A stretch of DNA of 42,992 nucleotides from a virus (IMGVR_UViG_3300042264_000081), one strand, 5' to 3'. Shown: positions 1 through 42,992, numbered from the stretch's first letter. Numbers and translations are program-made. The notes: generated from the sequence alone by a model not told the origin.

Positions 1-192
1 TCAGGCCGCCCGCTTCCGCAGCTCCGCCGCCGCATAGTCGAGCAGGTCGCGCGCCATCTCGGCGGCCCGGACGGGCGAGATGGGGCGATGCAGGACGACG
101 TCGCCATCGCCGACGCGTAGCATCAGCCCGTGATCGGGATCGGTGATGAAGCCGGCGAAGGTGGCGCGGCGGATGCGGGGCGCGTCGGTCAC
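1..192 (-). CDS. hypothetical protein (63 aa)
   Basis: ORF overlapping the stop of the upstream gene, co-directional with the operon. Confidence 0.55.
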   Translation of the reverse strand: MTDAPRIRRATFAGFITDPDHGLMLRVGDGDVVLHRPISPVRAAEMARDLLDYAAAELRKRAA

Positions 193-479
193 GCGCTGCC
201 GTCCGTCGGGCCGATGGTGTCGGCCGGAACGAATGCTTCCACGAGCCCGGCACCGGCGGCGGCCTCGCGTACGGCCTGCCGGGTCTCCAGCAGCACGGCG
301 ACGCTGGCGCGCATCTCCTCGGCGCCTTGGGCGAACTCGGTCATATGGTCGAGCAGCCGGATGAGCAGGGCGTGCCGCCGCTTCTTCGGCATGCGGTCCC
401 AGGCGCCGGACGTGACCCAGCCCCGGTACGTGTCCAGGATGGCGATGGTTGCCGGAATGCCGTTCGGCTTCTCGGTCAC
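189..479 (-). CDS. hypothetical protein (96 aa)
   Basis: 4-nt overlaps with neighbours on both sides (translational coupling). Confidence 0.6.
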   Translation of the reverse strand: MTEKPNGIPATIAILDTYRGWVTSGAWDRMPKKRRHALLIRLLDHMTEFAQGAEEMRASVAVLLETRQAVREAAAGAGLVEAFVPADTIGPTDGSA

Positions 480-1090
480 GCCGCTTGCTCCCGCTCGGTC
501 CAGAACGGTTCGTCGTAGGTGGTCATCGCCAGGCCGCCGCGTCGGAGGCGTAGGTGGACGAGCCGGCCGCCGCTGGTGAAGGCGGAGCCGAACGCCTCCG
601 CGCCCCGTGCGTGCTGCGTGGCGGCAATGTCGATCATGGCGGCGTCCCGGCCGCCGAGAACATCGGCCTCGCCCCAGGCCGGCAGCCAGGGGTGCAGATA
701 GGCGCCCTCGATTTCGACGGCCTCATGGTCCCGTTCGTGGTCGACCAGCGCGGCGCGCATCCTGCGCAGGCTGGGGGACCATCCGGCGAGCACGACCGAG
801 CCCAGGGTCGTCGGGTCGCCCTTCGGCCGGCAGTGCTTGCGCAAGAAGCGCGGTGCATCCGCGATGAGGTCGTCCACGTCGGCCACGCCGCCCTCGGAGC
901 CCAGGTAGCGGTGCAGCAGCGCCAGGAAGGGCCCGTAGGCGCCGACGCCGGCCATCGCAGCCCCCAGGTGCGGCAGCATCGCCGACTTCCCCATGTGAGG
1001 CCCGATGCCCGGCGTACCGATCATGACGGAAGCCGAATCGTGCTGGATCAGGATCTCGCGCTCGTCGGCGACGACGTTCAGGATCGACAT
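476..1090 (-). CDS. hypothetical protein, possibly Ntn-hydrolase/proteasome-beta-like fold
   Basis: GAGGGG RBS; N-terminus MSILNV...ILIQHDS...K...AAMAGVG resembles the Ntn-hydrolase pattern (by eye only). Confidence 0.5.
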   Translation of the reverse strand: MSILNVVADEREILIQHDSASVMIGTPGIGPHMGKSAMLPHLGAAMAGVGAYGPFLALLHRYLGSEGGVADVDDLIADAPRFLRKHCRPKGDPTTLGSVVLAGWSPSLRRMRAALVDHERDHEAVEIEGAYLHPWLPAWGEADVLGGRDAAMIDIAATQHARGAEAFGSAFTSGGRLVHLRLRRGGLAMTTYDEPFWTEREQAA

Positions 1091-1248
1091 GGGGGCCCCT
1101 CCTGCCGCGGCACCAGCCGGCCAGCGCCGGCTACGTACGGGATAGCAGCCGTGGTGAGAGCGGCTCCGATAGCCCCGAGGATTCCGGGGATCGAAGCGCC
1201 GACGATCGTTCCGGCTGCGGCGGCGACAAGTCCGATTGCTGGCGGCAT
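1078..1248 (-). CDS. small hydrophobic protein (56 aa), possibly the remnant N-terminus of a tail-tip gene
   Basis: Not in ORF track; AGGAGA RBS; MPPAIGLVAAAAGTIVGASIPGILGAIGAALTTAAIPY...; lies directly after the tape measure gene. Confidence 0.45.
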   Translation of the reverse strand: MPPAIGLVAAAAGTIVGASIPGILGAIGAALTTAAIPYVAGAGRLVPRQEGPPCRS

Positions 1249-1256
1249 GACTTCTC

Positions 1257-3545
1257 CTATCGCACCGGCACGCGGCGGGACCGCTCGAATTTGTCGAGCG
1301 TGTTCGCCATGGCCCGCTTCACGATGCCGGGCGTCGCCAGGGCGATGCCGCGTGCAACCGCCGCCTCGACTGCGCCGGGGTCGTTCGCGCCGCGGGCGTC
1401 CACGGTGTAGTAGCTGATCGTGTCGCCGCCCCGACTCGCCTCCGGAGCGGCCACTCGCGGCGCCGAGAGCGCGCGCACGCCGAGATGGCCGGACGGGCTG
1501 CGGGTGAGCGGCATCACCGCCTCCGGGCCCGCCTCACCCATCAGGCCCATCCCCTTGGCCATCGGGAACAGCGTCGGCCGATCGACGATGCCGCCGGTCG
1601 CGAAGGGCGTGATCTCCATGCCGCGGTCGAAGGCGCCGCCCATGGCGAAGCCGCCGCCGGGGATGCCGGCCGATGCCGCGTCGCCAATCATGCTGCCGCC
1701 GAAACCGAACGTACCGCCGCCGGCTCCGCCGCCGAACATGCCGCCGAAGGCGCTGCCCAGAATGCCGCCGATGCTGTCGAGCGTCGGCGCGTTGGTGCCG
1801 AACAGCGCGTTCTTCAGCGGGTTGATCGCGGCCAGCCGGAACATCTCCTGCCCGATCTCCGAGAGCACGCCGAGCCACACGTCCTTCATGTCGATCGCGC
1901 CGGCCTTGCCCTCCAACGCCATTCGCGTCGCGGCCTCGCCGATCCGGTCGAAGGCGCGCTCGCCGAACTGCCCGAGGTAGTTGAGCGCGTCCGCCGATGC
2001 CTTCGCCTGGAACTCCAGATCGGCCAGTTCGGCCGCGGCATCGAGACGGCCGCGGAATGTGACGTCGTCCGGCCTCACGCCCTCCGAGCGGAGCCTCGCG
2101 CCCTCGTCGTAGGTCGCGGTGAGGATGGCCTGGTCCCGTGCGCCGAGACCGGATATCGCCTGCCGAGCGCGGGTGCGGGCGATGTCGGCCTGGATCGCCT
2201 CGAGCCGCTGCTGGCTGGCGCTCGACGCCGCAAGGTCGCGCTGCGCGTCGATCTGCTCTCGGATCAGAGAGATCTGATCCTCGGTCAAGAGGTTGCCCTC
2301 GCGCATCGCGACGTTCATCGCCCGCTGCACGGCCTCGACCCTGGCGCGCTCGTCGCTGTCGAGCCGCAGAAGCTCGGTCTGCTGCTTCAGCGTGCCGATG
2401 TACTCCGTCACACCGTCGACCAGAAGGTCCGCTTCCTCTTTCTGCCTACGCGTGCTCTTTGCCGCGCGGTCGGAAGCGTTGCCGAACTCGCCGACGCCCT
2501 GCTCAGCTTCGGCGAGCCCCAGGCGGGCCTTTGTCGCGGCCGTCTCCAATGCCTCGATCGTCTTCCGCAGGGAGTCGATTTCGACGCCGACCTGCGTGTA
2601 GGTGTCGGACGTGTCGCCGGGCGAAGCGGCATCGAACCGGCCCAGGGAGCGGATGCCCTGTAGCTGGGCCATCTGGGCTTGCGCCGCGGTCATAGCGGCC
2701 TCCGCTTGGTCGGCCGCCGCGCGCCGGGCCTCAATCGCCTGCTGCCGTTGAGCGGTCGCCAGTTCCTTCGCAGCCTTCGCCGCGTCGCCGGTCAGCTGGT
2801 TGGCGAGCCGCATGGTGCTGGAATAGTCGTCCAGTGCGTTCTTCGCCTTGTTCGATCCGTCCTCCGTGTCCATCAGCCCCACGGCCAGGGCGCCGACCAC
2901 CGTGACGGCCGCGCCGATCACCGCGCCCCACGGCCCGAACGCGCCGAGAAGCTGGCCACCCTGCACCGCAAGGGCCTGCATGGCGTTCCCACCCATGCTT
3001 ACTTGCGTCGCGAGGTCACCGATCTGAAAGCCGGCCTGCTGCGCCACGGTGCCGAACCTGCTGGTCGAGCGCCCTGCATTGTCGTTGGCCGCGGAAAAGG
3101 CGGTGATCGGTGCCGCAGCCGTGCGAGCGCGCTGCGCCAGCCCTTCATATCGGTTCTGAAGCTGCAGGAGGAGGCGCGACTTCTCCTCCTCGGCAATGAG
3201 TCCCTGGCGGAAGGCGCGGTCCAGAACGTCGGTCTGCTGCGTCAATCGCTGCTGCGCCCGATAGAGCGGATCTGCCTGCGCTTTCACCCGCTCCAGCGCC
3301 CGCTCGACGGCGGTCGAACTGGTGCCGACGCGCTCCATGGTGATCACCAGCGGGTCGGCCGCCTGCCGCGCCTTGGCGGCGGCGTCGGCCTCGTCGCGGA
3401 GCGCCACGTTCAAGCCCGTGACGGCCTGCGCCCCACGTTCGGCGCCGGCGGCGGCCCGGTCCACCGCGGCCGTAAAGGCCTGCGCCCCCGCTTCGGCGCC
3501 TCGCGCGTCGATCGTCAGGTCGAGAATTTCGACGGCCTGGTTCAT
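1257..3545 (-). CDS. phage tail tape measure protein (lambda-like)
   Basis: Ala-rich coiled coil; QQAGFQIGDLATQV...QGGQLLGAFGPWGA motif; C-terminal FATGGIVDRPTLF...GEAGPEAVMPL motif. Confidence 0.9.
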   Translation of the reverse strand: MNQAVEILDLTIDARGAEAGAQAFTAAVDRAAAGAERGAQAVTGLNVALRDEADAAAKARQAADPLVITMERVGTSSTAVERALERVKAQADPLYRAQQRLTQQTDVLDRAFRQGLIAEEEKSRLLLQLQNRYEGLAQRARTAAAPITAFSAANDNAGRSTSRFGTVAQQAGFQIGDLATQVSMGGNAMQALAVQGGQLLGAFGPWGAVIGAAVTVVGALAVGLMDTEDGSNKAKNALDDYSSTMRLANQLTGDAAKAAKELATAQRQQAIEARRAAADQAEAAMTAAQAQMAQLQGIRSLGRFDAASPGDTSDTYTQVGVEIDSLRKTIEALETAATKARLGLAEAEQGVGEFGNASDRAAKSTRRQKEEADLLVDGVTEYIGTLKQQTELLRLDSDERARVEAVQRAMNVAMREGNLLTEDQISLIREQIDAQRDLAASSASQQRLEAIQADIARTRARQAISGLGARDQAILTATYDEGARLRSEGVRPDDVTFRGRLDAAAELADLEFQAKASADALNYLGQFGERAFDRIGEAATRMALEGKAGAIDMKDVWLGVLSEIGQEMFRLAAINPLKNALFGTNAPTLDSIGGILGSAFGGMFGGGAGGGTFGFGGSMIGDAASAGIPGGGFAMGGAFDRGMEITPFATGGIVDRPTLFPMAKGMGLMGEAGPEAVMPLTRSPSGHLGVRALSAPRVAAPEASRGGDTISYYTVDARGANDPGAVEAAVARGIALATPGIVKRAMANTLDKFERSRRVPVR

Positions 3546-3558
3546 GCTGGGTGCCCTC

Positions 3559-3921
3559 TTAGTGCAACTTCATCGAAGGCGCATCGGGCGCCGCGAAGTA
3601 CCGGGCGACGGCGCCGATGATCATCTCGGCTTCCTCTTGGTACACCTCGCGGCCCAGCTCCGCGGCCAGGAGGTCGAGCGCCCGCCCGACCGTTTGCATC
3701 GCCTCCTCGCCATGCGCCATCGCGAGGTCGAAGAGCGTGTCCTTCATGTCCTCCGCCCATGTCGCGCCGCCGGCCGGGTTCGGAGCCCGGCCGGCCGCGT
3801 CGGTGCGCGCCACGGCGGCCCCGGAGCGTTGTCCGCCCGCACGCTGTTGGCTGTTGTTCGATGAGCCGCGGTCACCTGCCAACTGGACCGCGCCGGGTCG
3901 CACACCGGACTTGCTGCTCAT
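3559..3921 (-). CDS. hypothetical protein (120 aa)
   Basis: Coupled to the upstream ORF; immediately precedes the tape measure gene. Confidence 0.6.
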   Translation of the reverse strand: MSSKSGVRPGAVQLAGDRGSSNNSQQRAGGQRSGAAVARTDAAGRAPNPAGGATWAEDMKDTLFDLAMAHGEEAMQTVGRALDLLAAELGREVYQEEAEMIIGAVARYFAAPDAPSMKLH

Positions 3922-4121
3922 TCCTTGGTCGTCCTTCGCCCGATCCGCTTCGCCGGCTTGGCGGCGGCGTTCTCGCGCGCCGCCTTGGCGCCTGCCGCCG
4001 CCGCGGCCGGATCGATACCGACGGCCCGCTCGGCGGTCGCGAGCCTCGCCTCGACGTCGAGCAGGCGATCGGTCAGTGCTCCCACCAGCGCCGTAAGGCG
4101 GCTGTTCAGGTCACCGGCCAT
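3918..4121 (-). CDS. small coiled-coil protein
   Basis: Start reassigned to MAGDLNSRL; coupled overlap with the next gene. Confidence 0.55.
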   Translation of the reverse strand: MAGDLNSRLTALVGALTDRLLDVEARLATAERAVGIDPAAAAAGAKAARENAAAKPAKRIGRRTTKE

Positions 4122-4290
4122 CTGGTGCCGCCGCCGGCCGGGATGCCGCGCCGTGCTGCGCCTCAAGCTTGGCGAGGATTTCAGCCGATTCGGGCGTGAG
4201 CCCGATGGCCTCCTCCAGCGCCTTGATGCGGACGACCATGTCGGTCATCTCCGCCCAGATCTTCGCCTCTCCGCTCAGTCGTTTGGTCAC
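4111..4290 (-). CDS. small coiled-coil protein
   Basis: GTG overlaps the stop of the protease gene; this is the C-terminal part of track ORF 4111..5043. Confidence 0.5.
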   Translation of the reverse strand: MTKRLSGEAKIWAEMTDMVVRIKALEEAIGLTPESAEILAKLEAQHGAASRPAAAPDGR

Positions 4291-4967
4291 GCCTTCACCT
4301 CGTCCACGAGCCCCAGATTGTGCGCCTGCACGGCAGTCAGCTCGGCTCCGCGCGCCACGCACTGCGCCACCGCCGATTTCGGCATGCCGGTGCCCGCCAG
4401 GGCCGCGGCGATGCGCTGGTCGGCGGCGGCGGTCAGGTTCGCGAGCGCCGTGAGCCGCGCGGCGGTCATCCGGCCGCGGGGCGGGTCGAGCGTGGCATGA
4501 TGCAGGAGAAGTCGCGCGCCGGGTGCGGCCGTGCGCCGGTCGGCGGCGGCGAGGATCAGCCCCGCGGCCGAGTGCGCCTTGATCGGGACGTGAGCCTCGA
4601 CGGCGCCGCGATGGGCGCGGATGCGGGCGGCGATCCGCTCGGCCTCCACGACGCTGCCGCCTTCGGACGTGAGCCGGATCCGGAAGCCAGCCTGCGGCCC
4701 GATGCCGGCCAAGAACTTCTCGACACGCGCGAGGCTGATAGGGCAGTCGGGGCCGATCTCGCCGGCCAGGCGCAGCACCGGAGCCGATGCCGGGAGCGCC
4801 GATGCGAGCGTGCACCGGACGGCGGCGAGCGTCGCTGCGGCTCGGTCCTTCGGCGACGTCAGCCCCAGGCGGCGGGCAAGGATCTCCGGCACGCCGCCGA
4901 TCGGCACGCCCACCGCCGCCGCCGGCATCCTCGCCGCGAGCCGCGACATGATCGCGGGCGTCGTCAC
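4287..4967 (-). CDS. ClpP-like (S14) serine protease, prohead-protease type
   Basis: LTSEGGSVVEA, AHSAAGLILAAAD (catalytic Ser) and LLLHHA (His) motifs. Confidence 0.8.
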   Translation of the reverse strand: MTTPAIMSRLAARMPAAAVGVPIGGVPEILARRLGLTSPKDRAAATLAAVRCTLASALPASAPVLRLAGEIGPDCPISLARVEKFLAGIGPQAGFRIRLTSEGGSVVEAERIAARIRAHRGAVEAHVPIKAHSAAGLILAAADRRTAAPGARLLLHHATLDPPRGRMTAARLTALANLTAAADQRIAAALAGTGMPKSAVAQCVARGAELTAVQAHNLGLVDEVKA

Positions 4968-5497
4968 TTCGCCCTCGCGGCGGCACGGCGGGCGGCGTTC
5001 TCCAGCGCGCCAAGCCCCTGCGGGATGCGCCAGTGCCGATCACGGGCGCCGCCGATCGGCCGGTTGATTTCGACTTCGGCCGCCTCCAGCGTGGTCAGGG
5101 CCGCCGTCAATTCGGCGATGGCGCGGACCGCGACGGTAGCAGCCTGGCGCATCGCCGGCTCCAGCGCCTTGCGCACCCGGGCTGCATGCTCCCGACGAAG
5201 CGCCAGCAGCGCCGGGCGGGCGGCGTTGATCTGCCGCTCCAGTTCGAGGCGGGCGGCTTCCAACTCGGCGATGCGCACTTCCGCGGCCCGGCCGGTGCGC
5301 ATGTCGCCGCGGTTGCCTACCAGTGCCCGCGCCTCTTCGTGAGCCAGTTCGCGCGCATCGCGAAGCCGGCGGCTATTCGCTTCGGCCTCGATCAGGGCGG
5401 CGGGCCGCTTCACGCTTGCGGCGATGGCGGCCGGCGACGGCGCGTCGATCGCAGGGTCGACGGCGATGTCGGGAAGGCGGTTGCGGTCGAACATCAT
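4964..5497 (-). CDS. coiled-coil hypothetical protein
   Basis: GAAGGAG RBS before MMFDRNRLPD; the real gene is the 3' part of track ORF 4964..6469. Confidence 0.65.
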   Translation of the reverse strand: MMFDRNRLPDIAVDPAIDAPSPAAIAASVKRPAALIEAEANSRRLRDARELAHEEARALVGNRGDMRTGRAAEVRIAELEAARLELERQINAARPALLALRREHAARVRKALEPAMRQAATVAVRAIAELTAALTTLEAAEVEINRPIGGARDRHWRIPQGLGALENAARRAAARAK

Positions 5498-5558
5498 GTG
5501 GCTCTCCTTCGATGCAGCCGATTGGAGCACGCGCGCGCGGCAGCGGCCCGTAACGACG

Positions 5559-5768
5559 TTACTTTTCGTGTCGGATCGCCTGCGCGACGAGGTCGGCCAC
5601 GGCCTGCGCCACGAGCGCCGGCCGCAGGACTTCGGCTTCGGTGAGCCGCCCCGTGGACACGAGGAAGTCGGCCAGCGCGAACTCGTCCACCTCGATGCGG
5701 ATGCAGACGAGCCCCAGGGCATCGCGCATCCGATGGCGCGCCTGCCGCTCGGCGTTGGTGAGCGGCAT
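5559..5768 (-). CDS. small basic DNA-binding-like protein
   Basis: MPLTNAERQARHR motif common in small phage proteins; GGGAG RBS. Confidence 0.6.
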   Translation of the reverse strand: MPLTNAERQARHRMRDALGLVCIRIEVDEFALADFLVSTGRLTEAEVLRPALVAQAVADLVAQAIRHEK

Positions 5769-5772
5769 GGCG

Positions 5773-6069
5773 TCATAGCTCCCACTGCTCGATGCCGAGC
5801 CGGTCGCATAGCGCGATCAGGTCGCGCCGCGCGTCGCGCTCGATCGCGATCTCCGGCCGCGGCCTTGGGTTGCCAGCGCGGTCGACGTGGACCAGCCCAT
5901 GCTCGGCGAGAGCGGCCCGCGCGGCGGCGATCCTGTCCAGCAGCTCCGCCGCCAGCGTGAGAATCGCCTCGCCGCCGGGGCGGACGTCGTGCTCCCGGCA
6001 GATCCGGGCGAACCATGCTGCAGCGGCCGGCGAGAGGTGCGCGGGCGGCTTCGGGCGACGGATGCTCAT
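5773..6069 (-). CDS. terS: terminase small subunit, P27 family
   Basis: PKPPAHLSPAAAAWF...EHGL...GNPRPRPEIAIE...RLGI signature; start reassigned to MSIRRPKPP. Confidence 0.8.
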   Translation of the reverse strand: MSIRRPKPPAHLSPAAAAWFARICREHDVRPGGEAILTLAAELLDRIAAARAALAEHGLVHVDRAGNPRPRPEIAIERDARRDLIALCDRLGIEQWEL

Positions 6070-6284
6070 GGGGTGCGTCTCCGGCATGAGATGGCGCGCC
6101 GACGGCCGCATAGGGCGCGGATCGGCGCAGTGATTGATTTCCGATGCAGTGTCGCGACGGGCGGGCAGATGCGGCCCCATGCGCCAGATTGGCGGATTTG
6201 TGCGGTTCCGCGGCGGGCGAGTGCGCCTCGATGCGGCCGGAAGTGCCGAGTTTTTCGGCCGAAACGACCAATTTCCGGCAAAAT

Positions 6285-6375
6285 ATCGGCGGCGAAAATA
6301 AAATGCGTGGATGAGCCCACACCGGTTGGCAAGGTAGCCGGCCCCAGGTCTTCACCCGCCCCCGGGCCCCCTGCA
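6285..6375 (-). other. probable cos/packaging region
   Basis: Non-coding, upstream of terS; minus strand reads GGGGCCCGGGGGCGGGTGAAGACC...CACGCATTTTATTTT, the layout usual for cos regions of HK97-type phages. Confidence 0.5.
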
Positions 6376-6568
6376 GCCGCCGGTCGGCGCCCATGGCCTC
6401 CGCAGCCTCGGCCGATTGCAGGTTGGGCAAGCCGAAGCGCCAATCTGCAATTCCGCGTGCCGAAGCCACATTGAGCAGCCCAGAATGTTAATCTGGCTTT
6501 GCGGAAGATTTCCCACCCGCCGGTTCGCGCCCTTCGGCACCCCAGACTCTGCCCTGCCCCCGGCCCGG

Positions 6569-6766
6569 TCATCGCCGCCGGTCCTGGTCGTCGCTGCCCT
6601 GGTGCTCGGCCTGGTCGAGCATGTCGAACTGCGCCGGCTCGGCGTCGGTCGGCTCGGTCGTCGGCCGGACCGCGATCGGCGCCTGCGCGTTGCGCCATGC
6701 GGCCATCAGGCGGCGGCTCGCGCGGGTGCGGTTCGACGTGGCCATCAGGGTGCGGCGGGCCTTCAT
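6569..6766 (-). CDS. hypothetical protein (65 aa)
   Basis: Co-directional ORF after the replication module. Confidence 0.4.
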   Translation of the reverse strand: MKARRTLMATSNRTRASRRLMAAWRNAQAPIAVRPTTEPTDAEPAQFDMLDQAEHQGSDDQDRRR

Positions 6767-6776
6767 CGGCGTGCCA

Positions 6777-7625
6777 TCAGCCGGCCGCCATCATGGCGCG
6801 CCGGCGCCTCATGTCGCGGAGCTTGGGCGGAAGTTCCGCATCCCACTCCGCCTGCGTCTTCCCGTGGGCCAGCATGCACGCGCGGTCCGCGCCGGTCAGC
6901 CGCTCGGCGCGGATCCGGTCGAGCCGGGCCCGTAGCTCATCCTCCCCGATCTCGCGGGCGTGGGCCTCGTACTGCCATGCCGTCCGCTGCGGGCTCTCCT
7001 CGCCGACGAGGTATGGCCGCCACCGCTTCACGGCGTCCTCGACGTGCCGTGCAAGCCGCGCATCGGCCCGCGCCAGCGCTTCGGCCCTCGACGTCACGCC
7101 GAGCGCATCGGCGTCGGCGATCGCCTTGAGCTTGGCGCCGAGTCCCTCGGTCATATCGCGCCAGGAGAACATCTCGTCGTGGATCTTCTCGAGCAGCTCG
7201 CTCAGCCGCGGCCAGAACTTCTCGGTGCGCAGCCAGGACTGGCACGCCGCGGCGAGTGCCCATGTGGGGAAGCGCTGCAGCTCGTCGATCAGGTCAGCCG
7301 CGACCAACTGCATGCCCTGCTCATCAAGGTCCCGGCGCGGGAAGTGCAGTGCGAGGCGCGCCAACTGCGCCGCGACGAACTCCCGGCCGGCGGGTGCCCG
7401 GTTGGCCTCCAGCCACCGTGCGGCGTCCTCGGCGTCGGCGCGAACCGCTTCCGTGATCGGCTGCACCGGCAGATGCCCGAATGCGCGCATCGCCAGTTCG
7501 CCCGTCGGCGTAGTCGCCGACCAGTGAGTGCTCTCAATCTCGACGGCGAGCAGCCGCTGCGCCGAAGGCGGCAAAGAGCCCGGCCGTACCGCCAGAGGTC
7601 CGCCGGGCAGGGCGAGTGCGTGCAT
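6777..7625 (-). CDS. replication-associated protein (helicase loader/inhibitor-like)
   Basis: Follows the initiator; L..FP.WAL..AC..W....KFWP...EL motif; start uncertain. Confidence 0.55.
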   Translation of the reverse strand: MHALALPGGPLAVRPGSLPPSAQRLLAVEIESTHWSATTPTGELAMRAFGHLPVQPITEAVRADAEDAARWLEANRAPAGREFVAAQLARLALHFPRRDLDEQGMQLVAADLIDELQRFPTWALAAACQSWLRTEKFWPRLSELLEKIHDEMFSWRDMTEGLGAKLKAIADADALGVTSRAEALARADARLARHVEDAVKRWRPYLVGEESPQRTAWQYEAHAREIGEDELRARLDRIRAERLTGADRACMLAHGKTQAEWDAELPPKLRDMRRRRAMMAAG

Positions 7626-8295
7626 CTTCCAAGTCCTTCCGGATCCAGTTGCGCCATGTCGCCGACCAATCGGCCTTCACGCCCTTCGCTCCGGAAGCGG
7701 CAAGCCAGTGGTCGCGGAAGCGGTCCCAGGCTGCGCCCGGGTCGCGGTGGCCCTGCTCGATGGCCCAAGCGGACCACTCGTCGGGCAAATCCATATCGGG
7801 GGGAATGCGGGTGCCGCGGGGCGCGGAAGCGCCCTCTCTCATAGGCGGTTTACTAGGCGGTTTACTATAAGAGGTCTTGGCGGAACGGCTGTTCCTGTTC
7901 TCCCGGAACGGCTGTTCCTGTTCTCTGGAACGGCTGTTCCTGTTCTCTGCTGGAGATGAGGAACCGTCGTTCCTGTTTAGGGGGCGGTAAGATAGGGAAC
8001 CGTCGTTCCTGTTCTCCATGTTCGGGACGTAGTGGCTGGAGACGCCTGGACCGCGCCCACGCCTCACCTGACTGAACCAGCCGCCAGCTATCAGACGTTG
8101 CACCGCACTGCGCACGGCGCGATCGGTTACGCCGATTTGCAGGGCAAGCCATTCCTGCGACGGCCAGGCGAAGCCCTCCGCAGCGTCGTACTTGTCGAGC
8201 AGCATGAAGGCGACGCGGCGGTCTATGTCGCCGAGATCCGGATCAAGCTGGACGCGCTGAATGAACCGCCATTGGGCGAGCAGGGTGTGCGCCAT
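7534..8295 (-). CDS. HTH replication initiator (lambda O-like organisation)
   Basis: AWPSQEWLA..IGVTDRAVRSAVQRL wHTH; central repeats; C-terminal FRDHW...KADWSATWRNW domain. Confidence 0.8.
   Translation of the reverse strand: MAHTLLAQWRFIQRVQLDPDLGDIDRRVAFMLLDKYDAAEGFAWPSQEWLALQIGVTDRAVRSAVQRLIAGGWFSQVRRGRGPGVSSHYVPNMENRNDGSLSYRPLNRNDGSSSPAENRNSRSREQEQPFRENRNSRSAKTSYSKPPSKPPMREGASAPRGTRIPPDMDLPDEWSAWAIEQGHRDPGAAWDRFRDHWLAASGAKGVKADWSATWRNWIRKDLEDARTRPARRTSGGTAGLFAAFGAAAARRRD
7882..8016. repeat. five iterons inside the rep gene (probable origin)
   Basis: GGAAC-N4-GTTCCTGTT copies at 7882, 7905, 7927, 7960 and 7996. Confidence 0.8.
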
Positions 8296-8298
8296 CGG

Positions 8299-8493
8299 CT
8301 ACGCCGCTCCGCCGGGTCCAAGGCCGAAGCTACGGCGCGACCATGCGCCTTGCGGTTGGCGCGCCTCGGTGGCATTTTCCGGAGCGTCGAGCTTGCCCGC
8401 GTCGACTTTTCCGAAGCGCTCCCGGGGACGGCGGTCCCGCGGGGGCGCTTTCTGTTTTGGGCCCACCTCAGGCAGCCGCGGGCGCGGCACCAT
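8299..8493 (-). CDS. hypothetical protein (64 aa)
   Basis: Fills the gap between xis and rep; low complexity. Confidence 0.35.
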   Translation of the reverse strand: MVPRPRLPEVGPKQKAPPRDRRPRERFGKVDAGKLDAPENATEARQPQGAWSRRSFGLGPGGAA

Positions 8494-8656
8494 TGATCAT
8501 TCGCTCAAGCTGAAGTCGCGGCACGAGGATTTTCCGGCCGATGCGGATATGCGGCACCTCGCCCCGCGCGATGGCCTCATAGATGCCATTGCGAGATAGG
8601 CGGAGGATCTGGCGCGCCTCCTCCGGGGTATAGAGTGCGGTGTTGTTCTCGCTCAC
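8468..8656 (-). CDS. xis: excisionase/AlpA-like HTH_17 protein
   Basis: YTPEEARQILRLSRNGIYEAIARGEVPHIRIGRKILVPR; AGGAG RBS; divergent from the repressor. Confidence 0.85.
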   Translation of the reverse strand: MSENNTALYTPEEARQILRLSRNGIYEAIARGEVPHIRIGRKILVPRLQLERMINGAAPAAA

Positions 8657-8674
8657 CTGCCATCTCCTGTTTAA

Positions 8675-8757
8675 TCACGCGAAAACCCGTGACTTAATCA
8701 CCGTTACCACGCCACCCCGTCCTTGACAAAGGTTTTTTCACGGGATATCACGTGACT
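8675..8757. promoter_or_regulatory. divergent control region with two palindromic operators and a sigma70 promoter
   Basis: TCACG-N8-CGTGACT at 8675 and 8738; TTGACA (8723)-17 nt-TATCAC (8746) overlaps the second operator. Confidence 0.7.
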
Positions 8758-8781
8758 AAATCGGATAAGAAGGGATGGCAG

Positions 8782-9405
8782 ATGGTTGACCAAGCAAAGC
8801 CCGGTCGGAAACGGGGGCGGCCCGCAAATCCCGATGCAGCGAAGCGCAGGAACAACGTGACCATCCGGATGAGCGACGCATTGAAGGCAGCGTTGCAGGA
8901 CCGAGCGGAGGAACACGGGCGCTCGCTGAGCGAAGAAATTGAGCGACAACTCGATCGCCTGCTCGAGCAGAAAGAAATGCTTCCTGAGACACTTGAGCAG
9001 ATTTATGGTCGCCAACTCGCCGGTCTTCTTTTGCTTCTCGGCAAGGTCATGAGGGACAGCAGCCGTTCTGCCGCCTTTTCGATCGAGCCGACACTGGAAG
9101 CCGCAGAAGGTTGGATGGACCGTCCGTGGGCTTTCGAGCAGGCGGCTAAGGCTGCGGTCACAGTGATCGAGGCGGTAAGGCCGGAGGGCGAGCCGGCGCC
9201 ACCTCATTCTATTACGAAGCTTCCCGATCCGATTAAGTCGTCGATGCTCAACGTCGGCGAAAGCTTTGCCCGCACTGCCCTTCTCGCCGTGCATTCTCCC
9301 GACCGGGGACCGACGGCGTCTCTGATCAAGTTCGGCGGCGAGGTCCGCGACCTGCTTGGCCCGGCTGCCAATCGGATTGCGGAGGGGAGCCATAGCAATG
9401 GCTGA
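8782..9405 (+). CDS. Arc/ribbon-helix-helix repressor with an AT-hook-like N-terminus
   Basis: RKRGRP then VTIRMSDALKAALQDRAEEHGRSLSEEIERQL; start reassigned to the ATG after AAGGGA. Confidence 0.8.
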   Translation: MVDQAKPGRKRGRPANPDAAKRRNNVTIRMSDALKAALQDRAEEHGRSLSEEIERQLDRLLEQKEMLPETLEQIYGRQLAGLLLLLGKVMRDSSRSAAFSIEPTLEAAEGWMDRPWAFEQAAKAAVTVIEAVRPEGEPAPPHSITKLPDPIKSSMLNVGESFARTALLAVHSPDRGPTASLIKFGGEVRDLLGPAANRIAEGSHSNG

Positions 9406-10552
9406 AGGCTCGGTCCGCCAGCGCAGCCCCGGCAGCTGGGAGGTCAAGTACGACCTCGGCCGCGATCCGCAGACGGGCAAGCGGATCACGAAGTTCAAAA
9501 CGGTGAAGGGGACGAAGCGCGACGCGCAGAAGGAACTGCGGCGGCTGCTGACGACGGTCGATTCCGGGACGCACGTCGATCCTGGCAAGATGACGGTCGC
9601 CGAGTGGCTGGTCGAGTGGCTGAAGGAAGCCAAGGCGGCCGTGAGCCCGACCACCTATGAGCGCTATCACATAATCGTCACGAAACACCTTGTCCCGGCC
9701 CTCGGGTCGCACCTGCTGGCCAAGCTCGCCCCGGTGCATATCCAGAGCTACTACTCGGAGGCGCTCGTCTCCGGCCGACGCGATGGCAAGGGTGGGCTCT
9801 CTGCCCAGACGGTCCGCCACCACGACCGTGCGCTCAACGTTGCCATGAAGCGCGCCAGGGCGTTGCGGTTGATCGCGACAAACCCCGTGGAAGACGTGTC
9901 GGCGCCCAAGGTCGAGCGGCAGGAGATCGAGGTCCTCGCGCCGGAGGAAGCTGCGGCGCTGCTGAAGGCGGCCGCCGGGACGCGCCTGCATATGCCGATC
10001 TTCGTCACGCTGGCCACCGGCCTCCGACGCGGCGAGGTACTGGCGTTGCGCTGGTCGGACCTCGACCTCGACCGCGGCGTGATGACGGTCGCGCAGAGCC
10101 TCGAACAAACGGAAGCCGGTTTGCGGTTCAAGGCGCCGAAGACGAAGCGCAGCCGGCGGACGATCGCCTTGTCGGGATCCGTCGTGGAAGTGCTCCGGGC
10201 GCACCGGGCGCGGCAGGCGGCGGAGCGGCTGCAGCTTGGCCTCGGTCGCGACGCGGCGGCCCTCGTCTTCCCCCAGGTCACCGGTGAGCCCACGAACCCG
10301 CACACCTTCTCGCGGCGGTTCGCCGAACTGGTCGAGCGGGCGAAGGTCCGGCCGGTCACCTTCCACGCGCTGCGGCACACGCACTTCACCGAGCTGCTGC
10401 GCGCCGGCGTCCACCCGAAGATCGCATCCGAGCGCGCCGGGCACGCCTCAGTGTCGGTGACGATGGACGTCTACAGCCACGCCATCCCAGGCATGCAGGA
10501 AGACGCCGCCGCCCGGATAGACGAGGCGCTGCGCAAGGTCCTGGAAAGCTGA
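9398..10552 (+). CDS. int: tyrosine recombinase/integrase
   Basis: TGLRRGE, PKT, FHALRH, AGH and DVYSH catalytic motifs; GGAGG RBS before ATG 9398. Confidence 0.95.
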   Translation: MAEGSVRQRSPGSWEVKYDLGRDPQTGKRITKFKTVKGTKRDAQKELRRLLTTVDSGTHVDPGKMTVAEWLVEWLKEAKAAVSPTTYERYHIIVTKHLVPALGSHLLAKLAPVHIQSYYSEALVSGRRDGKGGLSAQTVRHHDRALNVAMKRARALRLIATNPVEDVSAPKVERQEIEVLAPEEAAALLKAAAGTRLHMPIFVTLATGLRRGEVLALRWSDLDLDRGVMTVAQSLEQTEAGLRFKAPKTKRSRRTIALSGSVVEVLRAHRARQAAERLQLGLGRDAAALVFPQVTGEPTNPHTFSRRFAELVERAKVRPVTFHALRHTHFTELLRAGVHPKIASERAGHASVSVTMDVYSHAIPGMQEDAAARIDEALRKVLES

Positions 10553-10562
10553 GGCGCCGCGC

Positions 10563-11045
10563 ATGGTCGAGAGAGGCACCATCGTCACGTCCGGCTTGGA
10601 CCGCGATCTGCTGGCCGCGATCGGCGAGGTCGCGACGGCGTCGACCGCGCTGGAGCATGTCCTGCACCTGGTAATCAAGCGACTGCATGGCGGCGGCTGG
10701 GACGCCGGAATGGAGCTCGCCCAGAAGAACCGAAACACATGGAAGGCGAAGTGCCAGATCGCGGCGAAGATCTTCCCCGGCTCCGCCGCGGCGAAGCCCG
10801 ACGAGGCCGCGTTCAAGGATCTGCTCGCCCGCATCGAGGCGGCCGGCCGGGATCGCGGCGCCTACATCCATAGCTTCGTGTTCCGCACCCGCGCCGGCGC
10901 CGAGCTGCGGCTCAATAGGGACACTCCAGTAAGCCCGGACGTGGATCAGGTGCGCGATCTCGCCGCACGTCTGTGGGCTCTCATGGTCGAGTTGAACAGG
11001 GCGGTGCCGCCCGAAAAGGCCGCTGAAGAACAACCCGGAAGCTGA
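10563..11045 (+). CDS. cargo protein, possible HEPN-like domain
   Basis: AIGEV...ALE N-terminal helix and an R-x4-H motif (RGAYIH). Confidence 0.5.
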   Translation: MVERGTIVTSGLDRDLLAAIGEVATASTALEHVLHLVIKRLHGGGWDAGMELAQKNRNTWKAKCQIAAKIFPGSAAAKPDEAAFKDLLARIEAAGRDRGAYIHSFVFRTRAGAELRLNRDTPVSPDVDQVRDLAARLWALMVELNRAVPPEKAAEEQPGS

Positions 11046-11108
11046 GGGTGGCAATCGGGTGGCAATCGGCCTCTTGCTACCTTGCCCGCTTCCGCTAAGG
11101 TGTTGAAA
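11046..11108. repeat. att arm of the left element: tandem arm-type sites plus IHF-like site
   Basis: GGGTGGCAATC x2 (11046-11067); TTTCAACACCTTA on the minus strand (11096-11108), one mismatch to WATCAANNNNTTR. Confidence 0.65.
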
Positions 11109-11117
11109 CCGAACGAC

Positions 11118-11215
11118 GGAAGGGAAACGCACCCCGGTGGGGCGCCTGGTCTTCAAAACCAGTGAGGGGGCGCAGGCCGTTCCCTGGTGGGTTCGACCCC
11201 CACTCCCTTCCGCCA
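11118..11215 (+). tRNA. selC: tRNA-Sec (anticodon UCA)
   Basis: 8-bp acceptor stem GGAAGGGA/TCCCTTCC, CTGGT-CTTCAAA-ACCAG anticodon arm, long variable arm, GTTCGAC T-loop, GCCA end; 98 nt. Confidence 0.97.
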
Positions 11216-11234
11216 GACCCCTTTTTGAGTGGAT

Positions 11235-11285
11235 TATCAATAGCTTAGGCCACTTGGATGCATCCATAGCCGGTTGATGCATCCA
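11235..11285. repeat. att arm of the right element: IHF site plus repeated sites
   Basis: TATCAATAGCTTA is a perfect IHF consensus (11235-11247); GATGCATCCA at 11257 and 11276. Confidence 0.7.
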
Positions 11286-11322
11286 AATTGCCGCTTGTTT
11301 GGGCAGGTCTAGGACGGCAGAA

Positions 11323-11784
11323 TCATAGGTGCGCCCATCGGTGCCGCTTGTGAATGGCGCTCACCGTTTGGTTGCTAACGCCGTATCTGTCCGCAACCGC
11401 TTGTTGCCTCATGCCTTCCGCAATCAGCTTCCTAATTTCTAGTACGTCCGATTCGGTAAGCCGAGAATTCGGGTTCCGTTCTCCTAATGTTTGTCGTTTG
11501 CGTTCCTTCATATCGTTGCTGTTGTCTTGTTTATCTCCTGACAACAAGTGTTCCGGGTTGCAACACGCTGGATTGTCGCAAGAATGCCTTACGAGAACGG
11601 TAGCCGGAAGGTCTTCAATTCCATTTTGCATCATATAAGACAATCTATGCATTCTAAGGAATTTACCATCTACCTTTGCCTTTCCATATCCGTCTTTATC
11701 CTTATACCCAATCCAATTCCAACAACCAGTTTCTTTATCAATCTGAATTTTGTTATTAAATCCATACACAAAACCTTTCCTCAA
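11323..11784 (-). CDS. HNH endonuclease with C-terminal HTH
   Basis: CWNW.G...GYG, HRLSY, VRHSCDNPACCNPEHL, GERNPNSRLTE motifs. Confidence 0.9.
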   Translation of the reverse strand: MRKGFVYGFNNKIQIDKETGCWNWIGYKDKDGYGKAKVDGKFLRMHRLSYMMQNGIEDLPATVLVRHSCDNPACCNPEHLLSGDKQDNSNDMKERKRQTLGERNPNSRLTESDVLEIRKLIAEGMRQQAVADRYGVSNQTVSAIHKRHRWAHL

Positions 11785-11845
11785 TTATTAACATAACAAT
11801 TATATTTATCCCACTCGTCTAACATTCCACTCAGAAAGGTAAAAT

Positions 11846-13345
11846 ATGTCCATATACACCAACGTCTACAAAGACCGCCGCACCGGCATGTACTACTATC
11901 GTAAGGTTATCCCTCCCGAACTGAGGGAGACGTTAGGACGTACTGAAATCCGTAGGAGCCTCAAAACCAAGGCACCCGGACAGGCGAAGATTGCGGCTCT
12001 AGCCGTAGCTATGGACGTAGAGAACCAGCTACAGCAAGCCCGCCAAGCGTCTGCACGAACCGACAAAGAAATAGCCGCCCTAGCTATCGAATGGCTATAT
12101 TTTCAATATGATATGGAAAATATGGATACGTACCTCGAAAAGGGTACGTTCATAAAAACCGATGATGAATTAGTTTCTTCAATCAATGCATTCATAAAAG
12201 AGAAAGGCATATCCCTTTCCGAATTTGATTATGATCGGTTCCATAAGCGTTCAATGCGTATGGCTATCGAGGTGTTCGGAACTGCTACCGGCAAGACTCC
12301 CCTATGGGAAACCTATCGGCAAACGTTCCCCAAAACTGAAATTGAGAAAAAAGCACCGGTTGTTATTACGATAACGGACCTTTTGAATAAGTGGAAAGCC
12401 GAACGCAACCCAGGCAAACAGACGGCTCACGAATTCACGATGAACGTTGAACGGTTCGTTAAGGAATTCGGCAACATGAATGTTAAGGATATTGATAAGG
12501 CATTAATGAGGGAGTTTAAAGACCGCCTCATTAATATGCCTAAGATTATTCGCGGCGAACAATTGCGTATGTCAATGTCGGAAGTGATTGCTTCCCAGGC
12601 ACCCGGCTATCAGAAAGTTTCAGCTAAGACAGTTAACAAGTACCTTGGTTATATCGGTATCATTTTTAATTGGGGGGTTAACAATGGCTATATGGAAATC
12701 AACCCATCTGCCCGGCTTTCAGTGAGTGAGAAAGGTAGCGATAAAGCCCGCATCGCTTACACACCGGAAGATATGCAGAAAATCATTGCTGCCGTGTCTG
12801 TCCATAAGAACGACAAGGCTACAGCCGAACGCTATTGGCTAACGGTACTCGCCATGTATACAGGCGCACGATTGGAGGAATTGGGGCAATCTGATATAGC
12901 CGATATCAAGAACCAAAACGGCATCATATATCTTGATATCCATAACAATGGAGAAGATAGGAGTCTTAAGACTCATAGCTCTAAGCGGTTCGTGCCGCTT
13001 CATGCAGATTTGCTAGAGCTAGGGTTTATGGATTACGTGAAGTCATTGGACGGAACAAAGCTGTTCCCCAATCTGAAACCTAATGTGAATGGTTCTCTGA
13101 CTGCTACGTTTAGTAAGTGGTATAACAAGTACGCTAGGCGAACGGTTGGCATTGAAGATAGCCGTAAGGTGTTCCACTCATTCCGTCACGCCTTCAAAGA
13201 ACGGTGCCGTGAAGCTGGCATCATGACAGAGGTACATGACAGGCTAACCGGTCATACCCCTGCGAACGTTGGCGGTAGCTATGGCGATTACCCCTTAACG
13301 GTTCTCTCTGAGGCTATAGGCAAACTCAGATTTCCTATCGTTTGA
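11846..13345 (+). CDS. int: tyrosine integrase with DUF6538-like N-terminal domain
   Basis: YYYRKVIP.EL...GR.EIRRSLKT N-terminus; YTGARLEE, LKT, FHSFRH, TGH and Y catalytic residues. Confidence 0.93.
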   Translation: MSIYTNVYKDRRTGMYYYRKVIPPELRETLGRTEIRRSLKTKAPGQAKIAALAVAMDVENQLQQARQASARTDKEIAALAIEWLYFQYDMENMDTYLEKGTFIKTDDELVSSINAFIKEKGISLSEFDYDRFHKRSMRMAIEVFGTATGKTPLWETYRQTFPKTEIEKKAPVVITITDLLNKWKAERNPGKQTAHEFTMNVERFVKEFGNMNVKDIDKALMREFKDRLINMPKIIRGEQLRMSMSEVIASQAPGYQKVSAKTVNKYLGYIGIIFNWGVNNGYMEINPSARLSVSEKGSDKARIAYTPEDMQKIIAAVSVHKNDKATAERYWLTVLAMYTGARLEELGQSDIADIKNQNGIIYLDIHNNGEDRSLKTHSSKRFVPLHADLLELGFMDYVKSLDGTKLFPNLKPNVNGSLTATFSKWYNKYARRTVGIEDSRKVFHSFRHAFKERCREAGIMTEVHDRLTGHTPANVGGSYGDYPLTVLSEAIGKLRFPIV

Positions 13346-13588
13346 AACCTGTTTCTTTCCATCTGGCAAAACAATAACTGTCACGAATGGATCATTAGTA
13401 AGGGGTATCAGCGATTGCTCTAGCTGATACTCCTTTTCTATATACGTTCCACATTTCTCGCATTTCACTTCTAGAAATCCGACAATCATTAATCCGAACA
13501 TAACGATAAACATAACGAACAATACAAACGTCATTGCCTTTCCGCTATTATCGAATATCACTTTTAAAAAATCCGCCCAACCACTCAT
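13295..13588 (-). CDS. single-pass membrane protein (possible lysis accessory)
   Basis: Hydrophobic segment TFVLFVMFIVMFGLMIVGFL; TAAATA box upstream. Confidence 0.55.
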   Translation of the reverse strand: MSGWADFLKVIFDNSGKAMTFVLFVMFIVMFGLMIVGFLEVKCEKCGTYIEKEYQLEQSLIPLTNDPFVTVIVLPDGKKQVSNDRKSEFAYSLRENR

Positions 13589-13688
13589 AGCACTTACCCA
13601 TTTCTAGAACATATAACTATTTACCCCTATCGATACATAAACTTTATTTCGCATTCCCGACACATATGCGACACTTTATTACAAATCG

Positions 13689-13696
13689 TATAAATA
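13689..13696 (+). promoter_or_regulatory. T4-type late promoter box (terminase operon)
   Basis: Exact TATAAATA, 27 nt before ATG 13724. Confidence 0.65.
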
Positions 13697-13723
13697 AGGA
13701 TACGAAATAATGGGTATTTTATT

Positions 13724-13891
13724 ATGGATTTTGAGACTATGACGTACCAAGAGATAAGAAAATTCCTAGAAGCCAAACGCAATGATGCAGATAATAACCT
13801 GCAATATGCGAATGAACTTAAGAAACAGGTTAATGAATTCATGAAAAGTAGACGCGACTCAACTGAAAAGGAGATTGATGATGGACAATAA
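13724..13891 (+). CDS. hypothetical protein (55 aa)
   Basis: Not in track; MDFETMTYQEIRKFLEAKR...; overlaps the next start. Confidence 0.6.
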   Translation: MDFETMTYQEIRKFLEAKRNDADNNLQYANELKKQVNEFMKSRRDSTEKEIDDGQ

Positions 13892-14339
13892 AGAGAAAGC
13901 GGAACATTTAGCGCATCTGAAAAAGAAACGAACCACTCGTAAGGGACTTAGAAACAAGTATCAAGATCCCAATGAAGTTCTTAGGAAGAATTTGAATAAG
14001 GCAAAATCCATAGCGTTGCAGTTCTGGAAAGATAACATTAGTGAGGCATTGGCTTATATCGACGTAGAGAACCAGATCCCCCCACGCCCAGGACCGGACG
14101 CTACACCTACACAGGTTATGCAATACAATAAGATGCTTCAATCCATGGCGATTACCAAACGTCAATATGCTTTGAACATACGCCAGTTATCTAAAATCCT
14201 TTGCGCTGATTTCCAGAAAGACGACAGAGGTATTATTTCCGGTAAAGAGAATATCAAAGCCGCTATGAAATTGCAGCAAGAAGGTATGTCTATTATTGAA
14301 GAAGCAAGAGCAAAATTGAGAAAAAAGGATAATGGATGA
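13878..14339 (+). CDS. probable terminase small subunit
   Basis: Basic helical protein overlapping the terL start; AAGGAG RBS; positional call. Confidence 0.55.
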   Translation: MMDNKEKAEHLAHLKKKRTTRKGLRNKYQDPNEVLRKNLNKAKSIALQFWKDNISEALAYIDVENQIPPRPGPDATPTQVMQYNKMLQSMAITKRQYALNIRQLSKILCADFQKDDRGIISGKENIKAAMKLQQEGMSIIEEARAKLRKKDNG

Positions 14340-15891
14340 TAAATGCACGTTTTATGAATTCGTTTTTATATGGAATGAATTATGCGGATATGATGTTCCT
14401 GAAATACATGAACGCTTCATAAATTTTATTGAGACTACCGAAGGTGTATATGACAGAAGAATCATTTACGCATTTCGTGAGTCCGGTAAATCTTATATCA
14501 TTTCATTATATGTCGCTTGGAAGATTTACTTAGATGCAAACTTCACTGCGGTTATAGTATCTGCCGAAGGTAACTTGGCCACTGAAAGAGCTAGGTTCAT
14601 TAAGGAAGTTATTGAGACACACCCTTTAACGAAACACTTAGCTCCTACAAAAGAAAACTTAAAACGCTACAATGCCAGTTCGGAAACCAGCCAACTATTA
14701 CGCAGCACATGGCGAAAGAACAACTTTACGGTAATCAGAAGCAAGGTTGATCTTGCTCCTACATGCCGTGTTCTTTCTATCGGTTCATCCTTAGCCGGTG
14801 CCCACGCTGATATTTCAATCATTGATGATGCTGAATCCGAAAAGAACGTACAGACTTCCAAAAGCCGTGAAGATTTGAAACGTAAGTTTTCTCATTTGCT
14901 TTCTGTATCTCAGAACAGAATGCTTGTAGTTGGCACACCGCATCATGAAGAAAGTCTATATGAACATCTACGTGAACATTCTGATTTTCATTGGCTAACA
15001 CAAACGCCTTATAAAGACGGCTCCCCACCTTCGCCTAAGTGGTTAGATGGCGATTTCTCCGCTTACCCTGGCGAACCAATCTGGCCGGAAGTGGTATCTA
15101 TCGAGCGACTACAGACGACTAGACGAAACTCTAGTACCGGCTTCTACATGTCTCAGTACATGTTGATTCCGTCAACAGTCACGGACTCTGTACTAGAACC
15201 AACCGCTATCAGGAATTACAAGCTAGACCTTAGAGAAAGTGATTTCGAGAGAACCGCCTTTGGTAATCCGAAAATCAGCATTGGTGAATTGTCTGTAAGA
15301 AAGATTGTCGGTTATTGGGATAGTGCGCTAGGTCAATCTTATGGGGATAGGTCAGTACTAGCTATAGCTGCCATGATGGATAATAACGACATTTACGTAT
15401 TGGATATAGTCACGTTGCCGGAAGCCGATCTAACGTTGGAACGTCCATTTGAAAAGCAATTTCGTTCTGTCTTAGCTGCGATGAAGAGATATCATTGCCG
15501 GGAGATTTACATAGAAAGCAACTTCATTAAGACATTGCCTAGCGAATTGGCGGTATATGCGAAGGCGGTTCAACAGAAGATCAAGGTTCACACTGTCAAC
15601 AGAACAAGCTCTCAAAACAAAAAGAAACTTATCACTGACACATTACAACCGGTTATCAGCTTTGGACGTTTATATATTCCGCCTCATGTCCGTTCTCACC
15701 CGCATTTTCTTATGGAAGTGAAGCATCATCCTTATTCAACGAAAGATGACTGTATCGACGCCTTAACCGGTGCGATCATGCATCTTCCAGGGGTTAAAAG
15801 CCAAGCTCATAAGGCTCCTGCAATTCGTCACGGTTTCGGAAATTCGGAAATGGGAAATAATATTATCAACCGATACACCCTAGGTTCATAA
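14332..15891 (+). CDS. terL: terminase large subunit, T7 gp19-like
   Basis: AFRESGKS Walker A, IIDDAE Walker B, VVGTP, YWDSALG and DDCIDAL nuclease motifs. Confidence 0.92.
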   Translation: MDDKCTFYEFVFIWNELCGYDVPEIHERFINFIETTEGVYDRRIIYAFRESGKSYIISLYVAWKIYLDANFTAVIVSAEGNLATERARFIKEVIETHPLTKHLAPTKENLKRYNASSETSQLLRSTWRKNNFTVIRSKVDLAPTCRVLSIGSSLAGAHADISIIDDAESEKNVQTSKSREDLKRKFSHLLSVSQNRMLVVGTPHHEESLYEHLREHSDFHWLTQTPYKDGSPPSPKWLDGDFSAYPGEPIWPEVVSIERLQTTRRNSSTGFYMSQYMLIPSTVTDSVLEPTAIRNYKLDLRESDFERTAFGNPKISIGELSVRKIVGYWDSALGQSYGDRSVLAIAAMMDNNDIYVLDIVTLPEADLTLERPFEKQFRSVLAAMKRYHCREIYIESNFIKTLPSELAVYAKAVQQKIKVHTVNRTSSQNKKKLITDTLQPVISFGRLYIPPHVRSHPHFLMEVKHHPYSTKDDCIDALTGAIMHLPGVKSQAHKAPAIRHGFGNSEMGNNIINRYTLGS

Positions 15892-15904
15892 CCCACATTC
15901 CTGT

Positions 15905-15936
15905 TTGACATTCATACCGGAATCATGCTGCTATCC
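15905..15936 (+). promoter_or_regulatory. probable host sigma70 promoter of a moron gene
   Basis: TTGACA at 15905; -10 element weak. Confidence 0.4.
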
Positions 15937-15969
15937 GTTTCGGTACGGTTCATATGGAGGTTCTAGGTT

Positions 15970-16407
15970 ATGGCTAAGGCTCCCGCTTCCTCGCAGCCCA
16001 TGCTTGCCGGTTTCAAACTGGTCACTGAGGCAAAGCCCATCGGGAATGCAGCGGTACAGAAAGACCCTATCGCCAACTTCAAAGGCGGAATCGACAAACA
16101 GCTAGAATTCGTTGAACTGGAGTTGGCAGGTAAGCCCCTGCCCATGACGAATAAGGGACGCAAGGTGCGTCTGGCCTACTTCCGCAAGGGTGGCGTCTGG
16201 TACATCACGTTGAAGTACGGGAACACGAACCTCCTGATCGATGGTCGCGGCACTGTGGAAGCTGGCCCGACGCTGGAGAACGTGAAACAGGCGTTTGAAG
16301 CCATCAGGAACGCGGCGGACAACGAATTGAGGGAACCGATCACCGAAGCTGCCGACGCTATCGGTGCACGGCTTAAGGGTCGTACAGGACGCAAGAAAGC
16401 CGCATAG
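15970..16407 (+). CDS. moron protein, DUF6641-like
   Basis: GGAGG RBS, higher GC than neighbours, own terminator; family call from memory of the WY.TLKYG motif. Confidence 0.55.
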   Translation: MAKAPASSQPMLAGFKLVTEAKPIGNAAVQKDPIANFKGGIDKQLEFVELELAGKPLPMTNKGRKVRLAYFRKGGVWYITLKYGNTNLLIDGRGTVEAGPTLENVKQAFEAIRNAADNELREPITEAADAIGARLKGRTGRKKAA

Positions 16408-16436
16408 CCTAGCGGTCACATTCGGCACACAAGAAT

Positions 16437-16468
16437 GAGGGGAGCTATCACGGCTCCCCTCTCTTTTT
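16437..16468 (+). terminator. intrinsic terminator
   Basis: GAGGGGAGC-loop-GCTCCCCTC followed by a T-run. Confidence 0.8.
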
Positions 16469-16594
16469 GTCTCTATGGTCCCAGGATCGATGCAGCCACG
16501 AGCCTACCCAGATTGAAGATTGGCGCGGCTACAGCGTTCTCGAAATACGGGTAACAGGGACGACCTGCCCCGACTGCCACCTCATACGACACGC

Positions 16595-19162
16595 TTATCG
16601 TGGGATTGTATGAAACGTATAGAACAGTAGACCAGTAGTTAGTGCTGTTTTATTTGACACAGTTACAAGAACGTTTGTTCCTGGATCACGAGCCGCAATA
16701 GTTGGTGTATTTAAAGCACCCAGAGTCGCCACAGCAAGATTGTGATTAGCCACCACTGAATCATCATTTACTGCCGCTGCGGTTGAAATAAAACCACTAC
16801 TTAAGCTAGGAGTACCGCCACTTGGCACCACAACTACCTGCTCTGTTATTATTGCAACTATCTGTCCAACTCGGGCAGTATATACGGGAACGAAATTGAC
16901 AGTTCTCATATCGAGAACCGCCGTATATTGCAATCCAGTTCGAAGCGAAGTTGAGGCGTTCGTAAACGTTCCTCCACCTGTCCGCCCACGTGATCCGATA
17001 AAAGGATCTAAGCAATTCGAAGCGATATCAAAGCTAGTCGCAATGGCACCAATTACATGATAATTGTCAATAGTGAAACGATCGCTATCAACGAGCTTCA
17101 CCATAGTAGTTGAAGTTGCTCCCGCAGCAATTTCGACTTTGAGATTATTAACAGAACAATCATCGGAACCATTAAAATCTACAGCAATACCATTAGTTGG
17201 CAGTTCTTTAATAGTAAGATTGGTAACTTGATGATCGTCTCCATTATTAGAGAAGAATCCTTTTACGCAACGAATCGCGTTAATGTTATTCCATACCGCC
17301 TTGCTACCATCTTGTGCACCCGCCGCAGTGTGGAAATCAATTACTGTAATATTATTATATGTATTTGAAAATGCGTCGTTACCGGAACTATCATCTTTGT
17401 GCTGGACCGCAATACGGGTTATTTCGTCCCCTTCATACAGTTCAAAATGCATGTTGCTATATATGTTGCCATGACAACCATTTGACGTTAATCCATGACT
17501 CCATAATTTATATGCACTGAAATTCTCCAAAACGTTACCAGTCGCTTCTGTCGCCAAACGCCCCGACGAGCTTCTGTTGTCGCTGAGATGAAACTTGTGA
17601 GAAGCCCCAACGCCATCGGCTGTTATATCGATATATATGCCTCTGATTGCATTATAATGTGAAGAAGCCACTCGAATCGCGTTCTCGTTCAACGCTACAA
17701 GCCAATAATAAACATCATGGGTGAGCCCTCCAATGGAAGTACCCCCTCCATTGTCGTACCTCATTACCTCGCCCTGCGCACGCCCATGCGCCGTCAGGGT
17801 GATTGAATCTGTTACAGGATCAACATCGCTCGACCCGTCGAAAGTAATAGGAATAGTTCCGTCGTTGGCGGCGACGGTGTAGGCAATACCGGTCATTTCT
17901 CCGTAGGCACCATCAAGTATACAATTATTGCATCCATCCATGCTTATGACGCCGCCGCCTCTTTCCGCTTCGTAATCCACCACAATCTCATTGATGTGCT
18001 TAATATTGCGGAACGATGTGTTGTCACAATCCAGTGCCCATACCGTCCGATCATCAATATTGGTGCCGACGATGTTCTCAATGAGGCTATCGTGGACCGA
18101 ATTAAAGTAGATCCCTGCATATGTTCCGTTATTGGCTCGTGCAGTCTGCTTCAGTCCAAAATTACGAAGCCGAACGCCAGTTAATGGGTTGGCAAGAGTC
18201 CCGTTAAATACCATCAATACGAATCCGCTTGGCGTGCCGAAGTGAAGAATACTACTATACGGATCAATCCCCTCAATGCTCACATTGCTTCTACCGATGA
18301 TTGAACTATCGAAATAGTAGGTTTCGAAACCGATCATAAGCGAGATGGATGCCGATGTGCTGGCGATCAGTGCATTGAGTTTAGTTGTATTGGAACTTGC
18401 GTTCCCTGCACCGGTACGCATACCGATCTGGGAAAAATTATAGCAGGACGACCCACTTAACTGCTTCCAACGATTACCATTGTTATCAACTACAGTAAAT
18501 CTTCCGGTACTGTCGAAACGCTCTGATACCGTCGAGTTATCGGTTCCGTCCTTATAATACATACCTTCGCCGCCGTCGCCCGGTGTATAATACCCTTTTA
18601 ATAAGACATGGCTTGGCGATTCCGCTAATTCTAATAGCGTTAATTCTTCAACCGATTCCAACTCAACGGTAGTAATTCCCTGTCCTATCGTCGCTGGTGT
18701 ATATAATTTAACATCGGAGGCTGCGTCAAATCCGAATATTTTGTTCGCTCTCTGCGTTGGTATCTCCAATTCTCCGGATGTATCTGTGATTTCTAACTTT
18801 AACGATCTGTCAATATCCCTGTTATGCTCTTGAAGCTTCATCCACAATCTATCGATATCTTCATTAATGTTTACCGCACGGTATGCGCCTTCTTCCTGAT
18901 AATCGATAGTTCTTACCGTTGGGATTTCACGATACATAACAATGACCGCACCTGAAGATGGCACGTGATCTGTTATGAATGTTACGGTTCCGCCATTATC
19001 TTCACCTTCACCGGTAACGTTATAATCTGTTCCTCTAACCTTTAGTGTTCCATCAACATAAACAACTATGTCGTCTTTTTCAAATATCTCAAACGGATAA
19101 GAGAATGACGCTTGCCCAGAACTTATGTATTGAACACGTGTTACATTATTTTCAATAGCCAC
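16595..19162 (-). CDS. tail fibre/tailspike with T7-type N-terminal anchor and beta-helix (depolymerase-like) body
   Basis: FSYPFEIF...VYVDG...DYNVTG N-terminus, GYYTPGDGGEG motif, parallel beta-helix repeats. Confidence 0.88.
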   Translation of the reverse strand: MAIENNVTRVQYISSGQASFSYPFEIFEKDDIVVYVDGTLKVRGTDYNVTGEGEDNGGTVTFITDHVPSSGAVIVMYREIPTVRTIDYQEEGAYRAVNINEDIDRLWMKLQEHNRDIDRSLKLEITDTSGELEIPTQRANKIFGFDAASDVKLYTPATIGQGITTVELESVEELTLLELAESPSHVLLKGYYTPGDGGEGMYYKDGTDNSTVSERFDSTGRFTVVDNNGNRWKQLSGSSCYNFSQIGMRTGAGNASSNTTKLNALIASTSASISLMIGFETYYFDSSIIGRSNVSIEGIDPYSSILHFGTPSGFVLMVFNGTLANPLTGVRLRNFGLKQTARANNGTYAGIYFNSVHDSLIENIVGTNIDDRTVWALDCDNTSFRNIKHINEIVVDYEAERGGGVISMDGCNNCILDGAYGEMTGIAYTVAANDGTIPITFDGSSDVDPVTDSITLTAHGRAQGEVMRYDNGGGTSIGGLTHDVYYWLVALNENAIRVASSHYNAIRGIYIDITADGVGASHKFHLSDNRSSSGRLATEATGNVLENFSAYKLWSHGLTSNGCHGNIYSNMHFELYEGDEITRIAVQHKDDSSGNDAFSNTYNNITVIDFHTAAGAQDGSKAVWNNINAIRCVKGFFSNNGDDHQVTNLTIKELPTNGIAVDFNGSDDCSVNNLKVEIAAGATSTTMVKLVDSDRFTIDNYHVIGAIATSFDIASNCLDPFIGSRGRTGGGTFTNASTSLRTGLQYTAVLDMRTVNFVPVYTARVGQIVAIITEQVVVVPSGGTPSLSSGFISTAAAVNDDSVVANHNLAVATLGALNTPTIAARDPGTNVLVTVSNKTALTTGLLFYTFHTIPR

Positions 19163-19198
19163 ATTTTTTGCCTCACGTTCTTTTCATTATTTATGCAA

Positions 19199-21688
19199 TT
19201 ACCTAAACCATTCATCTACCCAATCTTCACGACCGGCTTTCTTTAGGTATCTCTTTCTTGCTCTTTGCTTTCTTTCCCATGCATTCGCATCGATAACTCG
19301 CTCAATGGTATCATCAACCAACTTACGTGTTGCCAATTCCGCATAGAAATTATTAAGACCTACAACGCTTCTTCCGTACTTAGAAATCTTTCCGCCAGCT
19401 TGGCTAAGTTCTTCCGTATCAAAACCAGAAGCTATAGGATCTACAACAATTTCTTTCAACAAATCATACATTACGTTTGTAACCGGAGTGAGTTTAGCGA
19501 GTGTGGCTAACTGAGTGGCCCTTGGTCCAAGTTCTTCACCTTGCACGAATGCAGCAACCTTAGCCGGGCTATCGATTCCCATGATATGCATGATTGCTGT
19601 TCCCATGATTGGGATAACGTCCTGTCTCCCAAGGCTCATTAAGAAGAAATCATAATTGAATTCCCCTTTATCATTCACCAACGGTGTAGGTGTTTGTCCC
19701 CTTGCTAACTCACGTGACCATGAATTAATCACACCGAGAACCATTCCACTAAGAACCATTGTTGCAAGCATCTTCGCTTTTACACCGCCAGAAATGTTAC
19801 CTCTTCTATAGCTTATCATCGGTTTCCAGATAGCTTGATATGAGGAAGCACCATACTTCATGAACTGTCCGCCATATCGCACCATCTCGCCAGCAGCGGT
19901 ACCAGATTGAATATGACGCATCATCAATCTATCAGCATGGGCATTATCAAATATAACGGCTTGTCTAGATTCACCAGTTAGATAAACCATAAGCTTATCT
20001 GCAAACTCTGCATCCCTTGCTTTTAATCCATCTAGATCAATGAACTTTTCCCCTTTGAAATGGTCATATGATTTCGTTGGTACCTTTCCGCTAACATTAT
20101 TCCATGCATCTTCTGTGATACCTGAGTCACGCAACTGAGTTTGTAAGTTAGGGTTTTTCTTACCCATGCTTTCCCAATCCATACCCCAGACACGTCCGAG
20201 TTTTGCACGCAATGAGGTTTCATAGGCTTGCCTCATAGCTTCTGAGAACTGAGGCATACCAGTAGCGGTAATCACCTGAGAAAATTTCTGATTAACTTTG
20301 TTGAAGCCGCCGCCTTCCGCACCTAAACGGATCAACATATTTGACGTAGCATTGAATGCGGATTCATGAACTATCTTTTGATCTGCTAGGAATTCAAACA
20401 TTTCTTCTTTGTTCTTTACCGTCTTCATAGCGATACTAATTGTTTTGAACGGGTTTATATCATTAGCAAAACCTCTAGCTATGCTGTTAATCGGATCACC
20501 GAACACAGATGAAATCACAGACGAACCAAGTAGGAGAGCACTTGTTCCGGTTCTGGCAACGCTGCCTGTCTTTCCCCAATTCACCCAATCATCAATATTT
20601 CTTGGACCAGTTATGTTCGAATGACTAGCCACATTCCATGTCTGTTCGAATTGTTGAGCGGATTTGTCCCTTCCTTGACTTCTCAACCAGCTTGCTATTT
20701 GTCGTCTTCCTGCGGCTGGCTTTGGTCCGAATATCTTAACTTCCGCAATGTCACTAGCGACGGAATGCAGATAACCGAATATCCCTGAAATCATGTCATC
20801 AGGTCCGAAACGTTCCATGATTTCGGGCCAAGCTTCGTCGGTGTAATGAAAGACACGTGAATGAGAATGGTTCAAACCGGTTGCACCGAATGAATTACCG
20901 TCGAACTTCCTTGCACCATTTTTAAGGAATTCATGATACGTACCTAATGCCATACGTAATTCGTGATCCGTCCAAGGCTGTTGTGTTAGCGGGTTGTTCT
21001 TTGTTCTATCAATTCTTACAAACATGTAATCAACGAATTCATCCTTCTGCACCATAAGCTTTTTGCCTTCATAAAGCTTATTCCAATCCAAATGCTGCAT
21101 CTTGTAATTCTTTATTTCACCTACATCTATTCCGGCTTTCGTCATCATGTCATGCGAAGTTGCCGCTAACTTTTTCCAAGCTTCGGCATACGCTAAAGCC
21201 TCTACGTCTTTGGTTCCTTTTCCCGATAGTGCGTTAATGAATTCGCTACTTACTCGCTTACGTTCCTTGATGCCCCAGGTTGTCAACGGCTCTAGGATGC
21301 TAGGCAACCATTTGTCTCTATACGGAGCTATGTTATCCGCAATCGATGAAACCAAGTCACGTTCAATGGACGCCTTATAATCCATATAGTTACCTTGATC
21401 ATTAAGCTTTCCAAATGGGTCACGCTCAATCAGATAGTTAGCTGCATATTCTTTAGGATGCGCCTTAATCCTTTCAATCCATCCTTCGGTTTTCGCAATG
21501 GTATCAACGGTTTCTTGTCTCTGTTTAAGACGCTTAAACTTCTCTTTCTCTGTTACAATCTTCAATGCATTGCGGATTTCAAGTTCGCCAACCAATCCAT
21601 TATCTCTAATATATTGATCGGTTAGTTCCTTAACTTCGTCTCTTATGCTTTGTCTTACCTTGGAATTGTCCAAACAGTTCATATTCAT
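19199..21688 (-). CDS. internal virion (ejection) protein
   Basis: Large helical protein between the other ejection genes and the tail fibre; positional call. Confidence 0.65.
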   Translation of the reverse strand: MNMNCLDNSKVRQSIRDEVKELTDQYIRDNGLVGELEIRNALKIVTEKEKFKRLKQRQETVDTIAKTEGWIERIKAHPKEYAANYLIERDPFGKLNDQGNYMDYKASIERDLVSSIADNIAPYRDKWLPSILEPLTTWGIKERKRVSSEFINALSGKGTKDVEALAYAEAWKKLAATSHDMMTKAGIDVGEIKNYKMQHLDWNKLYEGKKLMVQKDEFVDYMFVRIDRTKNNPLTQQPWTDHELRMALGTYHEFLKNGARKFDGNSFGATGLNHSHSRVFHYTDEAWPEIMERFGPDDMISGIFGYLHSVASDIAEVKIFGPKPAAGRRQIASWLRSQGRDKSAQQFEQTWNVASHSNITGPRNIDDWVNWGKTGSVARTGTSALLLGSSVISSVFGDPINSIARGFANDINPFKTISIAMKTVKNKEEMFEFLADQKIVHESAFNATSNMLIRLGAEGGGFNKVNQKFSQVITATGMPQFSEAMRQAYETSLRAKLGRVWGMDWESMGKKNPNLQTQLRDSGITEDAWNNVSGKVPTKSYDHFKGEKFIDLDGLKARDAEFADKLMVYLTGESRQAVIFDNAHADRLMMRHIQSGTAAGEMVRYGGQFMKYGASSYQAIWKPMISYRRGNISGGVKAKMLATMVLSGMVLGVINSWSRELARGQTPTPLVNDKGEFNYDFFLMSLGRQDVIPIMGTAIMHIMGIDSPAKVAAFVQGEELGPRATQLATLAKLTPVTNVMYDLLKEIVVDPIASGFDTEELSQAGGKISKYGRSVVGLNNFYAELATRKLVDDTIERVIDANAWERKQRARKRYLKKAGREDWVDEWFR

Positions 21689-23481
21689 GTTGCTTGCCCC
21701 ACTATGCAGCTTAATACGTCATCTAAGGTATCTATGTCTTCCTTTAAGTCAGTGAAGAATTTATCAGCTAACACTTCTTCACCAGTCATAGGATCAATAA
21801 CTTTCTGCCCCTTGTATTTCATAGCAAATTCTTCGGCAAACTTTGTATACATAGGTTCATCCCATTTGTTTGCTTTCGCGAAATAGTCTCTAACGCTTTG
21901 TCTTACGGTTTCGAAATTGTTTACCTCATTGAATGTTGCCATTCTTTCAGCGGCTCTAGATTCCCCCACCTTATTAAGGAAATTCGAATACGCCTGTCTC
22001 TTTTCTAAGTTACCTTCACGCAATTTAATGTCACCGTTGGCAAACTCTTCATATATTCCTTTATCAATAACCGGTAAATCACGGAACTCTCTTCTGACTT
22101 CATATTTTTCACGCAATACCTGAGTTTCATTTCCTTCCGCTTCTAGCTTCTGGATACGCGATATCTTGTCGTTCAACGATTGTTGACGCAATGACAAAGG
22201 CTCAACTATCCCATTGTCTGCATTATCTAATAATGTCTTTAGTTCCTGTTTTTCGGCATCAGTAAGGAACGTTAATTCGTCTATTGGTTTGAATGGGTTT
22301 GGTTCTGAAACCGAGAATGAGAATTCGTCAGATATTTTATATTCATCTTCGGTAATTATCATATTCTCAATGTTAGGTTCTTCCTCTTGCATTTGCGCAG
22401 CCATCTTCTGAATGTTAGCTCTATGCGTTTCGAGTGACATGCCTTCCGGTCTAGAGGCTTCCAGTTCAACACGTTCACGCAACACCTGTAGTTCGGTTAG
22501 TTGGTTACTAGGTGCCCTTGTTTCAGCGATCTTGATAACATCATCAATCGCTTTCAAACGAATTTCAGGATCTATATCAATACGTTCATCCAATGAAACC
22601 CTTACGTCTTCACGAAATTTGGTGGCGGTTGGTTCGTCCAATCCCCTGTATCGGTTTCGGATAACCTCCCTCCCTGCCCTTCCAAGGCGACGCAATCCCG
22701 CGCCCAAGGCGATAGGAGCGGCACCTAGAGCAAGCGTACCCACACCGGCCCCTATAGCCTCGCTAGTGGTCGCGGCTTCCGCTTCCGCCCAGGTCATGCC
22801 CGAACGAACACGACCGCGTTCTAGACCCTTAGAAATTCGGTACTGATCCGCAGCCGTAAGCCCGGCTTCCGCTGTCAGGATTCCCAAGGTGGCAGGTATC
22901 GAGAGTCCGCCAGATGCAACCGCAAGCGTAGCCGCACCTGCCATGATCATGACTTGGGTTGGTTCCGTGAACATCGCAGCAGTTCCGGCTATCGTCTCAT
23001 TGATAAGGTTGCCAGACCAATGACCGCCTTCCGTTGCCTCATTATATGCCTTTTCTTTTCGTTCTTGCTCCTTGTACATTTCATGTTGCAAATCATCGAT
23101 GGTTTTAAGATTCGATAGATCGGGATTATCGTTCCTTAATTGTGCAATTCTTTCATTATATTCTTTCAATCTTTGTTGATCGCTTTCCCTCATTTGCTCA
23201 GGTGAATTGAATAAACCTCTTTGAGCAAATGGGACCGCTTCATATTCACCAAATGAACGCTTCCATGCATCAATAGGAAATTCTATATCAATATTCCTTT
23301 CCTTTAATATTTCCGCCTGTTCCCCGTATAACTTATCAACCCTTCCGCCTTCCGACCAAGAAGTATCGATGAACGTTTTCTCCCATATAGGCGAGAAGCT
23401 TTCACCGATTGTTACCGGTGCCGCACCTGATTTAGTTGTTTCGTCACGTCTTAATAGTTCTTCTGTGTTATTCCAAAACAT
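21685..23481 (-). CDS. internal virion (ejection) protein
   Basis: Coupled to the next gene; hydrophobic Ala/Gly-rich central segment. Confidence 0.6.
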   Translation of the reverse strand: MFWNNTEELLRRDETTKSGAAPVTIGESFSPIWEKTFIDTSWSEGGRVDKLYGEQAEILKERNIDIEFPIDAWKRSFGEYEAVPFAQRGLFNSPEQMRESDQQRLKEYNERIAQLRNDNPDLSNLKTIDDLQHEMYKEQERKEKAYNEATEGGHWSGNLINETIAGTAAMFTEPTQVMIMAGAATLAVASGGLSIPATLGILTAEAGLTAADQYRISKGLERGRVRSGMTWAEAEAATTSEAIGAGVGTLALGAAPIALGAGLRRLGRAGREVIRNRYRGLDEPTATKFREDVRVSLDERIDIDPEIRLKAIDDVIKIAETRAPSNQLTELQVLRERVELEASRPEGMSLETHRANIQKMAAQMQEEEPNIENMIITEDEYKISDEFSFSVSEPNPFKPIDELTFLTDAEKQELKTLLDNADNGIVEPLSLRQQSLNDKISRIQKLEAEGNETQVLREKYEVRREFRDLPVIDKGIYEEFANGDIKLREGNLEKRQAYSNFLNKVGESRAAERMATFNEVNNFETVRQSVRDYFAKANKWDEPMYTKFAEEFAMKYKGQKVIDPMTGEEVLADKFFTDLKEDIDTLDDVLSCIVGQAT

Positions 23482-23484
23482 TCA

Positions 23485-26241
23485 TTATTCTTCCGGTTGA
23501 TTATCATATTTTCTTTCACCCGATTCACTTACGAAACCAAGCGCAGACCACTTTCTATCATATTCCACTTTACCCAAAAGCGTTCCGAATCTTACAATGA
23601 ATGGATCACGGCTTTCTTGTTTCTTAATAATCTTCGGATTACCTAACGAATCTCTGTACTCCAATCCATAAACGATACCTTCGCCATCGTCATAAAGAGG
23701 AACAAGTTTAGAATGATTGTAAATCCATGAAGCGTTTCTAACAATTCCTCTGTCATCAACCGGGTTTGCACCGCCATTCATTCCAATCAAATCAGTGTCA
23801 GTGAAATCTTTAAACTCATCTTCCATTTCAGAAACAGAAGCGCCGTATTTGTAAGGTATGATATCGAATGAACCGACACCGGTTCTCATACTCATATCAT
23901 CCGTACCGAATACCAAAGCAACCGCACTATCTAATATGCCTTCATCGTAATCTTTCTCGTCTGGATCGATGCCCGCATCCAAGGAAAGTTTTGCATAAGC
24001 GGACCATACCAAATCATTGTATGCAGCGGTTCCCCTTCCACCGGTTCTATCAGGAACTATAGAAGTTATCTTTGAATTGATAACTCTCTTGATACCAGCT
24101 TCATCACGGATCAAACCTTTGTTATTATCCAACCAAGTTCTACCTTCCAATATGATATTGAACGCATTCTGTTCTTCCATATTGTCACTAGCTGCCATCT
24201 TCATCATAAGAGCAACGGAAGGCTGTTCCTTAGCAACTCTTTTAACAACTGAGTTTACTAACTTAGGATCACCGTTTGTAAGGTTCTTAATGTATTCAAC
24301 CTTAGTTCTACGTTCGCCTAGGTCCGCAACTTCCCATTCATTTTTAAATCTCTTAACGTCATCCGCAGATATGATTTGTGAAGGATCACTTGTTACCGCT
24401 GTACGTGAATATCTGGCATCCTTAGCCATGTCCGGGTTTGAGAAATCATGCGGCACGATGGGGTTAGCCGTTCTCCCTCTAGCTGATTCGTATTCAGGTA
24501 TGGTTCCGTCTTCTTCCGCTTTACGTCTCGCATCAATTTGTTTTTGAATGGCTTCCGTGATTAACATTCCTCTATAAGGATCAACTTCGCCTTCAACCAT
24601 TCTTTGACGTAAATCATCATGTGCTACCTGCATTCGTTCTGCCGTCATGTCGTCACTGTTAGCCAAACCGAAAGCGATATCAGCCGCTTCCGCTCGCATT
24701 GCGAAATCATTGATCTTGTCAGAACCAAGGTTCACACCGGTTGCGATACCTCTAACAATTTCGTCTCTACCGACACCGGTCTTTTCGTAAGCTACAATTT
24801 TATTCGTCATGTCGTCTTCATATCGTGAAAGCTGTTCCTTCCTTGCGGCTTTAGCTGCGGCAAGTTCACGGTTCATTTGCTGTTCAATCTCATTAGCCAT
24901 CTTTTCGCTAACTCGATATGAAACACCGCCAGACATTTTGCCCAATATCTTTTCAGATATCCCAGGTTGTGAAGATCCGTCACCCATCTTGTTAGCAGAC
25001 CATTCCTTTAGATCACCAACGCTTTTACCCTTAAGGAATGGGTTTGCGTTGAGAACCGTAGACGGCAAAACATTATTCAATTGTTGCCCATCATCCTTTT
25101 TAAGAATGTCGATTGCACCGGCTGGCCCAAGGAAATGAGCTAGGTAAACGTTACTATCTGTAGGAGTGATACCAGCTTCGGAAAGTTTTCTTTTGTTCTC
25201 TTCCGCATAACGAATTGTCATATCCCTGGATAATGCAGGGTCATTCCTTAATGCTAGGATTTCTTCACGGCTTTTGCCTTGCACCATCTGCGGTGCATAT
25301 TTGCCCATCATATCAAGCCACGTGGCTTCTATGAACTGGCCCGCTCCTGTAGCAGACGAGTTAGGGTTCTTAGCATCGGCCTTACCGCCACTCTCTACAC
25401 CGATAATCTTATCAACTAATGTATCTGAATTCGATGTATCAGGCGTTTTCAAGAAACCTGATAGAACGGACTTTCTAAATTCCTCTTTTTCCTCAATCGT
25501 TTTGAGTTTTGAGAATTCACCCATAACAGCATTAATAGTTGTGGATTCTCTTTCGTTATCCTTGTACGCAGCCGCCGCCTTGGGACTGATAAGCGGCACA
25601 CCGTCACGTTCACCAGTGGCTTGCGCTAACAATTCGTCTCTGTCTCTTTTCAATTCCTCGATACGTGAACGATTTGTGGAATAATCCAAAGCCAATGAGG
25701 AAATTTCGTTATTCAAATCTGTTATACGTGTCGTGATAACCGCTGATTGTCTCTCAATATCAAGCTTGAAGTTCTCTTCATTCGCCTTGTTACCGATAGC
25801 CGCAATCTTTTCATTCGTTTTTAAAAGAACTTCGCTTCTATATCTCTGAGGAACAGATGATATGAATTGATTTCTAAATTCTAACGTTTTTTTATCGAGT
25901 TCCGCAGGATTATGAAAGTTGCTTCTGTAAATTTCTGATAGTGACTTATCTAATTCCACTTGCTTTTGGCTAAGGAATGCCAATCGAGCCCCCTTATTAT
26001 AAGCCTCACTCGCATTGGTACGCATACCAAGGAAGCCGGACTTTTCTTCGACCGCGTTAGGTGAATTGGTTTGCTCGTCTAAACCTCTATCAAATGATTC
26101 CTTTTCTACAATCTCAGTAGCTTCTTTCATAAATGCATTCGAAAGATCATCGAATATTGGCGATGCATCTGGTACCTGTCTTGGAAACGGTACGCTGCCT
26201 AATTGAAATGGACGCGCTGTTTTGATATCTACTTTTGCCAT
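23485..26241 (-). CDS. internal virion protein with a lytic transglycosylase domain
   Basis: IIGVESGG...NPNSSATGAGQFIEATW...YLAHFLGPAGA motif (~24985-25420). Confidence 0.8.
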   Translation of the reverse strand: MAKVDIKTARPFQLGSVPFPRQVPDASPIFDDLSNAFMKEATEIVEKESFDRGLDEQTNSPNAVEEKSGFLGMRTNASEAYNKGARLAFLSQKQVELDKSLSEIYRSNFHNPAELDKKTLEFRNQFISSVPQRYRSEVLLKTNEKIAAIGNKANEENFKLDIERQSAVITTRITDLNNEISSLALDYSTNRSRIEELKRDRDELLAQATGERDGVPLISPKAAAAYKDNERESTTINAVMGEFSKLKTIEEKEEFRKSVLSGFLKTPDTSNSDTLVDKIIGVESGGKADAKNPNSSATGAGQFIEATWLDMMGKYAPQMVQGKSREEILALRNDPALSRDMTIRYAEENKRKLSEAGITPTDSNVYLAHFLGPAGAIDILKKDDGQQLNNVLPSTVLNANPFLKGKSVGDLKEWSANKMGDGSSQPGISEKILGKMSGGVSYRVSEKMANEIEQQMNRELAAAKAARKEQLSRYEDDMTNKIVAYEKTGVGRDEIVRGIATGVNLGSDKINDFAMRAEAADIAFGLANSDDMTAERMQVAHDDLRQRMVEGEVDPYRGMLITEAIQKQIDARRKAEEDGTIPEYESARGRTANPIVPHDFSNPDMAKDARYSRTAVTSDPSQIISADDVKRFKNEWEVADLGERRTKVEYIKNLTNGDPKLVNSVVKRVAKEQPSVALMMKMAASDNMEEQNAFNIILEGRTWLDNNKGLIRDEAGIKRVINSKITSIVPDRTGGRGTAAYNDLVWSAYAKLSLDAGIDPDEKDYDEGILDSAVALVFGTDDMSMRTGVGSFDIIPYKYGASVSEMEDEFKDFTDTDLIGMNGGANPVDDRGIVRNASWIYNHSKLVPLYDDGEGIVYGLEYRDSLGNPKIIKKQESRDPFIVRFGTLLGKVEYDRKWSALGFVSESGERKYDNQPEE

Positions 26242-26262
26242 ATGTTTTTATTTCCTTTCCTA

Positions 26263-26775
26263 TCAAACACCGCCAACCATACGGCCTGATTTACTGTCAA
26301 CGATACCAGACGAGTAACCTATTCTTCCCAAATTACTGGAACCGGAACTAAACCAACTGTCCCCCACACCGGAACTAGCCATGCTTTTACCGGCACTTAA
26401 TATTGTGCCCAGGTTCTTTTGACCAGCGGCTTTAACGGTGTTCTTAGCGGACGTATTCAAACTATCAACGGTTGCTCTCGTATTGAACCTATCGTTGAAC
26501 TGTTCGTATGAATATTCTTTTTCCTGATCGTCTAGAACCGGATCTGTACCGATGAAGGCGTCACCGCCAGATGCCGCAAAGTTGGCGATTGCCGAACCTC
26601 TGGCCCTAGCGGCTTCCCTGGATCTGTCCGCGCTACGCAAGTGGTATGCGTCACGCTCCATACGTGCCCTATCGTTGATGGCGTTCGCTTCCGCCTTAGC
26701 CGCTGAGTTAGTGGACGCAATGGAAGCGATTGTCGATATTGCTGTTAATGCAATCATGGCGGGTAATCCACACAC
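26263..26775 (-). CDS. internal virion protein, T7 gp14-like
   Basis: MCG+hydrophobic N-terminus, Ala-rich, first gene of the ejection operon; AGGAG RBS. Confidence 0.7.
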   Translation of the reverse strand: MCGLPAMIALTAISTIASIASTNSAAKAEANAINDRARMERDAYHLRSADRSREAARARGSAIANFAASGGDAFIGTDPVLDDQEKEYSYEQFNDRFNTRATVDSLNTSAKNTVKAAGQKNLGTILSAGKSMASSGVGDSWFSSGSSNLGRIGYSSGIVDSKSGRMVGGV

Positions 26776-26804
26776 GGAACAGAATCTCCTAATATTTCTA
26801 TTAT

Positions 26805-27326
26805 TTAGGAAATGTTTGCATAGCTCACACCATGCTTTATTTTCCAGACCGCAGTATCATAAACCCCATACTCAGCGGCAATCGATGCAATGGTTTCACC
26901 AGCCTTCAAACGTTTACGAATGTCAGCAATATTATCTCTCAATACCCACTTTCTGATATGGCCCTTTTTAGCTGCATCTTTGGAATTATCCTTATAACTT
27001 CCAACAAATAGATGATCTGGATTGATGCATTGTGGATTATCGCAGCTATGACAAACCACTTTTCCACGAATGTTTAAACCTTTGACAAATCGTGCAATCA
27101 ATCTGTGAACATACAAATTAGCACCTAGTACCTTTCTTTTAATATATCTAGTTTTTACAACGTGACAGCCATCAATCTCGGCGTACTTAATATTTTGAAT
27201 TGCTTCTAAAGCAAGCTTTTTTAGTTTGGTGTTTTTCTTTACCAATTCGATATGACACGGCTTGCACACATGACCGGCTGTTTTATAAGTGGCTTCAAAC
27301 TCATTATTACAAATTTTACAAATCAT
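26805..27326 (-). CDS. HNH endonuclease with N-terminal Zn-finger and C-terminal HTH
   Basis: CKIC...CKPC; YVHRL; VCHSCDNPQCINPDHL. Confidence 0.88.
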   Translation of the reverse strand: MICKICNNEFEATYKTAGHVCKPCHIELVKKNTKLKKLALEAIQNIKYAEIDGCHVVKTRYIKRKVLGANLYVHRLIARFVKGLNIRGKVVCHSCDNPQCINPDHLFVGSYKDNSKDAAKKGHIRKWVLRDNIADIRKRLKAGETIASIAAEYGVYDTAVWKIKHGVSYANIS

Positions 27327-27601
27327 TTTCTTATCTCCCTTTTTGTTCTAGGTATTCCTACCTAAAACTATTTAGAGAGATTCACCAAAAATGGTGTTCA
27401 GCCGTTGATTTCCCTCAGTTTTTTATATGTATCAGGGTCGTACAGTCTTAACTCTGTCATGATATCCGGTTCATATGTACGTGGTCGATATTTAAACGTT
27501 CCAGTTCTTCATATAGCTTTTTGACTTGTTCTAGTGCGTTGTGCATATTCGGTTTCCTCTTTCATTTATTTAACTATTGCTTGCGTTTTTGATGTATAAC
27601 C

Positions 27602-27705
27602 ATAAATAGAATGTGAGAACTTGTTCATTCTCCAAATCGTTTTCTTGTCACTCCTGACTACGCCAGATGGTTTATTCCCTTTCACCATCTGGCGTTTGTT
27701 TTTTT
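27602..27705 (+). ncRNA. candidate small RNA or leader RNA
   Basis: ATAAATA box at 27602, no ORF, 11-bp hairpin 27661-27694 plus T-run. Confidence 0.4.
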
Positions 27706-27763
27706 GAGAACAGCACATAGATTAAGACCGGCACTTTCGCCAAACGACAGAAAGGGAACTGAC

Positions 27764-27922
27764 ATGAACAAATATATGAAACTCGCACTAACCATCGCAG
27801 CATTCTTAGGAGTGCTAACGTTTACGGCTCTCTTTGCACCAAAAGCAATCTTCATCATGCTTATCATGGGAATTGCAATGCTTTGGTATCCTGTTAAAAA
27901 AATGATGAAAGAGGGGGAATGA
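27764..27922 (+). CDS. small membrane protein (52 aa)
   Basis: AAAGGGA RBS; two hydrophobic segments; coupled to the next gene. Confidence 0.65.
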   Translation: MNKYMKLALTIAAFLGVLTFTALFAPKAIFIMLIMGIAMLWYPVKKMMKEGE

Positions 27923-28410
27923 ATATGAAAATTAATGGTCTTGAAATTACGTCAATATCCGCTTCATACCAAGCCGATAAGGAAAATGGATTTTCGTTTA
28001 GCATTGATAACAAAGTCCCGGCTAAACAACGCAATGCATTTATTAATGATGTCGAATTTCTACGCGGAAGAATGCAGGCAAGCAGCAAGGGCAATTGTTT
28101 CGATATGCTAGAGAAATTTATCGAATGCTTTATTCTATATGAAAAAGGTGTAACCACAGACACCACGACACACATAAAAATGGTGACAATGGCAACGGCT
28201 CTTCTGTGGTACATGGTTGATAACGGATACATCACACAAGATGAAAATAATGGTATACAATTTGGCGCTTTGTCTACCAATCCTGAGAACGGCAAGGTAC
28301 GTATTCATGTCATTAGACCAGGAAACCATTCGCCTGCGGAAATTGAACGAGTACAGAATGAGATGGAGACTACCGCATACATGAAGAAATGGTCACGCGA
28401 ATCAAGTTGA
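27919..28410 (+). CDS. hypothetical protein (163 aa)
   Basis: GAGGGGG RBS; long ORF in AT-rich DNA. Confidence 0.75.
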   Translation: MNMKINGLEITSISASYQADKENGFSFSIDNKVPAKQRNAFINDVEFLRGRMQASSKGNCFDMLEKFIECFILYEKGVTTDTTTHIKMVTMATALLWYMVDNGYITQDENNGIQFGALSTNPENGKVRIHVIRPGNHSPAEIERVQNEMETTAYMKKWSRESS

Positions 28411-28438
28411 AACTTACACGTTTTCTACATACCTAACG

Positions 28439-28600
28439 TAAATATAATAACTGATGTTAGCCGGGCATCAAAGTTGGTTGTTTTTTTTGTATAAATACAT
28501 AAATAGGTATAGGAAGGTAGCTCCTTCTGAAATCCCCAATAAAAGAAAAACAAAAACCTTAACGCCCGGCATAGCGTTAGGGTTTTTTCTTTTTAGAGGA
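28439..28600 (+). promoter_or_regulatory. structured leader of the replication gene: three TAAATA boxes and two terminator-like hairpins
   Basis: Boxes at 28439, 28490 (TATAAATA) and 28499; hairpins 28452-28470 and 28552-28587, each with a T-run. Confidence 0.6.
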
Positions 28601-28608
28601 TATGCCAA

Positions 28609-31344
28609 GTGATTGAAGAACTAAAGAACAAGCTAGTTACGAAACCAACCAAGAAATTACGCAAGATCATTAAATCAGGTGAACAAGTACCGTCTGATTT
28701 CTATGAAACGATCTTACATCCGGTCAACCTAGACCCCTCAGAATTCTATTATCCTATAGATTCTCAGTTTTATACAGAAGGCCGCTCTTCATCTAGAGCT
28801 ATCGAAATATCCAAACGCTTTTCAAAATATCCATGGTATCAAGGCGGTTACTCGTATTTCATGAATGCCATAAGACCGGGCGATGAACGCCCAAAGTTCC
28901 GCCACAAGCTATCGCCTTATATTTTCGGTACAGTGGAAATTGATAAGCCATTTATAAACGATTGCTCGATTGAAAGTTTATCCGAGCAACTAGAATGGTG
29001 CACCCCCTACCCTTCCAATCGTCCTATGAACTGCAAACTAGGTGAACTTCACAATTTTCTTTGCCAGTTTTATGATTATCGAGGTTCCGTAGCTGTATGG
29101 TCCGGTAACAAATCCATTCATTATCATTTTATATTTTCCCTTGAACACTTATCGGCAGAACAATCACAGCAAGCCAATAGAAGCAAAGGTAAATTCATAA
29201 CCGAACCAAACGACAGATACCTAGAATCCATTCATATGAAACTATACGCCACACTAGAAGACTACTTCCGTAAATTTGTGAGCATAGGACACACCGTAAC
29301 GTTTGATGATAGAATGAAAGAATATAACCGATGGAGAAGATTACCCTACGGAACCAGAATCTTTGACGGTTACAAAGGTTCTCCAACAGAAAACATATTT
29401 GGTGACAAGAAAGCCGTACAGTTTCCAGTTTGGGAAATGATCCTAGGTAGACAACCCAACTGCCCTAAAGACTTTGAGGAAGAAGAACGTTCATTCTTAT
29501 TGGATCGTGCATTTGTTTATGATGCTATCGAAAACCATACAATTAAAAATCGCACCTACAAGAAAACTAACAAATTAGGCGATGGAGATTTCGAACTTCC
29601 CGACGCGATACTAGATGAATTAACAGAAATTACTTATGCGAAATGGGGAGAATTCCCAAAACCTGCAAGGCTCGTCATAGAAGGCGGATTACTAAAACTG
29701 TACCTATACAGAGATTTAAACGATAAGAACCCATCTGGCGTCATTATTGGCAGCAATAGCAGCGTATACATGGATGGTAAACGATTAGAACATTGTGATT
29801 TGGGTTTCTCTCTTGAGGATTTCGTGTTCTCCCGTATCGATGATGTTAAGGATATCAAACTTAACAAAACAGAATTGATATTCAGAGAAAGCACAAAAGG
29901 CAAATCCAACGATGAAAAACGCCAGATGCAGAACCGCTTACTGCCACGTCTCACAACCAACCGCCTTACCTGCATCATGGGCAATCAAGGCTCAGGCAAG
30001 AGCTACAGCTATATGAAAAATGCCAGAGGATCGAACAGCGGTTTATGGGTTTTCTCTTGTCTCAGTTATGAACAAGCCGAAGCACAATGCGAAACGTTCA
30101 ACCGTATGCATAACGATAAGAAAGGGAAAGTGGTTAAGACATTCAGCCGCTTATATCAGGAACTAGGCGGAGAACTTACACACCTAGACGCAATGACGCA
30201 CGGATATCCTACACTTATTCACCTAGTCAGAGCATGTGAACCGGAAATTTATAACAAATGCTTAGAAAACCGCACACCGATTAGCGCCAACGATTATATT
30301 TTTACCGTTCACCAAGCCGCAATGAACTGGAATGAAAACAGTATCAGTAAGATTTGGCTATCTGATAAGTTTAAAGATGAAATGCTAGATACTCCTGAAT
30401 ATGGAGACATACCTAACACACTTCATATCAGTGCACTTGCTATTGACGAGTTCGCATACTCAGACTTCTATGACGTATTCACATATGATGAAGGCAGGTG
30501 CATTAAATCATTATCGAAACATAAGGAATGGGCAGAAGCTAAATCTACCGCTGAAAAATATGCGTTCTTTTGCTCATACAACAAGTATTACACATATGGC
30601 GTATCATTCGATAAGATACAGAACGTTATCATTCCTCGGAAACAAGAACCTATAACTGTTAAAAAGGATTTCGATAACTTCTCACGTATCAACGATATTA
30701 TGTATAACGAAAAAGATAAAGACGACATTGATATTAGATATTTCGTTGTGCCTAAGCGTTGGTTTCATAAGATGGGAAACACTAAGATTACCCTTCTAAC
30801 TACTGAAATCGCCCCTACTCTCATAGCCGAGAAACTTGGCTTCCATACCTACAAACTTCTACCTGATATGAACCCTACAGTTATACCAATCGTTACATGT
30901 CAGGATATAACCGCAAAGAAAACACATGAACACATGGAACATTATCATTCCATTAATCCTAATATCGTCTTTGTCGGTAACTTCACTAACAATCATGATT
31001 TCATTACTGGATACAGCCACCAGACCGCTAAAGGAATGAACGGATTATCCGGAAACGATATTATTTCTTATTATCACTGGATGAACTACAAACAATATCA
31101 CGTTATGAATGTACTTGGGCAATATCTAGGAATGAACGATATTATCAGACTTCACTATCTCGATAACATGTATCAGGCGATTGGACGCAATCAGGGATTC
31201 AGAAATGAAGGCAAGAAACACGTTATTGTCATGAGATCCGATCTTTATGCGCTACTCAACCCTTGCACATATAACCCATTCGGTTACGCATTGACTCTTA
31301 CAACTGAACGCCAATTAGAAAGCTATATGAAGGAAAATGCCTAG
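28609..31344 (+). CDS. primase-helicase fusion (AEP-like N-terminus, SF2-like helicase C-terminus)
   Basis: VEID and WSGNKSIHYH (AEP motifs I/II); GNQGSGKS Walker A, LAIDE Walker B, QAIGRNQGFR motif VI. Confidence 0.75.
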   Translation: MIEELKNKLVTKPTKKLRKIIKSGEQVPSDFYETILHPVNLDPSEFYYPIDSQFYTEGRSSSRAIEISKRFSKYPWYQGGYSYFMNAIRPGDERPKFRHKLSPYIFGTVEIDKPFINDCSIESLSEQLEWCTPYPSNRPMNCKLGELHNFLCQFYDYRGSVAVWSGNKSIHYHFIFSLEHLSAEQSQQANRSKGKFITEPNDRYLESIHMKLYATLEDYFRKFVSIGHTVTFDDRMKEYNRWRRLPYGTRIFDGYKGSPTENIFGDKKAVQFPVWEMILGRQPNCPKDFEEEERSFLLDRAFVYDAIENHTIKNRTYKKTNKLGDGDFELPDAILDELTEITYAKWGEFPKPARLVIEGGLLKLYLYRDLNDKNPSGVIIGSNSSVYMDGKRLEHCDLGFSLEDFVFSRIDDVKDIKLNKTELIFRESTKGKSNDEKRQMQNRLLPRLTTNRLTCIMGNQGSGKSYSYMKNARGSNSGLWVFSCLSYEQAEAQCETFNRMHNDKKGKVVKTFSRLYQELGGELTHLDAMTHGYPTLIHLVRACEPEIYNKCLENRTPISANDYIFTVHQAAMNWNENSISKIWLSDKFKDEMLDTPEYGDIPNTLHISALAIDEFAYSDFYDVFTYDEGRCIKSLSKHKEWAEAKSTAEKYAFFCSYNKYYTYGVSFDKIQNVIIPRKQEPITVKKDFDNFSRINDIMYNEKDKDDIDIRYFVVPKRWFHKMGNTKITLLTTEIAPTLIAEKLGFHTYKLLPDMNPTVIPIVTCQDITAKKTHEHMEHYHSINPNIVFVGNFTNNHDFITGYSHQTAKGMNGLSGNDIISYYHWMNYKQYHVMNVLGQYLGMNDIIRLHYLDNMYQAIGRNQGFRNEGKKHVIVMRSDLYALLNPCTYNPFGYALTLTTERQLESYMKENA

Positions 31345-31485
31345 GATGTGTTCACATTATGAATTTTGCAGACTTATTCTCGCTCCTATAATAAGTATTA
31401 ATAAGATGCGCTAACAAGTTCGCAAAATCACTCATTCATTCATTTTAGGGGGATAGGGAGGCATTGAATGCAGGATGGGCATTTT

Positions 31486-31824
31486 TCAATCACATGGGAA
31501 TGCATTTGATACTTTAGCCACTATCAAGCTTGGTGCCATGAAGTGCCGCTTCTCTGGTGTTTCTGACAAGAACTTAATAACTATGTCCGCTACCTGTTTC
31601 CTTGTCACGTTATCTGGAAGACAATTCTTAAATTCATTGGCAATTCCATATACGTTCACACTATCGACCACACCTAGAATGTACATGGAACAGGCAACTA
31701 TATCTGTCTCACATACCTGATGAAGCCTGTTGCCGTCAAAGAAATACTTAACCATTTCGTCATTAGCCATAGCAGATGATATAGAAAACAAACCATACAG
31801 ACATATGGCAATCATGTTTCTCAT
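31486..31824 (-). CDS. Rap1a/Tai family immunity-like exported protein
   Basis: Signal peptide; GNRL...C...C..YI.GV.D...CLP..VT..Q...V.KFL...PE.RH..A..L......AFPC pattern. Confidence 0.8.
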   Translation of the reverse strand: MRNMIAICLYGLFSISSAMANDEMVKYFFDGNRLHQVCETDIVACSMYILGVVDSVNVYGIANEFKNCLPDNVTRKQVADIVIKFLSETPEKRHFMAPSLIVAKVSNAFPCD

Positions 31825-32726
31825 AGCTCATTACTCCATACGCAACAAACATAACGCATCAATGAAAACCAACTGAGTAGAATTAAGCAATCGTAATCGT
31901 AATTGGACATTATCAAGTTATATGGAATGATGAAGAATGGCAGAATTCCGCCATTTATGTATGACAATACGTTTATCACATAAGTTATATGAAATGAATG
32001 CATATACACATAATGGGAGAAATGCTTAGTTTTTGGTGATTTATGAGTGAATCTTTTAGTGTCATTTATCTGCATAGTGCCGCAGCCCCCCCGCCCCGTT
32101 CCCTCCCCTATCCGTACAGCGGCGTTCTCTGTAGCTCCCCATTGCCTCACATGCCTAAGCCCAGGCGCACTATCAGTGCCGTTACCCTCGCTCATTCCTG
32201 ACTGTCATGCCTAAGCCCAACCGATACCCATACCCAAGCTCTAACAATATTCCATGATGCATATTGTCGGATATTGTTCATTATGTGAAGTGATTATCAG
32301 TACTCAGGAAGTACCTGTAACTATCCGATTGCCCCTAGTTGGCGAGTACTGACACTCATATGTAATGGCGTGCCTCATTTCGCACATGCACCATGGCTGA
32401 TTACTTGTCATGTCGCGTTGCACGATGTGCCTGCATAGAGCCTCACTGGTGGGCTTTCATGGTGCCTGATGTGTCTCAGTCTGTCACGTCCTGGCGTTGA
32501 TGTGCGGCGATCCCTGCGGGCCACGTGGCTATCAGCGGCGATCATAGCTCATTCATTCCCCCAGGATTCCTAAGCCCCTCCCCTATCCATTTCCCCAGGC
32601 ATCGACCAAGGGGGGGTAGGGTCATTGCACCATATGTGGGGGGTTGGCGAAGGGTGGCCCCCAAAATGTGGGCGCGGCGTGTTCTTTATAGTTCGGAAAA
32701 TTATATGCATACCATTTTCAAATAAC

Positions 32727-32798
32727 CTTTCATGTCTCCATTCATGCAAACTTTCATGTCTCCATTCATGCAAACCTTAATGCAAACTTTCATACACT
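32727..32798. repeat. tandem 12-bp repeat array (six degenerate units; two exact 24-mers)
   Basis: CTTTCATGTCTCCATTCATGCAAA x2, then CCTTAATGCAAA and CTTTCATACACT. Confidence 0.85.
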
Positions 32799-32869
32799 CT
32801 GAATTAAACCCATAATCACAACAATCATCATTCTTAAATACCATCAGTTAATGATGGAGAATAATATGA

Positions 32870-33409
32870 ATGATAGATCCTATTGATGAGGTATTGAGAC
32901 ACGAAGGAGAATATACGGATAATCCCAAAGATAAGGGAAATTGGCTTCGTGGTAAGTTAGTTGGTACAAAGTATGGCATTACGGGAGCTACATTAGCTTC
33001 ATGGTTAGGCAGAAGTGTCACTAAGGATGATGTTAAGAACCTTACAGAAGAAGAAGCTAGAGAGATTTATGAGATACGTTATCTTACTGGCCCTAGGATT
33101 CATACGTTACCTAATCCGCCTCAGACGTTGATTCTTGATATGGCTGTTAATCATGGGCAGAAAACGGCAATCATGATGTTGCAGAGAGTTTTAAACAAGG
33201 CGGGTTTTGGTCCTGTTGATACTGATGGCATCATGGGGCCACAGACAAGGAATGCGACTATTAAGGCTCAATCGGAAATGGGTAATTATTTACAGAATGC
33301 GATTGTTGAAGAGCGTATCAATTTGTACAAAGCGATAGTTAGAAATGATGCCAGTCAAAGAACGTATATTAGAGGATGGTTGAATCGTGCAGAAAGTTTC
33401 AGATTGTAA
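32870..33409 (+). CDS. endolysin, glycoside hydrolase family 108 with PG-binding domain
   Basis: HEGEYTDNPKDKG, TKYGIT, DMAVNHG, DGIMGPQT, GWLNR motifs. Confidence 0.92.
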   Translation: MIDPIDEVLRHEGEYTDNPKDKGNWLRGKLVGTKYGITGATLASWLGRSVTKDDVKNLTEEEAREIYEIRYLTGPRIHTLPNPPQTLILDMAVNHGQKTAIMMLQRVLNKAGFGPVDTDGIMGPQTRNATIKAQSEMGNYLQNAIVEERINLYKAIVRNDASQRTYIRGWLNRAESFRL

Positions 33410-33722
33410 GATTGTTAAGAAATCATGTGAGCGATGTGACTTGTTAAAGTCTATTAATGAATTCGCTTATAATAATACAAGATATGGTGCGGCCGGTTAT
33501 CAGAATATTTGTTCATCGTGTATGATCGTTCTTAGGAAATCTAACCAGACACCTAAAGGACCGCAATTAAGCGATTCTGATATGGATGATATTGCTGTTA
33601 TGCTTGCTACCGGTTACAAACCGAAAGTTATAGCTGGAAAATATTGCGTGCGTATTCAGAGAATTTATGACGAAATGCGAAAGATTACACGAAATTCTAC
33701 TGTTTGCAGTAAATATAAATGA
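33387..33722 (+). CDS. Zn-finger plus HTH protein (no nuclease core seen)
   Basis: CERC...CSSC and C-terminal IAGKYCVRIQRIY helix-turn-helix; start uncertain. Confidence 0.55.
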   Translation: MQKVSDCKIVKKSCERCDLLKSINEFAYNNTRYGAAGYQNICSSCMIVLRKSNQTPKGPQLSDSDMDDIAVMLATGYKPKVIAGKYCVRIQRIYDEMRKITRNSTVCSKYK

Positions 33723-33760
33723 TACGATTTCATACGAAATTGCAATAGGAGAAACGGGAA

Positions 33761-33976
33761 ATGACTAAAACGCTTACAGGATACAGACAGTTAACGGATG
33801 AAGAGATTGATACTATCAATGCTCTTACAGATATCGGCACTATATTACAAGAAATGTTGGATGAATTGAAGGATTGGCCCACTGTTGACCAGCGATGGTT
33901 AGCGATTGCCAGAACTGATTTTCAAAGAGCGTTTATGGAAGTGAATAGAGCTATCAGTTCGCCCTCAAAGTTCTGA
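33761..33976 (+). CDS. acb2: Acb2-like cyclic-nucleotide sponge (anti-CBASS)
   Basis: GYRQLTDEEID..N and RWLAIARTDFQ...M...RAI..P..F match the recalled Acb2 pattern GYRDLSQEEID..N / RWLAIGKTDIQ..MM...RAIAQPDSF. Confidence 0.85.
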   Translation: MTKTLTGYRQLTDEEIDTINALTDIGTILQEMLDELKDWPTVDQRWLAIARTDFQRAFMEVNRAISSPSKF

Positions 33977-34013
33977 GTGCAATCGGAACACAAACAAATT
34001 TTAATAGGAGAAT

Positions 34014-34472
34014 ATGACAATGAATTCCAATGACATAGCACGCCAGTACTTATTGACTAAAAGCGATAAGGTTGGCCAACAGAAACTAGATGCATCATTA
34101 TATGTGTTTCTTGATTCGATGATTAAGATGATTAAGGATTTAGTGCCTTCTTTCAGAGACGTAGTTAGCTTGGATGACTTCTCCGGGTTCATCGGAAAAG
34201 ATACTATATTTGAGGGTACTATTACGGCTCCCGATTCCGACATTATAGGTTGTCTTGACTCTGATTTAGTACAAAACGCCACAGCACATGCATTGACTAA
34301 AGCCATTCTGGAAACATTTGAAGGAACAGGATTTGTTAGGGGCCTTCATCCAGATTTCATTTTGAAGAATTCCAAAGTTGGATTAGGCGTCGCTTACAAA
34401 AAGAATAAGTTAACGTTCATCGTGAAGACGGTTTTTTCCATTGATCCGTTCGAGATTAGTGGAAAGGCTTAA
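34014..34472 (+). CDS. hypothetical protein (152 aa)
   Basis: AGGAGA RBS. Confidence 0.75.
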   Translation: MTMNSNDIARQYLLTKSDKVGQQKLDASLYVFLDSMIKMIKDLVPSFRDVVSLDDFSGFIGKDTIFEGTITAPDSDIIGCLDSDLVQNATAHALTKAILETFEGTGFVRGLHPDFILKNSKVGLGVAYKKNKLTFIVKTVFSIDPFEISGKA

Positions 34473-35006
34473 TGTCATACTTTGATAGAGCATAACACAA
34501 ATAAGTTTTAATAGGAGAATATGAATATGATTTATGATTTGGTAGGACGACAACAGAGACTCACACAGGCTCAAAACTTTATCAGCACGCTAACATCAAC
34601 TCTCGCTTGGAACGGAGAACGTTCTAATTTTCGCTGTCCATCAATTTACGTTGTGCCTGATGAAGATATTAAGGAAAATCCAGAACGCTATTCTGTTGGC
34701 GCATTATACAATTTCATTATCTTGTCCGGTGACTTTTCCCGCATAGTCGAAACGTCATATAGAAAACAAATGGCAATATTGATAGCGGAGGAAATGTCTA
34801 GGGAATTAGGAACAGATTCAAGGATTGCATACGTAAGCCGTCTTATTGGATCGATTAGCCGCGACCTCAGTACATTTCGTGTAGAGTACACACCATGCGT
34901 TTATCATAGACCAACTACATTAGCCGTTCTTTGCTCTGGCGATTGCCTTACGGAAGTTCCACCACAGGCAAGGCATTATGATTAATGTCATACTTTGATA
35001 GAGCAT
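34470..35006 (+). repeat. 24-bp direct repeat flanking one gene cassette
   Basis: TAATGTCATACTTTGATAGAGCAT at ~34470 and ~34983. Confidence 0.85.
34521..34985 (+). CDS. hypothetical protein (154 aa)
   Basis: AGGAGA RBS, leader nearly identical to that of the previous gene. Confidence 0.75.
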   Translation: MNMIYDLVGRQQRLTQAQNFISTLTSTLAWNGERSNFRCPSIYVVPDEDIKENPERYSVGALYNFIILSGDFSRIVETSYRKQMAILIAEEMSRELGTDSRIAYVSRLIGSISRDLSTFRVEYTPCVYHRPTTLAVLCSGDCLTEVPPQARHYD

Positions 35007-35137
35007 CATTCGCTTATGATGATGGGTGTTTATTGATCGTTCACCCAGGTCATCCGCCTATCAAGGTTCATTTGCCTTATGATGGCGAAGAACCGTTTGT
35101 AGAATTTACAGAACCACAATATGAAACAGAACATTAA
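34985..35137 (+). CDS. hypothetical protein (50 aa)
   Basis: Not in track; TAATG coupling; MSYFDRASFAYDDG... Confidence 0.55.
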   Translation: MSYFDRASFAYDDGCLLIVHPGHPPIKVHLPYDGEEPFVEFTEPQYETEH

Positions 35138-35150
35138 GGAGAATTATTAA

Positions 35151-35324
35151 ATGGGCGTAGTAGCAGCAGCAGCAGTAGTAGCCGCAGCGGGGGGAGCGTG
35201 TTCATCAATTTTTTGCTGGCTTCCAATCATGGTGTTTGTAGGGGGTTATATTGCACTTCTCGTCGCAATGTTTCTATATCTCACAATCAAATGGCTTATA
35301 GCCAAAATAACCAAACAAACTTAA
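35151..35324 (+). CDS. small membrane protein (57 aa)
   Basis: Not in track; AAGGAG RBS; hydrophobic. Confidence 0.6.
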   Translation: MGVVAAAAVVAAAGGACSSIFCWLPIMVFVGGYIALLVAMFLYLTIKWLIAKITKQT

Positions 35325-35374
35325 CTTAATAGATTTACCAAATAAAACAGAACATTAAAAGGGAGAACTATAAC

Positions 35375-35458
35375 ATGAACACAGAACTTAAATATTACGA
35401 TTACATTTCAATACCGATGTTCGCATTAGGAATGTTCTTATTATTCACAATCATTTAA
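35375..35458 (+). CDS. micropeptide (27 aa, one hydrophobic helix)
   Basis: GGGAG RBS; MNTELKYYDYISIPMFALGMFLLFTII. Confidence 0.45.
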   Translation: MNTELKYYDYISIPMFALGMFLLFTII

Positions 35459-35473
35459 CAGGAGATATATAAT

Positions 35474-35719
35474 ATGGATTCTTACAATAATACATTGTTA
35501 TGCGGATGGTTTTTAGTTCTATCGGCATTGGTACTTAGCGGATTATTCGGTTCCTTGTTAGGAGCGGTGTTCGCTTTGTCTAGTGTCGGTTTCTCATACT
35601 TTCTTAGCAACTCACAAGCAACCGGCTTCCTAGAAGAATATCAGGCTGAATTCTCATATGGAATGATTGCCTGTACCGCGTTCGCTCATATCGCTTGGGT
35701 GTTTGCCGCGATCATGTAA
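35474..35719 (+). CDS. membrane protein, holin candidate
   Basis: AGGAG RBS; 2-3 hydrophobic segments; downstream of the endolysin in the same gene cluster. Confidence 0.55.
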   Translation: MDSYNNTLLCGWFLVLSALVLSGLFGSLLGAVFALSSVGFSYFLSNSQATGFLEEYQAEFSYGMIACTAFAHIAWVFAAIM

Positions 35720-35744
35720 CGCATTTCATCATATCGAGTATCAG

Positions 35745-35769
35745 AGGGAGGCTTAGGCTTCCCTTTTTT
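35745..35769 (+). terminator. intrinsic terminator
   Basis: GGGAGGC-TTAG-GCTTCCC plus T-run. Confidence 0.75.
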
Positions 35770-35927
35770 ATTGTCAGAAATCACGTTTTGCAAAATCACA
35801 TAAATAGCTTTGTACAACTGAAAGCCTTGAAAAGTTCTGGATACCTGCATAGCAGCCCGGCAACGAATTGTAGAGAACACCTTGACGTTGGAAAAACCAA
35901 ATTTCAATTTCATGGAGAATATAATGA

Positions 35928-36743
35928 ATGGCTTATACATTAGATGATGTAGCTGTAGAAGAATTCAGCGCACGAGTAACTACCCTTTACCAACAGGAAA
36001 CCTCTTTACTTAGAGATTCCTGCACATATTACAGCGGCAACGGTCTTACAATGAACATTCCTACGTTCGGTTCTGTAACCGCCACTGTTAACAAAGCTGC
36101 AAATGCCGCATTAACAGATAGTGAAGTACCAGCCGCACAAGTAGCTGTAACTGCTAACAAGATTCACGTACCAGCTTATTTCGATAGTTTGGATCAGTTC
36201 ACTACAAACGTAAGCTATCGTGAAAACTTAGCTAAAGCAGTTGTTGCCGCAGCAATGAGAGAAGTTGATGATTTCATTCTTACCGCGTTAGACGCAACAG
36301 CAAGTTCCGCTGTAACCATGCCAACCGCCAACACGCTTAACAAAGCCGGTATCGCAAAACTTGCTTCTCTTTTGATGGCTGACAAGGTTCCAATGGCTAA
36401 TAGAACATTGGTCGTTTCCGTTGGCGCATGGGAAGATATGATTGCAGATACTACGCTTACAAGCTCTGACTATATGAAAGACAAAGCTATTGCAGACGGT
36501 TACTTTACAAACGTTCTTGGTTTCAAGGTTATTCCTCACACCGAAACTAAAGTAACTGCCACACCTACAGGACGTGAAGTTTATGCATTCCATAAAGATA
36601 TGATTGCTCTTTATGAACCTGCACCGCTTACGGTGAAAGTAAACTATTCCCCTGATAAAGACAGTTGGGTTGTATTGGCTTCCGGTATGATCAACGCTGG
36701 CTTAGTACAAGATAAAGTAAAATGGGCGGCAATTGCGGATTGA
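35928..36743 (+). CDS. major capsid protein
   Basis: EEFSARV..YQQ..S.LR, AAAMREVDDFILTAL, VP...R.LVV, LGFKVI, AFHKD pattern of podoviral HK97-fold coats; followed by a terminator and tail tube genes. Confidence 0.85.
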   Translation: MAYTLDDVAVEEFSARVTTLYQQETSLLRDSCTYYSGNGLTMNIPTFGSVTATVNKAANAALTDSEVPAAQVAVTANKIHVPAYFDSLDQFTTNVSYRENLAKAVVAAAMREVDDFILTALDATASSAVTMPTANTLNKAGIAKLASLLMADKVPMANRTLVVSVGAWEDMIADTTLTSSDYMKDKAIADGYFTNVLGFKVIPHTETKVTATPTGREVYAFHKDMIALYEPAPLTVKVNYSPDKDSWVVLASGMINAGLVQDKVKWAAIAD

Positions 36744-36772
36744 GACTAATCGGCTTTAGATAACGTAACATG

Positions 36773-36807
36773 AAAGAGAGAGGCTTAACCGCTTCTCTCT
36801 TTTTTTT
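36773..36807 (+). terminator. intrinsic terminator after capsid
   Basis: AGAGAGAGGC-loop-GCTTCTCTCT plus T-run; TAAATA box follows immediately (36809). Confidence 0.8.
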
Positions 36808-36837
36808 GTAAATATAGGAAACAAGAGGTTTCCATGA

Positions 36838-37416
36838 ATGACAACAGCAATTGATTTATGTTCCGCCGCATTAATTAAAATAGGCTCTAGTAGCATAAAC
36901 TCTTTCAATGATGGTTCTAGAGAATCAGAAGTAGCCGTTTCTCTTTATCAATCCATTAAACGTGCAGAACTTACACATACATGGAGTTTCAACGCGGTTA
37001 ACTGCATTCTGTCACGTCATGTAGATGCACCTACCGATAAGAGATATACAGCGAAATATCAGAAACCTTCTGATTGTTTGAAGATTGTTGCAGTTTATGA
37101 TTCCAGTGGAAGACACATTGACTTCCTATCAGAAAGTTCATTCATATACACGAACACGGAATCAGCCACATTGAAATATCAATCTGATTGCGATGAAAAC
37201 TTATTCCCTCCCCTCTTTGCGGAAGCGTTGATTTCTAAGCTTGCCTATTCGTTCTGCACACCGATGCAAGGCGATAGAGAATTAGCTAAATCATTATGGG
37301 GAGAATATACGGATAGAATTAAGAAAGCCCGCTTTGATGATATGTCTTCATCTATTCCGCGTTCTGTATATTCCAGTTCAACATTCGTGAAAGCCCATTA
37401 TGGTGCAAACTATTAA
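36838..37416 (+). CDS. tail tubular protein A (T7 gp11-like)
   Basis: IDLCSAAL.KIG...I.SF.DGSRE, WSF, PSDCL, FPPLF.EAL...LA motifs. Confidence 0.88.
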   Translation: MTTAIDLCSAALIKIGSSSINSFNDGSRESEVAVSLYQSIKRAELTHTWSFNAVNCILSRHVDAPTDKRYTAKYQKPSDCLKIVAVYDSSGRHIDFLSESSFIYTNTESATLKYQSDCDENLFPPLFAEALISKLAYSFCTPMQGDRELAKSLWGEYTDRIKKARFDDMSSSIPRSVYSSSTFVKAHYGANY

Positions 37417-37428
37417 GGAATTAGATAT

Positions 37429-39408
37429 GTGAAGAAACCTATTAGCTTACCTCAGATATCATTCGGTTCCGGTGAATTCGGGCCATATATGTACGGTCGT
37501 TATGATTTGGAAGATTACCAACGATCAGGGAAAACCGTAGAGAATTGGTTGGTTCTCCCGCATGGCCCTATCCAGCGAAGACCGGGATTCAAATTCGTTT
37601 ATGAACTTCCTGTATCTGGAGACAATACACGATTAGCAAGATTCAGTTTCAACACAGAACAGCAATACTTACTATGCTTCACGAATAATGCCTTACGTAT
37701 TTTTCGAGATAACGTTCTGGTATCGACTGAGACGACTACTTACCCTTTCTCTGATTTAACGGATTTGAGATTTACAACAGCCGGTGACACCATGTTGATA
37801 TTCCATGAAGATCACCCGGTTAAGGTTTTGCGTCGTAACGGTGCCGATGATGATTGGTCATTCGAGTCTGTCACATTCACTAACACGCCATTCTATCGTT
37901 ATAATTATACGGTAACTATTACACCTTCCGCAGCTACCGGAACCGGTATCACATTCACGGCTTCCGACGATTATTTTAGTTCTGATTGGGTTGGTTTAAA
38001 AATCCGTATAAGTCAGGGATTGGCTACCGTTACCGGTTATACCAGTCCAACAGTAATCACAGTTGATATTGACGAAGATTTAATTGATACCGTCGCTAAC
38101 AGCGCATTTGAGGAAGAAGCATTTTCCGTAGTTAGAGGCTATCCTAGAAGCGGTGTTTTTTATCAGAACAGATTAGTGCTAGGTGGCGTTAAATCCGCAC
38201 CTTCCTTGTTAATGTTCTCAGTGGTTGGCGATTTCTATAACTTCATTGATAAGCAATGGGACGGTGTAGAGGTTGCACCCGGAGAAACAGAGAACAGAAT
38301 TGTTACCGACGATTCAGGTTTCATTTATCAAATCACGACTGGCGAACAACAGATTATCACAGAGCTTAAAGCTTCCAGAAACCTACATGTTTTTTCAACG
38401 GAAGCGGAATCAATCGTAACCGGCGGAACCGGACAAGCCATAACGCCAACCAATCGAAACGTTTTAACTCAATCATTCTTCGGTAGTGCCAAGGTTCCTG
38501 TTTTGGATGTGGAAGGCGAATTAATGTTTGCCACTCGAAACAATCGTGAAATCAGAAAGATGGCTTATGATCTCAATACAGACAGTTTCAAATCCGATAA
38601 CAGCACATTGCTTGCCCATCATATTTTCACTTCCAATAACAAACCGGTTGATATGGCTTTGTTATCTGGATATCGAGACACACAATCAAATTTCGTATTC
38701 ATCCCTAGAACGGACGGACAATTAGCGGTTTGCACCATTAACACTAATAAGGAAGTTCTAGGTTGGTCTAGGTTCACAACCCAAGGCGATTTCAAGAGAG
38801 TTATGGTTCTCAGTTCTGATAACGGGAATGGTTTGCGTGAAACACTTTATGTGGTTGTCGATAGGGAAAACGGCACATTCATTGAGCGATTAGAGGAAGA
38901 AGACGTTTATCTAGATTCTCACTACGTCCTAACCAGCGGCACCGCTAAGACCGCTTGGACCGGAGCAACCGCCTTAGCCGATGAAACCTGCCACGTCCTA
39001 GCAGGGGGCTTAGTGGAAACCCCTGTAACCGTAGCTAGTGATGGCTCATTCGTGACGGAACAAGAAGTTACGGACGTGCATATCGGATTACCGTACACCT
39101 CTTTTGCCGAGACGATGGAATTCGTTGTGAGCATTGAAAGCATTGTGAAGAAAGGCGAACGTATAACGAAGGTTAAGGCTCGTGTTCATTGCCTGGATAC
39201 AAAAGCCCTTAATGTTGATCAGTACAGAGTTCCATTCAGACAGTTAGGCGACAACTTATTAGATCAGCCGTTACCCACATTTACCGGTGTAAAGACGATT
39301 GCACTTTCCGGTTCCGGTAGTTCTCCTACTTTGACTGTATCTGTAAGCGAACCGTTGCCTTGTACAATCTTGAATATCGTAACAGACATATTGGTACCTG
39401 ATGCATGA
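37429..39408 (+). CDS. tail tubular protein B / nozzle (T7 gp12-like)
   Basis: Q.SF..GE..P.MYGR.D...Y...N....P.G...RRPG; GYP....FYQNRL motifs. Confidence 0.9.
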   Translation: MKKPISLPQISFGSGEFGPYMYGRYDLEDYQRSGKTVENWLVLPHGPIQRRPGFKFVYELPVSGDNTRLARFSFNTEQQYLLCFTNNALRIFRDNVLVSTETTTYPFSDLTDLRFTTAGDTMLIFHEDHPVKVLRRNGADDDWSFESVTFTNTPFYRYNYTVTITPSAATGTGITFTASDDYFSSDWVGLKIRISQGLATVTGYTSPTVITVDIDEDLIDTVANSAFEEEAFSVVRGYPRSGVFYQNRLVLGGVKSAPSLLMFSVVGDFYNFIDKQWDGVEVAPGETENRIVTDDSGFIYQITTGEQQIITELKASRNLHVFSTEAESIVTGGTGQAITPTNRNVLTQSFFGSAKVPVLDVEGELMFATRNNREIRKMAYDLNTDSFKSDNSTLLAHHIFTSNNKPVDMALLSGYRDTQSNFVFIPRTDGQLAVCTINTNKEVLGWSRFTTQGDFKRVMVLSSDNGNGLRETLYVVVDRENGTFIERLEEEDVYLDSHYVLTSGTAKTAWTGATALADETCHVLAGGLVETPVTVASDGSFVTEQEVTDVHIGLPYTSFAETMEFVVSIESIVKKGERITKVKARVHCLDTKALNVDQYRVPFRQLGDNLLDQPLPTFTGVKTIALSGSGSSPTLTVSVSEPLPCTILNIVTDILVPDA

Positions 39409-39845
39409 TAGAATGTAAGGATGCTACAGAAGAAAACTTAGCGTATATCTGGCAGAATATGAGGAAGCAAGATAAGACGGAACTTACTCATATGGGCTAT
39501 ACCGATGCCAACTACATTGACAGGCTTATTAATGTCGATATGGGATTGGTTGTTTATTATGAAGGTGTTCCGCTTTGTTACATTTTTGCTCAGAAAACTA
39601 CGCATTGCGCCATAATAGGATTCTTCGCAACTCCTGAAATCAATAAGCGTCCATTTGTGTTTCATCTATTTGCAAAAGGTATCGTTGATATCTTTAAAGA
39701 AGAGCTATTCGGCTACAGATGCATGATTTGCTTATGGGAAAAATATGAACGATCCAAGAAATGGGTTAAGGCTTTAGGTTTTACCCCTACCAAACATACA
39801 ATGTTTATGAACAATGAGTTGTTCCGTTTGTATGAAAACAGATAA
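39405..39845 (+). CDS. T7 gp13-like/GNAT-fold virion assembly protein
   Basis: NMRKQDKTE and KW.KALGF motifs; position after the nozzle. Confidence 0.7.
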   Translation: MIECKDATEENLAYIWQNMRKQDKTELTHMGYTDANYIDRLINVDMGLVVYYEGVPLCYIFAQKTTHCAIIGFFATPEINKRPFVFHLFAKGIVDIFKEELFGYRCMICLWEKYERSKKWVKALGFTPTKHTMFMNNELFRLYENR

Positions 39846-39872
39846 ATAACTGAGAATTGAGAGGATAATCAT

Positions 39873-40070
39873 ATGTGTGGATCGTTACTCGCCCCGAAAG
39901 CGCCAAAACCTGTAAAGGTAAATGATGAAGATATTGCGAAACAAGAAAAGGAAAGACAGTTAGAAGCTTCAAGGAAAGCCGAAGAAGCTAAGAGACGTAG
40001 AGCTACCGGTTTCGGTTCATTATTCAGTGAGGAAACTGGCCAGTTAGGAGTCTCTACTAAAAAACTTTAA
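39873..40070 (+). CDS. small virion protein (T7 gp7.3-like)
   Basis: MCG...PKAPKP N-terminus; precedes the portal. Confidence 0.65.
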   Translation: MCGSLLAPKAPKPVKVNDEDIAKQEKERQLEASRKAEEAKRRRATGFGSLFSEETGQLGVSTKKL

Positions 40071-40085
40071 TGAGAACAATAATGA

Positions 40086-41681
40086 ATGAAAGATATTACA
40101 GATATTAAATTACTCCTAGAACATGCCAAGTCATTGAAGTCTATTCATGCTGGCGAAATAGATGAAGCGTACAAGTACGTATTCCCTAGTCGTCAATTAT
40201 TCATTGGCGATGTTCCACCAGATCGCAGCAACATCTTTGACACCACTGCATATGAAGGCGTAAGAGAGTTACAAACCTCAATTCAAAACATGTTGATTCC
40301 TCAATCTCGCCCTTGGGTTAACGTAACGTTCAAGAATGATAACCTAAAGAACGAACTTAATTCCTTGATCGCGGAACACTTAGCGGAATCCAACAGTACG
40401 ATTACAAATCACTTTCTTAATTCCCGTTTCTATCTCGAAATCGGTAATTGTGTTTTGGACACAATCATTGCAGGTACCGCTTGCATGGCTATTCATGATG
40501 ATCCGTTTGAACCGATCACTTATGAATGTGTACCTCTTAAACAAATTTCATTCATTGAGAACAAACAAGGTAACGTTGATTGCGTATTCAGGGAACATGA
40601 TTGGACGGCACGCCAGCTTATGGCGAAGTTTAATAACCTACCTTCATACGTGACGGAAGCTAAGGAAACTCAGACATTCACAATCGTTGAAGCTGCTATC
40701 ACTCATAAGAAACAGGTTCATTATTCCATTAATCTTACTAAGGATTGGACGAAGCTTTCTGAAAAGAAGATGAAATATCTTCCATTCATTGTATGGCGTT
40801 GGAGTAAGAGCAATACGCCTTGGGGAGATTCCCCCGTTCGTGCGGCACTTCCTACCATTCGTGTAATCAACGTCATGCAGAAAACCCTTATGGCCGCAGC
40901 CGAGTTTGCGAGCCTAGGCGCATGGCAAACTTCCGATGAAGGCGTAAATATTGAGTTGCTTTCCCGATTGCTAACCCCAGGCGGAATCGTTCCATCTGCG
41001 GAACCGTTGCAACCAATCGCATTCCCAGGCAACTACCCAATCACGTCCGATCTAATCGAGAAAACAAAGTTTGAAATCCGTTCAATCCTTATGAATCGCG
41101 GATTACAACAGAACAAAAACACCTATAAGACCGCTACCGAAATCTTAGCAGAACAGGAAATGTTCCTAGCTTCCATCGGTGCGCCAGCTAGAAGACTTCA
41201 AGATGAAGCCTTGAAACCTATTGCTACTCAGATTGTTAGCCGTCTTTCAGATAGAGGCGATATTCCTAAACTTACTAAGGAACATATTGCCATTGTTCGT
41301 GAGTTAGGTTTTGACGTTGAAACCGCAGAAGATATCTTTGAAGTTGAAGTTAATGCGGCTGTGAAACAGGTAATCAATCAGCAACAGGCACAGCAAGATT
41401 TAATGGCTTATGCCCAGGCGATACAGGTATTGCCGGAAGAAGTTTCAATGCGAGTTAACAAGGATAAGTTCGCTATCAAATTATTAAGAGGCTTTGGGTT
41501 CTCAGACGAATTAACAAATTCAGATGAAGAAGTTGAAGAAATGAAAGCACAACTAGCACAACTACAACAAGCACAACAGGCTATGAGCATGGCGCAACAA
41601 GCGGGCGATGCTGGCGGCTCAATCAATAATGCACTTAACGGACCATTAGGGGAGGCATTAGGTCAAATAACAGAACGATAA
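40086..41681 (+). CDS. portal (head-tail connector)
   Basis: IFDTTA, PW, GTACM, RWSK...WG.SP...ALP, KTATEI motifs; Q-rich C-terminus. Confidence 0.92.
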   Translation: MKDITDIKLLLEHAKSLKSIHAGEIDEAYKYVFPSRQLFIGDVPPDRSNIFDTTAYEGVRELQTSIQNMLIPQSRPWVNVTFKNDNLKNELNSLIAEHLAESNSTITNHFLNSRFYLEIGNCVLDTIIAGTACMAIHDDPFEPITYECVPLKQISFIENKQGNVDCVFREHDWTARQLMAKFNNLPSYVTEAKETQTFTIVEAAITHKKQVHYSINLTKDWTKLSEKKMKYLPFIVWRWSKSNTPWGDSPVRAALPTIRVINVMQKTLMAAAEFASLGAWQTSDEGVNIELLSRLLTPGGIVPSAEPLQPIAFPGNYPITSDLIEKTKFEIRSILMNRGLQQNKNTYKTATEILAEQEMFLASIGAPARRLQDEALKPIATQIVSRLSDRGDIPKLTKEHIAIVRELGFDVETAEDIFEVEVNAAVKQVINQQQAQQDLMAYAQAIQVLPEEVSMRVNKDKFAIKLLRGFGFSDELTNSDEEVEEMKAQLAQLQQAQQAMSMAQQAGDAGGSINNALNGPLGEALGQITER

Positions 41682-41697
41682 TTAGAGGAACCATAAC

Positions 41698-41934
41698 ATG
41701 AATTATAACGACGATAAGAAACCTGAACTTGAATACACCGATTGGCCAGAACTTTATAAGGTAGTTTTTAAACATAATGCAGTTGGCGCTAAAGTGTTAG
41801 ACGATATCAAGCGCAACATTATGAAGACAAAGATTGATGCAAATAATATCAGTCCTGAGACAGCTATCTATAAGGTAGCTCAATTAGATGTAATTAGAAG
41901 AATTGAAAACCTATTAGAGGAAAAACGTAAATGA
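41698..41934 (+). CDS. small head-associated protein (Bbp19-like)
   Basis: YK.VF....G.KVL.D...Q..V.R.I pattern; sits between portal and scaffold. Confidence 0.65.
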   Translation: MNYNDDKKPELEYTDWPELYKVVFKHNAVGAKVLDDIKRNIMKTKIDANNISPETAIYKVAQLDVIRRIENLLEEKRK

Positions 41935-42746
41935 CAACCACAACTGAAACCACAAACACAACCGTAACCGAAGAAACTAAGGCACCTGTAGAATCTCCTA
42001 ATTCCTTGTTATCGAATACCGAAACCAATGATAAAACGGAAGAAAGTTCCACTGAAACCAATGAGGTTAAGGAAACAACAGAGGAAGCACCTAAGCTATT
42101 AGCAGGTAAGTACAAGACACCGGAAGCTTTAGAGGAAGGTTATAAGAACCTTGTTAAGAAGTTAGCTGAAAAAGGTCCACAACCTCTTGAAGAAATTACA
42201 CCTGACATTCTTAAAACTGCAATGGATGAAGCCGGATGGGAAGCTTTACCAGCGGATGAAAACCCAGAAGTTTACGAAAAGTTCATTGGTGAATTGAAAG
42301 ATAAAGGTTTCACTACTCAGGAACAGATTAACAATGTTTTCAAATTAGGTAGCACATGGCTTGCAGAACATGTCGCTAACGTTGGCCCATCTATCGACAT
42401 TCCAGCCGAACAAGCCGCATTAGAAAAGGAATGGGGAGCGGAATTCAAAGGCAAGGTTGATGCAGTTACGAAGTTTGCTAAAGCCAATCTTGAACCTGAT
42501 GTATATGAACCATTGGGCAGAACCGCAGCCGGTATGAAGTTCCTTGAATCATATATGAATAGCAATTCTAACGGTGTTTTATCTAACACATTATCTAACG
42601 CGGATTCTGCAAACACATTAGAAAGCCTACAGAATGAATTACAGGAAGTTAATAGGAACCCTGATTACCTTAAAAGCAAAAGCTTACAAGCCAAAGCCAC
42701 TGAATTAGCTACACGAATTGTAGCGATTAAGAAAGGCCGAAGATAA
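41931..42746 (+). CDS. capsid scaffolding protein
   Basis: Acidic T/E-rich N-terminus, LAGKYKT.E.LE.GY.NL, L.KEWG motifs. Confidence 0.85.
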   Translation: MTTTTETTNTTVTEETKAPVESPNSLLSNTETNDKTEESSTETNEVKETTEEAPKLLAGKYKTPEALEEGYKNLVKKLAEKGPQPLEEITPDILKTAMDEAGWEALPADENPEVYEKFIGELKDKGFTTQEQINNVFKLGSTWLAEHVANVGPSIDIPAEQAALEKEWGAEFKGKVDAVTKFAKANLEPDVYEPLGRTAAGMKFLESYMNSNSNGVLSNTLSNADSANTLESLQNELQEVNRNPDYLKSKSLQAKATELATRIVAIKKGRR

Positions 42747-42992
42747 TTGCTAAGACGTTCTGCTAAATCAAAAGGCGTATTGTTCCAGAATTGGATTCGT
42801 GAAACAATCGTTGATGAATTCGGGATTGAACCGGACGAGATACGAACGGCAGTAGGTGGCGAAACGGGAGCCGATATCAAGCTGATCACCAAGGCAGCTA
42901 GGGAGCGGTTCCCCTACACCGTAGAAGCCAAGCGGCAAGAGGGGTACGCCAACGTCTATCGAGCCTATGCCCAGGCGGAAGCCCATAAGCAT
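42747..42992 (+). CDS. PD-(D/E)xK nuclease, putative Holliday junction resolvase (partial, runs off the window)
   Basis: Not in track; SAKSKGVLFQNWIRE...GADIKL...ARERFPYTVEAKRQE. Confidence 0.75.
   Translation, partial: MLRRSAKSKGVLFQNWIRETIVDEFGIEPDEIRTAVGGETGADIKLITKAARERFPYTVEAKRQEGYANVYRAYAQAEAHKH

Follow-up and report, generated by a model that had tools for sequence, protein, structure and literature searches.

The locus raises the question of how a prophage that carries the genes for a whole virion of its own could have its late genes transcribed when no factor suited to the task is detected among them. The window, the whole stretch of viral DNA that was analysed (42,992 nucleotides), holds a low-GC, T7-like podoviral element integrated at a tRNA-Sec gene. 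By the annotation of the window its virion and packaging set is complete, comprising head, portal, scaffold, terminase, tail, fibre and ejection proteins together with a lysin (Table 1). An earlier note on this DNA had drawn attention to the hexamer TAAATA, the core of the T4 late promoter, upstream of the lytic genes, and had proposed a helper-activated satellite that encodes its own virion. The comparisons described below lead us to regard the element as probably a virophage-like satellite of T4-like phages, which would build its own particle and borrow its late transcription.

Table 1. Genes, TAAATA boxes and hairpins of the element, in nucleotides from the first base of the window.
Feature	Position	Strand	Remark
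tRNA-Sec, integration site	11118..11215	+	GC falls from ~0.70 to ~0.41 just 3' of it
HNH endonuclease with C-terminal HTH	11323..11784	-	box at 11803
TAAATA box (HNH)	11803..11808	-	
Tyrosine integrase	11846..13345	+	no box in 150 nt upstream
ORF behind box 13618	13295-13588	-	
TAAATA box upstream of ORF 13295-13588	13618..13623	-	
Full TATAAATA box upstream of 55-aa ORF, putative small terminase and large terminase	13689..13696	+	
Terminase large subunit	14332..15891	+	marker chosen to define the family
Moron	15970..16407	+	GC 0.57, no box
Tail fibre	16595..19162	-	
TAAATA box of tail fibre gene	19188..19193	-	position kept in nine relatives
Four internal virion protein genes (gp16-like, gp15-like, transglycosylase-bearing, gp14-like)	19199..26775	-	
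TAAATA box overlapping HNH stop codon, heads internal virion operon	26802..26807	-	
Second HNH endonuclease	26805..27326	-	box at 27369
Divergent box pair, 27567(-) and 27603(+)	27567..27608	.	
Terminator-like hairpin and U tract, between box 27603 and ORF 27764	27660..27705	+	z -4.8 for 27614-27715
Three boxes: 28439, 28492 (full TATAAATA), 28500	28439..28505	+	
Terminator-like hairpin, between the three boxes and Rep start	28552..28594	+	z -3.6 for 28511-28615
Putative replication protein Rep, 911 aa	28609..31344	+	primase-like and helicase-like motifs, inferred
Rap1a-family immunity protein	31486..31824	-	no box
TAAATA box upstream of endolysin	32835..32840	+	
GH108 endolysin	32870..33409	+	
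TAAATA box upstream of Acb2/Tad1-like gene	33710..33715	+	
Acb2/Tad1 hairpin-domain protein, counter-defence sponge family	33761..33976	+	E 2e-15
TAAATA box at head of long capsid-gene leader	35801..35806	+	arrangement shared with seven relatives
Major capsid protein	35928..36743	+	
TAAATA box directly after terminator, upstream of tail tubular A	36809..36814	+	
Tail tubular A, tail tubular B, gp13-like internal virion protein	36838..39845	+	
TAAATA box overlapping stop codon, heads portal operon	39843..39848	+	
65-aa ORF, portal, 78-aa ORF, capsid scaffold	39873..42746	+	
RusA-like resolvase, interrupted by window end	42747..42992	+	

The gene inventory covers the window; the contigs extend 10,428 bp beyond its end. 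In the relative L178 only a short tail follows the RusA-like gene. The tRNA-Sec gene is the sole Rfam match in the window and in the stretches of two relatives. Four runs at the DNA level over 23000-42992 gave no joints, variants or loose ends, and rare excision would be invisible in contigs. A scan of the last bases of the window against metagenome contigs gave no match, nor was a usable match found for ORF 34521 in the Atlas. A contig of 42,290 bp was considered as the whole element and dropped, as its left break may belong to a neighbouring element. The best cultured matches of the window's own lysin and HNH endonuclease are non-T4 phages. Near the moron, at ~15906, there is a perfect TTGACA, and a good -10 is absent.

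All 22 copies of TAAATA lie within the low-GC element. The hexamer is not in excess over the window as a whole (26.2 expected); the signal is one of placement, with copies at 17 of 6,488 non-coding but only 5 of 56,536 coding hexamer positions (Fisher p 2.5e-13). Two of the sites scored as non-coding, 27489 and 35389, fall within unannotated ORFs of less than 50 aa, and box 33710 falls within the 3' end of ORF 33387. The word stands in the sense orientation in 10 of the 33 80-nt windows upstream of element genes and in the antisense orientation in 1, which bears out the orientation toward the next gene; dinucleotide shuffles of these windows gave a mean of 2.3 and a maximum of 8, none of 2000 reaching 10. 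The five coding copies compare with 17.6 +/- 3.3 under synonymous shuffling (minimum 10 in 300 shuffles), a depletion that within the window alone ranks only 24 of 2,031.

Each of the 16 sites listed in the earlier note was recovered (the coordinates given there count the A or TA prefix), and the full TATAAATA does occur twice, at 13689 and 28490. The conserved word is nevertheless not the T4 octamer, found at these 2 sites, but the hexamer core, found at the 17 non-coding ones, as in the phages phiM12 and HTVC008M. Spacings from box to start codon are 23, 24, 25, 26, 27, 29, 30, 42, 44 and 45 nt; with the start codons used here six boxes, rather than the seven counted before, lie at 23-29 nt. 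Boxes 35801 and 36809 come after terminator-like hairpins, as had been noticed, and the integrase, the moron and Rap1a are without a box in the 80 nt upstream. The statement that almost every lytic unit lies behind a box is too strong for the rightward units 27764 and 28609 (Rep), each separated from its boxes by a hairpin. These two hairpins are unexplained by the simple model.

The near-complete relatives are 28-33 kb long and carry virion genes and, mostly, an integrase. They are mostly marine, the family is seen in many ocean viral contigs, and one relative (G011) is integrated in a SAR11 single-cell genome; all hosts that can be placed or guessed are alphaproteobacteria, SAR11 among them. 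In 40 dereplicated terminase-related loci, TAAATA occurs 54 times in coding sequence against 221.4 expected, and 22 of 26 informative loci have less than half of the expected number, whereas other low-GC terminase loci have 491 copies against 434.0, with 1 of 49 below half of expectation. A further 41 high-GC loci and Dunaliella virus SI2 were uninformative because less than one copy per record is expected. Across seven relatives only one of 2,076 hexamer pairs is more strongly depleted than TAAATA (31 copies against 133.7). The position of the box is kept at ~30% protein identity; that of the tail fibre gene is the same in G002, G003, G004, G006, G011, G012, G013, G014 and L178, and in L178, with a GC content of 58%, the sole TAAATA in 13.1 kb sits at the conserved position. 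The integrase is without a box in all six cases checked.

The families widely shared among these records are those of virion and packaging only, no non-structural family being found in more than 6 of 15. At E <= 1e-25 the family terminase has no match to a cultured phage among 50,697 records, and among 401 Pelagibacteraceae genomes the only match is the seed, G011. The terminase tree is a quick one, from which 25 of 77 rows (<380 aa) were left out, and the window terminase, which has a long branch, may have been drawn to the marine clade artificially. Rep has 328 distant relatives at E <= 0.001, but neither the cultured phages nor five marine relatives gave a match to it, and it is therefore not a marker of the family. 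Scans of viral contigs with Rep or the capsid as single proteins, or with a two-sequence Rep alignment, returned no relatives.

Late promoters of T4, as outlined in the passages cited, consist of a TAAATA core without a -35 element, with transcription starting about six bases downstream, and are read by gp55 with gp33 and gp45 (PMC2988020, PMC7892883, PMC2984593); the first two bases of the TATAAATA-type box are described as variable among T4-like phages (PMC2988020). The late promoters of pelagimyophages could not be predicted in a study devoted to these phages. In HTVC008M, TAAATA is found upstream of 16 of 32 late genes versus 5 of 26 others, seven of the boxes lying exactly 5 nt before the ATG. 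In phiM12 the structural region has 55 ORFs, 9 of which it precedes, versus 3 of 102 elsewhere, the boxed genes being gp23, gp22, gp19, gp18, gp25, gp3 and mobE. The bases 5' of the hexamer are free in both phages, as they are in the element. Cr30, a T4-like phage of the GC-rich alphaproteobacterium Caulobacter, has TAAGTA upstream of 11 of the 35 genes in its late region and TAAATA upstream of few, yet its genes avoid TAAATA. Coding TAAATA is not avoided in phiM12 (7 copies versus 8.5 expected), so that avoidance does not mark gp55 promoters in general.

The element shares further details with these promoters. The sixth base after the box is a purine at 9 of 10 window sites and 18 of 20 family sites, and the seventh at 8 of 10 window sites. 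At the -35 position TTG is found at 1 of 12 sites in the window and at 7 of 45 in the family; a control interval gives 0 of 12 and 7 of 45, respectively. The hexamer itself is near-invariant, and most of its single-base variants are not avoided. The likeness to T4-type late promoters claimed before thus holds at the level of sequence for word, position and missing -35, and probably for register, the match being with T4-like phages of alphaproteobacteria. Five cultured podoviruses that are informative and have a related capsid (HTVC010P, MEP301, HTVC028P, ZP6 and Vibrio 1.257.O) lack the TAAATA signal, and so do the SAR11 genes next to the G011 provirus. Fifteen family ORFs match HTVC008M but neither HTVC010P nor MEP301.

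A profile search for gp55 was blank in all 12 virus records, including five rated at least 90% complete, among them the window's own; in 4,019 six-frame peptides it returned the positive control only. Among 58 and 103 ORFs of relatives none was recognised as a sigma factor, polymerase, helicase, primase or stand-alone repressor, and a single-subunit phage RNA polymerase of the Autographiviridae type had no match in the 34 window ORFs or in the relatives, with the contig running up to 10.4 kb further. The window and the near-complete relatives have, then, no detectable gp55 or other sigma gene. Since 33 of the 58 and 89 of the 103 ORFs are without a family match, a novel reader could hide there, and BLAST would miss one that evolves fast. 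The C-terminus of the HNH endonuclease at 11323 was considered as a sigma factor and rejected; it has a weak NCBIfam match to a sigma-70 region-4-like HTH (E 0.0037). The SAR11 cell holding G011 gave neither a gp55 nor a gp23 match, but its genome is incomplete and hence uninformative on co-infection. A MAG bin (G015) with two family capsid genes and gp55 was given no weight as evidence of co-occurrence, because the binning of viral contigs is unreliable.

Of the satellite proposal, the integrated element, the full virion, the promoter match and the want of a detectable reader all stand; promoter activity, reading by gp55 and dependence on a helper are what we infer from them. The prophage would rest in the tRNA gene with its boxes unread by host sigma factors. 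An infecting T4-like phage would make gp55 which, with gp33 and the gp45 clamp, would redirect the host RNA polymerase to TAAATA, so that the terminase, head, tail, lysin, homing-nuclease and Acb2/Tad1-like genes would be switched on alongside the late genes of the helper. The element would then excise and replicate, in the window element probably by its own Rep and in the marine members probably by helper enzymes, because no such enzymes were found there. It would be packaged into its own virions, which would infect and lysogenise new cells. We propose that coding TAAATA has been lost because stray copies would fire during the late phase of the helper.

It is conceivable, but unlikely, that the element is an autonomous temperate phage with a late factor of its own, either a gp55-like sigma that has diverged far or an activator of a new kind, and that the likeness to T4 is inherited or convergent. 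The contig continues past the window, most accessory ORFs have no family, the relatives' records are all "linear" and may miss an end, and the window element has its own Rep. On the other hand, a target that stays constant across such divergence should mean a conserved factor, whereas the records share no non-structural family more widely than stated above and the gp55 profile was blank both in the most complete of them and in the six-frame translations. Also unlikely, and if anything slightly more so, is a facultative hijack, in which the boxes supplement an ordinary host-driven lytic route and allow the element to escape or kill a cell that a T4-like phage has already infected. The attenuated Rep and 27764 units do suggest a separate layer of control, and two homing nucleases and a lysin behind boxes could harm the helper; against this, no repressor or early region was found, sites of sigma-70 consensus are rarer than in shuffles (29 vs 47.6 and 23 vs 32.9), and there is one box per virion operon, unlike a single read-through late operon.

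Promoters of alphaproteobacterial sigma-70 often lack the final T. TAAATA could accordingly be a host -10 element, read by the host polymerase together with an activator that either the host or the element supplies; the alphaproteobacterial hosts and a register only one base off that of sigma-70 would fit. We consider this improbable in view of the lack of a -35 excess, the purine peak at the sixth base, the near-invariant hexamer and its mostly unavoided variants, and the absence of the signal from SAR11 genes and from SAR11 podoviruses that use the host polymerase. That the word is no promoter at all, but results from TAA stops and spacers rich in AT, or serves as a site of restriction or RNA processing, is very improbable. 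Two window boxes (26802 and 39843) and several in relatives do contain the TAA stop of the preceding gene, and several other depleted hexamers resemble restriction sites. Against this stand the strand bias toward the next gene, the fixed spacing and the conserved positions; AT-rich control phages are without the signal, and a restriction site would not persist upstream of genes.

For the virophage-like satellite, a wider reading is somewhat less secure but still favoured: that SAR11 and other alphaproteobacteria harbour, in this family, an undescribed and widespread class of provirophages. These would be complete podoviruses that have lost control of their own transcription, depend for activation entirely on the late sigma factor of T4-like phages, and parasitise those phages while taking no structural part from them. 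No earlier description of such an element was found in the literature searched. Satellite finders seek elements without virion genes, and a satellite with a whole particle would therefore pass as an ordinary prophage. If the reading is true, a family seen in numerous ocean viral contigs and in SAR11 is tied to T4-like phages, its members would form no plaques alone and not respond to standard induction, the burst sizes of myophages could drop, and the virophage strategy extends into bacteria. By means of the promoter word, further elements of this kind can be sought simply from sequence and paired with their helpers (TAAATA versus TAAGTA).

The boxes of the element, as putative promoters, share with T4-like late promoters the core, the missing -35, probably the start register, and the placement at virion genes and homing nucleases, but occur here in an unrelated T7-like prophage of 30-40 kb without detectable gp55. 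Virophages and provirophages such as mavirus and Sputnik have their own capsid and packaging genes, an integrase and a copied late promoter of the helper, and are reactivated by helper infection; these Lavidaviridae have a eukaryotic host, a giant virus as helper and a jelly-roll capsid. The element has the corresponding capsid and packaging genes, integrase and helper-type late promoters, and would likewise be reactivated by a helper. It differs in being a bacterial prophage with an HK97-type tailed virion and podoviral portal, capsid and tail, so that only the logic is alike, and its helper would be a T4-like phage lending a sigma factor to the host polymerase. Among satellites of bacteriophages, P4 is activated by Ogr of P2.

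HTVC010P-type pelagiphages and the prophage PNP1 are described, in the parts of the account used here, as having a T7-like virion, no RNA or DNA polymerase and tRNA integration in SAR11, with an early region of nuclease and regulators in the HTVC010P type, which grows on the host alone (PMC8477408). The capsid of these pelagiphages is related to that of the element (~25-30% identity), but the terminase is different (no match at 1e-25) and HTVC010P and HTVC028P are without the TAAATA signal. With P4, PICI, cf-PICI, PLE, PICMI and EPIP, as far as the cited passages go, the element has tRNA-gene integration in common, as well as an activation by a helper that is here presumed; PICMI and PLE are stated to depend on virulent phages, and in all six tails, heads or both are missing (PMC12822802, PMC13230959). 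The earlier note had set the element apart from PICIs, PLEs and cf-PICIs, and rightly so: the loss of virion genes typical of satellites is not seen, and the window and the near-complete relatives carry the full T7-like set.

GC content drops from about 0.70 to about 0.41 just past the tRNA-Sec gene of the window, at the junction between GC-rich DNA and the low-GC element. By annotation of the window ORFs, the element carries head and packaging genes (terminase, portal, scaffold, capsid), tail and ejection genes (tail tubular A and B, four internal virion proteins, tail fibre), an integrase, an endolysin, two clear HNH nucleases, and Acb2/Tad1-like, Rap1a-like and RusA-like (cut) genes. The contigs encoding its proteins are as long as 552 kb, so the element is taken to reside in a bacterial chromosome; the host, judging by the relatives, would be an alphaproteobacterium, and all 24 of the 24 runs listed for the stretch are bioreactor metagenomes. 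Positions 23000-42992 are covered by four contigs, which run 10,428 bp further, and the right end of the element lies outside the window. The provirus record is rated 100% complete, and a similar resolvase-like gene in the related locus L178, 1.5 kb from host genes, suggests that little of the element may be missing.

An earlier note on this DNA had described TAAATA (the core of T4-type late promoters, here called the box) as set in intergenic DNA and mostly pointing to the next gene. Checked against a null, the hexamer is not in excess overall (22 copies in the window, 26.2 expected), but its placement stands out: it occurs at 17 of 6,488 non-coding positions (two of these sites fall within very short ORFs) and at 5 of 56,536 coding positions, where 17.6 copies are expected. 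The sense strand carries it in 10 of 33 upstream windows and the antisense strand in one, and none of 2000 shuffles reaches ten sense-strand upstream boxes. The integrase, 15970 moron and Rap1a genes have no box upstream in the window, as had been claimed. Two boxes include the stop codon of the upstream gene. Terminator-like hairpins separate box from gene at the rightward 27764 unit and at Rep, a large ORF, so that these either need read-through or have boxes that make small RNAs.

Coordinates of features in the window and in related records (G and L handles)
Feature	Location	Remarks
Second integrated element	window 1-11100	GC-rich; adjoins 5' side of the same tRNA-Sec; tape-measure-like and replication-like ORFs
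Integrase of second element	window 9356-10552	
tRNA-Sec gene	window 11118-11215	
Box-to-terminator stretches	window 27614-27705 and 28511-28594	about 90 nt each; may represent small RNAs or attenuators that control Rep
Rep	window 28609-31344	911 aa; putative replication protein
Gene-free region	window 32080-32800	G and C runs, then short direct repeats (~32728-32800); may hold a packaging end and a replication origin
Exact 25-nt repeat	window 34469-34493 and 34982-35006	with the 59-nt repeat, flanks an array of small unknown genes resembling a gene-cassette array
59-nt repeat	window 33987 and 34494	
Capsid-gene leader	window 35801-35930; L084:11286-11470; G006, G011-G014, G002	110-190 nt; repeated GA(T/C)AAC(T/C)...GCC motifs in window and seven relatives
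Conserved small protein	G012:28884-29141; G013:19787-20107; G014:29150-29407; L083:8547-8801	adjoins integrase in three of four records; in G013 and G014 immediately follows a box; may be an excision or switch factor

Relatives were found through terminase alignments, at about 30-33% identity. In a quick tree, which omits 25 short rows and gives the window a long branch, the window, L052 and 30 other rows cluster together (support 100), separately from 20 other terminase rows. The placement of the boxes, confirmed in the window, extends to the family: 40 loci (at least 4 kb, dereplicated, score at least 170, GC up to 0.55) hold 54 coding TAAATA against 221.4 expected. Of 26 informative loci, 22 lie below half of expectation, and two of the four exceptions (L057, L065) fall outside the group in the tree. 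The 514 upstream windows of the family hold 80 sense and 31 antisense copies. Other low-GC terminase loci (n = 56) hold 491 coding copies against 434.0 expected, with one of 49 below half of expectation, and their 999 upstream windows hold 54 sense and 47 antisense copies. In seven long relatives TAAATA ranks second in depletion among 2,076 hexamer pairs. Its single-base variants mostly show no depletion; TATATA, TAAGTA, TAACTA, TAATTA and TAAAGA show it in part.

Boxes recur across relatives ahead of the same genes (tail fibre, tail tubular A, small terminase), as well as at the long capsid leader and the small ORF preceding portal. In L178 (58% GC), the sole TAAATA in 13.1 kb stands before the tail fibre gene. 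The capsid leader, which had no Rfam match in three stretches scanned, may be a structured RNA that serves autoregulation of the capsid or scaffold. Host genes follow one family member, which has inserted at tRNA-Lys in the single-cell genome of a member of the Pelagibacteraceae. The integrase adjoins a tRNA-like segment in four records (G002, G012, G013, G014), as expected of excised forms; G001 has neither.

Cultured podoviruses with related capsids do not avoid TAAATA in coding DNA: HTVC010P has 47 copies against 39.1 expected, MEP301 27 against 18.5, the temperate HTVC028P 61 against 50.1, ZP6 8 against 8.2 and Vibrio 1.257.O 17 against 11.0. The same holds for SAR11 genes beside the provirus (19 against 18.4). 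The signal is therefore not due to AT-rich DNA, TAA stops, SAR11 or polymerase-less podoviruses. As for a reader of the element's own, gp55 was looked for in the window's record and its relatives and not found: none of 12 virus records contains its family (phrog_234), and five of these records, including the window's, are rated at least 90% complete. Positive control aside, the best E of a local gp55 profile among 4,019 six-frame peptides was 0.61. No sigma factor, polymerase, helicase, primase or repressor was recognised among relatives' ORFs (58 by PHROG, 103 by Pfam), of which 33 of 58 and 89 of 103, respectively, have no match at all; one shows a weak Rep-like match (E 6e-4). Rep itself matches no Pfam, PHROG or NCBIfam model. 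From alignment reading we infer primase-like and helicase-like motifs, and its Atlas neighbours bear DEAD/ResIII and AEP domains. Its 328 distant relatives, one in Methylobacterium bullatum, make up a large unannotated family of primase-helicase-like proteins.

The box of T4 late promoters spans 8 bp, with its first two bases differing between related phages, and sits about one helical turn ahead of the start; a -35 is lacking (parts of PMC2988020 and PMC7892883); the cyanophage box is NATAAATA (part of PMC2984593). Family boxes show no -35 excess, and a purine stands at the sixth base after the box at 9 of 10 window sites and 18 of 20 family sites. In HTVC008M, a T4-like phage, TAAATA precedes 16 of 32 late genes, as classed from annotation, against 5 of 26 others. 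At seven late genes exactly 5 nt separate it from the ATG, suggesting that transcription begins at the sixth base; these messages are probably leaderless. In phiM12, TAAATA precedes 9 of 55 ORFs of the structural region, with gp23, gp22, gp19, gp18, gp25, gp3 and mobE among the genes it precedes, against 3 of 102 in a non-structural stretch, with upstream bases free. The picture is not uniform. Caulobacter phage Cr30 has TAAGTA as its main word (11 of 35 upstream regions at 90-140 kb), (A)TAAGTA seems to be its late promoter, and its genes avoid TAAATA (3 against 47.0 expected); phiM12 genes do not (7 against 8.5), and late promoters could not be predicted in a study of pelagimyophages, the group of HTVC008M (PMC7029224).

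Among 396 ORFs of 15 records, families found in at least seven records are all virion or packaging proteins, and the window shares with other records only such genes and an HNH. Seventeen family ORFs match HTVC008M, some at 51-55% identity, and 15 of these match neither HTVC010P nor MEP301, HTVC008M being four times larger. A 2OG-Fe oxygenase matches mostly cyanophages (137 of 155 records); no tie to T4-like phages is seen for the lysin and HNH of the window.

Promoters read by a helper are the best explanation of the boxes, and we hold this to be fairly probable. Basal transcription with gp55 proceeds on supercoiled DNA, and the gp45 clamp enhances it at nicks (part of PMC2988020), so that an excised or replicating element would be a plausible template. 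Borrowed transcription is the simplest account, each step of which we infer: the prophage would remain silent until a T4-like phage infects and supplies gp55, upon which the units for virion, packaging, lysis and counter-defence would all fire jointly and the element would build its own particles. Virophages and the P2/P4 pair offer parallels. Neither this family nor gp55-dependent prophages are described in the full texts searched, which are mostly open-access papers; supplements may list member genomes under other names. The known satellites covered in parts of PMC12822802, PMC13230959 and PMC10803314 lack heads, tails or both. HTVC010P-type phages, according to part of PMC8477408, have no polymerases, yet grow alone.
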